Shown here: positions 1 to 64,000 of the stretch, in pieces | Layout of the letters: every line of letters begins with the position of its first letter | Numbering within the stretch: the first letter of the stretch is position 1 | Assembly (NCBI GenBank): GCA_963805855.1 | Contig: CAWDVW010000006.1 | Coordinates: 260,876 to 324,875, forward strand | Direction: 5' to 3' | DNA: 64,000 bases | DNA from: Candidatus Dadabacteria bacterium | GTDB lineage: Bacteria; Desulfobacterota_D; UBA1144; Nemesobacterales; CSP1-2 | Notes under the pieces: model-generated | Database searches by the model: none | Seen by the model: the letters and a program-made list of their open reading frames with translations, nothing else | What the model was told of the DNA's origin: nothing | Made by a program: the position numbers and the translations under genes

Positions 1-189
1 GTCCATTAAATTTGCAGAAGGACCAATCGTCCAGCCATACTTGCGATGGTATCTCCAATGGCGGCTGATATTGAGGTCATAACCGGAGAGACGAAACCCT
101 AACTCGATGATGCCAAGAAAGAAAACGAGGTAAGATAACAATAGTGGAGTCTTATACAGAACGTCTTTGTTCGTAACTTTCTTAGCCAT
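1..189 (-). CDS. N-terminal part of a membrane-anchored protein, possibly SGNH/GDSL hydrolase-like; runs off the window edge
   Basis: Manual translation from ATG at 189: MAKKVTNKDVLYKTPLLLSYLVFFLGIIELGFRLSGYDLNISRHWRYHRKYGW..., open to base 1. TM helix + ELGFRL...GW is typical of SGNH-type proteins in polysaccharide loci. Confidence 0.55.
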   Translation of the reverse strand, partial: MAKKVTNKDVLYKTPLLLSYLVFFLGIIELGFRLSGYDLNISRHWRYHRKYGWTIGPSANLMD

Positions 190-394
190 GTTGCTCACTG
201 AGGTGAAGACAGTACATTGCAATCCGCGCCACACCACAAACAATGCGCATTCACTGTAAATGGATTAAAATTTTTAATTAACCCTCTTTCATATTGCCAC
301 CTCTCACCGTACTCATCTCTCATCTTTGAAGCACAGCCTGGACTCACCTTGGCGGCGCTCACCTAGCATTTAGCGACTTCTGTGTCTTTGCTCC

Positions 395-1492
395 TCATGA
401 TTCATATTTAACGTCAATGTCAACATTTGAACTTGAATTGTTGGCTAATTCCCTCTCGGATTTTATTTTCATACTCTTCGCAGAATCTTCTTTAGCCGCC
501 ATGATTCCTTTAATTTTGCATGCCTTAAATGTCCACTTGTATGCGTTGTGTAAAAGCCGTGATGTTAAATTATCTTGGCTAAATCCATAAGTAGTGTTCA
601 AATTGGCGATTTTGTCTAATTCAAAGGTTGACCTGATTTTTGCATTAAAGATAGGACGAATTACTTCCCATTCCTCCTCACTTCCCATGACCTCCGCCCA
701 CTTATGAAGCCCTGGATCCTGATGCAATCTACTTAAGATATACTGATCTCTTCCGCGAAGTATAAGACGTTTGCAAAAATCATGAAGTGTAATGGCACGA
801 TTCGCCATACTAACCGCTTTAGCGTTGTAGACAACCTTTAGGTTATATCGGGACAGACGGAATCCAAGCTCGATATCTTCACAAATACGCACAATGGGAT
901 TAAAAACGCCATATTCAATTAAAAACGACCTCTTACAAGAAAGCCTTCCTGCCCAGAAATAGGTATAATCAAGAATATCTCCATGTTTTATATTTGGATA
1001 TGAAAAAAGTAAATGGCCGACTTCAGTTATATAATGCATTAATGGTGTAAGTGTAAGACTTGGCGACCAGCCCGTATAATTCAATACGGCGTAGTTATCG
1101 TCTGGATATTTATCATGAGAATTTATATGTTCTTCTAAAAGAGTTGGTGTTGCTATGTCATCATCGTCTAGAAAAAACAAGATTCTCCCTTGAGCTGCAT
1201 ATATACCATGATTCTTAGCTGAAGAACGACCCGCATTTTTTTGATAGAAGTATTTGATCGGGAGTCGATCAAAAAATGAATATACATTCTCCTTTGTCTG
1301 ATCATCAGACCCGTCGTCAATTATTATGACCTCGTAATCTTTCTTATCCAAAGTTTGTTCAACAAGACTTTCAAGTGCCGTTTTAAGAAGACTATCTCGA
1401 TTGAATGTATTTATGATGACACTAAGGTGAGGAGTATTTTTTACTGAATTCAAGTTATTATTCGGATCAGACGCACCTTTCTCGAAGGGCAT
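395..1492 (-). CDS. Glycosyltransferase family 2
   Basis: LSVIINTFNR, IIIDDGSDD, FLDDDD and EDIELGFRL motifs. Start probably MPFEKG (1492); ORF track starts at 1513. Confidence 0.9.
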   Translation of the reverse strand: MPFEKGASDPNNNLNSVKNTPHLSVIINTFNRDSLLKTALESLVEQTLDKKDYEVIIIDDGSDDQTKENVYSFFDRLPIKYFYQKNAGRSSAKNHGIYAAQGRILFFLDDDDIATPTLLEEHINSHDKYPDDNYAVLNYTGWSPSLTLTPLMHYITEVGHLLFSYPNIKHGDILDYTYFWAGRLSCKRSFLIEYGVFNPIVRICEDIELGFRLSRYNLKVVYNAKAVSMANRAITLHDFCKRLILRGRDQYILSRLHQDPGLHKWAEVMGSEEEWEVIRPIFNAKIRSTFELDKIANLNTTYGFSQDNLTSRLLHNAYKWTFKACKIKGIMAAKEDSAKSMKIKSERELANNSSSNVDIDVKYES

Positions 1493-2168
1493 TTTTTTTC
1501 TTCTGTGGCGCATTTGTTAAACGGTTTACTGAAGGTAAAAATAGCTTGAAAACATCGAAAGGCCTACAAATTTTCGTACTGCTAAATGGTTGATGTACCC
1601 AATCTCCAAGTAAATCGTGCCCACCCAATTTCTGAAAGATAGCAAAGTTTTCCCGAGTCTCTAATTTTTCCCATTTGGGATCATTCAGCATAAATTTTAC
1701 CAGAATATGACAGCTTATTATGTCAGTATCGTCGATAAACATCAAGCCACCTTGTTTTAGAAGCTCTGCACAGTAAAACCAGTCAACTATTGGGAAGGGG
1801 AATCTATGAGCTCCGTCAATAAAGGCAATATCGTATTTTTCCCCGGAGATTCTTGGTAAAAGGTTGGGAGAATTGCCAATCGAGAATTCAAAACTGGCCA
1901 GAGATACGTCTAATTTACGGCAATAAGCTGTTATACGATTAACTTCATCTTGGGAGGAGACAATACTAGTATGGATGGAAGCATTGGTTATACAGAAATA
2001 CCACGTGGTATAACCGGCTCCCGTCTCTGTTGTATGCATTCTTGGATTTAAGTAGTGGTCGAGAAACCTCAACAATTGCAAATTCGAATTCCACGATATT
2101 AAATTACCTTTCTCATCAAGCTGAAGTAATGGAAGGGCACTTTCTAATCTGTTTACTATTTGAGCCAT
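1467..2168 (-). CDS. Class I SAM-dependent methyltransferase (Methyltransf_24-like)
   Basis: ETGAGYTT glycine motif; YDIAFIDGAH...LKQGGLMFIDD. Confidence 0.85.
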   Translation of the reverse strand: MAQIVNRLESALPLLQLDEKGNLISWNSNLQLLRFLDHYLNPRMHTTETGAGYTTWYFCITNASIHTSIVSSQDEVNRITAYCRKLDVSLASFEFSIGNSPNLLPRISGEKYDIAFIDGAHRFPFPIVDWFYCAELLKQGGLMFIDDTDIISCHILVKFMLNDPKWEKLETRENFAIFQKLGGHDLLGDWVHQPFSSTKICRPFDVFKLFLPSVNRLTNAPQKKKNALRERCV

Positions 2169-2353
2169 TTTTTATAATCACGCGAGTACTTTCATCTATA
2201 AAACCATAACTTGAAATCCCAGGCTTTTAATCCTGGGGAAAAATCTTTCCCTTAGCATAGCTCAGGTAAATTTTCGACATGCACTACGAAAACTAAGCAA
2301 GTCAGAAGGACGAATCGTTGGCCTTTAAACCGAGTAATGATTCACTTTTCATC

Positions 2354-3070
2354 CTATGAATACGACTCCAATATTCTAAATGCTTCTCCTTTCGATAAGT
2401 GAGGGTTCCGTGACAAATAGTCTTCCATATTTTTATTGGCTTTGTTATAGTCGTAGTTTGTAACAGGTTTTCTCATGCTATGATCTACAGGGGTAGCATC
2501 TATTATACCCATTCTCAAGCCCATCTTTTCGATTAGATAGGGCCACACGAAGTCGTAACCCCAACCCATGTAATTACTCTCATCGAAAGGGAAAATCAGT
2601 GAATATATATCGTGTCGCACAGAAAATAGCGGTCCAATCTCAACATATCGAGTCCTTCTAGCCTTCAACCCAGAAAGCTGCCTGACAAAGTGGAAGTCTA
2701 TATAGCTTTCATGGGTTCTTGCTGGTTGAGCGAGCGCAAAATCATATCTAGCAACCAACTGGAGATAAGATTCTAGAAAATTATCAGGCAATGCAATATC
2801 ATCATCACAAATAATCACGAAATCATAATGATCTAGATCTTCTTTTAGTAGCATCTTATTTAATAACACGAATTTGGGTAGTCCATCCTGAAAATCCATC
2901 TCTGTTACTTTTCTGACGTCTTCCGAAGAGATCTCTCCTCCTATGTTAATCCACTTCTGTTTCAATTTCCACTTACAGGACTTATTAAATTCGTTAACTA
3001 GATGCCCTATATTGTTTTTTTGCTTTGAAAGATAAATGCCTAATATTAAAATTGACACGTTACTTGGCAT
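2354..3070 (-). CDS. GT-A fold / DUF707-like putative glycosyltransferase
   Basis: YDFVIICDDDI, LAQPA, YVEIGPLFS, GWGYDFVW motifs. Start probably MPSNV (ORF track 3094). Confidence 0.7.
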   Translation of the reverse strand: MPSNVSILILGIYLSKQKNNIGHLVNEFNKSCKWKLKQKWINIGGEISSEDVRKVTEMDFQDGLPKFVLLNKMLLKEDLDHYDFVIICDDDIALPDNFLESYLQLVARYDFALAQPARTHESYIDFHFVRQLSGLKARRTRYVEIGPLFSVRHDIYSLIFPFDESNYMGWGYDFVWPYLIEKMGLRMGIIDATPVDHSMRKPVTNYDYNKANKNMEDYLSRNPHLSKGEAFRILESYS

Positions 3071-3137
3071 AAAAATCCCTCGTGAAGAAGTCACTTGAAA
3101 TAACCCGACAGTTATTTAGATTCGCGTGCGACGAAAA

Positions 3138-5858
3138 TTACCCAGCATCAAGCACGTCACCAAATTTCAAACTCATTTCGTCGTGCAATTGGTGCTCCTG
3201 TATCGAGTGAAAAATCTCAGCAAGCTTTTTACTGATAATTTCTTTAGAATAGTTTTTTTCAATATGTTCAATAGATTGTATAGAAATTTTATTCCAAAGC
3301 AACTCATCCGTATATAATCTTGCTACAGCATCTGCAAATCCTTTTGGTTCATCTGTGATAAGCGCATTTTCACCATCTACAAGTCCCATGCCTTCTGCAC
3401 CAATTTTAGTGGTCACCACCGGCAGACCACAAGCCATGCTTTGTCCAATTTTACCCTTCATTCCTGAACCGTAGCGTAAGGGCGCAACAAATACACGACA
3501 ATTCTTAAAGTAAGGGGTTACATCTTTCACGTACCCTGTTACTAAGATATCCTCTGAATGGAGTTGTTGAATTGATTTTGGGGGGTTACTACCAATTATG
3601 AAGAATTTCATATCTTCTATCTTGTTTTTAACTATTGGCAGTATTTCTCTGATAAAGTAAATAACAGCGTCCTCGTTCGGCCGATGAAAAAATCCACCTA
3701 TAAACATTATATTTTTTCTTTCTTCAAATGTTCTGTCTACTTTGACAACATCGTGAACGTTTGGTACTACTTCTACCTTAAGTTCCGGGATTTCCTTTAA
3801 CAAAAGTTCTTTTTCATCTTCAGTTACAGTAAATACGGTGTCAGAGCAAGCAGAATTAAAAAGTTCCATAGATTTATAATGATTGGCCTCATGAAGCAGC
3901 GCCTCCTTTCCGCTAACCGTCGCAGCTCTTTTCAATCTCAACCAGTGAAGGTCGACCGTATCATATATGATGCTACTATTTATGGCATAGGCCCTAATAT
4001 AGGGTATATATTTAAATGCAATTTCTGGTCTTGATAAAATTACAAAAGTAAAAATGTGTCCAATTTTTTGTAGGTATTTCTCGAAATCAACTGTTGCATC
4101 TAATATAGTTATTCCTATTTGGTGAAGTTCGCTCGAATACGGTTCCGTCTTCTTACAGTCATCGGGGAGAAAGGCGACCTTGAAGCCGATTTCATTTAGT
4201 ATTCTTAACATTGAATACATTCTTAAGGATCCAGAGTCCTTATCATACGTAGGTACAAATCGATCAATTACAAGAATCCACTCATCTTCTTCTGATACAG
4301 TAACGATTATATCTCTCAAACCTATATCATCTTCAAATGTTATTTCCTTTGATTCTTTAATAGCCCTTGAGGGGTTTTTAAATTCTTTCAGTTTCTCCTT
4401 CGTTTTAAGGACAAACATTGACCATCCTTGGAACGTAATTGTTTTAATGCTTTTCCAAAACAATTCATAGGTAGACCGCCTAAAGGTCCCAACCGGCATA
4501 ACTCTAGCTTCCAAGCTACGGAATTTGGCTATCAACCGCCAACCAATACTGCTGTTAGCATCTAGCCAAAATTGATAAAGCGACTCTTTTTCCATAGCCA
4601 TCTCTTCCACAGTCTTCTGCTTGTCATTCACGACAACTCGAAGCTGCCCAACTCGTTCCGTTAACCGTTCTATCTCATCCGTTAGTAGATTCTCCTGTTG
4701 CTTTTGCTCTCCTAGTGCCTCTGCAAGTTGAGCTACGTGCTGCTCTTTGTCGGCGAGTAACTGCTGAAGTTGAGCTACGTGCTGCTCTTTGTCTGCGAGT
4801 GACTGCTGAAGTTGAGCTACGTGCTGCTCTTTGTCTGCGAGTGACTGCTGAAGTTGAGCTACATGCTGCTCTTTGTCTGCGAGTGACTGCTGTTGTAATT
4901 TTATTGTTATTGAAAAGTTGTTGATTTGTTGATCCTTGCTTATCAAAACACTTTCTAACTGCGCCCTCGGTTCTTCATGATGGAACCGTTCGAGCAGCCT
5001 GGAAAACTTGCTAATGTTTTCTGATATCAAATTCTCCGGTCGACGATCCGAAGTTGAAGGTACAAATCCTTCCGTCGTAAGAGCACGCAGGCCAATGTAA
5101 AATAACTTATGTTCGGTTGTAAGCTTGTCTTCGTTTAAGAGTTCGAATGTTTCACAAGTATGGTGTCTTAACTCATGGAAAATTGTTTCATGAAGTTTGG
5201 ATAGATCGTTAGGCCTTTGTAGCCCACAGAACTCAACTAATTTGCTGATTTCCCGTGCCCAATCGTTAAAAAAGTCCTCATAAAAAGTAAAAATCCTGAG
5301 ACAGCCTTCCGTATCCCGAATGGCTGCTTGCATATACTGATTCCAGAGCAATAGACCTTTTTGCATAGAGAATTTGTCGCGCCTAGCCAAGGACTTGGCG
5401 ATTTCTAACGGGCTTCGAACACAGATTACGAATCGTAGATCAGGAATGAGTAATTTCCAGAATGGAAGTAGGATAGTTGCCCGGGGGTCTTTCCATCCCC
5501 ATGTTGGACTATTCGAAAAGATTTTCATTTGGTCTTTTGCTTTAAGGACAATTTGCTCTAATGAAGCATCGTACTCCCACCCCTCTTTAAATAGAGGTGG
5601 GTTATCCCAAGACCCTCCCAAGTGCGCAAGCAAAGCATCGTCGATTTCATAAGTGAAGCTCACGTTCTCGAAGTATCCCATTGGATTTGTCTCACTTGGT
5701 TCCATAAGCTGCTCAGGCGGACCTAAATCTAAACCACACAGGTTGAGCAAGCGAGCGATCATTGAAGTTCCACTGCGATGCATACCTATGATGCAGACCG
5801 CCTCATTGTTTTTTTCTTCCATATTGCTTTGCATCGAGCCACCCGTGGTAATGTCCAT
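3138..5858 (-). CDS. Fusion: sulfotransferase-like domain + coiled coil + GT4 glycosyltransferase (candidate chain terminator/length regulator)
   Basis: N-term IGMHRSGTS...WGWKDPR; central QQSLADKEQHVAQL repeats; SSIGWRL amphipathic segment; C-term DKDSGSLRM, APLRYGSGMKGK, GLPVVTTKIGAEGM. Confidence 0.85.
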   Translation of the reverse strand: MDITTGGSMQSNMEEKNNEAVCIIGMHRSGTSMIARLLNLCGLDLGPPEQLMEPSETNPMGYFENVSFTYEIDDALLAHLGGSWDNPPLFKEGWEYDASLEQIVLKAKDQMKIFSNSPTWGWKDPRATILLPFWKLLIPDLRFVICVRSPLEIAKSLARRDKFSMQKGLLLWNQYMQAAIRDTEGCLRIFTFYEDFFNDWAREISKLVEFCGLQRPNDLSKLHETIFHELRHHTCETFELLNEDKLTTEHKLFYIGLRALTTEGFVPSTSDRRPENLISENISKFSRLLERFHHEEPRAQLESVLISKDQQINNFSITIKLQQQSLADKEQHVAQLQQSLADKEQHVAQLQQSLADKEQHVAQLQQLLADKEQHVAQLAEALGEQKQQENLLTDEIERLTERVGQLRVVVNDKQKTVEEMAMEKESLYQFWLDANSSIGWRLIAKFRSLEARVMPVGTFRRSTYELFWKSIKTITFQGWSMFVLKTKEKLKEFKNPSRAIKESKEITFEDDIGLRDIIVTVSEEDEWILVIDRFVPTYDKDSGSLRMYSMLRILNEIGFKVAFLPDDCKKTEPYSSELHQIGITILDATVDFEKYLQKIGHIFTFVILSRPEIAFKYIPYIRAYAINSSIIYDTVDLHWLRLKRAATVSGKEALLHEANHYKSMELFNSACSDTVFTVTEDEKELLLKEIPELKVEVVPNVHDVVKVDRTFEERKNIMFIGGFFHRPNEDAVIYFIREILPIVKNKIEDMKFFIIGSNPPKSIQQLHSEDILVTGYVKDVTPYFKNCRVFVAPLRYGSGMKGKIGQSMACGLPVVTTKIGAEGMGLVDGENALITDEPKGFADAVARLYTDELLWNKISIQSIEHIEKNYSKEIISKKLAEIFHSIQEHQLHDEMSLKFGDVLDAG
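4725..4892. repeat. In-frame tandem repeat, 4 x 42 bp, coding QQSLADKEQHVAQL
   Basis: Unit aagttgagctacgtgctgctctttgtctgcgagtgactgctg occurs four times with 0-2 mismatches. Confidence 0.97.
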
Positions 5859-5918
5859 TTGGTGTTTTCTTCTAGTTACTTTTTTTCCTTCTTATGCTAT
5901 GCAAGATCCTCGATTTTA

Positions 5919-7328
5919 CTAAAGCGGTTTTGAGAAGTCGATCCTCATTTGGGTTGTTTTTTTTCTTTTTAATTTTAGGAGACGTCTGTATCCCACGCGT
6001 CCGGCCAGGTTATTTTCTTCGAAAGGGTCGTTATATAGATCAAAGAGGAATTCCTCTTTCCCTTGATTGTCTATATGCCTCAGATACTTATAACGATCTG
6101 TTCGAACCCCCTCGCTCTTTGCGATGCCTGGCTGTTCAAACATATGTTCATAATACCATTCATTACGGATTTTGTTTGAAGCCCCTGCCATGAGAGGAAT
6201 TAGGCTTATCCCTTGCGATAATTTCGACTGCGGGAGACCAGCTAACTCAAGGAGCGTAGGATAAAGGTCAATATTCAAGGTCATGGCGGGAACACGTTGT
6301 ACCTCAGGCTTCACTGCGGGCTTAATAATAAGAGGGATCCTAATGGACTCCTCGAATGCCCACCACTTGCCGGCAAGTCCGTGCTCGCCTAGGAGTAAAC
6401 CATTATCTGACGTGAAAACCAAACAAGTTTTGTCGTACACGTCACTTTTCTTCAAAGTCGCTACTACTTTTCCTACTACTTCGTCTAAATGTGTGATTAG
6501 CCTATAATATTGCTTTACGGAGTGTTGATACAGTTTGTCGTTTGAGAACAGCCTCTTCCAGCGTCGTCGGCCCTCAGAGTGCTGCAAAAATGCGGGCAAC
6601 CGATTAAAATGCTCTTCTGTGGCTGTAGGGGGTCGGGGTATTGTTACCTCTTCGTAGAGATGCGCAAACCTTGGATCAGATTTGAAGGGTTCAGGATCGT
6701 CGTCCTGCACATGTGGAGCCTTAGTGCTGATGGTGAGGCAGAATGGCTTACTTCCATTAATACCTTCTAGGAACTCTACGGATTGGCGACCTTGGATGGT
6801 TGTCAAGTGTTCCTGTCTGCCACCAGCCGGATCGAAATAGTAACCTTGCCCCGTAAATCCTCTCCAATAGTCAAATTCGTATTGTGGCATAGGACCACCG
6901 AGTCCCCATTTTCCTATAAAGGCGGTCTGATATCCAGCCTGCCGGAGCAGCATTGGGTACGATAACTGGAATTCTTCGTGGCTTAGAGGTGTGGAAAAAT
7001 CCCAGACGTTGTGCCGGTGGGCGTACTGTCCTGTAAGGATGCTAGCTCTGCTAGTGGGGCAAATAGAAGTGGTTACAAAATTATTTGTAAACAGGGTGCT
7101 GTCTGCTGCCAATGCATCAAGGTTTGGAGTGTGTATGATGCGGTTCCCAGTCACTCCTATTACATCCCAGCGTATATCATCTGCAAGGAAAACAACAAAA
7201 TTAAGAGGCCATTTTTTGTGAGTATCTTCACTGGGCTTCTTTATAACACCTAAACTTTGAGTACCCAGTGCCCCTGCAATGCCGCCAGTCACAATGCCGG
7301 TTATGAAAGACCTTCGATCAATTTTCAT
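5919..7328 (-). CDS. Sulfatase (formylglycine-dependent S1 family) with Tat signal peptide
   Basis: MKIDRRSFITG twin-arginine signal; FLADD, ICPTSRASILTG, GKWGL, FTSDNG, GEHG, DLYNDPFE. Confidence 0.92.
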   Translation of the reverse strand: MKIDRRSFITGIVTGGIAGALGTQSLGVIKKPSEDTHKKWPLNFVVFLADDIRWDVIGVTGNRIIHTPNLDALAADSTLFTNNFVTTSICPTSRASILTGQYAHRHNVWDFSTPLSHEEFQLSYPMLLRQAGYQTAFIGKWGLGGPMPQYEFDYWRGFTGQGYYFDPAGGRQEHLTTIQGRQSVEFLEGINGSKPFCLTISTKAPHVQDDDPEPFKSDPRFAHLYEEVTIPRPPTATEEHFNRLPAFLQHSEGRRRWKRLFSNDKLYQHSVKQYYRLITHLDEVVGKVVATLKKSDVYDKTCLVFTSDNGLLLGEHGLAGKWWAFEESIRIPLIIKPAVKPEVQRVPAMTLNIDLYPTLLELAGLPQSKLSQGISLIPLMAGASNKIRNEWYYEHMFEQPGIAKSEGVRTDRYKYLRHIDNQGKEEFLFDLYNDPFEENNLAGRVGYRRLLKLKRKKTTQMRIDFSKPL

Positions 7329-7471
7329 GGGTCAATCTCATAGTGCCTGTTTGTGGCTACGCTCTTGTATATTATCGTAAATTGAATATACCCTTAAGTC
7401 AGGAATATCGTCATTATTTGACTCTGACACCCAAAAGAATAAAGAACCTTCGGATGTTTTGTATAATCTCA

Positions 7472-8755
7472 CTATAACAGCTTCCATTCAATTGTTGCTT
7501 CGGGATCGAATAACCCAACATGGAGTTGATCGGCTATAATCTGAAATGCCATGTAATCAAATCGACGATCGTATACCACATATTCCCCTTCTTCATAAGC
7601 CGCGGCTCCAAGGCAAAGGAGATACTCTCCAGGATTGATATTAATTCTCTGTCTGAACGTCACTAAGATCACGTCATCCTTCTCAAGCTGTCCAATCATT
7701 ACATTGTGGTAGTAGGTATTTGTTCCGCATAAAATTGTTCCTTTGGGATCTTTTATTGAGAAAGCGATGATAGCCGAAGGCATGTTTTCATTATAACGTA
7801 CCTTGATTCTTATCAGATACTCATGGTTTCGTTCCAATACCTGAACCGGTTCGCTATTCAGGGTGAAAATGCCGGCTTCTAATATTTCAGCCTTTTTAGT
7901 TCCATACCGATCTTCATTTGGGTTGACCTTAAATAGTTCCTGCCACTCCACTTCTCCGGATGGGGATTTATCTTGTGAATTGATATTATCGGATTTTCTA
8001 GTTTTTGACGTAAGGGCTATCTCGCTCCTGGAAACAATCAGCCTATTGTATTCATCTACAACCGGTTTGGGCTTGCCCTCTGCGATCAAGGCACCCCTAT
8101 CGAACAGCAGAGCTCGATCACAAAAAGTCGTGATCAGATTCAAACTATGAGTCACAAATACGATGGTTACTCCTTTATCCTTGAATTCTTGAAACTTTGC
8201 AAAGCACCTCGCTTGGAACAGAGCATCTCCAACAGAAAGGGCTTCATCCACGATCAGAATGTCTGGGTCAATATTTATTGCAGCAGCAAAAGCCAAGCGC
8301 ACAAACATTCCGGTTGAATATGTTTTTACCGGCTGGTCAATAAACTTCCCAATCTCAGCAAAAGCCTCAATCTTAGGAAAACGCCGGTCCATCTCATCCC
8401 GATTGAATCCCATCAAGGCCCCGTTCATAAGAACATTTTCACGACCCGAAAATTCCGGGTTAAAGCCAGCGCCTAGTTCTAACAGCGCAGCGATACGACC
8501 GTTAACTTTTACTGATCCATTTGTCGGCTGGAGCACACCGCATATTATCTTCAACATTGTACTCTTGCCACTCCCGTTTTGACCAATTATACCAATGTGC
8601 TGGCCTTTCTCTACGTTGAAAGACACATCATTGAGGGCATGGAAAGCCTGATGAAATCTCTTTCCGTCGGTACTAAAGACCTCGCGCAGTCGGTCCTTGG
8701 GCGAATTATACAATTTGTAAATTTTGGTAACGTTATTGACTTCGATCGCATTCAT
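7472..8755 (-). CDS. wzt: Polysaccharide ABC exporter ATP-binding subunit with C-terminal Wzt_C-type carbohydrate-binding domain
   Basis: GQNGSGKST, YSTGMFVRLAFA, ILIVDEALSVGD; ~170-aa C-terminal extension starting near RYGTKKAEI. Start probably MNAIEV (8755). Confidence 0.93.
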   Translation of the reverse strand: MNAIEVNNVTKIYKLYNSPKDRLREVFSTDGKRFHQAFHALNDVSFNVEKGQHIGIIGQNGSGKSTMLKIICGVLQPTNGSVKVNGRIAALLELGAGFNPEFSGRENVLMNGALMGFNRDEMDRRFPKIEAFAEIGKFIDQPVKTYSTGMFVRLAFAAAINIDPDILIVDEALSVGDALFQARCFAKFQEFKDKGVTIVFVTHSLNLITTFCDRALLFDRGALIAEGKPKPVVDEYNRLIVSRSEIALTSKTRKSDNINSQDKSPSGEVEWQELFKVNPNEDRYGTKKAEILEAGIFTLNSEPVQVLERNHEYLIRIKVRYNENMPSAIIAFSIKDPKGTILCGTNTYYHNVMIGQLEKDDVILVTFRQRININPGEYLLCLGAAAYEEGEYVVYDRRFDYMAFQIIADQLHVGLFDPEATIEWKLL

Positions 8756-8766
8756 GTTCAAACTCA

Positions 8767-8801
8767 CAAGATGCATGATTCAAGATTCATGATGCACGAT
8801 A
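8767..8801. repeat. 7-bp degenerate tandem array (5 units), one arm of an inverted pair
   Basis: caagatg catgatt caagatt catgatg cacgata; reverse complement resembles the 8969-9010 array. Confidence 0.8.
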
Positions 8802-8857
8802 TACCAGGCACGATGATTTTTTATAATTGCCTCTCTGAAGTTAAATCGCTTTGCATC

Positions 8858-8950
8858 TTATCTCCCATCGCTATTACTAAGCTCATCAAAAACTTCTTTT
8901 TTAAGAAATTCTGTCTCATTCAGTATCTCTAAATGAACTTTACTTTCATC
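8858..8950 (-). pseudogene. Remnant resembling the C-terminal half of a four-helix-bundle (IVP/TIGR02436-like) protein
   Basis: Manual translation DESKVHLEILNETEFLKKEVFDELSNSDGR*; no start; enclosed by inverted 7-mer arrays. Confidence 0.5.
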
Positions 8951-8968
8951 GCGATTTCGCCTTTTTCG

Positions 8969-9010
8969 TCCTGTATCCTGCATCATGTATCCTGTATCAT
9001 GCATCCTGTA
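8969..9010. repeat. 7-bp tandem array (6 units), other arm of the inverted pair
   Basis: tcctgta tcctgca tcatgta tcctgta tcatgca tcctgta. Confidence 0.9.
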
Positions 9011-9019
9011 CTTTCATTG

Positions 9020-9838
9020 TCATAGTACATCTCCGAAGGCGGGTTTTAATTTTTTAAAGATGAGCCCTCCGATTGCAAATGTGAATAGACTGAGTAAAAA
9101 GAGGTACGAAACGCCTTCGATATTTATATTGATATCGGCTGTTCGCAAAAGACTTACACGATACCCTTCTATCGAATATATAATTGGGTTCAATCCGTAA
9201 ACACCTTGCCAAAATTTAGGAATAAGATGCCGAGGGTAAATTATCGGCGTCAGAAAAAACCAGACGTTTACAAAAACTCCTATGATTTGCCCGATGTCTC
9301 GCAGAAAAACGTTGAGTGCAGAGAGCATCCAAGATAATCCGAGAGCAAATATTGCAGTTGTGAGTAATATTGGAATGATCAATAGAATTTTTAATGTTAT
9401 ACTATACCCAAAAAACACAAGAAGACCGATAAAAATCACCACACCGATTAAGTGATTGATAATGGCTGCAATAAGAAGTGTAAAAGGCAATATCTCAGAT
9501 GGAAATACGGTCTTACTGACCAAGCTCGACTGCTCTAGGACCGCTCCTGGAGATCGAGTTAAGACATCCGCGAAAAACATCCAAGGCAGTAGACCGGCTA
9601 CCAGCCAAACTGCGAAATTGGTTCCACCGTATTCGGGTCCTAATTTTATTTTTAAAATTACAGAAAACACAAAATAGTAAATGAGAAGTTGTGTTAGAGG
9701 ATGAATGATTGACCAGAAAATCCCAAGAAATGATCCAACATGCCTTGCACGGATGTCACGGATTGCCATGCTCCAGATCATATACCTATTCCTATAAACA
9801 CTAATAGTAAAATTTAAGAAATCCCTTAAAATTTGCAT
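9020..9838 (-). CDS. wzm: Polysaccharide ABC exporter permease (copy 1, intact)
   Basis: RDIRARHVGSFLGIFWSIIHPL, GLLPWMFF, FLTPIIYP; directly upstream of wzt. Confidence 0.93.
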   Translation of the reverse strand: MQILRDFLNFTISVYRNRYMIWSMAIRDIRARHVGSFLGIFWSIIHPLTQLLIYYFVFSVILKIKLGPEYGGTNFAVWLVAGLLPWMFFADVLTRSPGAVLEQSSLVSKTVFPSEILPFTLLIAAIINHLIGVVIFIGLLVFFGYSITLKILLIIPILLTTAIFALGLSWMLSALNVFLRDIGQIIGVFVNVWFFLTPIIYPRHLIPKFWQGVYGLNPIIYSIEGYRVSLLRTADININIEGVSYLFLLSLFTFAIGGLIFKKLKPAFGDVL

Positions 9839-10335
9839 TTGCGCTAATTAATCCGCGGTGCAATTCTGACTTGCCTATATTTAAGGCACAAAATAACATT
9901 CCGTTAAATTCATCGTATCGGAATTTCATCCATAGCATTTTTCGGTATGCCGATATTCGATATATGGTCAGATACAATAATTAATGGCTTTCATTGACGT
10001 GAGAGTAGAATGGGTCTAGTCCCGCTCTCGCAAATTGGATTCGATCTGTTGACATTAGCTAAAAAAAATCTCATCTGCAGATATCAATAAACCTTCACAG
10101 CTACTAACTTAAGATTATTGCTTACGTTAGTTTACTTTACTTAGATTGACGTTATAAGCACATCCACTGCCATCGCATGTATATATCATTCGCACAAGTT
10201 ATCCCTTCAAATTGGGCGGCCACAAGTTTAAGCGGAATCGAATCTGAAAGAGTATTATATTGTCTAACATTGAATACACATTTTCAATGGCATTCTTGAT
10301 AATTACCAATTCTGAAGCTTGTTTGTAACTAATAT

Positions 10336-11913
10336 TCACGTAGGAGGTATGTTCCGACGGAGGAATTGCTCGTTGCTCGGCAATTGAGGTGTCTCAACAG
10401 GCTCGAAATTTGTCATAATGTATCTCCACACGAGGGAATGAGTATTGCGAAAGCGAAGATCATCCCGTCCATCTAATGCTACATCACGCAGAAGAACCCA
10501 GTTTACTCTATTATTTGTCAAATCTTGAATCATAATTTTCTGCTTGTCAATGGTTTCCCGATGAAGTAGATACGTATCATATACGGGGGCCTTGAGTTTT
10601 AAGATTGCGTAAAGACCAGGCGAAAAAGGTGCAATGAGTAATCCTTCGCGTGGAGCAACATGCTGGGCAACCAGTCGCTTGACAATGTCAATATAATCGG
10701 CCTGGTCTTTTGGCAGCCAAAGCTGATCACCATTGATGCTATACTGAATTAGTTGATCATTAAATCGGAGTTTGAACATATACGGGTTATCTGTAACGAT
10801 CATGGCAAAAACAGTGCCAGTAAGAATTAAAACCACTAGACCTACAGCCAAGCCTTTATGATGATGTAAGATCAATGTATATAGCAGAGCCACGGAACCT
10901 AACAAGAATGGATGGATACTCTCATCGAGATGTGGAAGGTCAGCCCGGCTAAAAGCGTGATGCAGGTAAAATATTCCTACAAAGGAAGAGGCAATTAGTA
11001 ACGAATTACGTTGGACATCACTTGATTTGCACCTTAACGACCATATGATTGAAAAAACATAAAAAATCGGAATAACCAAAAAGAACAAACCCAAGAAGAA
11101 ACTGGATGCGCCGTTTAATATATCCAATTGAGTATAGTCAACAGTCCAAGGCCAGGGGACCGGTAAAAATATATTGGTATGGATAAATCCATTTTTAAGA
11201 TGTTTTAATACTTTAACAAGGAACGCATCGTACATACCAGAAACAAAAAGCAGCATAAGCAGCATAGGAATATACCCTGCGATAATCCCGGCACTCCAGA
11301 CTCCGTATCGCCTAAGTATGTTACTTTGCTTTTCCTTCAGCCACATAAAAAGTATGAGCATAAAAAATGCCAAGAAGGTATACAAGCCATGATTACGCCC
11401 CATCAGTGCCGCCAGGCCGACAAATAAGCCGGAAAAGAAATAACGTTTAGAGACTGGTTCTTCGATTAGACAGACCGCTATATAAACTGCTGCCATGGCA
11501 ACGCTAGGCTCAAATAACTTTTGCCAATGATACATATTCTGCATCCACACTAGTAATAATAACCCCACGAAACCTAATACCCACCAGTTTTTAACGACTC
11601 GTCTAGCGGCTAACAGTCCTAAGGTTAAACCTATTACCTGAAACATAGCTAAGGACAGCCGGAAGGCCATAATTCCCTGCCCAAATATTAAACCCCATGC
11701 TGCACCCCAGTAATATCGCCCAGGATCATAGGACCGAAAATCTAACATGGGGATATCACCAGCCGCCGTGCGAATAGTTCCATACCACACATAGCCTTCA
11801 TCAGCCAAGTTCAAACCAATATTGGCTTGGAGTAAAAAAGAGAGGCTTACGAGGACCAGAGCAATTAGAAGCGTATACAAAACTTCATGCTGCTGTGATT
11901 TATCTGCTGTCAT
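10336..11913 (-). CDS. Polytopic membrane protein, GT-C-like (lipid-linked sugar transferase candidate)
   Basis: About 11-12 hydrophobic segments; LADEGY...GDIPMLDFRSYDPG first-loop acidic motif; soluble C-terminal domain. Confidence 0.65.
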   Translation of the reverse strand: MTADKSQQHEVLYTLLIALVLVSLSFLLQANIGLNLADEGYVWYGTIRTAAGDIPMLDFRSYDPGRYYWGAAWGLIFGQGIMAFRLSLAMFQVIGLTLGLLAARRVVKNWWVLGFVGLLLLVWMQNMYHWQKLFEPSVAMAAVYIAVCLIEEPVSKRYFFSGLFVGLAALMGRNHGLYTFLAFFMLILFMWLKEKQSNILRRYGVWSAGIIAGYIPMLLMLLFVSGMYDAFLVKVLKHLKNGFIHTNIFLPVPWPWTVDYTQLDILNGASSFFLGLFFLVIPIFYVFSIIWSLRCKSSDVQRNSLLIASSFVGIFYLHHAFSRADLPHLDESIHPFLLGSVALLYTLILHHHKGLAVGLVVLILTGTVFAMIVTDNPYMFKLRFNDQLIQYSINGDQLWLPKDQADYIDIVKRLVAQHVAPREGLLIAPFSPGLYAILKLKAPVYDTYLLHRETIDKQKIMIQDLTNNRVNWVLLRDVALDGRDDLRFRNTHSLVWRYIMTNFEPVETPQLPSNEQFLRRNIPPT

Positions 11914-12176
11914 ATTTATGGTAAGTCCGTGTGGTTAGTTATCTCTTCGAGCTATGAAACCAAAATGCTTCGTAATTTCAGCGCTAAGCTGATTCTTGGA
12001 TGACGCAAATTTATCTAGTAGATATAAATGAATATTGATACAAAATAATTTGACCGATATCTGTGAAATCTCTTTCTTGCTAACTGGCGGCTTTAGTTAC
12101 TTCCTTAACTGTATCCGAATATAATTGACTATCAGACCTGGTTATGGGAGGCCAGAATATTAAAGGCTAGTGGTGA

Positions 12177-13310
12177 TTACCCTCCGAGAATTGTATAAAC
12201 AGCTTCAACGACCCGTCCAATGTCTCTCTCTTCCATCCCGACCCACAGCGGTAAGCGAATCAAACAATTGCTTGCTAATTGCGTGTGTGGTAGATCAGCA
12301 CTGGCCCTTCCATATCTTTTGCCAGCCGGAGCCGTGTGCAGGGGAACATAGTGAAAGAAAGCTTGAATGCCGGCCGCCTCCAAGTGTTCCAATACTAACG
12401 TACGATGTTCAAAACTAGGTAAAATCAGGTAATATAAATGCCCATTGTGCCGACATTCAGTAGGAACAATGGGGCGACGTACCTGCTTTTGTCCTTCTAG
12501 TTCGACAAATGCCTGGTGATAGTGTCTCCATATATCCAACCTATGTTGAGTAATGAGTTCTGCTCCCTCCAATTGCGCATAGAGATAAGCAGCCGTGATT
12601 TCACTGGGCAGAAACGATGAACCTATATCAACCCACGTGTACTTATCAACCTGGCCGCGAAAGAATTGACTTCGGTTTGTGCCTTTCTCCCAAATAATCT
12701 CAGCCCGCTCAGCCAAATTTGGATAGTTAATGAGCAGGGCTCCTCCATGACCCGAGATAAGATTTTTGCTCTCGTGAAAACTAAGCGTGGCCATGTGACC
12801 TATGCTACCCAGTGGACGCTCCTTATACGTAGACATGATTGTCTGAGCTGCATCCTCGATCACCAACAAACCGTAACGGTCAGCAATAGCCATAATGGCA
12901 TCCATCTCGCAAGCCACGCCAGCGTAATGTACTGGCACGATGGCTTTGGTGCGGGAAGTAATAGCGGCTTCGATCTTAGTTTCGTCAAGATTGAGAGTAT
13001 CATGGCGAATATCAACAAAGACCGGAACCCCGCCTCGGAGAGCAAAGGCGTTTGCTGTAGAGACAAACGTGTAAGAGGGCATGATCACTTCATCACCAGG
13101 CTGGATATCCCCGAGGATCGCGGCCATCTCGAGAGCACCAGTGCAAGAGTGCGTTAAAAAGGCACGATGGCAACTGATTTGTCTTTCTAACCACGCATGA
13201 CATTTCTTCGTGAACACTCCACTGCCCGACAGGTGTCCATTCGCAATGGCTTGTTGAATGTAATCTAACTCTCTTCCCACCAAGTGTGGGCGGTTGAAAT
13301 AAATATACAC
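12177..13310 (-). CDS. rffA: dTDP-4-amino-4,6-dideoxygalactose transaminase (DegT family)
   Basis: LTHSCTGALEMAA, IEDAAQ, SFHESKN (PLP Lys), EKGTNRSQFFRGQVDKYTWVDIGSS. Confidence 0.93.
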   Translation of the reverse strand: MYIYFNRPHLVGRELDYIQQAIANGHLSGSGVFTKKCHAWLERQISCHRAFLTHSCTGALEMAAILGDIQPGDEVIMPSYTFVSTANAFALRGGVPVFVDIRHDTLNLDETKIEAAITSRTKAIVPVHYAGVACEMDAIMAIADRYGLLVIEDAAQTIMSTYKERPLGSIGHMATLSFHESKNLISGHGGALLINYPNLAERAEIIWEKGTNRSQFFRGQVDKYTWVDIGSSFLPSEITAAYLYAQLEGAELITQHRLDIWRHYHQAFVELEGQKQVRRPIVPTECRHNGHLYYLILPSFEHRTLVLEHLEAAGIQAFFHYVPLHTAPAGKRYGRASADLPHTQLASNCLIRLPLWVGMEERDIGRVVEAVYTILGG

Positions 13311-13782
13311 TTAGCTCAACCTTCTAGACTATTTGGCGATTGACGAAGGCATTTCTGGATATAAAGAAGTGTTTGCAAAAATACGAATTGGAGGAAGGAT
13401 CTTAACCATAGCAGTAATCAAGAAAATCGCGTATGTAACTTACCGGTCGCTATTCCCGTTGGTCCCACATAGAGTATACATCGCAGTTCTTCTAGATTTG
13501 TAGCAATGAGCGGCCGATAAAACGTGATTTTATTTGTGAGTGACTCCCATTCGTTAGTTTCCGAATTTTCTTTTGTTTGTAGCTAATTGAAGCAAAGAAA
13601 GAATTGACCGTAGCAAGTAGCTTGTTTGTACCGAGCAGATAACATGGTGATTAGTCAACAATCATTAATGAGGCAAAAGAGTTGTGTGACTCCAATACTG
13701 CTGGCAGAGGAAAATCATACAGTAAACGAAATGATGATTTAGAATGGATGATCACATCCTATATTCAACATCATGAATTATA

Positions 13783-14424
13783 TTACACTGAGTGTAACTT
13801 AAAGGCCTTAAGAAAATATTGATAAGCCGGTTTTGAAATAAAAGGTCGCATCTTTGTCCAGTAATGTACCATTTGTATTTTATACTCGATTGATCTTTCT
13901 TTGAGTCGGTCTAAAGACTCCAAATTGTTTGCTGTATTAATTTCTAGCAAAATACTAAATTCTTTTAATGTGATTGGGTAGTTTTCTTCGTGAAATCTAT
14001 CATAGAAATCGATACGGTTGGTACCATTATTCAACTTGTCGATATTGCTGTACAAATCCTTTCTGTCACAAGCACAAAATAAATAGGCATAGTGCTCACT
14101 CTCATCCCCGATAAGCGCACGAACTTGATCTCTTGCCTCAAAAGATAGACACTGGTAAATAAATCTTTCCGTTCCATAGATGCTGTGAAAGAGTCCCGCC
14201 AGACAAATTGTTTCTACATTACCCCAACTTAATAGTAAATTGTATGTGCTGATTAAATGATCAAGCAAAGACCTATCCTTGGCATATGTAACTTTGCTTA
14301 CAGAATGTGTCTCAAGAAACTCGAGTATTGGGGCTGAAATTTTACTGGTATCCTCTAACAATCCTAAGTCAGAAATCATATATTTATTGGTATTTTCACC
14401 TTTAGTGTCTTTGAATAAGGACAT
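13783..14424 (-). CDS. DUF6817-like (HD-related) protein
   Basis: SLLDHL...WG...LAGLFHSIYGTE...REQVR-like (RDQVRALIG) pattern. Confidence 0.7.
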   Translation of the reverse strand: MSLFKDTKGENTNKYMISDLGLLEDTSKISAPILEFLETHSVSKVTYAKDRSLLDHLISTYNLLLSWGNVETICLAGLFHSIYGTERFIYQCLSFEARDQVRALIGDESEHYAYLFCACDRKDLYSNIDKLNNGTNRIDFYDRFHEENYPITLKEFSILLEINTANNLESLDRLKERSIEYKIQMVHYWTKMRPFISKPAYQYFLKAFKLHSV

Positions 14425-15151
14425 TACTTATACTGTTCTCCCTTAATGGCTTTCTAGAAATCAGATATTAACTCATTTTATGCATAAACCTTTTCTTTTC
14501 TCATTATTTCGCAACGATAAGCTCAATCGAGTCATACCTTTCCTGACTAGCCACATTTTTCCTTGAAAACAAGCCTTCTTTCCTCCAAGCATAGTCTTAT
14601 ATCTGGCTCGTCGTTGCCCTTTTCTTGTGAATTGACGAACGTCACCTGTTAAGGCTCCTACTTGCATCTCCTTTAACTTCCGATTTCAATATCCTCTCTG
14701 TTGCTTTAGCCAAGCTAGAGTCTCAATCCTCCTCTCTGGTTCTTAATATATCTTATGGTAAGCCCGGTACGAAACGGATGCGTCGTTTAGTTCGATATAG
14801 CTTCAGTGTAGTCAACAGTCCGATGCTTCGGCCAATAGAACCCACCGTAGTTATTCGACAGCGATGCGTCCTTAAGCACCGGACAATCATTTAATACTAA
14901 TCTCAGCTGCGTACGCCCCATGTTCGGAGGCCGACTAGTCGACCTATCCCCAGCCCTCTTCCCAGGAAATTTCGGCTATGAAATCTGCACGGTGCCTACT
15001 GGGCATTCCTGCCAATTTAGGTGAAACTTATATTGACCCGTTGTCTTTCACAGCCCTGAATTTTAGGACTACTTTCCAATTCTATCAACGTTTTAATGGA
15101 CTTCTTGGCCATGAAATCTCACATATTCATAGTTTAGGAACAATACCAGCA

Positions 15152-16411
15152 TCACCACTCGACACCTTCGATGCCTGTTGGTGTCTCAACCTCTACCACT
15201 AGGGTTTCCTGAATTGTACTAATTGTCTCTTGGCAAGCCAATCTATCTTTGCCGTAAACTAAAATTGGCCCCAGTCTCATTGTTTTATCTGTAATTCGCC
15301 TTATTCGTCTGCCGACCTCAAGATCTGAAAAGTACGCTTTATGCACTCCCGACAAGGATTTGACCTTGTCGATGCCACTTATCTGACAAATGATCCCTTC
15401 GGGAAGATAAAAACATACATAACCGGCAGCCACACGTTCATAAAGTTTACTTTTGTCAATCACAACATTTTTTTGTCTTCCAGAGGCGAGCTCGACGAGG
15501 AGAGAATTCACATTTAGACCACACACGAGAGGTACCAAATCAGAAGAGACAAAAACCCCGCCACCCCGTATTGCGGTCTCAATCAAACGTACCTCACCGG
15601 TCTCACTGTTAACTAAATAGTCACTGTGCGTGATACCAAATCTTGGCCCAAAACCTTTAATAAGACGAAAATTCAAGTCCAGAACCTTCTGCTTCAAATC
15701 TGCTCTGAGAAGGGATGGGAACATTATTCGCTTCGGGATGAACATGTCAGGAAAATCAAAGTAATACGCATCGCCAATCGCCAAATTCGAAAACGCAAAG
15801 TCTGATGCAAAGCCTTCTACTCTTACTCCCTTTCCGGAAAAGAATTCTTCCAAGATGACTAGCCCACAAGTAGAATAGGCTTTAGCATTTTTAAACTTAT
15901 CCTCAAGCTCGTCTTTATGGTGCACCATACTGACTCCACGGCTGCCTTGGCTATCAACAGGCTTAATTACTAGGGGAAAGCCAAGATCCTCTCCTTTTTC
16001 ACGGGCTTCCTTTAGTGACGAAGCCTGAGAATATTTTGGGACTGGAACACCAATCACTTCACAAAATTGACGCATCTTGTACTTATTAGTAAAACGCAGG
16101 GCGCAATCATACCCAATACCCGGCAACCCTAATTGTTCAGCAACATAAGCGACAGCGGAAACAGAAGTATCTGTTTGATCGGTCAATATTCCACATATCC
16201 CTTCTAGCCTAGCAATCTCAAGTATCCTCTCTTTTTCGCGTACATCGACTTCGTGATATCTATCCGCGATTGAAAATCCGGGGTAATTGCCAGAAATGCT
16301 AACCGCTATTGTCTCGAATCCCATTTGCTGCGCTTTTCTGATTATCGGGACCTGATATTTCCCAGCTCCAAGGATCATTAACTTCTGCTTGCTCATCAAT
16401 GTTAATTTCAT
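15152..16411 (-). CDS. ATP-grasp ligase (carboxylate-amine ligase type)
   Basis: LMILGAGKYQ, TNKYKMR, PLVIKPVDSQGSRGV, LIETAIRGGG. Confidence 0.88.
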   Translation of the reverse strand: MKLTLMSKQKLMILGAGKYQVPIIRKAQQMGFETIAVSISGNYPGFSIADRYHEVDVREKERILEIARLEGICGILTDQTDTSVSAVAYVAEQLGLPGIGYDCALRFTNKYKMRQFCEVIGVPVPKYSQASSLKEAREKGEDLGFPLVIKPVDSQGSRGVSMVHHKDELEDKFKNAKAYSTCGLVILEEFFSGKGVRVEGFASDFAFSNLAIGDAYYFDFPDMFIPKRIMFPSLLRADLKQKVLDLNFRLIKGFGPRFGITHSDYLVNSETGEVRLIETAIRGGGVFVSSDLVPLVCGLNVNSLLVELASGRQKNVVIDKSKLYERVAAGYVCFYLPEGIICQISGIDKVKSLSGVHKAYFSDLEVGRRIRRITDKTMRLGPILVYGKDRLACQETISTIQETLVVEVETPTGIEGVEW

Positions 16412-16509
16412 TTGTTTAGAATATCCAATAGTCTAATCACCTGTAACCAATTCAAGAAGAGTTTTACACAGGTATTATTCATGGTCTCGAGTCAAAAAGG
16501 CTGCGCAGG

Positions 16510-16592
16510 TAGTTAATGAGCAGGGCCTTCACCACAAAGAGCGTGTTTGGTTTCGTTGGAGATTAAGTTTGCCTAATGACCAATGCTATCCA
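16510..16592 (-). pseudogene. Degraded fragment of a second rffA/wecE copy
   Basis: tagttaatgagcagggc is identical to 12724-12740 of rffA; adjacent tgaccaatgctatcc resembles tgacctatgctaccc (GSIGH region). Confidence 0.65.
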
Positions 16593-16599
16593 TCTACGC

Positions 16600-17547
16600 T
16601 CATTCTAGCTTAGGCTTCTGGTATAGCTTTCTGATAATGTAAGCAGGCCTACTTTCAATGCCTGCAATTATCCTCGTTAAATACTCACCGGTCACCCCTA
16701 CTGAAAATAGGATTAGACCATTGGCAATTAAAACGACTAGAATTAGCGATGTCCAACCCGGAACAGATATATCAAATATTAAACTCCTGAAGATATAAAA
16801 AATGCTTAGTACAAGACTGATTACTGATACACTAATCCCTATAATGGTTATAATTCTTGGGAGGAAGGCAGAATTGTTAATCAATAAATTAGAAAAAGTT
16901 TGCAGCCCTTTGCTGAAGGAGTAATTTGAATCTCCAAACTTTCGCGTGCCGTGCTCAACGTTAACAGTGGCGATATCCCGTGTGGTGTGCAGAATCAATG
17001 ACGAAATAATTGGGTAGGGCGTTTTAATTCTTAACATCGATTTTACGATGGCTGACTTATAAAGCCTGAAGGGCCCCATTTGAATATGAGAGGGTTTACC
17101 GAGCAGTTTGTAGTCGAACCAGCCCTTGGTACTACTGGTAAGCTTCTTGAACCAAGAATGTTGTTTGGTAGCAAAGGCTCCCATAACAACATCATGTTCC
17201 TTTCTTTCTATAAATTTTGGTATATCCTCTGGGAAATGTTGCAAGTCGTCATCTAGCGTGAAAATGTAATCTCCTTGGGCTTGTTCAAATCCACACATGA
17301 CGGCACCAGGCTTACCAAAATTTCGCATCAGTTGAACGATTTTGACGTGATTATATTTATCTGCCAAGCATTTCATGGTCGGCCACGTTTCGGGATTTGG
17401 GGAACCATCATCGACCAATATAACCTCATACGTTTCGTGGACAATGTTACCGAAAACATTATCCAAACGCTCGACCAATTCGACTAACGATGTGGTACTG
17501 TTATAAACCGGAATCACCACGGAATAGGTAGTTCTATCTAGAGACAT
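16600..17547 (-). CDS. Polyprenyl-phosphate glycosyltransferase, GT2 ArnC/GtrB-like
   Basis: YSVVIPVYN, LVDDGS, RNFGK, TLDDDLQH, two C-terminal TM helices, GEYL. Start probably MSLDR (ORF track 17625). Confidence 0.9.
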   Translation of the reverse strand: MSLDRTTYSVVIPVYNSTTSLVELVERLDNVFGNIVHETYEVILVDDGSPNPETWPTMKCLADKYNHVKIVQLMRNFGKPGAVMCGFEQAQGDYIFTLDDDLQHFPEDIPKFIERKEHDVVMGAFATKQHSWFKKLTSSTKGWFDYKLLGKPSHIQMGPFRLYKSAIVKSMLRIKTPYPIISSLILHTTRDIATVNVEHGTRKFGDSNYSFSKGLQTFSNLLINNSAFLPRIITIIGISVSVISLVLSIFYIFRSLIFDISVPGWTSLILVVLIANGLILFSVGVTGEYLTRIIAGIESRPAYIIRKLYQKPKLE

Positions 17548-18083
17548 TTCTAGTAGTTCGTAACATGGATTTAATTCTTTGGTAAGTCTTTGGAAAAATG
17601 TACTAAAGCATTTGGCTTTCTCCATCTAAGTGGGTTTGGATATATCTCAGCCGCTGTATTTCTTCTCGAATTTGACTGGAAGTCCTCGGTTGCTCTCACA
17701 ACAGGCCCCGCAATGTCAAAATGATGAATAGATTTTGTTAGGGAGCATAAAAAGATGACGGGTAAAATAGTTTAGAGCTTAAATTCACGGGTGATTGAGG
17801 AGCCTACCTTTTTAATTACAGTGGCCTTGGCCAATTTCCCTTTTGATCAGCATCCTTGTTTATGTTACGAAATCTCAAACACCTCTGGTGGGAATTGTAA
17901 TACCTCGCAGTCGAGTATCCTTGTTAAAAGACCGTAAAATGCACCGCGTCAGTTGTTACACTCAGACTCTGTCATGCAGGTCTTGTTAAGTCGCGACCTT
18001 GAAATCATTAGCTGGAGAAGTTTTTTGTAAAAGTTGCAATACCAGCTTTCTTTTCAGTTTCCGACAAGATTTAAGAAGTAAGC

Positions 18084-18896
18084 TCATAGTGCATTTGCTA
18101 AGGCGGGTTTTAGTTTCCTAAAGATCAGCCCACCTACTGCAAACGTGACGAGTCCTAGTAACAAGAGGTATAAGAGTCCTTAAATATTTACATTTAAGGT
18201 TCCCAAAAATCCTGCACGATAACCTTCTACGGAATAAAGCATAGGATTCAAACCGAAAAGAAGTTGCAAATTTTCTGGAATGCCATGCCTCGGATAGACT
18301 ATCGGAGTTAAGAAGAACCAAATATTCACAAGCACACCAATGACCTGCCCGATGTCTCGCAGAAAAACGTTGAGTGCAGAGAGCATCCAAGATAATCCGA
18401 GAGCAAATATTGCAGTTGTGAGTAATATTGGAATGATCAATAGAATTTTTAATGTTATACTATACCCAAAAAACACAAGAAGACCGATAAAAATCACCAC
18501 ACCGATTAAGTGATTGATAATGGCTGCAATAAGAAGTGTAAAAGGCAATATCTCAGATGGAAATACGGTCTTACTGACCAAGCTCGACTGCTCTAGGACC
18601 GCTCCTGGAGATCGAGTTAAGACATCCGCGAAAAACATCCAAGGCAGTAGACCGGCTACCAGCCAAACTGCGAAATTGGTTCCACCGTATTCGGGTCCTA
18701 ATTTTATTTTTAAAATTACAGAAAACACAAAATAGTAAATGAGAAGTTGTGTTAGAGGATGAATGATTGACCAGAAAATCCCAAGAAATGATCCAACATA
18801 CCTTGCACGGATGTCACGGATTGCCATGCTCTTTATCATGTAGGAGTTATGATACACCATAACAAGAAAACTAAAGAAATCGTTTATGATTTGCAT
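18084..18896 (-). pseudogene. wzm: Second wzm permease with a premature in-frame TAA at 18180-18182
   Basis: After ...NVNI* the same frame continues GLLYLLLLGLVTFAVGGLIFRKLKPALANAL*, matching the copy-1 C-terminus, which has GAA (Glu) at that codon. Confidence 0.85.
18346..18831. repeat. ~486-bp near-identical direct repeat of 9288-9773 (wzm core)
   Basis: Constant offset of 9058 bp; one mismatch noticed (His/Tyr codon); flanks diverged. Confidence 0.92.
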
Positions 18897-19009
18897 ATCA
18901 AATTTTGATTTCGAGCTTAGCGTTAGCAATCTTAAGCCTTTTCTTTCGGCAACACTTTGAGCTAATTATAATTCGCTCGTCTAAAAGAAGTACTAAGTAT
19001 CTTGTGAAA

Positions 19010-19839
19010 TCATGTTTCTAAAGTAAATTCCTTTAGAGCGTCCTCCCACAATGGCATGATGATACTGACTTTCCTAAGCCGCGCGTTACTTAGTACTGAA
19101 TAAGAAGGTCTTTGGGCAGCTCTTGAGATTTCACACGTTTTTATAGGGATAATTTCTGTACCAAAACTACTAAATTTCACGATTTGTTGAGCAAAATCAT
19201 ACCAGGAACAATCTCCCTCTCCGGAAGCATGATAGATTCCATAATCATCGATGGGGATCAATTTGTTAATGCATTCTGCCAGGTCCCTTGCATAGGTAGG
19301 ACAGCCTATCTGGTCGTTGACAACTTTTATTTCTTCCTTAACTTTCGCAAGGTCTAAAATCGTATTAACAAAGTTCTTCTCTGAGTTGCCATAAAGCCAG
19401 GACGTCCTAATTACAAAAAATCTGGAACAGATATCCTTTACAAGATCCTCTCCACTTAATTTTGTTTTTCCGTAGACATTCAATGGATTTGGTGCATCTG
19501 TCTCTATATATGGCTCCCTTTTTCGACCGTCAAATACATAATCAGTTGACATATAAAATTAGTTTTGCCTTGATTTCTTCGGATGCGGTGGCGACGTTCT
19601 CAGTTCCTAAGGAATTTACATCCCATGCAAGCTCCGGATTTTCTTCACACCCGTCGACATCGGTATAGGCAGCCGTGTGTATTATGATTTCGGGTTTTAG
19701 TTCTATAATCTTTGGTATTATTTCAGAGTCTGTAATATCTATTTCATTGTGGGTTGGAGTAAGGAGCTCATCCACGTTTAAAACGTTTCTTAGTTCTCTG
19801 CCCAAGCTGACCGGTTGCGCCGGTAATTAGTATTCTCAT
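19010..19839 (-). pseudogene. rfbD: dTDP-4-dehydrorhamnose reductase split by two +1 frameshifts (pseudogene or sequencing indels)
   Basis: ATG 19839 MRILITGATGQLG; extra G near 19802; HTAAYTDVDGCE; extra T near 19556; STDYVFDG, YGKTK. Confidence 0.88.
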
Positions 19840-19863
19840 CGTTCGACTGTTTTTCTATCTAAA

Positions 19864-19894
19864 TATTCAGCCACAAAGACACTAAGACACTAAG
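19864..19894. repeat. Inverted-repeat arm downstream of GxxExxY (8-bp periodic)
   Basis: tattcagccacaaagacactaagacactaag; 25/31 identical to the reverse complement of 20296-20326. Confidence 0.9.
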
Positions 19895-19895
19895 A

Positions 19896-20288
19896 TTATA
19901 GAATAATTCTTTTAATACCATCCTTAATAAGTGACACGTTAAAATTGATGAGAAAACCGAGACGCTTGCAACTCAATTTTAAATAACTCAGTATTTGTGC
20001 TTCCCATACAGGATTCATCTCGTCTACCGCTTTCAGTTCACAAATGATCAACTCTTCCACCAAAACGTCTAATCGTAGCCCTTCATCAAACACAATCCCG
20101 TCATATACGATCGGGATATCCACCTGCCTTTGATATGTTAACTCTCGTTTAAATAGCTCGTGGCAGAAACATATTTCATAAACTCTTTCCAACAAGCCCG
20201 GCCCTAATTTCTTATGCACAGTATACGCGGAATCTACTATTTTCTGAGCAATTGATTCTTCTCTTTCTGATAGAGCTTTAAAATTCAT
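19896..20288 (-). CDS. GxxExxY protein (PD-(D/E)XK-like, TIGR04256-type)
   Basis: HKKLGPGLLERVY, RLDVLVE, ELKAV, AQILSYLKL, GFLINFN. Confidence 0.93.
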   Translation of the reverse strand: MNFKALSEREESIAQKIVDSAYTVHKKLGPGLLERVYEICFCHELFKRELTYQRQVDIPIVYDGIVFDEGLRLDVLVEELIICELKAVDEMNPVWEAQILSYLKLSCKRLGFLINFNVSLIKDGIKRIIL

Positions 20289-21316
20289 ATTCCCCTTTTG
20301 TGCCTTTGTGCCTTAGTGGCTGAATAGACGTATGCCTTCTTATAGTAATCTTTAAACTCCCCCTCTTTAATCCTTCGCCACCACTGTTGGTTTTCTTTAT
20401 ACCACTGTATTGTATATCTCAGTCCTTCTTCAAAGCCGTATCGTGGTCTAAAGCCAAGATCGTGGATTTTAGTTGGGGTCAGGGAGTATCTTCTATCATG
20501 ACCCAATCTATCTTTAACAAATTTTATTAGACCCTTTGGTTTTCTTAGTTCTTTAACTATGAACTCAGCAATCTCAATATTGGACCTCTCATTGCCTGCA
20601 CCGATATTGTAAATCTCCCCAGTTTTTCCCTTATGGAGAGCTAAGTCAATAGCTTCGCAGTCATCAATAACATGAATCCAGTCTCTTACATTTTTCCCAT
20701 CTCCGTAGAGGGGAAGGGGGAGCTCATCAATGCAATTCGTGATAAAAAGCGGAATGAATTTCTCAGGGTATTGATATGGGCCAAAGTTATTGGAGCTCCT
20801 TGTAATTATGATTGGAAGCTTATATGTAGCCCAGTAGGATTGAGCCAGTAGGTCGCCGCTCGCCTTAGAGGCGGAATATGGATTGCTTGGGTTTAGGGGA
20901 TCAGATTCTTTAAAGGATCCTAATTCAGTACTTCCGTAAACTTCATCTGTGGAAACCTGAATGTAGCGATGATGTTTGTATTTATTTGCCACTTCTAACA
21001 AAAGATAGGTTCCATATACATTGGCCTGAATGAAACTCTCAGGGTCAACTATCGACCTGTCCACATGGGTTTCTGCAGCAAAGTTAACTATAACGTCAGC
21101 TTGCTTAGCTAGCGTTTCCACAAGGGATGAGTCACAGATGTCACCTCTTACAAATGTATACCGGGGGTTTCCATCGATATCTTTCAGGTTCTCGAGTTTC
21201 CCTGCATATGTCAATTTGTCGAGGTTAATGACTTCGTAATTATCGTACTTTTGCAAAATGTGGCGTATAAAATTACTACCGATGAAACCGGCTCCTCCGG
21301 TAACCAACAGTTTCAT
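20285..21316 (-). CDS. rfbB: dTDP-glucose 4,6-dehydratase
   Basis: VTGGAGFIGS, DKLTYAG, AAETHVDRSI, STDEVYG, YSASK, GHDRRY. Confidence 0.96.
   Translation of the reverse strand: MKLLVTGGAGFIGSNFIRHILQKYDNYEVINLDKLTYAGKLENLKDIDGNPRYTFVRGDICDSSLVETLAKQADVIVNFAAETHVDRSIVDPESFIQANVYGTYLLLEVANKYKHHRYIQVSTDEVYGSTELGSFKESDPLNPSNPYSASKASGDLLAQSYWATYKLPIIITRSSNNFGPYQYPEKFIPLFITNCIDELPLPLYGDGKNVRDWIHVIDDCEAIDLALHKGKTGEIYNIGAGNERSNIEIAEFIVKELRKPKGLIKFVKDRLGHDRRYSLTPTKIHDLGFRPRYGFEEGLRYTIQWYKENQQWWRRIKEGEFKDYYKKAYVYSATKAQRHKRGI
20296..20326. repeat. Inverted-repeat arm upstream of GxxExxY, lying inside the 3' end of rfbB
   Basis: ttttgtgcctttgtgccttagtggctgaata. Confidence 0.9.
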
Positions 21317-21317
21317 T

Positions 21318-21797
21318 TCACCCTCCGTTTACTACATACGATGGCCAACTATAGGGAATTTCTTTACTGTTCCATGAAAACCTATATTCATCTGGATCAT
21401 CATAGCGGTATAATTGAGTGGGAATGTTAAGAATTCTTGCCTCATCACAATCTACAGTGGTAAAACCATGTACCACGTGAGGGGGTATCTTGAGAAGCTT
21501 TGATTCGTTTTCATCACAAGATGGAGCCCTCAGAATGAACTCCTCGACCACATTAAATGTTGGAGAATTTTTTCTAATATCATAAAGTACGACCAGAGCA
21601 GTGCCGTGCAAGCACGCAAAGTGATCGGATTGTTCTTTGTGATAGTGCCATGCCTTTGCTATTCCTCTTTTACAGCTAGTTATATACAGCTGACCAAATC
21701 TCTCAAAGATTGGATCGTCTGACCGAAGGATTTCCATCAGAAAACCTCTTTCATCAGGAATGGCCTTGAGATTTTTTACTTCTACACCCTGAATCAT
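21318..21797 (-). CDS. rfbC: dTDP-4-dehydrorhamnose 3,5-epimerase family (short cupin type)
   Basis: DERGFLMEILR, KAWHYH, IPPHVVHGF; lies between rmlA-like and rfbB. Confidence 0.88.
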   Translation of the reverse strand: MIQGVEVKNLKAIPDERGFLMEILRSDDPIFERFGQLYITSCKRGIAKAWHYHKEQSDHFACLHGTALVVLYDIRKNSPTFNVVEEFILRAPSCDENESKLLKIPPHVVHGFTTVDCDEARILNIPTQLYRYDDPDEYRFSWNSKEIPYSWPSYVVNGG

Positions 21798-21830
21798 TTC
21801 TTGATCTTATTAAGTTCGACGTACCAGTAT

Positions 21831-21890
21831 AATTGTAACGGAATTCTTTAGGATTCCATTCGTGGAGGTCTAAAGACCTCCGCTACATTT
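21831..21890. repeat. GTAG-type REP inverted doublet
   Basis: Minus strand GTAGCGGAGGTCTTTAGACCTCC hairpin faces a degenerate copy GTAACGGAATTCTTTAGGATTCC across a TTCG spacer. Confidence 0.65.
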
Positions 21891-21905
21891 AGTTTTCCAC
21901 TCACG

Positions 21906-22986
21906 TTAGGTTAGCTCTATGGTGCTTTGATCACCCAGAATGAACTTATGAGTTTTTGGCTTGTCAGTATTGTTATAAATCCTGACCTCTCGCCCTATCA
22001 GACTCTTTTCAATTCTCGAGTTGGTATCACTGATCTTTGAATTTTCAAGAACTATACTATATTCAATCTCACTATTTTTAATCGTACATCCATAATAAAT
22101 TGAAGTGAAGGGCCCTATATAACTTCTTTCAATCAATGTATTTTCACCCACTATTGCAGGACCCCTTATTGTGCTCTTGATTACCTTGGCGCCCTCTTGG
22201 ATAATTACCTTTCCTGATATGTCGGAGCTGCTGTCCACATGACCCATGATCTTGGGTTCGCCACTTGGAATAATGTTATCCAGAATAAGTCTGTTTGCCT
22301 CTAACAAATCCTCAGGTTTTCCTGTGTCTTTCCACCAACCTGTCACCTCGCAGTATCCGACCCGAAAACCATTATCAATTAAATACTGATGCGCATCGGA
22401 GATCTCGAGTTCGCCCCTTTTACTCGGCGTAATATTGTTTACTGCTTCAAATATCGAGCGATCGTAAATATAAATTCCGGTCACTGCAAAGGGACTTTTA
22501 GGATTTTTTGGCTTCTCTATAACTCTGATTACTCTCCCATCTTCAATGTCCGCAACTCCAAATCTTTGAGGTTCCCTAACTTTTGCCAGCACTAGCTGGC
22601 AATTATTCTTATTCCTGATAAACTCGTCGATGAATCCCTTGATTCCTCCGAGCAGGATGTTATCTCCCAAGTAAAACACGAAGGGCGAATCCCTTATAAA
22701 ATCTTCGGATATTTTAATAACATGAGCGAGGCCAAGTGGAGCCTTTTGATCAATATAGGCGAAATTTGCGCCCCACTTCTTCCCATCTCCCAATGCCTCT
22801 TTAATTTCTTTTCCCGCATGCGAGCTTGATCAAAATTCCGATATCATTAATCCCCGCTTGAATTACTGATTCTATAGCGTAGTAAATCATCGGTTTGTTT
22901 GCTATAGGGATCAAGTGTTTATTACTTGTGTGAGTGAGGGGTCTTAACCTCGATCCATGGCCCCCGCTTGTAATTAATGCTTTCAT
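21906..22986 (-). pseudogene. rfbA: Glucose-1-phosphate thymidylyltransferase, long form, with a +1 frameshift near 22826 (pseudogene or sequencing indel)
   Basis: MKALITSGGHGSRLRPLT...K.LIP, then frame switch to SHAGKEIKEALGDG, PLGLAH, YLGDN, RGELEI, WKDTG, C-terminal beta-helix. Confidence 0.88.
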
Positions 22987-23063
22987 ATCGTTTGCCATAG
23001 CTTATCTCAGACTAATGGTCATATAGTTTGTAATAATGTTCACAGGTTTTAGTCGGGCTTGGA

Positions 23064-23111
23064 TTCATGATTCATGATACAGGATGCATGACACATGATA
23101 CAGGGGCATGA
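23064..23111. repeat. Solo 7-bp tandem array, same family as 8767-9010
   Basis: ttcatga ttcatga tacagga tgcatga cacatga tacaggg gcatga. Confidence 0.8.
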
Positions 23112-23600
23112 TTCCACAAAAAGGTGGTTTTATACAGCTTCGCCATCTCACTTACATGAATCGATAGATAAAAAAAGTTATTTATTAAAACTATAGCCCA
23201 ATAACTATTGAGAATGCTGTGAAATTTTTGCAACCCAATCAGCAGGGCATAATTACAACGCAGTAAGGCTTAATACCCTGATCGATTACATTTCTTTTAT
23301 TATTCAATCGTTTAATCCTCAGATTTACGATATTTCGATCTTGAGAGATTCATCTGCATGACTCTGTGGATAGTTCCAAACTCAATAAGTTTTCATGTAT
23401 CAACTACACCCCACCTTAATACCAACTTAAACCGGATCATGATTAGCTTTCCAGCTTGAATTAGCTCCATTTCTGCTTGTTATCTAATATTGCTCCACCT
23501 ATCTTTCTTGAAGCCAAGAATTGATCGACAAACTTCAAAAAACAAAAGTATTGCCTGTACTTTCGCCTATTAAATCTTGTTTAACTGGCCTCTCGATCAA

Positions 23601-23692
23601 ACTTCGGCAACCAGGCTACCATAGGTTGAGGACTCAACCCTTAGGTCATTGGCTTTGCGCTCCATTCTTTCGAATGGTTAGCCTTTTCGGAG
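23601..23692 (-). promoter_or_regulatory. c-di-GMP-I (GEMM) riboswitch
   Basis: Minus strand CCGAAAAGGCTAACCATTCGAAAGAATGGAGCGCAAAGCCAATGACCTAAGGGTTGAGTCCTCAACCTATGGTAGCCTGGTTGCCGAA: GAAA tetraloop stem, GCAAAGCC junction, CCTAA/ATGG receptor, GTTGCCGAA end. Confidence 0.9.
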
Positions 23693-23708
23693 CATTAAAT
23701 CTCAATAA

Positions 23709-23737
23709 AGTATAGGCGTCACTATTTTTGAAGTCAA
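23709..23737 (-). promoter_or_regulatory. sigma70 promoter for the riboswitch leader
   Basis: TTGACT-N17-TATACT immediately upstream of the aptamer. Confidence 0.75.
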
Positions 23738-23849
23738 TTCGACAAAAATATCAACCATCTCTAACTCTTTTCAGAGTCGTTTGTGAAGTAGTGTTTTGGC
23801 AAATTCTGGTTACAAGTATCCAATCAAAATTTTGAATATTGTCTTTTAT

Positions 23850-23878
23850 TTGACACGCCATGTGATATTAAATAAAAT
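23850..23878 (+). promoter_or_regulatory. sigma70 promoter of tRNA-fMet
   Basis: TTGACA-N17-TAAAAT, 15 nt before the tRNA. Confidence 0.75.
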
Positions 23879-23893
23879 TATTTTGATAATTGA

Positions 23894-23970
<77 letters not shown>

Positions 23971-24333
23971 AATTTCCCCTGAATGCATTACAGATATTGG
24001 TTTGTTGCCTTGTTGCAACACGTAAGTTCACTTAATTATTTATTGTGAGATTTTTAGCAACTTCCCCATAGGGGTAGGTCACCCCATCATTGACAGTCAA
24101 CTCTGCCGTCATTGCTTTGCGTCGCTAGTTAAATATGACAGACCGCTGATTTTACTGTTGACATTCGGTGCTTAACTTGCAGAATGTTCGTGATCTGGTA
24201 ACAGCTCTTGATATACTCACTCAAAAAATATAATATATGTCAGTCCGGTAGTAAATCCTGCCTTATATTGTCACAAAGCAAACAAGTTTTAATTGTTGAA
24301 TTGATAAGTTGCATGTGGTAATGGTAAAAATTC

Positions 24334-25516
24334 ATGGAGCTTAGTGATTACATAGATCTTAAATACGAGCCTTCGGACAGTATCGTTCTAAGATATCATT
24401 CAAGAAATTCGCTCGGATTTACCGAAGAAGAGCTTTTAAAGGGTTGTGTAAAAGAAGGGGAGAGAGTTTTTCATCTCGTAAATTATAAAGACTGCGAAAT
24501 TTATATTCTAGATGAAACATCCCTGATGCATTCCAACACATTTCACTCTTTAGACGGATCGTTAATTGGGAGCCTATGTAAAAAACATGGGCATAATATT
24601 GTAGTAGTTCCCAGTGGAGGAAATTTGGGAACAGCAATCACTTTATATTTAAAAAATTCTGATGCAAAAGTCTTCGTTTTTACACCCTACCATTGTCTTT
24701 GCAATTTGCCCGATTACGTATTCCAAAGGAAAGGAGCACATCTTATAGCTGTTCGCGGAGATAGAAACAAGATGGCTGCAATTGAATTTTCCAAACGGCT
24801 TACGGAAGCGTATGCCCTATCATTTGATCCTTTCGTGATGAAAAAAGAGTATCGAGCCGCTGCGTCAATTCCTAGGGGCTACTTCATTGCTGAGTATATG
24901 GTCAAAAACAATATTCTTTTCGATTGGATATCACAAACAATCTCTGCGGCATTTGGACCCATAGGTATTTATCAAGCTTTCGATCACTTATTGGCAGAAA
25001 AGTTCCTTGATACGATCCCTAGATTTCTGGCAGTACAACAAGAAGAAAACGCCCCGATGTTCCAAAAGATAAAAGGGATCAATTTATCATCTCATGACGG
25101 TCTATTGCTTCCCAATCTTTACGACAGAACACCTGAAACTTACGGAACATATGATAAATTAAAAGAGATTATGATAAGAACACATGGTGATATATGCACC
25201 ATTAATAGAGATGAATATCATCGCTGCCTCAATCGTGACTTTGATGGAAAAACTATGCTGAATTTATTTGACGAACAACGGCGTTGATATGACTAGAAAT
25301 CATGATGAAATATCAGAAAAGACAGGGCTCTTGTCCTTGATGGGTGTTTTAAAGAGCATTGACAATGGTATTATTGAGCCGGGAGAGAAGGTTCTTGTTT
25401 GTTTTACAGGGGGCGTAAAGAAACAAGGAGAACCGGCCATACCCGAACTCGTTATCTCTGAAAGTGACGATCTGGACGAAGTAATAACAAGATATATAAC
25501 CAGCTTAAGTATTTGA
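24334..25516 (+). pseudogene. Threonine-synthase-like fold-type II PLP protein with a +1 frameshift near 25268
   Basis: DETSLMHSNTFHSLDG, SGGNLG, QTISAAFGPIG, PRFLAVQQ; continues in ORF 25268-25516 (EKTGLL, VLVCFTGG). Confidence 0.7.
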
Positions 25517-25580
25517 ATTAGGGTTTAATTAGCGAATTTAATATTCCAAGAATAATAAATTTCCCAGAAATTTGCTCATT

Positions 25581-26205
25581 CGTCATCCTCGAATGTTACC
25601 CCCCGCCCAAGCTACATGCGGAGACGAGTTTAAATCGGGAATTCAGTCGTTTAATTTTTTTTCTTTGTCTTGATACAAAGAAACAAAAATCAAGGGCTGA
25701 CAAAAAACGCTTGCGTATCGAGCGAATGCGAGATATCTATTGCTATAATTAATTAGTTCTCTCAGTCACTATGTTCCTTCGAGATGACAGTAATGATTGT
25801 CACTTTTTTTAACGCTTCCGGAATTGATTTTGGTAATTTTTTGAATGCCCATTTAGAATCTGAAACACTGTCCCCGAATTGTGTAATATCTACGATTGCG
25901 AGAAACCCTTGCCCTAATTTCATCGAGCGATCGAAAGGTTTGTCCTCAGTGCCGTCGAGCGACTGCTTCTTTTTATCTGTGCTGAACGATTGCCTGAAGA
26001 AAATCGGGAACGAAGACGTAAAGAAAAAATTTGCGGGTTGTGATTGGACAAGTTGTCCTGTTGTTATGTCATCCCTGAGGATAGTTATCGTGAATCCGGG
26101 GATAAAGAATATGGATTCCCTATTAAGGCGTTAGGGAATGACAACAAGGGGCAGCCTTGTCCCGAGTCTGCCTTGAGCTTGTCGAAAGGCGGTGCCGAAG
26201 GGTCG
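25581..26205. repeat. Cluster of degenerate REP-like palindromic elements from several families
   Basis: gtcatcctcgaatg..gggaattcag; tctttgtcttgatacaaagaaacaaaaa; tgtcatccc...tggattccc...gggaatgaca (26067-26143); ccttgagcttgtcgaaagg. Confidence 0.7.
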
Positions 26206-26347
26206 CTTCTTTGTATCAAGACGAAGAGGTTAGAAAAAAAGATGATTCAAGAGAATAATTCTAAAAATCTTGCCCCCTGAAACATCTGGCTCTTATAGTG
26301 ACATCTGGGGTTTCATTTTTTTCTGGAAATTAAATAACATTGCAGTC

Positions 26348-27160
26348 TTAAGGCTTAATCGCATTAGCGGCTATAAAATATCCTGTTAAAAAGCGTGTCG
26401 GCCAAACCGATATACGCTCGAAACTCAAGAGAAAATTTAGCAAATGTTTTTGGAGTCCTCCACTTGAATGGTTTTGCGCAATTGCAGCCATTGCCATTGC
26501 GAAGATTCTGGGGAAATGCATTATTGATTTGATTTCAACCACTTCAAAACCGACAAGTTCCAAGTACTGTTGTAATTCATCCTTTTTTAGGGTAGCGCCT
26601 ACATAATATGGTACAAGGTTCAAGCGACTCAGCAAATTGTATGGCAGAATGTTTCGAATTGCTATTATCGGATTTGCTAAATTATCCAGAGTTATGATGA
26701 GTTGACCACCCACCTTCAGCAGCCTATAGAGTTCGTATAGTCCGGCAATGATCCTATCTTTTGATTCAAAATGATCTATTGTAGAGATAGAAATAATGAC
26801 GTCGAATGTCCTATCGACAAAGGGTTGACAACGTACGTCTGCCCCAATTGCTAGAAGCCCAGCATGACGTTTCTTTGCAGCTTGTGCTGTCACAGCAGAC
26901 AAATCAATGCCAACGACATACTTTGCTTGTGAAGTCAAGTTTGCATATAGGCCTTCGCCTAAGGACTCCTCGAATACGTCTGTCTTGAGGACATACTCTG
27001 CGCTACCTAGCCGTAGCCAGTTCCCAATAAGATCTTTGTTAACCGTGTCATAGTAAGTACGCCATAATGTGCGCGGAGGAGATTCTTGCCAGTACCTGGC
27101 TACTGAATCCCAGTACTCACTTTTTCCATTATCAAACTTCGACTCATATAACTTTTTAAT
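26348..27160 (-). CDS. Class I SAM-dependent methyltransferase; true start is upstream of the ORF-track start (ATT at 27160 or a frameshifted ATG)
   Basis: Frame is open upstream of 26938: YWDSVARYW...VLKTDVFEESLG; then VGIDLS, ADVR, FDVIISISTIDH, LKVGG. Confidence 0.8.
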   Translation of the reverse strand: MKKLYESKFDNGKSEYWDSVARYWQESPPRTLWRTYYDTVNKDLIGNWLRLGSAEYVLKTDVFEESLGEGLYANLTSQAKYVVGIDLSAVTAQAAKKRHAGLLAIGADVRCQPFVDRTFDVIISISTIDHFESKDRIIAGLYELYRLLKVGGQLIITLDNLANPIIAIRNILPYNLLSRLNLVPYYVGATLKKDELQQYLELVGFEVVEIKSIMHFPRIFAMAMAAIAQNHSSGGLQKHLLNFLLSFERISVWPTRFLTGYFIAANAIKP

Positions 27161-27281
27161 AAACCAGCCTCGCTATTACTTTTTTTACACCTTATCTTCA
27201 ATTGTCAAATTGGGGCGAATTTGAGTTAGAGTAATTCCAATTTCTTATTGTATCCGAACAGATCAGAATGATCCACGCGGC

Positions 27282-28487
27282 TCACGCTAGTGCCCTCTTA
27301 AAGTAAGGCAATGAGAGTGGAGCGACCAATGATCCGGGAGTCCACCCACGGCGATGAAATTCTAGACCTAAACTAAAGAGCTTGTCAAGTAGCGATGGAT
27401 TGGCTGCCCTACTGCAAATTGTGTTGAAGCGTTTAAGCGCGAGGGGCACTGCAATGTCACGGGGTGATACGAGCTTTTGTGCCGCTTCATCTAACAACCA
27501 GGAAACCCTTTTAGTGAAGTAATTTTCAAGGAATTTTGTGATCTGCTCCTCGTTTAGTGAAGCGAATTCCATAGTACCTCCGAGGACGCCGCCGCAATTC
27601 GTAACAAAATCAGGCATACACAAGATTCCCTGTTCAATTAAGATTTTCTCTGCTTCATGAGTTATTGGGTTGTTAGCACCCGGAGAGATAACGCGTGCCT
27701 TGATTCGGCTCGCATTTCCAATATGCACGCTGTCGTGGCGGGCACAAGGACAAAGCAAGTCAACGGGTAATTCAAGTAATTTCTCGCGGTTAATATGTTC
27801 ACCGTCAGCGTAGGAGTCAACAACTCGACTTCCATTTTTTGTTGTAAGTTTGGTAAGCAGTTTTATATTTAGCCCTTGAGGATTGTAAATCGCCCCTCTC
27901 GATGTGGAAATCGCGACGATTCGAGCTCCGGCCTTATCCATGAAATTTGCCAAAGCGCTTCCCACTTTGCCAAGACCCTCGATGGCAACCGTGCAGTCTG
28001 ATAGACTTAAATTTAGGTGGCTCATTGCCTGCCTCGCGCCTATGAAAACTGTCAATGCTGTGTAGTAGCCGGACAATGTGCTCCGTAATTCACGTTTTTT
28101 AACCTGAATGCCGACTGCTTTTAACATGCTTCGAATGTCATTGTTATCCGTACCCATATCACTGTTAGGGATGTAGATACGCTTGCATAGCAGAGGTGCG
28201 ATTGCCTTTGCAAACACTGCCAGGCGTTGATGTCGATCTAACTGAGGCGCCTCGGGATCGCCAAGGACCCCCGCTTTTGCACCACCCTGTGGAAGCCCCA
28301 AAAAACCATACTTAAGCGTCATCGCACGTGCAAGCCCACGCATTTCCTTTTCGTCAATGTCAGGAAGCATTCGCAGTCCACCACACGAACGACCCCCGAC
28401 AGTCGAATCAATTACCACATAACCGAGACGCTCAGAGCCCCGTGACACTGTTATTACAGTTTGAGGGCTTTTTGTTTCATAGAACAT
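27282..28487 (-). CDS. Glu/Leu/Phe/Val dehydrogenase family
   Basis: GGLRM, MTLKY, GGAKAG, DMGT, EGLGKVG, PCA, GANNP, PDFVTNCGGV. Confidence 0.92.
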   Translation of the reverse strand: MFYETKSPQTVITVSRGSERLGYVVIDSTVGGRSCGGLRMLPDIDEKEMRGLARAMTLKYGFLGLPQGGAKAGVLGDPEAPQLDRHQRLAVFAKAIAPLLCKRIYIPNSDMGTDNNDIRSMLKAVGIQVKKRELRSTLSGYYTALTVFIGARQAMSHLNLSLSDCTVAIEGLGKVGSALANFMDKAGARIVAISTSRGAIYNPQGLNIKLLTKLTTKNGSRVVDSYADGEHINREKLLELPVDLLCPCARHDSVHIGNASRIKARVISPGANNPITHEAEKILIEQGILCMPDFVTNCGGVLGGTMEFASLNEEQITKFLENYFTKRVSWLLDEAAQKLVSPRDIAVPLALKRFNTICSRAANPSLLDKLFSLGLEFHRRGWTPGSLVAPLSLPYFKRALA

Positions 28488-28580
28488 CTCGAGGTTTCCC
28501 TTTTAGAAAGATTTTCTAAATAAATCATTTTAATGAAATGTCAGTCTAATACAGTCGTTTAGTTTTGATCATCAATGGTC

Positions 28581-29345
28581 TTAACGCTTAATTGCTTTAT
28601 AAAAAGATAATTCCCAATTAACACAGTACTCCTTTTTTATGATAATGTACCCCAAATATCGCGTTATTCCGTGTAAAATTTGATCATGGGTACCTTTATC
28701 AATCCCAAAGAGAAGCTGGAAGTAAGTCAACATATCATCTAATGAAGAAAATCTCCAATGGTACTTTAAAGACGAAGAGTACACCACATCAAAGCCACAA
28801 TTTTCTATTTCGCCTTGTGTGTTTTCATTGAGATACGCTCCCCTGTGTCCCATTGAATTATGCTCATTCACAAACACGTCCAAGAACGTCGAGACCATAG
28901 CATCCTGCCGAGCGTCGGCAATTAACAATTTTCCTTTGCTTTTTAATATTCTATGTGATTCGCTATAAAAGGAGAGTTTGTCTTCAATATGATGTAAACC
29001 AGCCAAGCTTAATACCCTATCCACTGAATTTGACTTGATAGCTATACGATCAAGGTTTGTCAGAATTACATCCGAAGCGGTGTTGGCTTTACACGCTTTA
29101 GCAAACGCCTGAGATGTTTCGACGGATACAATCTGAGCTCTCGCATTTACAAAGTTTTTTAAGTATCCCCCGCCTGAAGGGATATCGCATATGATGTCCC
29201 CATGTCCGATTTGGGCTAACTTTATGATACTATCGAACTCTTCCCTTCTTGCCTGACCGTATAGCGTCATAGCCTTGTGGTAGAGATCTCCCCTTTTCTC
29301 GAATATTTCCTCGTAAGAATTGAACATCGATTTTACCACTAACAA
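28581..29345 (-). CDS. Class I SAM-dependent methyltransferase
   Basis: ICDIPSGGGYL, VDRVLSLAGLHH, RILKSKGKLLIAD. Confidence 0.87.
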   Translation of the reverse strand: MLVVKSMFNSYEEIFEKRGDLYHKAMTLYGQARREEFDSIIKLAQIGHGDIICDIPSGGGYLKNFVNARAQIVSVETSQAFAKACKANTASDVILTNLDRIAIKSNSVDRVLSLAGLHHIEDKLSFYSESHRILKSKGKLLIADARQDAMVSTFLDVFVNEHNSMGHRGAYLNENTQGEIENCGFDVVYSSSLKYHWRFSSLDDMLTYFQLLFGIDKGTHDQILHGITRYLGYIIIKKEYCVNWELSFYKAIKR

Positions 29346-29600
29346 GTTAAACTCAATTTTTTATTGGCATCGCACTAAACCTTTCATGTCCATCCCTAAT
29401 TATTCTATGACTAATTATTAATGTTAAAGTACTAAATGCTCTACAACCTAATTTCTGGATTTACCGAAACAACATGTCAACTTTCAACGCTCTAATCAAC
29501 AAGTATTCTGAGTCAGCAACCTAAGTTGGTCTTAGCGTTGGAATAAAAAAACAATTCAAATAGTTCGATAATCGTACTAGAATGCTCAGCGTTTTATAAA

Positions 29601-30977
29601 TTAACATAATTTATCGTCAGGCTCACCGTTAGTAGGTAGTTCAGTATCATGTGGCTGATCCCAGTCCATGCCATCATAAGCAGACCTGACCAAGGAGCGG
29701 GAAACCCGGAACTTACCGCTCGGTTCGATTCGGATCTCAGGCACTAAAAGGATCCGAAACTCTACTCCCTGTCCTAGTACAGAGATTACAGACTCCTCAA
29801 GTTGTGCAATTTCCTGAATTGTGGGAGTCCTATGGGGCACTATTCGCAAGACTACGCGATCTTCGCTTTCTTGAGTCAACTGATATTGGCGGATCCAAGG
29901 GGCATCATAAAATAATAAAGAAATCTCATAAGGATGTATCATACGTCCTCCGGGAAGTTGAAAGTAATCAAGCATGCGGCCCTGTATTGCCCTTATGGTC
30001 GAAAACGGCTGTCCACATCGACATGTTTCAAATCCTTTCGTGACAATGTCACCGAGTCGGTATCGGATGAATGGCATTGCAAATGAGTGTAAGTTAGTTC
30101 CCACGACCTCGCCCCGCTCACCTATAGCTGCAGGGCGCCCGTCCTTAACAATCTCGACGATTACACTATCATCACAGGTATGAAGGTCGCCTGTCTTTAT
30201 GCATTCCCAAGCGATCAAACTGAATTCGTGGCTGCCATAAGTGTCAAATACCGGGACTTTGAAAGCCTCTGTAATTTGACGTCGCATCGGAGGAGTAAGT
30301 ACCTCGCCGTTCACTCTTACAGACCGGGGCCGGACTAGCCGCCTATCCTCATCGTCTAAAGTTTGAGCCACACGTGAAAGCACTCCCGGGGATCCAGTCA
30401 AAATGTCGGGACGGTAATGCCGCAATGCGCTAAGAATTTTCTCGGGGGGCAAAAGGCGATTAATCCGAACTCTGCGATACAAATGTATAGCTTGTAGGAT
30501 TTGCGTAATAATTCGGTTGTCGTTTGGGTCCAACGGTCTAACAAGGCCAATGCTGGCGACCCTATCTGTGGATCTTTGTCCATGATAAGACATGGCACGC
30601 AGTCGAAACAGGAAAAGGATACGCCGCTCAAGCCAGCTGTGTCTAATTGTGAACGGTTCGCCTGAGGAACCACTGGTCCTGTGGGCAATAAGGTTTTTTG
30701 GATTTAGACCCTGTGCCACCACATCTTCAGGCGGCAACGATTGCAAATCCTTCTTGGAGGTGACTGGTATTATAGAGAGATCTGCCACACTCTGGATGTC
30801 TTTTGGCTTAATACGGTTCTGATCAAACAACCTGCGGTAATAGGGAACATTCTCATAAGCATGATTAATGACTCGACGCAACTGCCTGTTCTGGAAACAA
30901 ACGATCTTATCCCGTCCCAGTTTGGGGAGAAGTAGAAGTGGGTAAAATACGGAGAATCGGCTTAAAAGATCGTTCAT
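29601..30977 (-). CDS. Phenylacetate-CoA ligase / coenzyme F390 synthetase-like (CapK-like) adenylating enzyme, copy A
   Basis: HAYENVPYY, TSGSSGEP, DTYGSHE, MPFIRYRLGD, GRMLD, SGKFR. Confidence 0.9.
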   Translation of the reverse strand: MNDLLSRFSVFYPLLLLPKLGRDKIVCFQNRQLRRVINHAYENVPYYRRLFDQNRIKPKDIQSVADLSIIPVTSKKDLQSLPPEDVVAQGLNPKNLIAHRTSGSSGEPFTIRHSWLERRILFLFRLRAMSYHGQRSTDRVASIGLVRPLDPNDNRIITQILQAIHLYRRVRINRLLPPEKILSALRHYRPDILTGSPGVLSRVAQTLDDEDRRLVRPRSVRVNGEVLTPPMRRQITEAFKVPVFDTYGSHEFSLIAWECIKTGDLHTCDDSVIVEIVKDGRPAAIGERGEVVGTNLHSFAMPFIRYRLGDIVTKGFETCRCGQPFSTIRAIQGRMLDYFQLPGGRMIHPYEISLLFYDAPWIRQYQLTQESEDRVVLRIVPHRTPTIQEIAQLEESVISVLGQGVEFRILLVPEIRIEPSGKFRVSRSLVRSAYDGMDWDQPHDTELPTNGEPDDKLC

Positions 30978-31011
30978 TGACTCCCTAATTTATAAACTTA
31001 ACTTGCACCAA

Positions 31012-32402
31012 TCAACCTATTTTATCGCCATGCCTAACAGCAGCGTGTAGTCTGTCACTCTGAGGTTGATCCCAATCAATTCCGTCATAATCAGACTTTA
31101 CATAGGATCGAGCAAGCCGGAACTTGCCATCAGGTTCGAGGTTGATTTCAGGCAGAAGCTTTATACAAAATTCCACATCCTGCCCCACTTTGGTATATAC
31201 CACCTGTTTAAGTCGGTCGATTTGCTGTGTTGTGGGAGTTGTGAACGGAACTACATGCAAGGTGATACGATCCTCCTGTTCTTGAATCAATTGATATTTA
31301 CGAATCCACGATGCTTCGTCGTATATGATCAACACAAATTCATAGGGGTGTATCATACGCCCCCCAGGGAGTGGAAAGTAGTCCATCATGCGACCCTGGA
31401 TTGCCTTTATAGTTGAGAATGGCTGACCGCATTTACAGGTCTCTGATCCCTTTGTAACTATGTCACCGAGACGGTATCGGATGAACGGCATAGCAAATGA
31501 ATGAAGGTTTGTTCCCACCACCTCGCCCCGTTCTCCTTGTGCTACAGGCCGACCATTCTTTAGGACCTCGACGACGATGTTGTCGTCGCAAGTGTGTAAC
31601 TCACCCGTTTCTTTGCATTCCCACCCAATAGCTCCGAATTCGCGACAGGCGTAGTAGTCGAACACCGGAACACAAAAAGCTTGGGTAATCTCGCGTTTCA
31701 TCAAGGGAGTAGCTACCTGCCCATTAACTCTGACAAAGCGGGGAAAATTTCTAGATGATCCTTATTGTTATTGTTGACGGCCTGGGCCACTTCTGAGAGT
31801 ATCCCTGCGTGTCCTGTCAGAATATTGGGACGGAAATCCTGCAATGTGCGGACAATATCCTTTGGGGACATTAGCGAATCAATTCGCTTATAATGATACA
31901 GACCAAGTGTCTGAAGGATACGCATGGGAAATTGGATGTTGCGTGGGTGTATGGGATGAATAAGGCCAACGCTTGCTACCTTGTCCGTGGGTCTTTGCCC
32001 AAAGTAACGCATGCTGCGCAGCCGAATTAGACTGAGGAAACGCTCCTCAAGCCAAGTTCGTCGAATCTTGAAGGGTTCGCCGCTAGAACCGCTCGTCCTG
32101 AGGACAATGAGGTGTTCGGGATTTACACCCCTCGCCACCATATCGTCAGCAGGCAATGATTGCAAATCCTTCTTGGTGGTAACTGGTATCATACTGAGGT
32201 CTGCCACACTCTGGATGTCTTTTGGCTTAATACGGTTCTGATCAAACAGCCTGTGGTAGTAAGGGACATTCTGGTAAGCGTGCGAGATAAGACGACGCAA
32301 CTGCTTGTTTTGAAATGCTACGATCTCGTCTCGCGATACATTAGGATGACGAAGAAGAGAAGGTATCACAGAGAGTTGGTTTAAGACAGTGTTAATTGGC
32401 AT
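31012..32402 (-). pseudogene. PaaK/F390-synthetase-like ligase, copy B, split by a 1-bp frameshift near 31741
   Basis: ORFs 31713-32402 and 31012-31704 join through RFVRVNGQVATPL in the alternate frame and are colinear with copy A. Confidence 0.87.
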
Positions 32403-32652
32403 GACTCGCTTATAGATATTGTACCAGAATTCATCCTATTCCCTGACGATAGATTGTCACAAAATCCAAATTCAGGTTGAACAAAAGGGAAACGATTTCA
32501 GTTTGGAGCTTTAGTCACCGCGTGACTCAGTTGGACTTTACCATTTTCCAATAACACGTACAAAGAGTGTTTTTGAAAAATCAATCATGTGTTGTACCTA
32601 AATAGATCCTATCAGCTGTGCGTTGTATTCAGACATGGCGAAGCAAACTGGA

Positions 32653-34251
32653 CTAATCTTGCCGGGCAAATACGCCCAGAGCCTTGGCCACTTTCGTCTC
32701 AATCGGAAAGCGCGCATCCATATTACTTACGCGGTACCTTGCCAATGGTCGATAAAGCTTTGCTAATCCAACAACTATCGGACTAGTTTTCTTATAAGGA
32801 TTGACGAAATGCCCATCTCCCAAGAAAATCAAGGGGAAATCCAATCCCTCTACCAGCTTCCTCGTCTCCGGTGGGACCCAGGGAGCATCACTGGCTACGC
32901 GTCGAAAGTTAAAGCGTGCCCAGTCTTCTAATCTTTCAGGTTTCCTGAGTCCGTGCTGAAGCGCAACATGATAAAGCTCCGTACCCGGGTAGGGAGTGTA
33001 AATGTTGAAACTCTTGACGGCCTTTGGATTTTCTTCAACGAGTCGCTCTGCCAAACGTATACTCTGGGCAAACTCGTCAGGGGTTTCTGTGGGCAGTCCC
33101 ATCATGAATAGATAAAGCGGGACAATGGGATAGGGAATCAACTTCCGGCCGGCCTCTATCACCTGTTCGAGTTTGATATCTTTCTTGATCAAGTCTAAGA
33201 TTCTCTGGCTACCTGATTCAATCCCAATGGTTAGGCGCCTGACGCCAGCTCTAACCATCAGTTTGAGAAAGGCGTCATCCATTCTACAAATGGTATCCGC
33301 ACGAATTTGAAGTTTTCCAATGCTGATTTTGAGGTCAGCACGAACTATTTCCTCTAAAATTCCGTATGCCCGTTTCATATCAATGAAAAAATGATCGTCC
33401 GAGAAGTTAAAACCTCGAATACCATAATCTTGGATTATTCGCTTCAACTGGTCTACCACGGTTTTCGGTTGCATCGCTCTCCACTTTCTCTTGTGCAAAA
33501 CGGGATCCCAGCAAAAGCTACATCGGAAAGTGCAGCCTCGGCTTGAATTGAAGCTGAAGTGGTCAACTCCAAAGAGTTTCCTCCGATAGTGGCTCATGTC
33601 GACTAGACGGTAGGAAAGAGGTGGTTGCTCGTCTAGATTTACAAAAGGGCGTTCGCCAGTCCAGCGTATTTTATAATTGCCATTGGTACTCACTGTTACA
33701 GGTTCATTTTTCTCATGCGTTCCCAGAACGGACAAACCTAAAGGATCATCAGGCCTGATAGTTTGGGTAGCCTCTGATTTGCCATTTTTACCACTGTTGT
33801 ATTCTTTATAGCATATGCCTTTCACAGTGCTAAGAGGTGTGCCTGACTCCAGGGCTTTCACCAATTCTTCAAAAGTGACTTCGCCCTCACCCACAACCAC
33901 AATATCAACTAGGGGATTCTCCAGCGTTTGTTGGGGTAACAGACTGGCATGAATACCGCCCCAGACGATGGGAACATTTGGATGCCATTTCCTAAAAACC
34001 TTGCAGGCCTCTAAAGCGCGCAGGATCTGCGGCCCTGTCATGCAGGTAACCCCGAAACATATCGGTCTTTCTTCAAGGGCTTCCACGAATTCCCTTTTCC
34101 AATGGGGATCTGCAAATTGATCGATGATCCTGATGCGATATCCCTGGAGGTCGAGTGGCGTAGCAGTACTCAGGAGGCTTAAAGGAACTTCAATGCGTCG
34201 CTGTGCCTGCCACCCACTACGGGGTGCAGGATTAAATAACACTATATACAT
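32653..34251 (-). CDS. Cobalamin-binding radical SAM enzyme (class B methyltransferase-like)
   Basis: N-term B12-binding domain (PLSLL, VWGGIHAS, VGEGE); SRGCTFRCSFC; GIESGSQRIL; PYPGT. Confidence 0.93.
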   Translation of the reverse strand: MYIVLFNPAPRSGWQAQRRIEVPLSLLSTATPLDLQGYRIRIIDQFADPHWKREFVEALEERPICFGVTCMTGPQILRALEACKVFRKWHPNVPIVWGGIHASLLPQQTLENPLVDIVVVGEGEVTFEELVKALESGTPLSTVKGICYKEYNSGKNGKSEATQTIRPDDPLGLSVLGTHEKNEPVTVSTNGNYKIRWTGERPFVNLDEQPPLSYRLVDMSHYRRKLFGVDHFSFNSSRGCTFRCSFCWDPVLHKRKWRAMQPKTVVDQLKRIIQDYGIRGFNFSDDHFFIDMKRAYGILEEIVRADLKISIGKLQIRADTICRMDDAFLKLMVRAGVRRLTIGIESGSQRILDLIKKDIKLEQVIEAGRKLIPYPIVPLYLFMMGLPTETPDEFAQSIRLAERLVEENPKAVKSFNIYTPYPGTELYHVALQHGLRKPERLEDWARFNFRRVASDAPWVPPETRKLVEGLDFPLIFLGDGHFVNPYKKTSPIVVGLAKLYRPLARYRVSNMDARFPIETKVAKALGVFARQD

Positions 34252-34341
34252 TAATAAGCTCCATCAGACCTTAAATTTCCTACCATGACCAAAGACGAAG
34301 TTGTGTGAAATTCCCAATTGATTTGGGTTTTAGAAACACAA

Positions 34342-35304
34342 TCACATTTTAGTATATTTTCTGACCGAGTCAACAAGGCTTGGATCAAAAGCCTCAAACA
34401 ACCCAGGATCTTTCAAGTGACTTGGCGACTTATGACTAAAGATATATTCACCGACGATCGGTGCTAACTTGTACGTGGCAACACCGCTTTCTCGCTCAAT
34501 AGTCTTGGACAACTGTCTTAAGTTTTCCAAATTTACTCGGGCATCAAAGCCTTTTATATACAGATTTAAAGCAACCTGTTCCAATGAAGCGTTTCCAGCC
34601 CTATCTCCTAACCCGTTTACAGTTACGTCTAACCCATCTGCACCCGCATAAACAGCAGCCAAAGAATTTGCAGTCGCTAAACCAAGATCATTATGCCCGT
34701 GGAAAAATAGAGTATTATCAATATCCTGTTTTAATCTTTTAATTAAATCATAAACCGCAAAGGGATCCGAGCTGCCATTCGTATCATAAACAGTTATTCT
34801 TTTGGCTCCCTTGTTGCTGCTTTCTATGGCTATCTCCATCAGGAATTCAATTTCTATTTGAGTGGAATGTGGAAAACCTACACCTATATCTGGATGAATG
34901 GATGAGGAATAAGTCAGCACATCTACGAGAAGTTTTATCTTGGAATTTTTATCATGTGGTTTCCTTTTCGGAGATACTGGCATTAATATATCGAATCTAT
35001 CCAGGTGCTTAGATGCTTCTATAACTTCTTCTTCAAACACTTTACTATAAGAATATATCAAACCCGAGGTTCTTAATTTTAATCTCTCCTGTTTAAGTGT
35101 TTTTACAAATTCAATATCTTTAAGAACTCTACTGGGGGCCACAACCTCGATTTCAGGCACTTTTGCCTCATCAAGCAGTTTTGCTATCTTTAATTTTTGC
35201 TCTAGCGAAAAACTTACATTTGGGACGTCCAATCCCTCTCTTAAAGTAGAGTCTTTGATAATGATTTTTTTGAATGATTGACCCTGCAAATTAAAACCTC
35301 TCAT
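34342..35304 (-). CDS. DRE-TIM metallolyase (homocitrate/isopropylmalate/citramalate synthase-like) lacking a regulatory domain
   Basis: DSTLREG, DTNG, HGHNDLGLATANSLAA, NGLGDRAGNASLE. Confidence 0.9.
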   Translation of the reverse strand: MRGFNLQGQSFKKIIIKDSTLREGLDVPNVSFSLEQKLKIAKLLDEAKVPEIEVVAPSRVLKDIEFVKTLKQERLKLRTSGLIYSYSKVFEEEVIEASKHLDRFDILMPVSPKRKPHDKNSKIKLLVDVLTYSSSIHPDIGVGFPHSTQIEIEFLMEIAIESSNKGAKRITVYDTNGSSDPFAVYDLIKRLKQDIDNTLFFHGHNDLGLATANSLAAVYAGADGLDVTVNGLGDRAGNASLEQVALNLYIKGFDARVNLENLRQLSKTIERESGVATYKLAPIVGEYIFSHKSPSHLKDPGLFEAFDPSLVDSVRKYTKM

Positions 35305-35834
35305 GATGAATCAAATCCGTCAAAGGTCTGAGTTCTTTTGGTTTAGGTTTTTCCTCTGGATAGCCCATAGGAATAATCGAGATAGGGTCAACATTTGAGG
35401 GGATACCTAGGATTTGTCTGATTTCATTCGATATCCCGGGTTCATTTGCACTATATGCTGAAAGGTAAACACTTCGCTAATCCCCTGCTGTGTGCCCCAA
35501 ATAATATAATCGAACTGGCCAATATGCCATTTTCAATCTCTCGATCATAGGATTTTTCCTTATCAACACACACTACGATTATCAAGGCGGCATCCGTCAT
35601 AAAGTCTGCTTTATACATTCTTTTTTCTTCTGGACAATATCTATTCTTTATTGCGGCTAATTGTTTCTTGGTGCTTTCCTTTTTAATAACTATAAAGTGC
35701 CAGGGTTGACCGTTCATAGAAGACGGAGCGTAACGAGCTAGTTCTAATAATTCTTCGATTACCGAATTGGGGATATCCCTTTTATGATATTTTCTAATAG
35801 ACCTCCGTTCCTTGATGGCTTTTTCCAATTCCAT
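35291..35834 (-). pseudogene. Nitroreductase family flavoprotein with a +1 frameshift near 35473
   Basis: RRSIRKY, APSSMNGQPW; continues SVYLSAY...ILGIP...IIPMGYP...HHERF* in the shifted frame. Confidence 0.85.
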
Positions 35835-36169
35835 TAGTTGCTACGAGCAATTAAATATGATTTTCTGGATAAATTACTTGACGATAATGAGCTCAATTTA
35901 ATAAGTCGAAGGATATCATCACCCTGTTTAAATGCAAATTTGACTGGGCTGAACCCCAGATTCTGCAAGGCCTGCTTCCCAAAGGGCAACTTTCTTAATC
36001 CCCGCGGTTAGAACCGCGTGCGATACAACAGATATAAGATATATTAGTAATAGGTACAAAAAAGTAAATATGGCACCAAAGCATCTTTTTGCATTTCATA
36101 CGGTGAATCAAAAAATGTAGATTTTATTATTAAATAGTAATTTCTCAATTGCTCAATGTCGCTATATTA

Positions 36170-36352
36170 TCAACGACAAGGTGGTGCTTCATCACGGAAG
36201 TCTTTGATCATATGAAAGGTTTTTAGCAGTTTATCTTCTCTTCTACCGGCCAAAGTTACTTTTGCTCCTTCTCTGGCAAAAAGAAGGGTAGTGGCCTTGC
36301 CTATTCCTGTTCCCCCACGGGAGACAATTGCAATCTTGCCTTTCAATTCCAT
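36170..36352 (-). pseudogene. N-terminal fragment of a short-chain dehydrogenase/reductase
   Basis: LKGKIAIVSRGGTGIGKATTLLFAREGAKV; ends after 60 aa. Confidence 0.75.
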
Positions 36353-36442
36353 ATCGTTACACTCTAAGAGACTTTCAGAGTAGTTAGAAATATAATTAGA
36401 GATTTAGGCTTTCTCCGATCCTACGTAATTACGGGGTAAAAA

Positions 36443-38269
36443 TTGCTTTTAATGATTGTTATTGCGGTTATTGCGGGAGTTGTATCACAAATCCTTTCTG
36501 TAATCATAGGATTACCCAGCATAGTCATGCTTTTTATAGTGGGAATCTTTTTGGGCCCGGAAGTATTGGGTTTTCTGGATCCTGAGGTATTTGGGACGGG
36601 TTTTGAAACAATTATAAGACTGTGCGTTGCCATAATACTTTTTGAGGCTGGTCTGAACCTTGATAAATCAGAGATAAAAAAACACCAGAAAATAATATTG
36701 CCTTTGATTACATACGGTGCATTGATCACAATGGTATTCGGGGCTATATTCGCCATCATTATAACTGACTTACCTTGGTCCCTGGCGTTTCTTTTTGGCT
36801 CTTTAGTCATTGTGACTGGTCCGACGGTGATTCATCCCCTGTTGAGAAGAATAAAGGTGGAGTCAAGGTTGAAGAACATCCTGGAGACCGAGGGTGTAAT
36901 CATCGATCCTATAGGTGCTATAATAGCAATTTTTGTTTTTGAGCTGATATTGGAGGAATCTCACTCACTCTTGTTTAATGTGTTTCTTGTGTTTTGGAGA
37001 CTTGGGATGGGGATTGTAATCGGCGTTGTTGGAGGTTACGTAATAGGGAAGATCGTAATGAAATTCTCTCTTATTATGGAGGACTTTGTAGATCTATTTG
37101 TCTTAGCCTCTGCGCTGGGAATTTATGCATTGTCTGAAGCCGTAATACCCGAGTCAGGTTTGATGGCGGCCGTAGCTTCCGGGGCAATCCTGGGTAATAT
37201 GGACATTCCGGAAGAAGAACCCCTTAAAAAATTCAAGGGAAAGCTTTCAATACTAGTTATATCAGTATTATTTGTCTTGTTGGCTGCAAACTTAGAAATT
37301 CGGCATGTTATCTCCTTAGGTTGGAGGGGGGTCATTGTAGTTCTAGCAATACTAATGATTGTGCGGCCACTGCAGATATTCTTAACAACCCTCGGATCGG
37401 ATCTCCGTTTCAACGAAAAAGTGTTTCTATCGTGTATAAGTCCGAGAGGAATAATCGCGGCATCTGTGGCGTCTATTTTTGCCTTACAGCTAACTAAAAA
37501 GGGGATTCAGGGGGGAGACCTGGTCCAGGGACTGGTTTTCTTGACGATCGGTATTTCAGTAGTTCTACAGGGGACAACTGCTAATACGGTTGCAAAACTT
37601 CTGGGTGTCCTTGTTCGAAGTCAAAAAGCAGTGATAGTAGGGGCTAATGCTTTCGGTAGGGTTGTTGGCAAGCTGCTAAAGATGAACGGGAAAGAAGTCG
37701 GATTTGTTGATACTAATGAATACCTTGTGAGATTGGCAACTCAAGAAGGATTTGAAGCTATTGAAGGTAATAGCCTTGACTTGGATGTTTTGGAGAAAAT
37801 AGGATTGGGCGATGCAGACACAACTCTTGCGGTTACCACCAGCAACAAGGTGAACATATTTGTCAGTAGGCTTTCCAAAATAGATTTCGGCATAAAGAAT
37901 TCAATCCCGGTTTTGAATAAGATGAGAGGGGACCTTGATAAAACGACTGCAGAAAAGTTAGGTTTAGATATTGCCTTCGGTAGAGCCCTGAGCATGTATG
38001 ATGTTAATCCGAAGATAGCAAAGGGGGAATATAGGATTTTGGAGTGTATATTGGTAGATTCAACGAATGTAAAAACGGTTGAAGATTTATCCCTGCCAGG
38101 TGAGTTTATTCCTATTTTGGTAGTCGGCTCAAAATCTAAAATGCCAATGATTTGCAAGAGTAGTCTCGCCATGGGAGAGGGTGATAAAATTGTCATTATG
38201 GACCTAAGTAATGGTTCGAAAAAGCTAGATAGCGTTTTTCTTAAAGACTGTTCTCAATTGAAGTTATAG
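36443..38269 (+). CDS. Cation:proton antiporter (CPA1/NhaP-type) with TrkA-N domain
   Basis: IILFEAGL, VTGPTVI, EGVIIDP, PRGIIAAS; C-term IVGANAFG. Confidence 0.9.
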   Translation: MLLMIVIAVIAGVVSQILSVIIGLPSIVMLFIVGIFLGPEVLGFLDPEVFGTGFETIIRLCVAIILFEAGLNLDKSEIKKHQKIILPLITYGALITMVFGAIFAIIITDLPWSLAFLFGSLVIVTGPTVIHPLLRRIKVESRLKNILETEGVIIDPIGAIIAIFVFELILEESHSLLFNVFLVFWRLGMGIVIGVVGGYVIGKIVMKFSLIMEDFVDLFVLASALGIYALSEAVIPESGLMAAVASGAILGNMDIPEEEPLKKFKGKLSILVISVLFVLLAANLEIRHVISLGWRGVIVVLAILMIVRPLQIFLTTLGSDLRFNEKVFLSCISPRGIIAASVASIFALQLTKKGIQGGDLVQGLVFLTIGISVVLQGTTANTVAKLLGVLVRSQKAVIVGANAFGRVVGKLLKMNGKEVGFVDTNEYLVRLATQEGFEAIEGNSLDLDVLEKIGLGDADTTLAVTTSNKVNIFVSRLSKIDFGIKNSIPVLNKMRGDLDKTTAEKLGLDIAFGRALSMYDVNPKIAKGEYRILECILVDSTNVKTVEDLSLPGEFIPILVVGSKSKMPMICKSSLAMGEGDKIVIMDLSNGSKKLDSVFLKDCSQLKL

Positions 38270-38561
38270 ATGGGCATGATGTCTCTCCATTAGCATCTTC
38301 GACGGATAATCTGAAGATTCCTTGAGTGCTTTCGATTGGATAGATAGAATCTATTTTTTAGAAAATCACCTTGGATGAGTGTAGAGTGATTAAAATTGCG
38401 AGTTAAGAATCGAGTAATTAACCAATCGGGTTTGATTCTCCCTAGAAAAACTTTTGGCGGAAGTTGGAGATTGCTCAAACAGGGTTAAGTTAATATGTAG
38501 ACTAATCTATATTTGTTAAGGGAGTAAAAGAAGGGATATATTAAATAAATTAGGATGGGCT

Positions 38562-39458
38562 ATGGATTTTAATGTCAGTGACTACCTCTCTAGTAGAAAG
38601 GAGTTAGTCGATAAGAAATTATTGGAGTATCTGCTGAAATCCAAGAATGATTTGAGCAAACTTCATGAATCGATGCTTTACAGCGTCATGGCAGGCGGGA
38701 AGAGGCTGAGACCTGTACTCTGTATTGCATCCTGTGAGGTATTAGGGGGTGAGATAGAAAAAGCACTCCCTGTTGCTTGTGCAATTGAGATGATTCATAC
38801 ATATTCATTGATTCATGATGACCTGCCATCCATGGATGATGATCTGTTAAGGCGGGGTAAACCAACTAATCATAGCGTTTATGGAGAAGCCTTGGCTATC
38901 CTAGCAGGCGATGCCCTCCTCACAGATGCCTTTTATTTCATCGTTGACGAAGGCATTTCTTCGGGCCTGAAGCCCGCTCTACTCGTAAATGTTATCAAGG
39001 ACATCGCTAAGGCCTCGGGATCTCGTGGAATGGTTGGAGGGCAGGCTATTGATCTTTCACTTGAGGGTAGTAAAGAGGTTACCATAGAGATGAGCGAGAG
39101 GGTTCATTCACTGAAAACAGGCGCTTTAATCGAGGTGTCCGTAATGACGGGTGCGAGGATCGGCGGAGCCAATAGCAAAGAGCTTTATCAACTCAATTCC
39201 TATTCGAAGGCACTGGGGCTGGCCTTCCAGATCATGGATGATGTGCTTGACATCGAAGGCGGGGGTGAAATCGGTAAAAACAGAGGAGGAGATGCCAGAA
39301 AAAAGAAGGCAACATATCCAAGTCTAATTGGACTTGAGAATACAAAGCGGATGGCTGAACAGCTAACGAAAGATGCTGTCGGTGCATTAGAAACTTTTGG
39401 TAGTCAAGCAGCGCCACTCCGTGAAATAGCCAATTATTTGGGAGGGAGAACATATTAA
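38562..39458 (+). CDS. ispA: Farnesyl/geranylgeranyl diphosphate synthase
   Basis: GGKRLRP, HDDLPSMDDD.LRRG, KTGALI, FQIMDD. Confidence 0.93.
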   Translation: MDFNVSDYLSSRKELVDKKLLEYLLKSKNDLSKLHESMLYSVMAGGKRLRPVLCIASCEVLGGEIEKALPVACAIEMIHTYSLIHDDLPSMDDDLLRRGKPTNHSVYGEALAILAGDALLTDAFYFIVDEGISSGLKPALLVNVIKDIAKASGSRGMVGGQAIDLSLEGSKEVTIEMSERVHSLKTGALIEVSVMTGARIGGANSKELYQLNSYSKALGLAFQIMDDVLDIEGGGEIGKNRGGDARKKKATYPSLIGLENTKRMAEQLTKDAVGALETFGSQAAPLREIANYLGGRTY

Positions 39459-40191
39459 GGGGAAAGAAAGAATTGATCTATTATTGGTGAGAAGGGGATT
39501 GGTTCCCAGTAGAGCGCGGGCGCAATCCCTGCTGATGTCAGGCGTTGTATTTGTTGAAGGAACCAGGGTGGATAAAGCCGGAACACTTGTTGCGAAAGAT
39601 TCTGAGATAATTATCAAAGAAGATTCCCGAAGATATGTTGGACGAGGGGGTGTAAAGCTAGAAGCAGCACTGGACAGATTCAAAATCAACGTTAACGACA
39701 GAGTTGCTCTAGATATCGGTGCGTCCACAGGTGGTTTTACAGACTGCCTTCTTCAATTTGGAGCAAGAAAGGTATACGCTATCGATGTTGGCCATGGTCA
39801 AATCGATTGGGGTCTCAGGCAGGATAAAAGGGTTGTTGTCATGGAGAAGGTAAACGCCAGGTATTTAAAACCAGAAGACATAGGTGAGTTGGTTGATATT
39901 TCTACGATTGATGTATCCTTCATTTCACTCACATTGATAATCCCTCGGGTGAAGAATTTACTTAAACCGAAAGGAATACTGATCGCCCTGATAAAACCGC
40001 AATTCGAGGTTGGTAAGGGTGAGGTGGGAAAGAAGGGTGTAGTACGGGATGAATCTAAATACGCTGTCGTAATAGAGAAGATTACTTCATTCTTAGAGGG
40101 AGAATACTTTGATATTATCGGAGTTATGCCTTCACCCATCCTAGGTGCAGAAGGGAATAAAGAATTTCTTGTTGCGGGAGTCAAAAATTGA
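39454..40191 (+). CDS. tlyA: TlyA family rRNA (cytidine-2'-O)-methyltransferase; probable ATT start
   Basis: KERIDLLLV lies upstream of the ORF-track start (39484); YVGRGGVKL, DIGASTGGFTD, DVSFISL, LIKPQFE, GNKEF. Confidence 0.92.
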   Translation: MKGKERIDLLLVRRGLVPSRARAQSLLMSGVVFVEGTRVDKAGTLVAKDSEIIIKEDSRRYVGRGGVKLEAALDRFKINVNDRVALDIGASTGGFTDCLLQFGARKVYAIDVGHGQIDWGLRQDKRVVVMEKVNARYLKPEDIGELVDISTIDVSFISLTLIIPRVKNLLKPKGILIALIKPQFEVGKGEVGKKGVVRDESKYAVVIEKITSFLEGEYFDIIGVMPSPILGAEGNKEFLVAGVKN

Positions 40192-40308
40192 GTTGGGCCT
40201 CGATTTAACGTGATAACTACCTGATGACACCCGGTGTAAGCGTACTGCTGTCATTTGCTCTTCAGAAGTACTCAGGATAAGCTGGGAAGTTGAACTACTC
40301 TCAGGGTC

Positions 40309-40384
40309 TGTCATTCCCAAACGCAGTTATTGGGAATCCATAGACATCCAGCTGGATCCCCGACAAAAGTGCTCGGGGATGACA
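40309..40384. repeat. Double-hairpin palindromic element, GTCATTCCC...GGGAATCCA...TGGATCCCC...GGGGATGAC family
   Basis: Further copies at 26067-26143 and 52804-52879. Confidence 0.85.
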
Positions 40385-40423
40385 ACCGGAACGTCCTCAC
40401 AAATTAATCGAATCGCAAGCCTA

Positions 40424-40497
40424 TCGGGACAAGAATGTCCCGACTATCCGTAACAAATACTTTATCAATAAGGATAGGCGGGGTTTTCCAACCCCGC
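40424..40497. repeat. REP-like inverted doublet with GGATAG feet
   Basis: tcgggacaagaatgtcccgactatcc and ggataggcggggttttccaaccccgc. Confidence 0.7.
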
Positions 40498-40543
40498 ATG
40501 GAGAAAACATAAGGATTGGAAACAAACCTGTCATCACCTGAAA

Positions 40544-41194
40544 TCATCTTTTCACATCTTTCCAATCTGACAGAAATCTTTCGAGGCCAGCATCTGTTAA
40601 TGGATGCTTTAAGAGTTGCTTGAAAACCTTGTAGGGCATGGTCGAAACATGTGCTCCTGCCTTTCCGGCCTCAACTACATGTACAGGATGTCTGATGCTT
40701 GCTACTAATACCTGGGTGTTAAAGGCATAATTCTTGTAGATATCAACGATATCTTTCACTATGTTCATACCAATTTCCGAGATATCGTCAAGCCTTCCAA
40801 CAAATGGGCTTACATAGGTCGCGCCCGCTTTAGCGGCAATTAATGCCTGTGAAGGTGAAAACACAAGTGTGACATTAACTTTAATTCCCTCATCAGATAC
40901 GATCTTTGTTGCCCTGATTCCGTCTTCTGTAAGAGGCATTTTTACAACAACATGTGGGTGAATTTCGGCAAGGTCTCTGGCTTCGTCGAGCATTCTCTCT
41001 ATGTCAGTGCTTATTACCTCAGCGCTTACCGGTCCATCTACAATCTCGCATATTTCCTTTACCAATTGTTTAAATCCCTTCTGTTCTCCTTGTTTTGAAA
41101 CCAGGGTAGGGTTTGTGGTTACACCGTCCAGAATTCCAATACTAGCGGCGTCCCTTATTTCATCCAGGTTCGCGGTGTCCAGGAAGAATTTCAT
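40544..41194 (-). CDS. tal: Transaldolase, short FSA-like type
   Basis: [51 protein letters not shown]. Confidence 0.92.
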
Positions 41195-41345
41195 CGCGTA
41201 GCCTCCTATATCGTTACCCGAATATAACATAATTTATTTATCGAGTGAAGATGAATAGATAGTTTCTATCAGAGTTTATCTGGATTTGACAAACTTTCGA
41301 ATATCTGAAGAATATCATTTTAACTTTTTCAACAGCGTGGTAAAC

Positions 41346-41639
41346 ATGTCTAATAGAAAGAAATCGGCAGTTAAAAGGCACCGGCAGAACTTGAAAAGAA
41401 GATCCAGGAATATGAATACGCGTTCGAAACTGAGGACCCTTGCTAAAAGCATTAGCTCCGCTATCGATGCTAATGATGTTGCTAAGGCGCAAGAGATCTT
41501 AAGGGTTACGATGGCCGAGTTTGATAAGGCTGGTTCAAAGGGTGTAATTCATAAAGGGACGGCATCACGAAACATATCCAGGTTCTCAAAAAAGGTATCT
41601 AACCTGTCAAAATCATTACAACAAGCTTCTTCTACGTAA
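41346..41639 (+). CDS. rpsT: 30S ribosomal protein S20
   Basis: MSNRKKSAVKRHRQN...DKAGSKGVIHKGTASR. Confidence 0.95.
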   Translation: MSNRKKSAVKRHRQNLKRRSRNMNTRSKLRTLAKSISSAIDANDVAKAQEILRVTMAEFDKAGSKGVIHKGTASRNISRFSKKVSNLSKSLQQASST

Positions 41640-41651
41640 CCATTTTAATTG

Positions 41652-42650
41652 TTACCTGCACATTTCCAAAACTAATTTTGTGAGAATCTGATGACTTGGA
41701 AGAGAGCTGGTCTTTAATTTTTTATCCACCTGGTAGAGACTTTTCATTATTTCCCTGATCTCCGCCGAAGTAAGGTTTTTTGCATGTTCCCTTGCATAGT
41801 ACAGGGCTCCCGACGAAATTTTAACTTCCTTAAGAATTTGCTCCTTTGTGAATTTCTTCTCAATAAGCTCCTTTACTCTCCAGATAAGTCTAAATCTCCA
41901 GCTCAACATGTTAAGTATCGATAGAGGGTCCTCGTTCTTCAATTCAAGATCCAGCAATGCTCTTAGTGCATTTTTCATATCCTTTTTGGCAATTGAATTT
42001 AATAGTTGGAAGATATTTTCAAACTTGATTTTTTCTGTAATCCTTTCTACATCGGCAGCGTCGATTTTCTTTTTGCCAGCAGTGTATAGTGATAGTTTTT
42101 CTATCTCTGTCTTGATGTCCTGCAAATTTTCGCCTATTAGGGATGTCAAACGCAGAACCGCCTCGTTCGTTATATCATGACCGCACTCTGCAGCGATTTC
42201 CCTGATCGATGAATGCATGTTGTTTTTATCAACTGTCGTATCGACTATAAAAATATTCTCATTATTTTTATTCTCTATACCCTTAGTGTTATTGAATTGA
42301 AATACCAGACAAGTAAACGACGAAGGTGATTGAAAGTACTTTTCAAACGCTTTCAGCTCAGACGTAGATAATTTCTCCGCATTTTTCAATAAGATGAGCC
42401 TCTTGTTTCCAAACATCGGGTAGGTTTGTGCCAAAGAGATAATATCCTCTGCAGATGCTGTATCGCCGTGAAAAAGCAAGTAGTTAAGCTCGGGGTTCTT
42501 AATTAAGATGTGCTTTTTTAATCTATCAATGGCCTGTTCTGTTAAAAATGTTTGTTCTCCAGTGAAAAAATAGACGGGTCTGACCACATTGTTATCAAGA
42601 TTACTGTAAAGACTTTGCATATTGATTCTATTTGGTGTCTTCTTTTTCAT
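41652..42650 (-). CDS. holA: DNA polymerase III delta subunit
   Basis: PVYFFTGE, TYPMFGNKRL, EIEKLSLY, DKKLKTS; convergent with rpsT. Confidence 0.9.
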   Translation of the reverse strand: MKKKTPNRINMQSLYSNLDNNVVRPVYFFTGEQTFLTEQAIDRLKKHILIKNPELNYLLFHGDTASAEDIISLAQTYPMFGNKRLILLKNAEKLSTSELKAFEKYFQSPSSFTCLVFQFNNTKGIENKNNENIFIVDTTVDKNNMHSSIREIAAECGHDITNEAVLRLTSLIGENLQDIKTEIEKLSLYTAGKKKIDAADVERITEKIKFENIFQLLNSIAKKDMKNALRALLDLELKNEDPLSILNMLSWRFRLIWRVKELIEKKFTKEQILKEVKISSGALYYAREHAKNLTSAEIREIMKSLYQVDKKLKTSSLPSHQILTKLVLEMCR

Positions 42651-42751
42651 CTTGAAAACTGGAAGGAGTTTATGGATTAATTATATTTCATTAGCAACGC
42701 TTCGGCAATTTATCTAAGATCATAGTTTGGTAGTCTACAAAGGGAAACAAT

Positions 42752-43483
42752 ATGATACGACGCTACGTTGAATGGATATACCTCGAAGATGTAGAGTACT
42801 CTTTTGGCATTGACCTGCAGAGTATATTACACGAAAAGGTGTCCCGTCTAAGCTCAGATACAACAGGATTTCTTTTGCTTGTCCAACATAGATCAGTTAT
42901 TACGGTTGGAAGGTTCGGTAAAAATAGTAACATCCTGTACACCGAAGAATATCTAAAAGAAAGGGGTATTGCCGTACATAAGACATCCCGTGGGGGAGAT
43001 GTCACTTTTCATGGGCCGGGCCAGCTCGTTGGATACCCAATAATAAATCTGAGGGGTTTTAAGTTGGGGATTAGATCTTATGTCCATTTATTGGAGGAAA
43101 CAATCATAGAAGTCCTTAAATATTTTGATATAGTGGCGGAGAGGAGGGAAAAGTACCCGGGTGTTTGGGTTGGCAGAGAAAAGATCGCCTCAATAGGTAT
43201 CCAGGTGAGTAAACATACGTCTATGCATGGAGTGGCAATGAATGTGAGCAATGACCTCGATAACTTTTCTCTGATAGTGCCCTGCGGCATTAGTGAGGGG
43301 GTTGTTACATCCATAAAGAAATTGATTAACGGTACAATTCCGCTCAGGCAGGTCGCGCATTGCTTTGCGAAGGAATTCGGGAAGATATTCGATGCTGAAA
43401 TCGGGGAAATTCTAGATTTGAGCAGATCGTCTCTTCTGATAGACGAAAACAGTACCGATATAATTGAAAAGCTTATGATTTAA
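42752..43483 (+). CDS. lipB: Lipoyl(octanoyl) transferase
   Basis: RGGDVTFHGPGQLVGYPI, GVWV, KIASIG, HGVAMN, IVPCGI. Confidence 0.94.
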   Translation: MIRRYVEWIYLEDVEYSFGIDLQSILHEKVSRLSSDTTGFLLLVQHRSVITVGRFGKNSNILYTEEYLKERGIAVHKTSRGGDVTFHGPGQLVGYPIINLRGFKLGIRSYVHLLEETIIEVLKYFDIVAERREKYPGVWVGREKIASIGIQVSKHTSMHGVAMNVSNDLDNFSLIVPCGISEGVVTSIKKLINGTIPLRQVAHCFAKEFGKIFDAEIGEILDLSRSSLLIDENSTDIIEKLMI

Positions 43484-43570
43484 GGTGGTTATGTCTCAAC
43501 CAAAGGAGCCCTCCAGGCTTCGAAACCATACGAACGCTGACATTCGGCGTGCGAACGGATACATGGATAA

Positions 43571-44449
43571 TCTCCTCCCCCTTGACGGGGGAGGATGGAA
43601 GGTAGGGGTGACCATTATCCCCCAAAACCCAATTCACCAGCTATCACTTCCATTACAATCTCGATATCCTGCAACACCTCATTATTCCAAAATCGTAGTA
43701 CCTTAAAACCCTTGTCTTCCAGCCATCTATCACGCTTAGCATCATAAAATTTGAATTTGTCATGTTGTCCTCCATCCACTTCAATAATTAATTTCTTTTC
43801 TAAACAGACAAAGTCAACTATGAATGGTCCTAAAGGATGCTGTCTTCTAAACTTATACCCTCCCATCCGACGAAGCCGAATATGGGCCCACAATTTTCTT
43901 TCTGCGTCTGTAGGATTTTTTCTCAAATCCCTTGATCTATTAACAAGCATTTGTTAACCCCCTTCCTAACCTTCCCCCTTACAAGGGGAAGGGATAGTTT
44001 CTAGATTTCCTGGATTTTCAGCGGGATCGAAGTACGTGTACCAATTATAATCCACCCTTATCCTTCGGGGATATTCAAAAGTAGGAAACGTTAGTCCCTA
44101 TTAAGTCTTTATACTCCAATATCTCCTCCCCCCAACGTGTTGGGGGAGGACTAAGGTGGGGGTTACATCTCTGCATAACCCAATTCGTTGCGATGTTTCT
44201 AGTCATTTTCTACTAACCCCATCCTAGCCTTCCCCCTTTTTCAAAGGGGAAGGATTTAAAATTCACTTACCTTTTTTAGGTGGAATGGGCTGTTGATAAT
44301 TAATTATACGACCATTTATTCGTTGTGGTTGAGGGCGAGAAAAAATATAATAACTGCAATATAAATTAATGTACCGCCCCGTATTGATCTCCCTTTAGGG
44401 GGTAAAATTCTCCTCCCACACCTGTGGGAGTGGATTAAGTTGGGGGGTA
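43571..44449. repeat. Array of five ~40-bp hairpin repeats in alternating orientation around DUF559
   Basis: 43571-43610(+), 43956-43994(-), 44122-44165(+), 44214-44254(-), 44409-44449(+); consensus tctcctcccc-loop-ggggagga..aaggt.ggggt. Confidence 0.88.
43615..43950 (-). CDS. DUF559 (Vsr-like PD-(D/E)XK) endonuclease-domain protein
   Basis: LRKNPTDAERKLW, KFRRQHP, IVDF, IIEVDGGQH, VLRFWN. Confidence 0.93.
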   Translation of the reverse strand: MLVNRSRDLRKNPTDAERKLWAHIRLRRMGGYKFRRQHPLGPFIVDFVCLEKKLIIEVDGGQHDKFKFYDAKRDRWLEDKGFKVLRFWNNEVLQDIEIVMEVIAGELGFGG

Positions 44450-44461
44450 TTTTTTTTACTA

Positions 44462-44902
44462 TCAGGACTCCCTTTCACAAGTCTCTAGGTCATTGAAAAA
44501 GTATTTTATTTCAAATAGGGCTGATTCAGGAGAGTCAGACCCGTGAACGATATTCTGTTCTATATTGGATGCGTAATCGCTTCTAATTGTTCCTTTGACG
44601 GCTTCTTGAGGATTTGTCGCACCCATTATTTCGCGCAGCTTGTTTATCGCATTCTCACCTTCAAGTAGAATAACTACACAAGGCCCAGAGGACATGAAAT
44701 TCGTAAGACTCGAGAAGAATGGCCTGTCTTTATGTACAGCGTAAAATCCTTCTGCTTGTTTTTTTGAGAGACTTATCATTTTCAATCCAATCAACCTAAG
44801 GTCGGCACTTTCAAACCGAGTCAAGACCTCACCGATCAAATTCCTTCTGACGCCATCAGGTTTAACTATAGAGAGTGTCCTTTCCAATTTTACAGCCTCC
44901 AA
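44462..44902 (-). CDS. ndk: Nucleoside diphosphate kinase
   Basis: [25 protein letters not shown]. Confidence 0.96.
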
Positions 44903-45246
44903 GCTTTTATTTTCCGGTTAAGTTTTCTTCTAAGCCGTTGATTTGTCAAATTATTTTTAGAAAACACCGGCTTAAGACGTATATTAAAGATGATTAATTT
45001 TGTTGATCAATTTTTCAAATGTACGGTGCTCGGTATACTAGATTGAAATGCTCAAGTATCTATGGATGATATTTATTTTGAAAGCTGCTTTATCGACGCA
45101 ACTTTAATTAGTTGTGCTAATGTATTAACTTTTATAAGACGCAAAAAGATATTTTAAAAACTGAGGCTTGTCATTATTATTGGAAGAGAATATTGAGTCA
45201 TATTTATCTGAATCCTTTGTTGAGATATTAAGTTAAAAGTACCTTT

Positions 45247-45795
45247 ATGGCGGGATCTTCAGTGCCGGAAGCTAATTCTGATACGGATTACGGTCAAAAA
45301 AAGAGGTGTTGGTATGCCGTATACACTGTAGTTAGGCACGAAAAGGCTGCAGACAGCGCCCTTAAACAGAAACAAATAGAAACATTTTTACCCCTTCGAG
45401 AGATTACAAGTCAATGGAAAGATAGAAAGAAAAGGGTTCTTTTACCACTTTTCCCCGGATACCTCTTTGTAAACACAACGCTGGACTATAAATTAAATAT
45501 TCTCAATACCCCTGGGATAGTTAGGATTCTTGGTATATCCGGAACGCCTGCTCCAATACCAGAGGATCAGATCGACTCGATAAGGAAGCTCCTTGAGAGC
45601 AAGGTGCCATTCGATCCACATCCCTATTTGAAAGAGGGGGAAATGGTGATCGTGACCCACGGGCCCCTTCAGGGGATAGTTGGAAGAATTTTAAAGAGGA
45701 GAGGGTTAAATAAGCTGATACTCTCAGTTGATCTTATTAAGAGAGCCATTTCGGTGGAAATAGATATCGGAATGGTTGAGATAATAGAGTCTTAA
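45247..45795 (+). CDS. NusG paralogue, UpxY/RfaH-type transcription antiterminator
   Basis: WYAVYT..RHEK, WKDRKK, PLFPGYLFV, KOW motif GPLQGIVG. Confidence 0.9.
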   Translation: MAGSSVPEANSDTDYGQKKRCWYAVYTVVRHEKAADSALKQKQIETFLPLREITSQWKDRKKRVLLPLFPGYLFVNTTLDYKLNILNTPGIVRILGISGTPAPIPEDQIDSIRKLLESKVPFDPHPYLKEGEMVIVTHGPLQGIVGRILKRRGLNKLILSVDLIKRAISVEIDIGMVEIIES

Positions 45796-46242
45796 CCTAC
45801 TTACATCATTCAACAGTTTTTGTTTATGATGATAATGCAATAGGTCTGTATGGAATCTTGAATTGATACGTCTATAATTACTTAAATTATTCCAATAGCC
45901 CCAAATTCCTTTATAATTAAAGCAACTTGCGATTACTATCTTAGGCGCATTAAGAGTGTAGTCCTGATATAGGTGTCTAATATTTGCTCAAAATGGCTTA
46001 GATTATCTGAACGTCATATTTATGAAAATCTTCCGATTCTCGTTAAAAGAGATGAATAAGCCTATAAGCCGAGCAAATATAAATAATTTCGGCAAGTTAA
46101 GAACATTACATCAATTTAGTTTTGGAAGGTCAGGTTATCAATGACACCTATGAAAATAATGCTTGACATTGACTTTCAATATATACTATCATTGTATTTA
46201 TAATGGCTTGTGAAACGCTGTCAAAGGATAAATATTATCTAA

Positions 46243-47535
46243 ATGTCGGAAATAAAAACCCGAAGTTCATTACAAGATACTCAATTTACACAGATAGCGA
46301 ATGAAATTGCTCTAAAAGCAAAAGATGCCTCTAATTCTCTAGCCAAAGTAACTTCTCGTTCCAAGGACGAAGGCCTGTTAGCTATGTCCAGGCTGATCTC
46401 TTCTGAATCGAGTTTTATACTAGAAGAGAATAATAAGGACATAGAAGACGCTAGAAATAAAGGTCTGTCTTCTGCCTTCATTGACAGACTTACACTTAGT
46501 CCCGCCCGAATAAAGGCCATGTCAGATGGCTTGAGGGAGATTGTTGCCCTTCGTGATCCAGTTGGTGAGATTCTCAGAATGTGGAAAAGACCAAATGGGC
46601 TAATCGTTGGAAAGATGCGGATACCTATCGGTGTAATTGGAATAATATATGAAGCTAGGCCTAACGTAACCGTGGATGGTGCGGGTTTATGTATAAAAGC
46701 TGGCAATGCTGTGATTCTGAGGGGGGGGTCAGAATCAATAAGATCTAATCTGGCCATCGGGGAATTGCTAAGGAAAGCCCTTGACGAGACTGATCTTCCC
46801 GAAGATTCGATACAAGTGGTTCCCGTTGCTGATAGGTCTTTTGTTCTAGAGATGTTGAAGCTTGAGAATCTTATTGACCTTATAATACCCAGAGGAGGGG
46901 AGGGGCTGATAAGGTTTGTCACTGAGAACTCAAGGATTCCAGTATTGAAGCACTATAAGGGGGTATGCCATATTTTTGTTGATGAATACGCTGATCTGGA
47001 AATGGCTGAGAGCGTTTGTATCAATGCCAAGGTTCAAAGGCCAGGCGTATGCAATGCTGTGGAGACTTTACTTGTCCATGAGGGTATAGCAGAAGAATTT
47101 CTTCCCAGACTCGTCAAAAGACTTGAGGCCGAGAGGGTTGAAATTCGTGGTTGCAACAGAACTAAACAGATTGTTCCGCTTGTCAAAGATGCAACTGAGG
47201 GGGATTGGTATAACGAATACCTGGATTTGATAATAAACGTTAAGGTTGTTATTAACATGGAGGATGCAATATCGCATATCGAGAAATATGGATCGAACCA
47301 TACGGAGGCAATCATAACTGAAAGTTATCATAATGCTCAGTACTTTTTGAATAGTGTGAATTCATCAACCGTTCTGGTTAATGCATCTACCAGGTTTAGT
47401 GATGGATTTGAGCTTGGTTTGGGTGCAGAGATCGGCATCAGTACTTCAAAACTCCATGCCTATGGCCCTATGGGGTTGGAAGAGCTTACGGTTACAAAAT
47501 ACATAATTTATGGGGATGGACAAATACGAAATTAA
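46243..47535 (+). CDS. proA: Gamma-glutamyl phosphate reductase
   Basis: [40 protein letters not shown]. Confidence 0.96.
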
Positions 47536-47557
47536 ATTAGTACAAGGAGGATGTTGA

Positions 47558-48898
47558 GTGAGACGAAGAAGACTAAAAACAAATTCGCGCAATCATATTT
47601 CAGTACAGGTAAGTAAGGGAGTAAAATCAATTTCTAAGGATACGAATAAAAGGATCAAGATCAAGAAAAATTCTCATAATGATTACCCATTAGAGGAAGT
47701 CGATGTCTTAAAGGAGGGCTTCTTTATTCCTTTAGATATAGATGAGAGCATTATGTCTGAATTAAATGATGAAGGGTTCGATCTTCAGTTAGAAAGCTCA
47801 AAGGATGGCGCAACTGGAAAAAAGAAAAAGGAGTGGACACCTGACGATGAGTTTAGACTGCTTCAAGTATATTTCAAGGAGATGGGAACCGAGCCACTTC
47901 TTTCGCCGAAGCAGGAAGTAGAAGTGTCTGCTAAAATAAAGAAGTGTGAAGCTAGGGCGAAGGAGGCAAAAAAAATTCTTGAAAAGGTCTTCAAGAGTAA
48001 GCTTGGCGAACCTTTGGAAGAAGTAATATCTGGTTTGAAGGCTTTTTCTCTCGGAAAGTTCAAAAGGGGTCATTCAGGGAAGAAGTACAAAAGCAAGAAG
48101 GGCATGAGCGTAGATCTTACTCCGGGTCGTATCCGAAGTTATAGTGTGTTAACTAAAGCTTATCAGACAAGGGCTCGACGGTTTAAGGAAAGGTTCGTCA
48201 AGGCCAATTTGAGGCTTGTTGTAAGCATAGCCAAGAGGTATATGGGCAGGGGACTGCCTCTGCCTGACCTTATTCAAGAAGGAAACGTTGGTTTAATGAG
48301 GGCAGTGGAGCGATTTGATCATAGAAAGGGTTTTAAATTCTCAACTTATGCATCTTGGTGGATCCACCAGGCCATTTCCAGGTCGTTACTGGATCAGACA
48401 AGAACAATCAGGGTACCTGTCTATGTCCTGGAGCAGGCAAGTAAGGTGCATAAAATAACCTCACTTATCCATAGAGAAACTGGAAGAAAGCCTTTTCCAG
48501 AGGAGATTTCTAAGAAATCTGGTATCTCTATAGAGGGAGTGAAAAGGGTTATAGATGCCACAAAGGACGTTGTACATCTCGATTCTCCCATACTTGACGG
48601 CGAGAAAACTACACTTATGGAATTTATACCTGATGAGGAGTCACCAACACCTGACTCAGCAGTTGCCAAAGCGACTCTTTCAGATAAGATGAGAGTTGCT
48701 TTGTCAAATTTATCATCAAGAGAAGAGCAGATCCTAAAGATGAGATTTGGGATTGGCTTTGAAACAACGTATACACTGGATGAAATTGGCAGGTATTTTT
48801 GTCTTACACGCGAGAGGATCAGACAGATTGAGAAGAGATCTCTCGAAAAACTTGAAGGTTCTGACGTTGGCGGAATGCTAAAAAGCTTTATTGATTAG
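47558..48898 (+). CDS. RpoD/SigA-family sigma70 factor (probably a non-primary paralogue)
   Basis: ANLRLVVSIAKRY, DLIQEGN, KFSTYASWWI, TRERIRQIE; no clear region 1.1. Confidence 0.9.
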   Translation: MRRRRLKTNSRNHISVQVSKGVKSISKDTNKRIKIKKNSHNDYPLEEVDVLKEGFFIPLDIDESIMSELNDEGFDLQLESSKDGATGKKKKEWTPDDEFRLLQVYFKEMGTEPLLSPKQEVEVSAKIKKCEARAKEAKKILEKVFKSKLGEPLEEVISGLKAFSLGKFKRGHSGKKYKSKKGMSVDLTPGRIRSYSVLTKAYQTRARRFKERFVKANLRLVVSIAKRYMGRGLPLPDLIQEGNVGLMRAVERFDHRKGFKFSTYASWWIHQAISRSLLDQTRTIRVPVYVLEQASKVHKITSLIHRETGRKPFPEEISKKSGISIEGVKRVIDATKDVVHLDSPILDGEKTTLMEFIPDEESPTPDSAVAKATLSDKMRVALSNLSSREEQILKMRFGIGFETTYTLDEIGRYFCLTRERIRQIEKRSLEKLEGSDVGGMLKSFID

Positions 48899-48903
48899 AT
48901 TTA

Positions 48904-50559
48904 ATGCTTCTCGGACTTACCCTTAAGAATTTTGCCATTGTTGACGACATAACCATAAATTTCGGCAGTGGCCTAAACATCGTTACTGGGGAGACAGGGG
49001 CGGGAAAATCCATAATCGTCAATGCGATTAATTTTATCCTTGGTGACAGGGCGTCGTCCGACCTTATTAAATCCGGGGAGGATGAGGCCCAGGTTGAGGC
49101 CCTCTTTGATATAAGCGATGATAGCGAGTTTTTGGGAAGGCTGGGTTCCTTAGGGATTCAAACTGGCGGCGGTGAGGTTTTGATCAAGAGGGTTTTTTCT
49201 GTCAGTGGAAAAGGACGAGTGTATATCAATGGTAACTTGGCCACAATTGGGATGCTTGGTCAAATAACAAATGGAATCATTGATGTATTCAGCCAGCACG
49301 AGCATCAGAGTCTTCTAAGAGAAGGTAATCAATTGAAAGTCCTTGATGAATTCGGTGGATTGATGGAAATTTGCTTGAGCTTTTCTGAGCTTTTCCGGGA
49401 ATATGTTGAGGTCAAAAAGGAACTAGAGGAAATGAGAATGCGCTATGATGGCCAAGTGAAAAAACAGGATTTTTTAAGGTTTCAGTGTAGCGAAATTGAT
49501 TCGGCGAATCTAAAGGTTGGAGAGGATCAGCAGCTTGAACGGGAGAAATTGAAGTTGTCGAACGCCGAACAACTATTTTCAGTTTCAAAAGAGGCATACG
49601 AAATTGTGTACGAAAGTGATGAATCGATAATTGATAAATTGAAAAGGGTTAAAAGCAGCATAGATAATGCTGCGAAGGTGGACGAGAGTTTACTAGGTTT
49701 ATCTGAAGCCCTGGAAAGGGGAATGTCCGAGATTGAAGATTCGGCTTTTCGTCTTAGAGATTATTGCTCTAAAATTCATTATAGTCCAGAGAGATTGAGT
49801 CAAATTGAGGATCGCCTACTAGAAATAAAGAGATTAAAGAGAAAATACGGTAATACGATTGAAGAGTTAATTGAGAAGCGAGAAGAGATGGGAGAAGAAC
49901 TATTAAATCTAACCGATTTCGAAGAGAAGGAGAAAAGGTTACAAGCTGATGTGGATCTTCTGAAAAGTAAGGTGGATTATGGTGTAAGAGAACTCTCGAA
50001 AGCAAGATTAAATGCGGCAGGACGATTGTCGAGGCAAGTCGAAAAGCGTCTTGAGGAAGTGGGTATAAAAGGGGGTAGGTTACTCATCGATTTCGATAGA
50101 AAGGCAATCTCTTCAGATGGTTATGATAAGATTACTTTTCTCTTTTCTGCCAATCCTGATGAAAAACCCCGGCCTCTATCAAAGGTTGCTTCCGGAGGAG
50201 AGCTTTCACGAATAATGCTGGTTTTAAAAGAGGTAATCTCAAGGGCGGAAGGCGGGTCTATATTAATATTTGATGAAGCGGACTCTGGTATCGGGGGGGC
50301 AGTAGCAGAGACTGTTGGCAAGAAGATTAAAAGTCTTTCAAAAAGGCATCAGATAATTTGTATAACTCACCTTCCTCAGGTCGCGAAATTTGCGGATATA
50401 CATTTCAAGGTGACAAAAGAATTTCAGTATGATTCGACTAAGGTTGATATCAAAGAACTAGGTGAAGAGGAGATTATCAAGGAAATCGCCAGGATGCTGG
50501 GTGGCATCAAGATTACGGAAAAAACGTTGGCAGCTGCGCGAGAAATGTTCGAACATTAA
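48904..50559 (+). CDS. recN: DNA repair protein RecN
   Basis: TGETGAGKS, SGGELSR, IFDE, ITHLPQVA. Confidence 0.96.
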   Translation: MLLGLTLKNFAIVDDITINFGSGLNIVTGETGAGKSIIVNAINFILGDRASSDLIKSGEDEAQVEALFDISDDSEFLGRLGSLGIQTGGGEVLIKRVFSVSGKGRVYINGNLATIGMLGQITNGIIDVFSQHEHQSLLREGNQLKVLDEFGGLMEICLSFSELFREYVEVKKELEEMRMRYDGQVKKQDFLRFQCSEIDSANLKVGEDQQLEREKLKLSNAEQLFSVSKEAYEIVYESDESIIDKLKRVKSSIDNAAKVDESLLGLSEALERGMSEIEDSAFRLRDYCSKIHYSPERLSQIEDRLLEIKRLKRKYGNTIEELIEKREEMGEELLNLTDFEEKEKRLQADVDLLKSKVDYGVRELSKARLNAAGRLSRQVEKRLEEVGIKGGRLLIDFDRKAISSDGYDKITFLFSANPDEKPRPLSKVASGGELSRIMLVLKEVISRAEGGSILIFDEADSGIGGAVAETVGKKIKSLSKRHQIICITHLPQVAKFADIHFKVTKEFQYDSTKVDIKELGEEEIIKEIARMLGGIKITEKTLAAAREMFEH

Positions 50560-50588
50560 CGATATTTTATTTAACGACCCCCCGATTC

Positions 50589-51131
50589 TTATACCGCAAA
50601 TACAACGGCGGCAACCACCGTTGTCCATAGACCATTCTTATCACCAACGGCAGATTGTGTTACGTTTCTCGTCTTAACAGTATGGCCACTTATCTTCCAA
50701 ATATCTTTCTGTTCATCATAGCTCTTGTCAGGATCAAATGGCGCATCCAATATTGTCGCCAGCATGTAAGCCGCAAGGTCCTCCGCATATTCGCCCGCGA
50801 GCGTGTCATTCTGGCCAAAACTGTGGTGTTCAGAAAGATACCCATAGCGATTCGGATCCTTTGGAATCGCCATTCCTACGGAAGCTGCAACAAGCCTGTT
50901 TGGTTCATCCGTCGCGTTCTCACTCATGACCACATAAACGACTTGTCCGGGCTTGAGAAGCTTTAGCCCGCCCGAGGTAGATATCAGCTTGCATTTTGCG
51001 GGGAAAATGCTTGATACTTTAACGAGGTTGAATTCGGCAATCCTTGCGTCTCGAAGCGCCATCTCGAAGCTAGTTAACTTTTCTTTATGCTTGCCCACTC
51101 CTTTTGTTACAAAGGCGCTCTTAGGTACCAC
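50589..51131 (-). CDS. pdaD: Pyruvoyl-dependent arginine decarboxylase
   Basis: SFEMALRDA, NLVKVSSIFP (Ser-Ser cleavage site), GYLSEH, WTTVVAA. Confidence 0.9.
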   Translation of the reverse strand: MVPKSAFVTKGVGKHKEKLTSFEMALRDARIAEFNLVKVSSIFPAKCKLISTSGGLKLLKPGQVVYVVMSENATDEPNRLVAASVGMAIPKDPNRYGYLSEHHSFGQNDTLAGEYAEDLAAYMLATILDAPFDPDKSYDEQKDIWKISGHTVKTRNVTQSAVGDKNGLWTTVVAAVVFAV

Positions 51132-51380
51132 GAACTTACCTCCTAATGGTTATGCCTAGTAGAGTTCCTGACTAAAAAAAATAAAACGTGAATATTCTTA
51201 ATAAAATATTTTCCTATGTCAATAAAAGATTATAATTAATCGTATATCGACCAGAGAAAATGAGATATCTTAATTGCGTTATTTTGAATGTTTGCTTGAA
51301 AAAAACATTAACGTGTATAAATTAAGGGGTAATTCGAATTTATTTAATTCGACCCGACGATTATTTGACTTATATTAACA

Positions 51381-51617
51381 ATGGGAGGGAATGAAAAATT
51401 GTCTATAACAATAGCGCCACTTGAAGTAACCCCAAGCCGAGACATCAATTTTTTTCCTGGCTTGGATGGAACGGACCAAGTTATCAAAGATAAGAATAAA
51501 CCGATACAATACTGGGGTATTTATCTTGGCAATGAAACTATATCCTATACTTCCAGCAAGGATCATGCCGAAAAAACCAAAGAATGGATGGAAAAGTGGC
51601 TAAGAAACCAAAATTGA
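51381..51617 (+). CDS. Small hypothetical protein
   Basis: 78-aa ORF with protein-like composition (YWGIYL...YTSS...WMEKWL) in an otherwise empty gap. Confidence 0.6.
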   Translation: MGGNEKLSITIAPLEVTPSRDINFFPGLDGTDQVIKDKNKPIQYWGIYLGNETISYTSSKDHAEKTKEWMEKWLRNQN

Positions 51618-51782
51618 TAAGAGTTTTTGGATTGTATAAATGGGTATTCGGTCGATATCTAGCCCTGAACGGACTTACAGTTATCTTTGTGGAGAAATTC
51701 ATACAATACTCACCTAAGATACTGAAGTTAGTAATCTTATAATTAATTCCCATAATATTTCTTTCTGTCTTTAAACACTCAG

Positions 51783-52622
51783 ATGAAATTTGGTGCCCAT
51801 GTCTCAATAGCCGGGGGAATCGAAAAGGCTCCCGAGCGAGCTAATAAAGTTGGTTGCGAGTGTTTTCAGATGTTTACCCGGTCCCCCCGAGGCGGGAATC
51901 CTCCTCGACTTGACAGGAAAACTGTGGAATCTTTTTTGACAGCGTGCTCAAGATACGCATTGGCAGATTACTACATTCACACTCCTTATTATATCAATCT
52001 TGCCTCAGAAGATAAAAACATAAGAAGCTCTTCCATTGCAATAATCAATGAGGAACTCAGAAGGGGGCATTTGATTGGAGCGACTTATGTAATGACCCAT
52101 ATGGGCAGTGCTAAGGAGATGGGAAGTCAGAAAGCAATTCGTAGAGTTGTAGAGGGATTAAATATTGTTTTGGAGAAGTCAAATTATAAGACTAAGCTCC
52201 TTTTGGAAAATTCGGCCGGACAGGGGATGACAATCGGTAAAACTTTTGGAGAGCTCTATGAGATCCTCCAAAAGGTAGGGAATGCCGAATTGGGGGTTTG
52301 CCTAGACACTGCACACCTTTTAGCGGCTGGATACGATATCAGGACGAAGAAGGCACTGAACAAGGTCATAAGAGAATTTTCTTCTATGATTGGTTTAGAC
52401 AGATTAAAACTTTTACATGGTAACGACTCAAAGGTTAGATTAGGCGGTAAGAAGGATAGACATGAACATGTAGGAGAAGGGTTTATAGGGTTAGCGGGTT
52501 TTAGAAACATTGTAAATAATCCCGATTTACAGGCCATAGATCTCATAGTTGAGACTCCTCTTGAAAGAATTGAAGATGATATCAGAAACCTGAATAAATT
52601 AAGAAAGTTAAAAGGATGTTGA
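51783..52622 (+). CDS. nfo: Endonuclease IV
   Basis: GAHVSIAGG, HTPYYINLAS, LLENSAGQG, CLDTAH, HGNDSK, DRHE, VETP. Confidence 0.95.
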   Translation: MKFGAHVSIAGGIEKAPERANKVGCECFQMFTRSPRGGNPPRLDRKTVESFLTACSRYALADYYIHTPYYINLASEDKNIRSSSIAIINEELRRGHLIGATYVMTHMGSAKEMGSQKAIRRVVEGLNIVLEKSNYKTKLLLENSAGQGMTIGKTFGELYEILQKVGNAELGVCLDTAHLLAAGYDIRTKKALNKVIREFSSMIGLDRLKLLHGNDSKVRLGGKKDRHEHVGEGFIGLAGFRNIVNNPDLQAIDLIVETPLERIEDDIRNLNKLRKLKGC

Positions 52623-52734
52623 ACTTGCGAATTCCTGTTAGCTTGCTAGACCGTCTCCGGCGTGATCGACAAATTTGTCCTTTGATATGGGGTAAAGTCC
52701 GAAATTGAGCAATCTCACGCCCCTGTTATTTCCT

Positions 52735-53147
52735 ATTCCCAACCGCTACCGGATAAGAATATTCGAGTACAGGGTTAATCGCAGATCCATCCCTTGGTGT
52801 CTTTGTCATTCTCGCGGATTGTAAGCGGGAATCCATGCTTTTGCCTCTGGATCCCCGATTAAAGTCCTCGGGGATGACAAAAAGGCGCGGATCCCCCGAT
52901 CACTCTTGTCCCCGTATGTCCCTACCGGGGAATTCTCGGGGATGACAACAGGGGCTGGGTCCCGACAAGGCCTGTCCCCGCATATTGCCGGTGGGGTTAA
53001 CTGGGAATCCAGGCTTGCTACTATTCCGTCTTTGCGAGGAGTTTTATCCCGAAGCAATCTCATCTTGTTCCCTGTCTGAGATTACTTTGTCCTCTTCGAC
53101 CCTCCGATATTTCGACGGGCTCACGATTCAGGGCTCCTCACAGCAAC
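52735..53147. repeat. Cluster of nested REP-like palindromic elements
   Basis: 52804-52879 complete GTCATT..GATGAC element; 52889-52947 extra right arm with enlarged loop; 53028-53147 gtctttgcgagg..gaagcaatctc..gagattacttt element. Confidence 0.8.
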
Positions 53148-53295
53148 TTAAGAGGCTGCTTGTTTATGTGCTGATACCCCGCACTTTCCCCCACGGTTAT
53201 TCATTTTGGTAACGATATTTGTGTTGACACTATTATAGAAGATTAAGTATCATCTCATCGTTTAAGACTTAAACAAATATTAGAGGATTGCTTCA

Positions 53296-55320
53296 ATGCC
53301 TTCCAAGAGGATCGTAATAATCGGAGGAGGCTTTGCCGGCGTAAAGTGTGCCAAAACCCTGTCTAATCTACTGTCAAGGGAGGAATACGAAATAGTTCTC
53401 TTCAACAGTGAAAACTATATGGTTTTTCAACCGCTTTTAGCTGAAGTTGTAGGAGCGTCAATAAACCCTGATTCGGTAGCCGTTTCGCTTAGGCAGATGT
53501 TGCCCGGCGTACTTTGTCGGACTGAGGATATCAATAAAATAAATCTTGTGAATAATACCGTCGAATACGAAGGTTTGGAAAGCAGAGTTGGTGTGATGAG
53601 TTATGATCATCTTGTGATAGCTAGTGGATCGGTTGTGAATCTTGGTGTTATACCCGGTATGGCTGACCATTCTTTTCCTCTCAAAAATGTGGGTGATGCT
53701 ATTGCGCTGCGTTACCATATTATGCAACAGATGGAGAATGCGGAGGTCTGTGACGATCCTGAACTGAGACGTTGGTATCTCTCTTTCATAGTTATAGGTG
53801 GAGGCTTCAGCGGAGTAGAGGTTGCTGGAGAGATCAATGATTTGGTAAGAGAGACCCAGAAATTTTACAAGAATATCAGTCCTGAGGATATCTCAGTGAC
53901 TATAATACATTCCAGGGATCAGCTTCTTCCCGAGGTAAGCACCAAGCTTCGTGATTTTGCCAAAGTTAAGATGGAAGAGGCCGGAATTAAGATAGTTTTG
54001 AACACCAGAGTATCTTTTGTGACTCCTCAGGGAGTAGGTGTAAGTGGAGATACGTTAATTCAGGGCGGTACAGCTGTCAGTACAATTGGTAATTCTATTT
54101 CTCAATTTTTGGCTAGGCTAGAAGTTCCCAAGGAACGAGGACGTGTACTTACCGAGCCTGATATGCGAGTCAAAGGATGCACTAACGTATGGGCAATTGG
54201 AGACTGCGCTCATATAGTCAATTCCTTTGACGGAAATCCTAGTCCTCCAACTGGCCAGTTTGCCGAAAGGCAGGGCAGGCAGGCTGCAAATAATATTATT
54301 CAGGTTTTAAATGAAAAAGGAACAAAACCGTTTCACTTCAAGCCAATCGGTCAGCTGTGTGCAATTGGTGGACATCGCGCGGTCGCTGAGTTATTCGGAA
54401 TGCATTTTTCAGGTTTTATCGCCTGGTTTATATGGCGGACAGTCTACATGCTTAAACTACCTTCGTTGTCCCATAGAGTAAAAGTTGGCTTTGATTGGGC
54501 CTGGGACCTTTTTTATTCACGTAATTTAGCCCACCCAAAGGCTGATCCTACAGAGCGTATATCGAGGGCTCACTATGAACCCGGAGACTATATTATTATG
54601 GAAGGTGACCCTGGGACAAATTTTTTCGTAATATCGAATGGTGAAGTAGAGGTGGTTAGAGGCGGTAATGGAGGTGAATCACCAGACATCCTAGCCGTTC
54701 TGGGTCCGGGTGATTTTTTTGGGGAAATGGCGTTGATTGATAATCGTCCTCGCAACGCAAGCATACGTGCACGAACTCCCGTCGAGGTGCTTGTAATGGG
54801 AAGAAACGTTTTTCAACAAATTTCGAGCGCACTGGCCCCTTTTCGTGAAATTCTTGCCGATGCCGTGAAAAGAAGGAGCGGAGATCTCTGGCAAAAATTT
54901 CCATTAGCATTTAAAATTCTGGATAACCAGCCGTTTTCTTCGTTTATTGAACCTGTGATTGCGCAACTGAGCACCGATAATACATTTGAAGATGCGCTTA
55001 ATCTACTAATTGAAAAGCCTCTGGAATATTGTTGCGTTGTTGATGATGATAGCATATTGAAAGGTATTTTAACCAGGACAGATTTTGGGCGCGCTGTGGA
55101 CTCCGGGGTTAAACGTCATACCAGAGTGGTTGAATTTATGAAGTCAGATCCAATCATAGTCACAGTAGATGACGACACTCCTACAGTTGCCGCAACCATG
55201 AGACTTCACGGTATCAAATGGATGCCGGTCGTTGAAGATCTCGTTACTAAAAAAATAAAGGGTTATGTTAGAATGGATACAATTATGAAATTTGTCCTCC
55301 AGCATTTGCCCCAACAGTAG
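53296..55320 (+). CDS. Type II NADH dehydrogenase-like flavoprotein fused to cNMP-binding and CBS-pair domains
   Basis: IIGGGFAG, FQPLL, IGGGFSGVEVAGE, AIGDCA; cNMP GDFFGEMAL...PRNAS; C-terminal CBS pair (GILTRTD, FMKSDP). Confidence 0.88.
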   Translation: MPSKRIVIIGGGFAGVKCAKTLSNLLSREEYEIVLFNSENYMVFQPLLAEVVGASINPDSVAVSLRQMLPGVLCRTEDINKINLVNNTVEYEGLESRVGVMSYDHLVIASGSVVNLGVIPGMADHSFPLKNVGDAIALRYHIMQQMENAEVCDDPELRRWYLSFIVIGGGFSGVEVAGEINDLVRETQKFYKNISPEDISVTIIHSRDQLLPEVSTKLRDFAKVKMEEAGIKIVLNTRVSFVTPQGVGVSGDTLIQGGTAVSTIGNSISQFLARLEVPKERGRVLTEPDMRVKGCTNVWAIGDCAHIVNSFDGNPSPPTGQFAERQGRQAANNIIQVLNEKGTKPFHFKPIGQLCAIGGHRAVAELFGMHFSGFIAWFIWRTVYMLKLPSLSHRVKVGFDWAWDLFYSRNLAHPKADPTERISRAHYEPGDYIIMEGDPGTNFFVISNGEVEVVRGGNGGESPDILAVLGPGDFFGEMALIDNRPRNASIRARTPVEVLVMGRNVFQQISSALAPFREILADAVKRRSGDLWQKFPLAFKILDNQPFSSFIEPVIAQLSTDNTFEDALNLLIEKPLEYCCVVDDDSILKGILTRTDFGRAVDSGVKRHTRVVEFMKSDPIIVTVDDDTPTVAATMRLHGIKWMPVVEDLVTKKIKGYVRMDTIMKFVLQHLPQQ

Positions 55321-55411
55321 TTGGCTATTTTGAAATGTTTTCTTGCATTAACACGTTGCATCGGTAAAATAATATTTTAAATTCGGATGTTATGAATCAA
55401 GGAGGTAGTAG

Positions 55412-56089
55412 ATGAATAGAACTCTTCTAATAACTTCAGTGTCATTGGTAGTCTTGATCTTGTGTTGGTCGAATGTTCAGGCAAAAGCTTCAAATTTAAC
55501 TGTGAGTGAGTTCAGGCAGCTATACGATAGTTTGCTAGCAGGGAAGACGCTTGTAAGTGAGGTAAAGAAGGATGGAACGGATGTTAGAAAAGAAAGGATT
55601 TTTGGGAGAGCTATTGATATTGACGACGGTCAATTTGAACTACCTGTAAAGATACTAATCACAACCAGCAAGAATGGGGAAATTCAACAAAAGATTGCAA
55701 TTGATGTTTGGGACGTGGTACATAATTTGGGTGGTTCTGCTATTATATCTGAACAGGTTAGGAAGACTTCTATTGAAAATAAGGGACAAGAGACATTTAC
55801 GACCCGTGACGTAGAATTCCAAGGTGATTTTCACGTTTCCAAAAATGATAAAGGCGGTTTTGATGTTCACAGTTTTGGATTGCAACCATCCGTTCTGGCA
55901 AAAGATGGTAAGATGAGCCTGGCTGGGAACATGGTGTCAAACTCATGTTTTCCTGAGAATGGTGTTACTAAATGTGTGTTAACTATTCGAGATTACGTGT
56001 TAGGTGACTATAAGTCGTTGGAAGGATTTACCCTTGTTGGACCGGCGGGCGGCGACGTTGTAGAAGTCGCAGTAGAGGCTAAGCACTAA
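55412..56089 (+). CDS. Secreted hypothetical protein
   Basis: GGAGG RBS, signal peptide ending VQA, 225 aa. Confidence 0.75.
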   Translation: MNRTLLITSVSLVVLILCWSNVQAKASNLTVSEFRQLYDSLLAGKTLVSEVKKDGTDVRKERIFGRAIDIDDGQFELPVKILITTSKNGEIQQKIAIDVWDVVHNLGGSAIISEQVRKTSIENKGQETFTTRDVEFQGDFHVSKNDKGGFDVHSFGLQPSVLAKDGKMSLAGNMVSNSCFPENGVTKCVLTIRDYVLGDYKSLEGFTLVGPAGGDVVEVAVEAKH

Positions 56090-56180
56090 ATCGAGGTTGG
56101 ATGTTCAATTAGTGGAAACTCCAATCGCTTGGCATTGAATATCATAAGGATCTCAAATAAAAATTAGGAGGTTAATTTAG

Positions 56181-56558
56181 ATGACAAAAGTAATATTTGC
56201 CTTTTCAATCATGGTCATGTTAGCGTCATGTGCTACTTATAGTCCCGTAGTTGACCCCCAGTCTGTACGAAATGATGATAAATATTATCAGGATCGTGCA
56301 GAATGTCGCGAATTAGCTAAGGCTAACACAAGTACTACGAAATCGGTGGCGAAAGATGCATTAATTGGAGGCGCGGTCGGAGCAGGCACCGGATCATTAA
56401 TTGGAGTAATTGCTGGTGATACTGTCAAGGGTCTAGCCCTTGGTTCGGTTATAGGCGGTGTAGCCGGTGGAGCTAAGGGAGTGTACGAAGGTAATAAAGG
56501 TTATGAACAAATTTATAGAAATTGCATGACGGGGAGGGGGTATAGCGTTCTTAATTAA
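56181..56558 (+). CDS. Glycine-zipper lipoprotein
   Basis: Lipobox LASC; GGAVGAGTG...GGVAGG; paired Cys (AECR...NCMTGRGY). Confidence 0.85.
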   Translation: MTKVIFAFSIMVMLASCATYSPVVDPQSVRNDDKYYQDRAECRELAKANTSTTKSVAKDALIGGAVGAGTGSLIGVIAGDTVKGLALGSVIGGVAGGAKGVYEGNKGYEQIYRNCMTGRGYSVLN

Positions 56559-56664
56559 AAGAAGGGTTACTGGGGTCTGGGAAATTGGGAAAACATAAGT
56601 CTTTGGTCTAAATCTAAAACAAAACTGTGCCCTTGTGTTGATTCTCGAATGCAGACTTTATTGG

Positions 56665-57090
56665 TTACCAGGGTGAACCCCATGGGTCAGTTTGTTTTAG
56701 CGGTATAGTCGAGCGTCTCTGTTGTTCCTTAATTTCTACTATTAAAATCCTTGCGTCAGACTTTCCAACATTTTGAATCGAGTTTGTCACCGGGCCAAGC
56801 CAAAAGGCCTCTCCGGCCTTCGCATCGACTTCGGTAATGGTACCATCGGGAGCCACGGCCTTTAGCTTTACAGGTGTAAGAGTATATGCCAACCGAGTTG
56901 GGTGGGAATGCATTCCATCGATTTGCCCCGGCTTAGATTGATATTCAAGCACCCGGACTTGATCGTTATCCAGAATTAGTTTATAGACATCTGGTGAAAC
57001 CTGCACAGGATCTTGAGCCATCGCTGTACATAACGTGAGAAGCAGACTACAGATCGTCAACAGTGTAAAAAAATAAGTGTGCCTTGGCAC
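56665..57090 (-). CDS. Secreted cupin-domain protein
   Basis: Signal peptide ending AMA; DNDQVRVL, MHSHP, ILIVEIK. Confidence 0.8.
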   Translation of the reverse strand: MPRHTYFFTLLTICSLLLTLCTAMAQDPVQVSPDVYKLILDNDQVRVLEYQSKPGQIDGMHSHPTRLAYTLTPVKLKAVAPDGTITEVDAKAGEAFWLGPVTNSIQNVGKSDARILIVEIKEQQRRSTIPLKQTDPWGSPW

Positions 57091-57277
57091 TTCTTTTCCT
57101 CCTGCATTTCTTCTGGATTATTAATATGGTTAAGGGCTAAAATAATAATTGAATTTCTTACAAGTGTCCACATTAAAATAGTGAATCTACCATTTCTCGA
57201 ATGATTAGGGGTGCTAGTTTAGATGCTCCGTTTAATTCTTGGCAAATGGACTTTGGATGAGTCAGTTTTCCAATTTA

Positions 57278-57859
57278 TTATTCGATTTGTTCTTGTTCTT
57301 TTTCAGTCGTAATCCTGTCATGATATTTAGCGGGGATTGAACCGAGGTCGTTTGTTACCTGTATTACACCGTTGTCATCCACCCACTTGTAGATAGGCCC
57401 TTTTTTTGCCCCGGTTGAAGGGGCTGAAATAGAAATTGATTCTTGAGAGCTTAGCGTATCTTCAAGGGGAACCTTATTTGTTACATCGTCAACATTCTCT
57501 TGGCTCTGCATTTGTTCCTGCATAGGGGGATTAACTTGAAGATTGCTGGGCCTCTCCGTGCTCTTTCCAAATGTTGAACCTCCTCCTTCAGTTCCGAGTG
57601 TGGACATTCCAAACGGATTTAAGTTTTCATCAGGCCAGTAGTAATACCAAGGCGCGTCCGATTCTCCCTGGATGACTGCGGGTTGTTGCGAACCACCTGT
57701 AGGCGGCTGGTTGCCTGCAGAGCCGCCATCCGGTGCGCCCCCCGTCGATTGTGATAACACGTATCCTGAGAGCGAAAAATATAAGGCCGCAATTATAAGA
57801 AGACTTGCTAAGAATGACTTTATCGTCCCAAGTCGTACCATATCTAATAATATAAACAA
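57278..57859 (-). CDS. DUF4124-like exported protein
   Basis: N-terminal TM/signal, low-complexity linker, IYKWVDDNGVIQVTND..SIPAKY. Confidence 0.75.
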   Translation of the reverse strand: MFILLDMVRLGTIKSFLASLLIIAALYFSLSGYVLSQSTGGAPDGGSAGNQPPTGGSQQPAVIQGESDAPWYYYWPDENLNPFGMSTLGTEGGGSTFGKSTERPSNLQVNPPMQEQMQSQENVDDVTNKVPLEDTLSSQESISISAPSTGAKKGPIYKWVDDNGVIQVTNDLGSIPAKYHDRITTEKEQEQIE

Positions 57860-57906
57860 GAAATGTTCAATTTAAAATCCGCATGCGATTTAGATTTTCG
57901 ATATTA

Positions 57907-60900
57907 TCAGGTGGAAGACGGAATTTTGAAAAAGATTGTAAACAGTACAGGTACAATAATGAGGGTAAGCATAGTTGCGAAAAGCAATCCGAACATGATC
58001 GTCACCGCCATAGAGACGAAGAAAGCATCCTGTAGAAGAGGTATCATGCCGAGTATTGTCGTCAACGCTGCCATCATCACTGGACGCATACGATTAACAC
58101 CCGAGTCTACAACCGCCCAGTATTTTTCTTTGCCCTCCCTGATCTCAGTATCTATTTGATCAATTAGGACAATTGCATTTTTTATAAGCATTCCAGATAG
58201 GCTGAGCATTCCAAGGAGTGCCATGAATCCGAAGGGTTGCTTAAAGATCAATAGCCCGACCGTCACACCGATGATAGCCAGCGGTACGGTAAGCCATATG
58301 ATCAGGGGTTGTCGGACGGCGTTAAAGAGAAAGATAACTATGAGAACCATCATACCTATGAATACCGGGATGGTCGATTTAAGGGACGCTTGCGCTCTTG
58401 CCGAGTCCTCTGCTTCACCTCCCCACGCGATGTAGTACCCCTGCATACCCATGAGAGGTAACTGGTCTGACTCTCTTATTGGTATAACCTCATGATTAAA
58501 ATCTTCGAATGGGTCATCTTCGGGACCAAAATCGGTCCCCGTGATCTTTCCAACGTCTACCTTAAGAGCCTTTTCTATCTGTGGCTTTACACGCGCCAAA
58601 AGTTCACTGGGAAGTTCAGATTTCGGGTCGGCATGTATCTTGATCATCGTTACCCTGTTTCTTCTACCTATGTTGGCGTCTTCGGTCTCAGTATTGAATC
58701 CGGAAAGGACCTGGCCCATGGGAATCATACGCTGAGCAGCAGGACTCCAGATTTGAATGTTTTGCATGGAACTGGCATTTAGACGCGATGGTTCAGGCGC
58801 CCGGGCTATTATGGGAAGGAGTTCGTTCTCAAAACTGCTTTTGTCTCTGTAGACGCCTGTCGTTGTGCCGGAGAATGATTCTTCAATCGCTTTTGCGAGA
58901 TTCCGTCGCGTTATTCCGAGCTGCCTTGCTTGAGCATCCTCGAGTTGTGGACGCACGACTTTAATCTTTTCCTTCCACTCGTCGCGGACGGCCTTAGCGC
59001 CCGGATCCGCCCGTAGTATATCCTTCGCCTTCGTGGCAAGCTGACGCAGTACGGTGCGGTCAGGCCCACTAATACGAAGCTGAATTTTGCCCCCCTCTCC
59101 GGGGCCGAGTAGAAATTTTCTCACATTGACGACAGCATTGGGCAAGATCTCGTCCAGCCGTTGCTGTACTTGGTGATAGACTTTGTCAATCACTTTGTAG
59201 TTATCAACTGAAACAAGTATCACTCCGTAACTACTAGACGGCTTACCCGGAACATATGTCAGGAGAAACCGTGGGTCGCCTCCGCCAACCGCTGTGATGA
59301 CATGTGTCACGCCATTTACTCCTGACAAGTACTTCTCTGCTTTTTCCAATTCCCTAGCGGTGTCTTTAGTATTGGTACCCTCCGGGAAATATGTCTCTAT
59401 AAATAACTGGGGTCGCGTAGAATTGGGGAAAAACATTTGTTTAATGAAGCCAAAGCCGTAGAGTGAGAGGAGGAATACGCCAACGACTATCGCTATCGTT
59501 ACCCATCGATATCTGATAGCGGTAATTAGACCTCCTTTATATGTTTGAAAGATTTTGCCACCGTAAGGGTCCTCAGCATCCGTAGCATTTGCCTTGTCCT
59601 TTCCTTTTAGGAACATCTTGCACAGGAGTGGAGTGGTCGTGACAGCAGTAACCCAGCTGAGCATAAGTGAGATCAAAATTACCTGAAACAACGAGCGGCA
59701 ATATTCGCCAGTGCTGTCTTTGGAGGTCCCAATAGAGGCAAACGCCAGAACTGCGACTACTGTAGCACCGAGGAGTGGTAACGCCGTTTGTCCTACGACA
59801 TCACTTGCGGCTTTGACACGGTCTGCCCCTTGTTCTATCTTAACCTTCATCCCCTCTACCACTACTATTGCATTATCGACCAGCATGCCGAGAGCAATGA
59901 TCAAGGCTCCAAGGGAGATCCGTTCAAGTGTAATATTCCAGAGGCCCATGAACAGGAACGTTCCGCATATCGTGATAAATAAAACAGCGCCAATAATAAG
60001 GCTGCTACGAAGTCCCATAAAGATCAGGAGAACAACTATAACGATGATCACGGCCTCTATAAGGTTTATTACAAAATTATTTATTGCCTTTACAACAGAT
60101 TCTGATTGTAGTGAGATTACCTCCAGTTCCATCCCGAGAGGTGCCAACGGTCTTAATTCCTCGAGCTTCTTGTCTATCTCCTCACCCATCTGAACTACAT
60201 TTCCACCCAGCACCGTCGAAATAGCAAGACCAATCGTGGGCTTACCGTCATATCTCAGTATGGTACTTGGCGGATCTTTGTAATCGCGCCGGATAGTTGC
60301 AACATCCCCCAGATAAACGAGGCTATCTCCGCCGTGGCTGCTTATGAGCAAACCCTCAAAATCCTTTTCAGATTTAAACTCGCCCGTTGGGTTTATTGGT
60401 ATCAGTTCTGGACCAAGTTCGAGTCTTCCGGCATCCACAGGCAGATTTTTTCCTCTGAGGGCGTTGTATATGTCTTCCTGTGAAATCTCCAATGCGGCCA
60501 TTTTTGGTCTGGACATCTCTACATAGACCGTTTCCGGCTGTTGACCATACAGAACAATTTTCTTAACATCCTTAACCAAAAGCAACTCGCGTTTGAGAAG
60601 ATCTGCGAAGTCTTTCAGGTCTGCATAGGAGTACCCTTCGCCAGTGATAGCCAGATAAACCCCGTATACATCCCCGTAGTCGTCGTTTACTATGGATGGG
60701 CCTGCCCCTGGCGGTAGCTGGCTCTGATAGTCATTAACCTTACGTCTGAGCTCATCCCATACTTGCGGAAGTAAATTTTTATCGTATTGATCCTTGATCG
60801 TTGCCTTTACGATAGATACTCCGCGTGAAGATGTTGATTCCTCTCTCTTAAGCTGCCCGAGCTCCTGAACTGCTTTTTCAATTACGTTAGTTACCTCTTT

Positions 60901-61080
60901 TTCTACTTCAGCCGCGCTTGCACCGGGGTAGGGTGTCGTGATTACGGCTTCTTTTATCGTAAATTCGGGATCCTCCAGGCGAGAGAGATTCTTGAATGAC
61001 CTAATTCCCGCGATCAGGAGAACCAGGGTTAGGGAAATGGTGATAACGTTCTTTTTTATGGAGAATTCGGCTATATTCAT
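57907..61080 (-). CDS. RND efflux permease (AcrB-like family)
   Basis: RLEDPEFTIK, GMLVDNAIVV, GMLIKNAIVL, RMRPVMM; 1057 aa. Confidence 0.95.
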   Translation of the reverse strand: MNIAEFSIKKNVITISLTLVLLIAGIRSFKNLSRLEDPEFTIKEAVITTPYPGASAAEVEKEVTNVIEKAVQELGQLKREESTSSRGVSIVKATIKDQYDKNLLPQVWDELRRKVNDYQSQLPPGAGPSIVNDDYGDVYGVYLAITGEGYSYADLKDFADLLKRELLLVKDVKKIVLYGQQPETVYVEMSRPKMAALEISQEDIYNALRGKNLPVDAGRLELGPELIPINPTGEFKSEKDFEGLLISSHGGDSLVYLGDVATIRRDYKDPPSTILRYDGKPTIGLAISTVLGGNVVQMGEEIDKKLEELRPLAPLGMELEVISLQSESVVKAINNFVINLIEAVIIVIVVLLIFMGLRSSLIIGAVLFITICGTFLFMGLWNITLERISLGALIIALGMLVDNAIVVVEGMKVKIEQGADRVKAASDVVGQTALPLLGATVVAVLAFASIGTSKDSTGEYCRSLFQVILISLMLSWVTAVTTTPLLCKMFLKGKDKANATDAEDPYGGKIFQTYKGGLITAIRYRWVTIAIVVGVFLLSLYGFGFIKQMFFPNSTRPQLFIETYFPEGTNTKDTARELEKAEKYLSGVNGVTHVITAVGGGDPRFLLTYVPGKPSSSYGVILVSVDNYKVIDKVYHQVQQRLDEILPNAVVNVRKFLLGPGEGGKIQLRISGPDRTVLRQLATKAKDILRADPGAKAVRDEWKEKIKVVRPQLEDAQARQLGITRRNLAKAIEESFSGTTTGVYRDKSSFENELLPIIARAPEPSRLNASSMQNIQIWSPAAQRMIPMGQVLSGFNTETEDANIGRRNRVTMIKIHADPKSELPSELLARVKPQIEKALKVDVGKITGTDFGPEDDPFEDFNHEVIPIRESDQLPLMGMQGYYIAWGGEAEDSARAQASLKSTIPVFIGMMVLIVIFLFNAVRQPLIIWLTVPLAIIGVTVGLLIFKQPFGFMALLGMLSLSGMLIKNAIVLIDQIDTEIREGKEKYWAVVDSGVNRMRPVMMAALTTILGMIPLLQDAFFVSMAVTIMFGLLFATMLTLIIVPVLFTIFFKIPSST

Positions 61081-61083
61081 TCA

Positions 61084-62178
61084 CTAAGTCTTGTTTTCTT
61101 CTTGCCCCATTGGCCGTACCTTCATCCCCTCCTGGAGCTGCGATATGCCTGCCACGGCAATCATATCGCCTGTTTTTAAACCACCGAGTACTTCTATGCT
61201 GTCTGCCCCGGTCACGGCACCAACCTTCACTTCCTTTCTATGGACTATCATGTCATGACTGTCTATAACCCAGACGTATTGAGCGCCTGTGTCTCCGGCA
61301 AATACCGCTGTTGCTGGTATGATGAAATAAGATGGATTATCCGCGGCGCCGGCTAATCCTTCTACATGTACCTGTGCCGTCATTCCAGGAAGAATCCTGA
61401 CCCCTTCTGGTTGGGGCATCGTAAATGTCGCGCTGTACGTTTGAGTGCGGGGGTCCGCTTGTGCGCTTATCTCCTTTAACGTAACTAAGAACTCTTTCCC
61501 GGGCGCTGTTTGGAATGAGGCATAAAGTCTCTCGATAGTTCCCTTCTTAGCCGTTGCGATTACGTTTTCGGGAAGATTTATAACAATTTCTATCTCCGAA
61601 ACATCCTGCAGACTGAGAATATTTTCATATGCTCTTACTTCCTGGTAGTTTTCGACGAACTTAGCCCCCACATATCCTCGAAATGGCGCCCTTAAGAAAG
61701 TGTCATTAAGATCAGCCAGGGCTAAATCTAGTTTGGCCTTCGCAGTTTTCAGCTTTGCCCTGCGGACATCCAGGTCAGCTAACGGAACAGCGTCTCTTAT
61801 GTAGAGTTGCTCGTATCTCTGGAAATCTGCCTTAGCTTCAATGTGCCGGGCGCTTGCCTCGTCAACTGCTATTTTATAGTCCCTTGGGTCAATGCGCGCT
61901 AATGGTTGACCCTTTTCCACTTTCTGACCTTGGAACACTGGAAATTCAATCAGGGGTCCAGACACACGAAAAGACAGATCTACCCTTTGAGTCGCCTGCA
62001 CCTTACCCGGAAAACTTCTGCCTGTTAACGAAGACTCGCCCAGTACTAGAGTCTTGACTGGCCTTGTAATCGGAGTTGATTCTTTCTCCTTTTCGCCTTT
62101 GCAGGCGGTGATAATCAATCCTGACGGAGCGCATATCAGAAATGATAGCACTATAAGGGTGTTAAATATTTCTTTCAT
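61084..62178 (-). CDS. RND periplasmic adaptor (membrane fusion protein)
   Basis: LSFRVSG, LRAPFRG, PGMTA, GLKTGD. Confidence 0.94.
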   Translation of the reverse strand: MKEIFNTLIVLSFLICAPSGLIITACKGEKEKESTPITRPVKTLVLGESSLTGRSFPGKVQATQRVDLSFRVSGPLIEFPVFQGQKVEKGQPLARIDPRDYKIAVDEASARHIEAKADFQRYEQLYIRDAVPLADLDVRRAKLKTAKAKLDLALADLNDTFLRAPFRGYVGAKFVENYQEVRAYENILSLQDVSEIEIVINLPENVIATAKKGTIERLYASFQTAPGKEFLVTLKEISAQADPRTQTYSATFTMPQPEGVRILPGMTAQVHVEGLAGAADNPSYFIIPATAVFAGDTGAQYVWVIDSHDMIVHRKEVKVGAVTGADSIEVLGGLKTGDMIAVAGISQLQEGMKVRPMGQEENKT

Positions 62179-62431
62179 CGTGATTAGCTGATATTTCTAT
62201 TTCGGATTACCTTTATTTAATAGCTTCTTGACTGTGAATACATTTAATTTACCTTAGGAATATTCGAAAATAAATCTTTGCAGAAATATCAAGTTGTCGA
62301 TGAATTCAAGGATGCAAAAATCCATATCAAGCATATTATTTCTTATCCTTCAGGTATCCAGTAAGCCGGGTGAGTGTGATATCCACAAATTTCAGGTCAT
62401 CCTACCGTCATGAGAATCTGAATATGAACAG

Positions 62432-64000
62432 TTATTGCGATGGCTGTGTCGTTCCTTCGGCGGCGAAAAACTCCTCCAGTCTTTTAAACCACTCCTCCCT
62501 TTCTTCCTGATTTGTAAAGAAATCGAACTTTCCCGAAGCGCGTTGTACGTTCATTAAATCGATTAAGAAATCGTATACAGCCGTCGCGGCATTGAGGTCT
62601 GCAGATAGCGAGGCGCTTTGCGCGTCAAGGAGATCAAGGATTGAAACAACTCCCCTGGAATACGAGTCTCTTACCAAATCCAGGTTTTTTCGGGCAGCTT
62701 CGGCCGCGTCTCGTGCAAAGCGGATGCTCGGAAACGAAGCTCCTGTGTTGTTTAGTGCCGAACGTATGTTTTCTTCAACCTTCTCTGACGTCGAGTCACG
62801 CTCAAATCTAAGCTGCGATTTCGTCTCTCTGGCTTGTTTATAATCTGCGATTTTAGCTCCACCCCGGAAGAGAGGAAACCTGGCCTGAAGCAATATAGTC
62901 CATTCTGTATCATCTACACTCTCCAGTTGTAGGGGGAAGTCCGGAGGTATAGTCACATCGGAACCTGCTCCGCCTGTAGCAAACCGCTGTGTTATTTCTC
63001 CCACGAATGAAAAGGTCGGGAGCCAGAAGGCTCGTTTTGTCGATTTTAGTATTCGATCTTGAGCGGCTATCTGAGAGTCAAGGTTCTGAATCTCGGGAGA
63101 CTGATTTAGCCCTAAATTAACCATGAAGTCAATGAAAGTGCGATAGCTTCCCGGATTATCAATGTAGGGATAGAGCTTTGGGTCGCTTACTATTAGAGAA
63201 GGGTCATCCACCCCAACTTCTAAGGTTTCAAAATTTTCGCCCTGAGGGCGGTTGAGCAACCGATTTACAAGGATTTTCGCGTTTTGGGTTTGGGCTACAG
63301 CATCGACAACGTCAATACGGTCAAGAGATATTTGGCTCTCCCAGCGAAAAACCTCTGAGGGGCTCGCAACGCCTATGTCTCGCCTATTTGTTGCAATTTC
63401 AAGATTGGATTTTGAAAGATTAAGATTTTCCTTTCTTATTTTTTCAAATGTCTTTGCCCTGAGCACGTTTAAGTAGGCAATCGACGTAGCCGCTATTATG
63501 TCAAGCCTTATCTGATCACTGCTCAATTCACGAGCCCTTTGAAGATATTTTTGGACGCTTACATTTGCCCAGGTTGGCTCATCGAAAATCAGTTGACTTA
63601 CACCGGCGGACCCACTTAGCGAGCGTTCCGGAAAGGTCCCAAAACTTGCCTTCGCCCTGTCTTTATCAATATAAGTATTGTCGAGCGATATATCTGCTTG
63701 AGGAAGCAATTGTGCTATAGCTAACCATATGTTCTGTGCGCCAGCTGCAACAAATCTATCTATTGCCAAGAGATCGAGATTCACTTTAACGGATTCATCG
63801 ACAGCCTGCTCCAATGTCAACTTCCTCTCCGTTACCTCTGGTTCTTCGTGAATGAGGTCAGCTTCTGTCAGAACATCCCATTTTGGTGAGAATCCGATAG
63901 CACGAGCAGTGGCCATATTGATAGTAAGCTTCTCCTGAACAGGAAATTCCACAGGCAGAGATCCTGCGTTTTCGCCAAGTAGAATGCTTAGTACCGTTAA
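62432..64000 (-). CDS. TolC-family outer-membrane factor, apparently fused to an upstream ABC substrate-binding domain; 5' end outside the window
   Basis: Frame open to base 64000 (LTVLSILLGENAGSLPVEFP...LTINMATARAIG); TolC repeats LTLEQAV, AYLNVL, YSRGVVSILDLLDAQ. Confidence 0.88.
   Translation of the reverse strand, partial: LTVLSILLGENAGSLPVEFPVQEKLTINMATARAIGFSPKWDVLTEADLIHEEPEVTERKLTLEQAVDESVKVNLDLLAIDRFVAAGAQNIWLAIAQLLPQADISLDNTYIDKDRAKASFGTFPERSLSGSAGVSQLIFDEPTWANVSVQKYLQRARELSSDQIRLDIIAATSIAYLNVLRAKTFEKIRKENLNLSKSNLEIATNRRDIGVASPSEVFRWESQISLDRIDVVDAVAQTQNAKILVNRLLNRPQGENFETLEVGVDDPSLIVSDPKLYPYIDNPGSYRTFIDFMVNLGLNQSPEIQNLDSQIAAQDRILKSTKRAFWLPTFSFVGEITQRFATGGAGSDVTIPPDFPLQLESVDDTEWTILLQARFPLFRGGAKIADYKQARETKSQLRFERDSTSEKVEENIRSALNNTGASFPSIRFARDAAEAARKNLDLVRDSYSRGVVSILDLLDAQSASLSADLNAATAVYDFLIDLMNVQRASGKFDFFTNQEEREEWFKRLEEFFAAEGTTQPSQ

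Follow-up and report, generated by a model that had tools for sequence, protein, structure and literature searches.

We identified a 906-amino-acid fusion protein (3138..5858, minus strand) in which a predicted PAPS-type sulfotransferase domain is followed by a helical ruler, amphipathic helices, and a GT4 glycosyltransferase domain. The window (the whole 64,000-nucleotide stretch of DNA analysed) carries wzm, wzt, a twin-arginine S1 sulfatase gene, and the fusion gene on its minus strand, and the last three lie where an earlier, sequence-only reading had placed them. We are close to certain of what the individual components are; the overall reading of the stretch as the heart of a surface-glycan operon with ABC-transporter-dependent export in an uncultured Dadabacteria-like diderm, working as set out below, is an even call. 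By analogy with characterised systems, we lean slightly towards sulfate being the chain-ending cap, in place of the known caps. If this is true, a chain-ending ruler enzyme would add sulfate, and the neighbouring exported sulfatase may strip it after export.

The N-terminal domain (residues 19 to 261; 5076..5804) had been described as sulfotransferase-like, with a P-loop kinase as the other option. It matches two Pfam families, PF13469 and PF00685 (Sulfotransfer_3, E value of 8.2e-12, residues 21 to 214; Sulfotransfer_1, E value of 3.6e-7). Across 30 sequences, the invariant residues are R28, S29, G30, T31, and S32 of the 5′-PSB GMHRSGTS (residues 25 to 32; 5763-5786), E64, K123, P125, and R126 of WKDPR (residues 122 to 126; 5481-5495), and R148, P150, and S156 of the 3′-PB (R148..S156; 5391-5417). 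Structure prediction, proposed earlier as a way of looking for PAPS sites, gave an AlphaFold model of the domain with a pLDDT of 88.4. The best 50 VIA-align rows for this model were all sulfotransferases (Z, 10 to 15), with a Z of 15.1 to both 5wri_A (rmsd, 4.3; 216 residues aligned) and 4gox. We regard the reading of this domain as a P-loop kinase, or as an inactive relic, with a cap that is phosphate based or absent, as very improbable. Residues 25 to 32 are P-loop-like (GxxxxG[TS]), and the earliest non-sulfotransferase among the Foldseek rows listed, at rank 47, is a kinase, Fap7 (4cw7_G). However, the motif reads SGTS, within an RSGTS that has no Walker lysine; the 3′-phosphate-binding residues R148 and S156 are invariant; and the Pfam and VIA-align matches are to sulfotransferases. 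An inactive relic is further disfavoured by the integrity of every motif residue in this copy. Based on the Pfam matches, the invariant 5′-PSB and 3′-PB motifs, and the structural matches of the model, we concluded that the domain is, as predicted from sequence and model, a PAPS sulfotransferase and not a kinase. The genome has four APS-kinase matches that could account for PAPS supply.

Pfam and the full-length AlphaFold model also bore out the proposal that a single protein joins this domain to a coiled coil, an SxxWRL segment, and a GT4. About 140 to 160 helical residues follow the sulfotransferase domain in the model. The helical “ruler” spans residues 274 to 435 (4554..5039), with DSSP helices at residues 274 to 294, 298 to 368, and 385 to 435; a crude heptad score marks residues 309 to 425, and the region has SMC/Rad50-type coiled-coil matches. 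Inside the ruler, a 42-nt tandem repeat (4725..4892; 4.0 copies, 97% matches) encodes QQSLADKEQHVAQL four times (residues 323 to 378). Next come amphipathic helices with aromatic and basic residues, which include SSIGWRL (residues 438 to 493; 4380..4547; model helices 438 to 453, 459 to 477, and 479 to 493) and are presumed to be the membrane-proximal part. A linker at residues 494 to 526 leads to the GT4 (GT-B) domain (residues 527 to 905; 3144..4280; PF13692, E value of 3.2e-30; PF00534, E value of 4.8e-11), where the Glyco_trans_1_4 match covers residues 715 to 851 and pLDDT is mostly above 90. Among 120 listed homologues of the fusion, 95 match the GT4 domain and 68 conserve the stretch from residue 430 to residue 560.

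The exporter is encoded by wzm (9020..9838, minus strand; ABC-2 permease; PF01061, E value of 3.2e-23) and wzt (7472..8776, minus strand; ABC_tran, E value of 5.8e-24; NBD at about 8012-8776). The wzt product has TagH/Wzt-type NCBIfam matches, and the C-terminal extension noticed earlier proved to be a Wzt_C module (residues 287 to 424; 7505..7918; PF14524, E value of 9.3e-31, positions 1 to 142 of 143 in the Pfam model), presumed to be the reader of the chain end. Its best PDB sequence match is 2r5o, the C-terminal domain of E. coli O9a Wzt (E value of 9.5e-6), with Aquifex Wzt CBM entries ranking after it. Wzt_C modules beside sulfotransferases have almost no invariant residues, F374 alone being nearly invariant, and residue conservation revealed no evident sulfate pocket common to them. 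Position 8755, given earlier as the end of wzt, corresponds to the second Met of the gene.

As far as the account in PMC11231755 extends, WbbB (Klebsiella pneumoniae O12/Raoultella terrigena) and K. pneumoniae O7 ORF6 each combine, in one polypeptide, a terminator at the N-terminus, a coiled-coil ruler, and polymerising GT modules at the C-terminus. On that account, the fusion has the same module order (terminator-position domain, long helical region, membrane-proximal part, GT), and its gene likewise adjoins wzm and a CBM-bearing wzt of a cytoplasmic, ABC-transporter-dependent pathway. In contrast to their β-Kdo GT99 or methyltransferase-kinase, the distal module here is a predicted PAPS sulfotransferase; moreover, only one GT (GT4) is fused, and the candidate operon includes an exported sulfatase gene. 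We found no sequence relation between the terminator domains, and none was expected. WbdD (E. coli O9a/O8, equal to K. pneumoniae O3/O5) offers a second parallel, with a coiled-coil terminator, cap-specific Wzt_C logic, and, in the O9a module, a sequence homologue of the window's Wzt_C. However, the terminator and the polymerase are separate proteins in that system, and WbdD caps with methyl or methyl-phosphate, whereas the candidate here shares a polypeptide with a GT and its cap would be sulfate. The methyltransferase-kinase pair of WbdD is echoed by methyltransferase-sulfotransferase fusions among the relatives of the window protein (P0098, P0109, P0117, P0118, and P0120). The synechan xss cluster of Synechocystis, a sulfated exopolysaccharide locus, also has sulfotransferases within a polysaccharide locus, but it is Wzx/Wzy-type and is not known to have a coiled-coil ruler or CBM-bearing Wzt, unlike the ABC transporter type here.

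The sulfotransferase clade recurs across phyla and shows an excess of coiled coils after the domain and of wzm/wzt genes nearby. A coiled coil (at least 35 amino acids, by a crude call) follows the domain in 88 of 160 relatives but in only 14 of 400 background ORFs. A Wzt NBD is encoded in 42 of the 160 loci, and in 27 of the 68 that have 5 kb or more of flanking sequence on each side; 28 of the 42 Wzt proteins have a C-terminal extension, of which 21 score as Wzt_C. Since the clade recurs with coiled coil, Wzt, and Wzt_C, and since the module layout matches WbbB and O7 ORF6 by analogy, the architecture supports the “cap, measure, export” part of the sequence-only reading.

We also considered that sulfate is placed on internal residues or side positions instead of forming a cap, with the helical region used for oligomerisation or scaffolding and Wzt_C reading some other feature, such as a methyl added by the Methyltransf_24 enzyme or the sugar at the chain terminus. 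This we judge distinctly unlikely, although bacterial sulfated glycans are usually sulfated in their repeat units and the methyltransferase gene of the operon is a possible cap source. The coiled coil was not correlated with the Wzt extension across the 42 Wzt loci (7 of 7 coiled-coil-negative versus 21 of 35 coiled-coil-positive loci, tallied from listings with the crude coiled-coil call), and 14 of the 42 adjoining Wzt proteins lack an extension. Among the 120 listed homologues, the module before the coiled coil and GT4 may be a sulfotransferase, a SAM methyltransferase, Methyltransf_24, or GT2; because GT2-coiled coil-GT4 relatives exist, this module need not be a terminator. Against internal sulfation, some homologues carry a methyltransferase module, a known type of terminator, where the window protein has its sulfotransferase, and the coiled coil is far more frequent in the 160 relatives than in background ORFs. 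Of the 46 listed homologues that bear a sulfotransferase, 36 have a coiled coil. In addition, the model puts the domain about 140 to 160 helical residues from the membrane-proximal GT, where it would be ill placed to modify each new repeat.

The gene between wzt and the fusion (5919..7328, minus strand) encodes an exported formylglycine-type (S1), S1_25-like sulfatase (PF00884, E value of 5.2e-48; SGSH_C, E value of 4.3e-26); the sequence-only reading had noticed a Tat-signal sulfatase here. The twin-arginine signal region (residues 1 to 32; 7233..7328) begins MKIDRRSFITG, with RRSF at residues 5 to 8, and 72 of 120 listed homologues have RRx[FLIVM] within their first 25 residues; the genome encodes TatC and two FGE-domain proteins. 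The formylglycine motif C90-P-T-S-R (7047..7061) aligns with C-A-A-S-R of 6hr5 and fits the family pattern C-x-[TSVA...]-S-R, CPTSR itself being present in 14 of the 120 listed homologues. Among solved structures, the sulfatase is closest to 6hr5, P36_S1_25 (E value of 7.1e-83, residues 34 to 461 of 469; next best, 5.6e-60), an exo-sulfatase that removes sulfate from Rha3S (rhamnose-3-sulfate) at the nonreducing end. Both enzymes are exported members of the S1 fold family, and P36_S1_25 shares with the window enzyme an unusual formylglycine motif without proline. However, P36 is catabolic, forms one protein with a GH78 rhamnosidase, and belongs to a utilisation locus, whereas the window enzyme stands alone in a biosynthesis/export operon. 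Since their identity is only moderate (about 40% by eye), this likeness does not fix the substrate specificity. Animal Sulf1 and Sulf2, extracellular heparan-sulfate 6-O-endosulfatases, are similar by functional analogy only: sulfotransferases add sulfate inside and a secreted S1 sulfatase edits it outside, but this pair is eukaryotic, acts at internal sites, and is not known to have a part in export or chain length.

The sulfatase is a new element beside the sulfotransferase ruler. Its close homologues are 64 to 84% identical. None of the 160 related loci has a strong homologue (three have weak family matches), so the synteny comparison goes against the idea that the sulfatase belongs to a general system. 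A search of 119 further genomes from the phylum gave no orthologue at an E value of ≤1e-50, and among 40 relatives the top match reaches 28 to 32% identity. Within the window, the sulfatase gene is co-oriented with its neighbours, 143 nt from wzt and 60 nt from the fusion gene, and these gaps contain no terminator-like site. A GC3 of 0.45 is common to wzt, the sulfatase, and fusion codons 1 to 490, versus 0.34 for the GT4 and downstream genes (z, 5.7); wzm, at 0.37, is unlike wzt. The change point, at codon 490, lies inside the fusion gene, and its likelihood ratio was reached by 0 of 300 shuffles. GC3 blocks can also arise without shared history.

That the sulfatase acts on the glycan of this operon is possible but falls short of an even chance, and post-export action on the cap specifically is unlikely; the link to the cap is drawn from the exo-activity of P36_S1_25, the GC3 block shared with wzt and the sulfotransferase-ruler, and the end of that block inside the fusion gene. 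A rather doubtful alternative is that the enzyme is unrelated to this glycan, being a periplasmic scavenger of environmental sulfated 6-deoxyhexose glycans (e.g., ulvan- or fucoidan-like salt-marsh material) that landed in a variable, recombining locus. Consistent with this, orthologues are missing from the related loci, relatives, and phylum genomes above, the characterised relatives are catabolic, and the stretch is present in salt-marsh metagenomes. Comparison with 15 relatives matched nothing in the first 20 kb of the window at the DNA level beyond short repeats, and the locus is mosaic, with the GC3 change point and a second wzm copy (18084-18896; 87% identical in DNA). On the other hand, the gene lies inside the operon, flanked by wzt and the candidate terminator gene, and its GC3 is shared with exactly these two neighbours. 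Gene scans of the window showed none of the glycoside hydrolases, lyases, or uptake genes that mark a utilisation locus, and in a second genome from this order sulfotransferase, sulfatase, and Wzx flippase genes adjoin one another.

Under the capping reading, the GT4 and neighbouring GT2s would lengthen a polyprenol-linked chain at the membrane, probably containing 6-deoxy or 4-amino-6-deoxy sugars. The helical stalk would hold the sulfotransferase about 20 to 24 nm away, so that only long-enough chains could be reached; sulfation of the nonreducing end would stop chain growth, and the Wzt_C module would recognise the sulfated end and let the chain into Wzm/Wzt. In the periplasm, the Tat-exported, S1_25-like exo-sulfatase might then work on the same glycan, removing or editing the terminal sulfate.

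The locus encodes dTDP-6-deoxyhexose enzymes, in keeping with a sulfatase whose closest solved relative acts on a 6-deoxyhexose, and a WecE-like dTDP-4-keto-6-deoxyhexose aminotransferase (12177..13310, minus strand; NF008687, E value of 3.5e-179, over its cut-off) is predicted to supply 4-amino-4,6-dideoxyhexose. A 525-amino-acid polytopic membrane protein (10336..11913, minus strand) had no match in the Pfam scan; its Atlas feature matches, scoring 0.99 against clusters named RgtA/B/C/D-like or with PMT_2, provide a lead that it is probably a GT-C glycosylating on the periplasmic side. Short-read contigs of public runs span the fusion/sulfatase and sulfatase/wzt junctions with 0 to 1 differences, which is not independent support because the source sample may be among those runs. 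Also on the minus strand are genes for a GT2 glycosyltransferase (395..1513; PF00535, E value of 1.2e-27) and a Methyltransf_24 SAM methyltransferase (1467..2168; PF13578, E value of 1.3e-7); the latter might cap the chain instead of, or as well as, the sulfotransferase. A DUF707-like gene (2354..3094, minus strand; PF05212, E value of 4.2e-6) lies 43 nt downstream of the fusion gene and is co-oriented with it; in one homologue, P0113, a sulfotransferase is fused to DUF707.

Gene calls and Pfam and NCBIfam searches placed wzm (9020-9838; ABC2_membrane) at the head of a co-oriented run of genes on the minus strand. It is followed by wzt (7472-8776; ABC_tran and Wzt_C), a sulfatase gene (5919-7328; Sulfatase and SGSH_C), the gene for a 906-residue fusion protein (3138-5858; Sulfotransfer_3, Sulfotransfer_1, coiled-coil-type matches, and Glyco_trans_1_4), a DUF707-like gene (2354-3094), a Methyltransf_24 gene (1467-2168), and a GT2 gene (395-1513). 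The successive gaps are 243, 143, 60, 43, and 185 nt, and the last two genes overlap. A promoter and terminator scan, in which the number of sites was not above that in shuffled sequences, found no terminator-like site in the minus-strand intergenic gaps of the operon. Every element named in the sequence-only reading was present at the locus, and its observation is thus confirmed. The identities of the domains, the order of the modules, and the arrangement of the operon are established.

To describe the N-terminal domain of the fusion, we aligned residues 1 to 290 with 29 of 45 sulfotransferase-bearing homologues (30 sequences). The 5'-PSB loop, GMHRSGTS at residues 25 to 32, lacks a Walker lysine, and its R28, S29, G30, T31, and S32 were invariant, as were N58, G61, and E64 and, in the WKDPR motif, K123, P125, and R126. 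R148, P150, and S156 were also invariant in the 30 sequences and form the predicted 3'-PB, an assignment made by analogy with the family. The Sulfotransferase match in Pfam was above the cut-off (E = 8.2e-12). The best PDB sequence match for the domain alone was weak (estrogen sulfotransferase, E = 0.0026). The AlphaFold model of the domain (pLDDT 88.4, pTM 0.87) aligned in VIA-align with sulfotransferases in all 50 of the 50 rows shown, including TPST1 (5wri_A; Z 15.1, rmsd 4.3, 216 residues aligned), the olefin-synthase sulfotransferase domain 4gox (Z 15.1), and Stf9 (Z 12.4). The Pfam match, the invariant motifs, and the matches to the modeled fold all point to a PAPS-type sulfotransferase, as had been proposed. 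A P-loop kinase had been considered as the alternative, and a kinase was the first non-sulfotransferase listed when Foldseek was run against the PDB, at rank 47. Given the missing Walker lysine and the sulfotransferase structural matches, we consider a kinase very unlikely.

We modeled the full-length fusion from an alignment of the window's protein with 43 of 119 homologues (mean pLDDT, 82.3). In the model, the sulfotransferase (residues 19 to 261) is followed by helices at 274 to 294, 298 to 368, and 385 to 435, three shorter helices rich in W, F, R, and K at 438 to 493, a low-confidence linker (494 to 526), and a GT-B domain of the GT4 family (527 to 905). The extended helical stretch between the sulfotransferase and GT4 domains, residues 274 to 435, also gave SMC-type matches and a heptad score over residues 309 to 425. 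If its 138 to 162 helical residues make up a single unbroken coiled coil, at an assumed rise of about 0.148 nm per residue, the ruler would be about 20 to 24 nm long. The helices at 438 to 493 are predicted to bind the membrane and would form the membrane-proximal part. By Pfam and the model, the sulfotransferase occupies the N-terminal position in which the terminator module stands in known rulers, and the fusion is encoded together with wzm and a CBM-bearing wzt. According to excerpts of PMC11231755, WbbB and Klebsiella pneumoniae O7 ORF6 carry the terminator at the coiled coil's distal end and the GT modules at the other end, and the cap is read by the Wzt CBM in systems of this type. The fusion shares its module layout with WbbB and O7 ORF6. 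The system as a whole resembles those of WbbB, O7 ORF6, and WbdD, but its candidate terminator module comes from another enzyme family.

The ruler contains a 42-nt tandem repeat at window positions 4725 to 4892 (4.0 copies, 97% matches), in a part of the gene (4335 to 5001) thinly covered by contigs from public runs, which gave no joint there. The repeat encodes residues 323 to 378 as four 14-residue, two-heptad units, such that gain or loss of repeat units would alter the length of the ruler by whole heptad pairs.

A full-length counterpart of the fusion was not found in 40 related genomes, in which the only matches were to separate GT4 or sulfotransferase proteins at no more than 36% identity. 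Among the best 120 of 210 homologous proteins, 95 matched the GT4 part, 68 matched the middle part (residues 430 to 560), and 46 matched the sulfotransferase; the protein P0002 is probably the fusion's orthologue. The module preceding the coiled coil and GT4 varies in this set, being a sulfotransferase, a SAM methyltransferase, a Methyltransf_24 domain, or a GT2. A coiled coil was called by a crude heptad score in 86 of the 120 and in 36 of the 46 with a sulfotransferase. Five of the 120 (P0098, P0109, P0117, P0118, and P0120; 550 to 611 residues) are methyltransferase-sulfotransferase fusions, recalling the methyltransferase-kinase pair of WbdD, which makes the methyl-phosphate cap. In one further member of the same set, the sulfotransferase is fused to DUF707, the family of the gene directly downstream of the fusion in the window.

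We then surveyed the sulfotransferase clade with a profile search of two collections and retained the 80 top-ranked loci of each (160 loci). Relatives were encoded by 567 of 599 motif matches in genome_contigs and by 557 of 595 in metagenome_contigs; a single-protein search of genome_contigs had given 58 pattern matches, none of which was confirmed. The relatives are 28 to 50% identical and are spread over many phyla, among them Bacillota, Actinomycetota, Planctomycetota, and candidate phyla, with one archaeon. ORFs called in the 160 loci were searched with the window's proteins. A Wzt-type NBD (E < 1e-30) was encoded in 42 loci, and in 27 of the 68 that are flanked on each side by 5 kb or more; Wzm was also present in 36 of the 42. 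The Wzt protein extended at least 137 residues beyond the NBD in 28 of the 42, and a Pfam scan identified Wzt_C in 21 of these 28. By the heptad score, which is crude and calibrated on the window's five proteins, 88 of the 160 sulfotransferase proteins have a coiled coil of at least 35 residues, nearly always directly after the domain, compared with 14 of 400 random other ORFs of at least 250 residues from the same loci. However, the Wzt extension was present in all 7 coiled-coil-negative loci and in 21 of 35 coiled-coil-positive loci. The coiled-coil call has no predictive value for the Wzt extension, which counts against a simple model.

The same Pfam scan, which covered 29 Wzt proteins including that of the window, found Sulfotransfer_1 (best E = 4.7e-21) and TPR repeats in three members. 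By length (604 to 623 residues), we assigned these to the Paenibacillus Wzt ATPases of three surveyed loci (L070:15890-17761, L073:15936-17750, and L078:15955-17811), which would make them Wzt-sulfotransferase fusions. Each of the three Paenibacillus wzt genes adjoins a gene for a protein of about 1,000 residues with a sulfotransferase and a coiled coil.

In the window's Wzt, the NBD is followed by a Wzt_C domain that matches the full length of the Pfam model (PF14524, E = 9.3e-31); its best match of solved structure is 2r5o (E = 9.5e-6). In an alignment of 29 Wzt proteins, F374 alone is nearly invariant in the Wzt_C part, and the Wzt_C parts of the surveyed loci share almost no invariant residues, which likewise counts against a simple model. 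We lean, by a little, toward the view that the sulfotransferase caps finished chains at the nonreducing end and that Wzt_C reads this cap. The main rival is that the sulfotransferase modifies internal residues of the chain and that the chain carries another cap. The likeness to WbbB and O7 ORF6 in layout argues for the terminal sulfate; the survey tally of coiled coils and Wzt extensions weighs on the other side.

The sulfatase gene encodes a protein with an RRSF leader, a strong PF00884 match (E = 5.2e-48), and a formylglycine motif, C90-P-T-S-R, that aligns with C-A-A-S-R of 6hr5. The motif does not have the usual proline at the third position, which is typical of the family of this sulfatase; CPTSR was found in 14 of 120 sulfatase homologues and a twin-arginine motif in 72 of 120. 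Close homologues of the sulfatase (P0243-P0250) are 64 to 84% identical and sit on contigs of up to 46 kb. TatC and FGE-domain proteins are available in the genome. Among solved structures, 6hr5 (P36_S1_25) comes nearest (E = 7.1e-83, spanning residues 34 to 461; next best, 5.6e-60), with 282 versus 207 bits for the next in a ranking of solved chains. S1_25 is a candidate subfamily for the enzyme. In the parts of PMC8511951 that describe it, P36_S1_25 desulfates the nonreducing-end rhamnose of Rha3S-X-Rha3S. A de-capping step would call for an enzyme of this type, one that acts in exo fashion on a terminal 6-deoxyhexose bearing sulfate, and the same locus encodes dTDP-6-deoxyhexose enzymes.

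For the family as a whole, the sulfatase is not syntenic in homologous loci. The sequence-only reading had named this outcome as one that would refute its proposal, and for the family the result goes against it: no sulfatase orthologue was present in 160 related loci (strong homologues in 0 of 160; weak family matches in 3, from Planctomycetota and Gemmatimonadota). The best match in 40 relatives was 28 to 32% identical, and 119 other genomes of the phylum gave no match at E <= 1e-50. One genome of the same order (G019) has a 6.3-kb contig (L183, G019:C102:1-6258) with four genes in a row, encoding a stand-alone sulfotransferase (291 residues), a 244-residue protein, a sulfatase (462 residues), and a Wzx-type flippase. 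This sulfatase has a Sec signal and is of the Cys type, with SGSH_C. As judged from its genes, the contig is another case in which a sulfate writer and an exported sulfatase are paired within a glycan locus. What sets the window apart is the gene for an exo-sulfatase-like protein that lies between those of the presumed cap reader and cap writer.

Two readings of the sulfatase have to be weighed. The main rival to a de-capping enzyme is one that scavenges substrates unrelated to the operon's glycan, and the lack of synteny agrees with it. Four things still tie the sulfatase to the operon: its location between wzt and the fusion gene, in the same orientation and at short distances, its closest relative, its GC3 composition, and the second pairing in G019. 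That the exported sulfatase removes or edits the terminal sulfate after export is a tentative proposal, and on balance a somewhat doubtful one.

The GC3 values divide the operon. They are 0.44 for wzt and 0.45 each for the sulfatase gene, the sulfotransferase part, and the coiled-coil part, versus 0.33 for the GT4 part, 0.38 for the DUF707-like gene, 0.37 for the Methyltransf_24 gene, and 0.33 for GT2; wzm has 0.37 and the host genome has a GC content of 43.5%. The block comprising wzt, the sulfatase gene, and fusion codons 1 to 490 (0.45) differs from that comprising the GT4 part and the three downstream genes (0.34) with a z of 5.7. A single change point lies within the fusion at codon 490 (near 4389), at the end of the amphipathic helices, and its likelihood ratio was reached in none of 300 shuffles. 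The fusion gene looks like a recombinant, and we infer that wzt, the sulfatase gene, and the sulfotransferase-ruler part may be one block of shared history that was joined to a resident GT4.

The most far-reaching possible scheme is as follows. In the cytoplasm, a sulfotransferase held on the ruler would mark the end of the completed chain with sulfate, the Wzt_C module would then read the mark, and the Tat-exported exo-sulfatase would erase it in the periplasm, leaving a mature surface glycan without a cap. In this scheme, wzt as the reader, the sulfatase as the eraser, and fusion codons 1 to 490 as the writer-ruler would travel as one recombining cassette that could be grafted onto different polymerase GTs, and the 42-nt repeat would offer a simple means of altering chain length. 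Sulfate as such a traceless export ticket, with its genes in one cassette and a repeat tuning length, is in its entirety an unlikely proposition.

The caps proven experimentally in the cap-and-export pathway, as given in the sections of PMC11231755 that treat them, are methyl, methyl-phosphate, and Kdo. A sulfate cap, if true, would be new chemistry for this pathway, and the clade of putative writers is widespread across phyla, including Gram-positive bacteria and candidate phyla. To our knowledge, all caps proven experimentally in the pathway remain on the mature glycan. Removal after export, if true, would be a new principle, that of a transient quality-control tag on a polysaccharide, and would explain how structural work on mature glycans could have overlooked such a cap. 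The wzm, wzt, sulfatase, and fusion genes are a compact, testable set for reconstitution. A bioinformatic census by Mann, Kimber, and Whitfield in 2019 (Glycobiology 29:822) reportedly predicts new terminator chemistries. A literature search within one library found no paper tying sulfotransferases to Wzt-type chain termination; the 2019 census may hold such a prediction, and sulfotransferase terminators may already have been predicted in print. In Aeromonas salmonicida, according to PMC4483657, a sulfotransferase-domain gene that the paper leaves unexplained lies between wzt and wbbB, and the known O-antigen is without sulfate.

Upstream of wzm are genes for a 525-residue polytopic protein (GT-C is a lead from the protein atlas) and a WecE-type aminotransferase (NF008687, E = 3.5e-179); further upstream are DUF6817, ATP-grasp ligase, and GT2 genes, a second wzm copy, and rmlD, rmlB, rmlC/FdtA-like, and rmlA-like genes. 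The second wzm copy (18084-18896) is 87% identical in DNA to wzm, is cut about 30 codons short by a premature stop, and has no adjoining wzt. Left of the window are genes for a GT2, a PMT_2 GT-C, a GT4, a DegT aminotransferase, and a methyltransferase. Since glycan genes continue left of the window and upstream of wzm, the surface-glycan region spans more than 40 kb.

The host is read as an uncultured Dadabacteria-like diderm, and the window's stretch is present in salt-marsh metagenomes; no RNA run was listed among the public runs with it. Homologues of ProA bear the name 'Thermodesulfobacteriota bacterium' at 94% identity and 'Candidatus Dadabacteria' at 74%. The host genome encodes TatC, RND efflux proteins with a periplasmic adaptor, and a Wzy_C/WaaL-family protein; two open frames (440 and 808 residues) match the FGE-sulfatase domain, and there are four APS-kinase matches. 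A second wzm/wzt operon lies in the same genome (L191, G000:C2:36000-52000, at about 3500 to 12500); its Wzt has Wzt_C (E = 2.7e-12), and it directly adjoins two APS-kinase genes, one fused to DUF2061, with methyltransferase, UDP-glucose dehydrogenase, and epimerase genes as neighbors. A 256-residue ORF of this locus was considered as a hidden sulfotransferase and rejected (hhalign probability, 3.7%).

The locus is variable between close relatives, as judged by sequence comparison, since, short dispersed repeats excepted, DNA-level counterparts of the window's first 20 kb were absent from 15 relatives, and no full-length fusion was present in the 40 relatives. The split rmlD and rmlA genes were taken at one stage for decaying pseudogenes, a reading that we dropped. 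One-letter length differences in public short-read contigs (19556/19559 and 22825/22828) adjoin the frame breaks at 19542-19552 (rmlD) and 22793-22801 (rmlA), and the breaks are probably assembly errors or strain differences. The first site (19556/19559) is a run of four T; on our reading, dropping one T restores the rmlD frame and the STDYVFDG motif. The host genome has no other copy of rmlD, and a further one-letter difference lies at 19800.

Several smaller features were observed in the window. A PD-(D/E)XK (PDDEXK_3) gene (19896-20288) between rmlD and rmlB had a contig depth of 16 to 21 in 3 of 4 runs, versus about 1 to 5 in neighboring bins; contigs that skip or replace it exist, with joints at 19930-20247 and 19916-20297, and its pieces recur in relatives. 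Repeats of about 40 nt with TGCAGGATACAGGA-like units, at 8766-8822 and 8965-9018, flank the wzm-wzt intergenic region. Such repeats occur at many sites in the host genome and relatives, on both strands, and are candidate REP-like elements and potential sites of recombination. A segment of some 300 nt (14462-14765) that overlaps a 64-codon ORF has many copies, at 69 to 83% identity, in one related genome (G007) and a few in others, and could represent some small mobile or repeated element. On the minus strand, 29650-30907 and 31061-32326 are 69% identical in DNA; the former overlaps ORF 29601-30977, for which the match to AMP-binding is weak, and the latter spans ORFs 31012-31704 and 31713-32402. 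Both stretches adjoin a B12-binding radical SAM gene (32653-34251), methyltransferase genes, and a homocitrate/isopropylmalate-synthase-like gene.

What the first reader, a model, noticed from the sequence alone, without database searches (positions are those of the whole stretch)
8767..44449. Shared architecture: three unrelated small genes, each enclosed by its own inverted-repeat family
Seen: the four-helix-bundle relic (7-mer arms), GxxExxY (8-mer arms) and DUF559 (~40-bp hairpin arms) share one layout: arm, 0.1-0.4 kb ORF, inverted arm, co-oriented with the upstream gene. In the two intact cases the upstream arm abuts or supplies the RBS. Solo or empty arms also occur (23064, 44122-44254, 44409). 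No transposase, integrase or RT is in the window. Inference: a general, poorly described class of REPtron/IVS-like 'hairpin cassettes' with gene-family-specific repeats, two of three here in a surface-glycan operon. Best candidate for an undescribed system.
Basis: inference. Interest (0 to 1): 0.78.

Follow-up and report, generated by a model that had tools for sequence, protein, structure and literature searches.

The report
Three small genes inside matching repeats
Three unrelated small genes in this bacterium each sit between mirror-image copies of their own kind of scattered DNA repeat, and these gene-plus-repeat units come and go between close relatives, so they look like a largely undescribed class of selfish gene cassettes.

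Summary
In the window, a four-helix-bundle (4HB) gene remnant, an intact GxxExxY nuclease gene and an intact DUF559 nuclease gene each lie between inverted arms of a different repeat type. The types are 7-base arrays, GCCAC plus 8-base arrays, and hairpins with a G-rich box.

Across the genome each repeat type is dispersed, mostly without a gene. The only genes found inside each type belong to its own family. Intact, internally deleted and empty copies all occur.

In relatives and, for GxxExxY, in 76 loci from many phyla, the same pairing recurs far above controls. Arm similarity tracks protein similarity. Genomes with the repeats are largely those with the gene.

Orthologous sites are polymorphic: whole cassettes are present or absent, and one junction holds different cassette types in sister genomes. 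Metagenome contigs skip the DUF559 block. dN/dS is 0.05-0.21. No transposase, integrase or reverse transcriptase of the five families searched lies in the window.

Best reading (0.6): mobile cassettes whose small protein recognises its own flanking repeats, like REP/RAYT and NTS/Ssn but with other proteins. Mobility catalysis is inferred, not shown.

My paper searches found no description beyond rRNA intervening sequences. This scan has noted each pairing many times on other DNA.

The parts
8766..8801 (-). Downstream arm of cassette 1: array of 7-base GATNCAN-type units; overlaps the listed start of wzt
8802..8973 (-). Remnant of a four-helix-bundle (PF05635-type) gene: last ~59 codons with an in-frame stop; the 5' two thirds are deleted
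   Evidence: 68% nt and tblastx E 8e-18 to the intact cassette at C6:84920-85096
8974..9009 (-). Upstream arm of cassette 1 (inverse heptamer array), just after the wzm stop
19864..19893 (-). Downstream arm of cassette 2: 8-base units ending in the outer GTGGC word, followed by the rfbD start
19896..20288 (-). Intact GxxExxY / PDDEXK_3 gene (130 aa); D74, E84 invariant and K86 nearly invariant (nuclease-motif positions) among 10 aligned relatives
20297..20326 (-). Upstream arm of cassette 2 (GCCAC plus 8-base units). It lies inside the last codons of rfbB; its inner end is the purine-rich stretch before the ATG, and the ATG overlaps the rfbB stop
23062..23110 (.). Solo heptamer array between the c-di-GMP riboswitch and rmlA
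43573..43610 (-). Downstream arm of cassette 3: C-rich stem, loop, G-rich stem, short spacer, G-rich box (triplex-motif design)
43615..43950 (-). Intact DUF559 (Vsr-like PD-(D/E)XK) gene, 111 aa
43957..43993 (-). Upstream arm of cassette 3 (inverse copy); its G-rich box on the sense strand lies 8-9 nt before the ATG
44122..44256 (.). Gutted cassette: inverted pair of the same hairpin arms around ~47 nt that resemble the DUF559 3' end
   Evidence: resemblance judged by eye
44409..44449 (.). Solo hairpin arm next to the ndk stop, in direct orientation with the arms at 43573 and 44122

Best explanation
These are three families of small selfish gene cassettes built on one plan. Each has a ~110-130 aa protein gene (two PD-(D/E)XK-fold nucleases and one four-helix-bundle nucleic-acid binder) enclosed by inverted copies of a repeat specific to that protein family. 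Gene plus arms behave as one heritable, movable unit that lands in the short spacers between co-oriented operon genes; the upstream arm provides the ribosome-binding stretch. The gene is often lost by internal deletion, which leaves gene-less arm pairs and solo arms that far outnumber the gene-bearing copies. This resembles REPINs and their RAYT gene, or NTS repeats and ssnA. Shown here: the pairing, its specificity, co-inheritance of arms and protein, genome-level co-occurrence, purifying selection, and presence/absence and replacement at orthologous sites. Inferred: that each protein binds (and, for the two nucleases, cuts) its own arm motif, probably in a folded or single-stranded state, and that this drives spread or maintenance of the repeats.
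For: In this genome, of 34 convergent heptamer-array pairs, 32 have spacers of 33 nt or less. The only two with inserts hold the intact 4HB gene (C6:84916-85479) and the window relic. The 8-base arm family has 3 pairs by the strict scan: one intact GxxExxY and two gutted copies, one keeping arm, ribosome site and about 5 codons. A fourth, gutted pair is at C2:423273-423364. Both DUF559 genes are flanked by the same hairpin family, and an empty pair and solos occur elsewhere. Each gene has only its own repeat type within 300 nt.

In relatives of the same order, flank inverted-repeat scores have medians of 27, 28 and 31 (n = 13, 18, 28), against 15-16 in 228 shifted controls. Arm types follow the gene family.

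Across phyla, 76 usable of 80 GxxExxY loci were scored. Of these, 46 have unit arrays upstream and the inverse downstream (62 have either), against 1 of 5000 random intervals. Arm similarity tracks protein similarity: rho 0.34, 0 of 999 permutations reach it, on the 50 loci with the strongest arms.

Genome-level co-occurrence, my tallies from the tables. Hairpin motif vs DUF559 in 120 genomes: both 24, gene only 2, motif only 10, neither 84. CCAC-unit arrays vs PF13366 in 41 genomes: 7/0/4/30. GATNCAN arrays vs PF05635 in 41 genomes: 12/3/2/24.

Mobility. A 475-485 nt 4HB cassette with both arms is present in G002 and G001 where the flanks are contiguous in G000 at C5:581427|581428. One junction is empty in G012, holds a GxxExxY cassette in G002, a broken one in G001 and a heptamer hairpin in G000. 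The lipB-ndk spacer has a single arm in G001 against 962 nt in G000. Metagenome contigs skip 916 and 1028 nt there; in run X1 a contig 99% identical on the flank skips the block and another contig covers the gene. Cassette 2 is 79-85% identical in nt to copies in other genera, while its flanking rfb genes match at 68% or less, or not at all.

dN/dS is 0.05-0.21 in the 7 of 9 pairs where dS was not saturated. In E. coli K-12 a copy fitting the published triplex-motif consensus lies about 190 nt downstream of ycjD, the DUF559 gene annotated in the 12-kb region I fetched.
Against: No activity of any of the three proteins on its arms is shown. The 4HB protein has no known catalytic fold, so it cannot be a transposase in the usual sense. 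No target-site duplication was seen at the clean 4HB filled/empty pair, and the empty site keeps about 12 nt that look like the last arm units. Loss by deletion across the hairpin is therefore as possible as gain. The three direct-oriented arms at the DUF559 locus could give the G001 state by simple recombination, so polarity is unresolved. Some cassettes are inherited vertically: the G000/G002 4HB cassette is collinear at 87.6% over 3.3 kb. Not all loci show arms: 5 of 13 GxxExxY, 6 of 18 DUF559 and 8 of 28 4HB loci in relatives score under 25, and 14 of 76 cross-phylum loci lack the unit arrays on both sides. Ten genomes have the hairpin motif without a DUF559 gene. Kin genomes are not independent, so the 2x2 tables overstate the association. 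E. coli ycjD has no triplex arm upstream.
Confidence: 0.6

Rival explanations
1. Domesticated repeat-reading proteins, like Ssn. The proteins serve the host by acting on their genome-wide repeats, for example by cutting incoming or single-stranded DNA at the motif, or by controlling recombination or transformation. The flanking arms then regulate the gene itself or are leftovers of an old mobile origin.
For: Purifying selection on all three families. Repeats far outnumber genes. The published Ssn/NTS case has this architecture and this role (sections read). Some cassettes are kept vertically.
Against: Genes are often gutted while the arms persist. Gene presence is patchy even within a genus. 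Near-identical proteins (75-83% aa) occur in genomes labelled as other phyla. One junction is colonised by different cassette types. These patterns fit selfish turnover better than a stable host function. The two readings are not exclusive.
Confidence: 0.17
2. RNA-level modules like rRNA intervening sequences. The arms pair in the operon transcript and are cut by RNase III. This releases or silences the small ORF and uncouples the neighbouring cistrons. The DNA-level pattern is only a consequence of an RNA structure under selection.
For: The Coxiella 23S IVS carries a 4HB ORF between a 28-bp inverted-repeat stem cut by RNase III, with tandem heptamers before the start codon (passages read). 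The cassettes here sit inside operons, co-oriented.
Against: Arm mismatches show no clear excess of G-U-compatible changes on the sense strand. GxxExxY: 54 sense vs 69 antisense, with 161 of 284 mismatches being transversions. 4HB: 35 vs 24. DUF559: 19 vs 9. Unit order is not mirrored between arms, which fits motif arrays better than a maintained stem. Solo arms and gene-less pairs are common outside operon junctions. An RNA role would not explain repeat-gene co-occurrence across genomes.
Confidence: 0.1
3. Passenger genes. The repeats are ordinary REP/MITE-like elements moved by some other enzyme (a Y1 transposase or host functions). The small genes happen to be trapped in them because both prefer the same intergenic spots.
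For: The genome has 10 Y1_Tnp matches. Different repeat types do pile into the same junctions and even into each other: a heptamer hairpin is nested in gutted GxxExxY cassettes.
Against: 0 of 10 Y1_Tnp genes has any of the three repeat types within 1 kb. The pairing is family-specific in this genome, in relatives and across phyla. Arms co-vary with the protein. Random trapping would mix families.
Confidence: 0.08

Closest known systems
REP/REPIN elements with their RAYT (TnpA-REP, Y1 HUH) gene; REPtrons
   Same: One small gene flanked by inverted copies of a hairpin repeat that is also dispersed genome-wide, mostly as gene-less doublets. One cognate repeat type per gene lineage.
   Different: The proteins here are PF13366, PF04480 and PF05635, not Y1 transposases. 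The genome's 10 Y1_Tnp matches are not near these repeats. The arms are arrays of 7-8 base units or triplex-type hairpins.
Ssn (single-domain GIY-YIG) nucleases with NTS/SRM repeats (Chenal et al. 2025, PMC11893778; abstract and sections 7 and 12 read)
   Same: The repeat-gene-repeat architecture, hundreds of gene-less repeats, and genome-level co-occurrence. The authors themselves compare it to insertion sequences and REP/RAYT.
   Different: Different protein folds. In the sections I read, no other gene family of this design is mentioned. ssDNA cleavage is shown there and untested here.
ORF-bearing intervening sequences of 23S rRNA (Coxiella burnetii IVS with S23p; Warrier et al. 2016, PMC4990558, passages read)
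   Same: A 4HB-family ORF between terminal inverted repeats, with tandem heptamers before the start codon. A mobile-element origin has long been proposed.
   Different: Here the cassettes are in protein-coding operons, not rRNA. The heptamer arrays form a dispersed family (104 arrays). Two other protein families share the plan.
BoxC / PIT / TM(ECO) intrastrand-triplex repeats (Holder et al. 2015, PMC4666352, abstract and passages read)
   Same: The DUF559 arms have the same three-block design: pyrimidine block, loop, purine block, short loop, mirror purine block. They are intergenic and dispersed. The paper links such motifs to locus instability.
   Different: The block sequences differ. The paper's main text does not contain 'ycjD', 'DUF559' or 'endonuclease'; its supplements could not be read. 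The link to a flanked nuclease gene is the new element.
Free-standing and intron-borne homing endonuclease genes, including the Vsr-like group I intron endonuclease listed with DUF559 in Steczkiewicz et al. 2012 (PMC3424549, table passage read)
   Same: Small selfish nuclease genes that cycle through gain, decay and loss at fixed sites between conserved genes.
   Different: Homing genes do not carry their own inverted arms or leave dispersed gene-less repeats. The 4HB member is not a nuclease.

Membership tests
REPtron / REPIN-RAYT | Encoded protein is a Y1 HUH transposase (PF01797) | tested here: not met
   Cassette proteins hit PF13366, PF04480 and PF05635. The 10 PF01797 matches in the genome lie elsewhere, with none of the three repeat types within 1 kb.
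REPtron / REPIN-RAYT | Gene flanked by inverted copies of a repeat that is also dispersed as gene-less doublets | tested here: met
Ssn / NTS-SRM | Single-domain GIY-YIG nuclease | tested here: not met
   No GIY-YIG family among the Pfam or NCBIfam hits of the cassette proteins.
Ssn / NTS-SRM | Site-specific cleavage of single-stranded DNA at the repeat | not testable with these tools
   Needs purified protein and oligonucleotides.
23S rRNA intervening sequence (IVS) | Inserted in a 23S rRNA helix | tested here: not met
   The window has no rRNA match in Rfam. The cassettes lie between wzm/wzt, rfbB/rfbD and ndk/lipB.
23S rRNA intervening sequence (IVS) | PF05635-family ORF between terminal inverted repeats containing heptamers | tested here: met
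   Intact copy at C6:84916-85479 and the window relic; 20 of 28 loci in relatives score 24 or more.
23S rRNA intervening sequence (IVS) | Excision from the transcript by RNase III at the stem | tested here: inconclusive
   Only an indirect test: no significant sense-strand G-U bias in arm mismatches. No RNA end data.
BoxC / PIT / TM intrastrand-triplex repeats | Three consecutive blocks: pyrimidine block, loop, complementary purine block, short loop, mirror-repeat purine block | tested here: met
   The arms at 43573-43610, 44124-44165 and 44409-44449 and genome copies have this order. The published consensus is quoted. The block sequence differs from the E. coli consensus.
BoxC / PIT / TM intrastrand-triplex repeats | Triplex formation by the isolated strand | not testable with these tools
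   Needs CD or NMR as in Holder et al. 2015.
Integron gene cassette | Single attC at the 3' end and an IntI tyrosine recombinase | tested here: not met
   The arms are inverted on both sides of the gene. None of the 9 PF00589 matches is in the window.
Classical IS / MITE | Terminal inverted repeats with a target-site duplication, and a DDE or other transposase | tested here: not met
   No clear duplication at the 4HB filled/empty pair. No rve, DDE_Tnp_1, Y1_Tnp, integrase or RT match in the window.
PD-(D/E)XK nuclease (for GxxExxY) | Conserved D ... (D/E)xK catalytic positions | tested here: met
   D74 and E84 are invariant and K86 nearly invariant in 10 aligned sequences of 32-100% identity. 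PF13366 E 2e-38. Activity itself is untested.

The most novel reading that the evidence does not exclude
GxxExxY, DUF559 and the rRNA-IVS-type four-helix-bundle proteins are the missing partner proteins of three old, unexplained classes of bacterial dispersed repeats: CAC-NAAG unit arrays, BoxC/triplex motifs, and tandem heptamer arrays. Together with Ssn they would define a general principle: a tiny single-domain protein that reads a folded or single-stranded form of its own flanking repeat and thereby spreads, maintains or polices that repeat. This would be a natural library of programmable structure- and sequence-specific DNA binders and cutters.
Probability: 0.3. Interest if true: 0.9.

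Novelty: new variant of a known kind. Interest (0 to 1): 0.74.

Why it matters
All three protein families are very large and have no established role outside special cases: Avd in diversity-generating retroelements and one intron endonuclease. The repeats they sit in (BoxC/triplex motifs, heptamer arrays) have been catalogued for decades without a partner.

A shared cassette plan gives each family a concrete, testable job: recognising its own arms. It would also explain a common annotation nuisance, small 'hypothetical' genes wedged into operons such as glycan loci. It would add operon junctions to the list of hot spots for selfish DNA. By analogy with Ssn, it points to new sequence- or structure-specific nucleases for single-stranded DNA work.

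Tried and rejected
1. A fourth cassette at 25662-26227 (21-nt, 95% inverted repeat around a 116-aa ORF) was rejected. The region is one copy of an abundant non-coding repeat: the left end matches 60 or more places, and only the first ~37 codons of the 'ORF' recur.

2. My first heptamer regex was too loose (1597 real vs 1285 shuffled) and was dropped for a stricter score.

3. The pooled direct-repeat control for flank scores was unusable because the arms are internally repetitive. I replaced it with cross-locus controls, which are themselves inflated because arms are alike across loci.

4. Orthologous sites of cassettes 1 and 2 could not be compared. The glycan operon has no DNA match in the two congeners, and only the repeats and the cassette itself hit.

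5. Sense-strand G-U bias in the arms, tried as a test for an RNA stem, showed no clear signal.

6. The 4HB cassettes of G001 and G002 at one site are only 68% identical with saturated dS, while the whole region aligns collinearly at 85%. I could not tell replacement from fast divergence.

7. The runs laid were contigs only, so circles, inversions and RNA ends could not be examined. Parts of the stretch without contig cover carry no meaning.

8. Paper searches that found nothing on the pairing: 'GxxExxY' (3 papers, none on repeats); 'four helix bundle' + 'intervening sequence' + '23S rRNA' + 'inverted repeat' (0); 'PDDEXK_3' (1); 'DUF559' + 'inverted repeats' (3, unrelated by listing); 'ycjD' (21, 12 listed, none on repeats by title or abstract); Pfam accessions (8); 'heptamer repeats'/'four-helix bundle'/'cyanobacteria' (10 listed, none relevant).

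Full report
**What is in the window**

The window is G000:C6:260876-324875 of a 3.11-Mb, 9-contig genome. Three small units share one layout.

- Cassette 1. Two arrays of 7-base units (8766-8801 and 8974-9009; 36 nt, 86% complementary) lie 172 nt apart, between the ABC-2 permease gene wzm (9020-9838, minus) and the Wzt ATPase gene (7472-8776, minus). The spacer is a real gene remnant. Window 8774-8950 aligns with the last ~175 nt of the genome's intact four-helix-bundle (4HB, PF05635) cassette (68% nt; tblastx 59% over 59 aa, E 8e-18). It is on the minus strand and carries an in-frame stop.
- Cassette 2. An intact 130-aa GxxExxY/PDDEXK_3 gene (19896-20288, minus; PF13366 E 2e-38; TIGR04256 E 4e-40) lies between 30-nt arms built from 8-base units with an outer GCCAC/GTGGC word. 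It is wedged between rfbB and rfbD. Its ATG overlaps the rfbB stop, and the upstream arm lies within the last rfbB codons.
- Cassette 3. An intact 111-aa DUF559 gene (43615-43950, minus; PF04480 E 9e-43) lies between two ~38-nt arms. Each arm holds its own hairpin plus a G-rich (or, inverted, C-rich) box. The cassette sits downstream of ndk.
- Beside cassette 3 lie a gutted pair of the same arms (44122-44256) and a solo arm (44409-44449). A solo heptamer array sits at 23062-23110.
- No match to Y1_Tnp, Phage_integrase, RVT_1, rve or DDE_Tnp_1 lies in the window, although the genome has 10, 9, 1, 7 and 1 matches.

**Whole genome: dispersed repeats, one cargo each**

- Heptamer arrays. A strict scan finds 104 GATNCAN-type arrays, against 1 in a shuffled genome. 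34 form convergent pairs. 32 of these are plain hairpins with spacers of 33 nt or less. The only two with inserts are the intact 4HB gene at C6:84916-85479 and the window relic. The second strong 4HB gene (C7:265952-266257) has inverted arrays of a different heptamer.
- 8-base arms. This family has three pairs by the strict scan, against 0 in the shuffle. One is the intact cassette. Two are gutted; one of these keeps the arm, the ribosome site and about five codons, followed by a nested heptamer hairpin. A fourth gutted pair appears at C2:423273-423364.
- Hairpin-plus-G-box motif. It occurs at 24 regex sites, against 2 shuffled. It flanks both DUF559 genes as inverted pairs and also forms an empty pair with an 8-nt spacer.
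- Specificity. Within 300 nt, each gene has only its own repeat type. None of the 10 Y1 transposase genes has any of the three types within 1 kb.

**Relatives of the same order**

PF13366, PF04480 and PF05635 are found in 7, 20 and 15 of 41 genomes. I scored the best local alignment between the 160-nt upstream flank and the reverse complement of the downstream flank.

| Family | Median score | Loci |
|---|---|---|
| GxxExxY | 27 | 13 |
| DUF559 | 28 | 18 |
| 4HB | 31 | 28 |

Intervals shifted within the same loci give medians of 15-16, 95th percentiles of 19-20 and maxima of 23, 22 and 34 (n = 52, 68, 108).

By inspection:
- DUF559 genes carry the hairpin-plus-box arms with the box next to the gene on both sides. 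A second DUF559 subfamily has its own variant.
- 4HB genes carry inverted heptamer (sometimes 8-mer) arrays whose unit differs from gene to gene.
- The GxxExxY arm unit changes with the protein subfamily.

Misses: 5 of 13, 6 of 18 and 8 of 28 loci score under 25.

**Beyond the phylum**

- A scan of one genome per species returned 580 relatives of GxxExxY. The best 80 were kept and 76 were usable. They come from genomes labelled Bacteroidota, Planctomycetota, Verrucomicrobiota, Acidobacteriota, Chloroflexota, Cyanobacteria and others. The closest are 75-83% identical in protein, in genomes labelled Desulfobacterales, Pseudomonadota and Pirellulales.
- Median own-flank score is 35.5, against 19 for 380 cross-locus pairs. 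43 of 76 exceed the 95th percentile of the controls and 24 exceed the 99th.
- 46 of 76 have at least two tandem CAC-type units upstream and the inverse downstream. 62 have either; 7 have the opposite arrangement. Random intervals give 1 of 5000.
- Arm similarity rises with protein similarity: rho 0.34, and 0 of 999 label permutations reach it, on the 50 loci with own score 30 or more. Gene and arms therefore travel together.
- For DUF559 I checked E. coli K-12. A copy fitting the published triplex-motif consensus lies about 190 nt downstream of ycjD, with a duplicated fragment of the ycjD 3' end between them. There is no such arm upstream.
- For 4HB, the published Coxiella IVS has the same plan, including tandem heptamers.

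**Genome-level co-occurrence**

These are my tallies from the tool tables. Kin genomes are not independent.

| Repeat vs gene | Genomes | Both | Gene only | Repeat only | Neither |
|---|---|---|---|---|---|
| Hairpin-box pattern vs DUF559 (E <= 1e-20) | 120 | 24 | 2 | 10 | 84 |
| CCAC-unit pattern (>= 5 hits) vs PF13366 | 41 | 7 | 0 | 4 | 30 |
| Four GATNCAN units (<= 2 mismatches, >= 10 hits) vs PF05635 | 41 | 12 | 3 | 2 | 24 |

For the hairpin-box pattern, the reversed-pattern control gave 0 in every genome. Repeats outnumber genes by far; for example, 114 CCAC-unit hits against 4 gene matches in G006.

**Insertion polymorphism**

- A 475-nt (G002) or 485-nt (G001) 4HB cassette, arms included, sits exactly where the flanks are contiguous in G000 (C5:581427|581428). 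The site lies between a stop codon and the next gene's ribosome site. The empty site keeps about 12 nt resembling the last arm units, and I saw no clear target duplication.
- One junction between two conserved genes has four states: empty in G012 (flanks 54 nt apart, no arms), a full GxxExxY cassette in G002, a broken one in G001, and a heptamer hairpin in G000.
- A second junction holds a GxxExxY cassette in G001 and G002 and a heptamer hairpin in G000. A third holds a full GxxExxY cassette in G002 and a gutted one with a nested heptamer hairpin in G000.
- At the window's lipB-ndk site, G001 has a single arm and G002 has 558 nt without the gene, against 962 nt in G000.
- Salt-marsh metagenome contigs join 43543 to 44460 (run X1; flank 99% identical, 47 nt on the short side) and 43431 to 44460 (run X3; 58 nt). 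Run X1 also has a contig across the DUF559 gene.
- Cassette 2 matches copies in other genera at 79-85% nt, while its rfb flanks match at 68% or less, or not at all.
- One cassette is plainly vertical: the G000 and G002 4HB cassette is collinear at 87.6% over 3.3 kb.

**Are the genes functional, and are the arms RNA stems?**

- dN/dS (NG86) is 0.05-0.13 for GxxExxY, 0.09-0.14 for DUF559 and 0.21 for 4HB. Two of nine pairs had saturated dS.
- In GxxExxY, D74 and E84 are invariant and K86 nearly invariant.
- Arm mismatches show no clear excess of G-U-compatible changes on the sense strand: 54 vs 69 for GxxExxY, with 161 of 284 mismatches being transversions; 19 vs 9 for DUF559; 35 vs 24 for 4HB. 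Unit order is not mirrored between arms. The arms look more like arrays of a recognition motif than like a maintained RNA helix, though an RNA role is not excluded.

**Interpretation**

The evidence fits mobile or formerly mobile cassettes in which gene and arms are one unit, the gene decays and the arms persist. This is the logic of REPIN/RAYT and of the NTS-ssnA-NTS unit, but with three other protein families, one of them non-enzymatic.

Not shown: that the proteins bind or cut their arms, how movement happens, and whether a given difference between genomes is a gain or a loss.

Rival readings are a domesticated Ssn-like host function, an IVS-like RNA processing module, and passenger genes in independent repeats. 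They are weighed in their own sections; the first is compatible with the main reading.

**Prior knowledge**

My searches found:
- the rRNA IVS literature for 4HB;
- the triplex-motif paper, whose main text names no partner gene;
- PDDEXK_3 listed with unknown function;
- the Ssn paper as the nearest published design;
- no paper linking GxxExxY or DUF559 to flanking repeats.

Supplements were closed.

This scan has noted the same pairings before on other DNA: 122, 98 and 376 notes hold the search words for GxxExxY, DUF559 and 4HB. These are unchecked leads. One of them is marked as having partly failed a later check, so I make no claim that the 4HB protein reads heptamers base by base.

What this window adds: all three families side by side in one genome, with family-specific pairing, filled, empty and replaced sites within one genus, population-level alleles, and co-occurrence tables.

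Noticed in passing
window 23603-23693 (-): c-di-GMP-I riboswitch (71.9 bits) upstream of the rml/glycan operon, with a solo heptamer array (23062-23110) between it and rmlA. A tRNA lies at 23894-23967 (+).
   Followed up: no
window 21906-22998 and 19010-19860 (-): rmlA is split into 65-aa and 295-aa ORFs. rmlD is split into a short N-terminal piece plus 87-aa and 180-aa ORFs. These are frameshifts, decay or assembly errors in the dTDP-rhamnose genes that flank cassette 2.
   Followed up: partly
window 25640-26230: Copy of an abundant non-coding repeat (left end matches 60 or more places in the genome) that starts with a short palindrome. The 116-aa 'ORF' inside is not a gene; only its first ~37 codons recur.
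   Followed up: partly
window 4696-4905: Four to five tandem copies of a 42-nt unit (73-83% alike), probably coding for a repetitive protein segment.
   Followed up: no
window 40332-40385, 52827-52963: Another short repeat family with a GC-rich palindromic core (80% alike), distinct from the three arm families.
   Followed up: no
window 9020-9425 vs 18084-18483: Two ABC-2 permease (wzm-like) paralogues share 77-82% nt identity over their 3' ~400 nt, 9 kb apart in the glycan region.
   Followed up: no
G000 C5:310045-311569 (-): The genome's only RVT_1 match lies next to a weak PF05635 (Avd-like) match. This is probably a diversity-generating retroelement, unrelated to the cassettes.
   Followed up: no
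G000 C3:16748-16902 and C2:423273-423364: Gutted GxxExxY cassettes whose interior is replaced by a hairpin of a second heptamer type: one repeat family nested inside another.
   Followed up: partly
L199 (E. coli K-12) 7041-7420: Downstream of ycjD there is a ~40-nt duplicate of the gene's own 3' end, followed by a canonical triplex-motif copy. This looks like the scar of a second, lost DUF559 cassette.
   Followed up: partly
G000 C2:424812-424866: Empty pair of CACAGAG-type arms, although G000 lacks the GxxExxY subfamily that carries such arms in G001 and G002: orphan arms without their gene.
   Followed up: no
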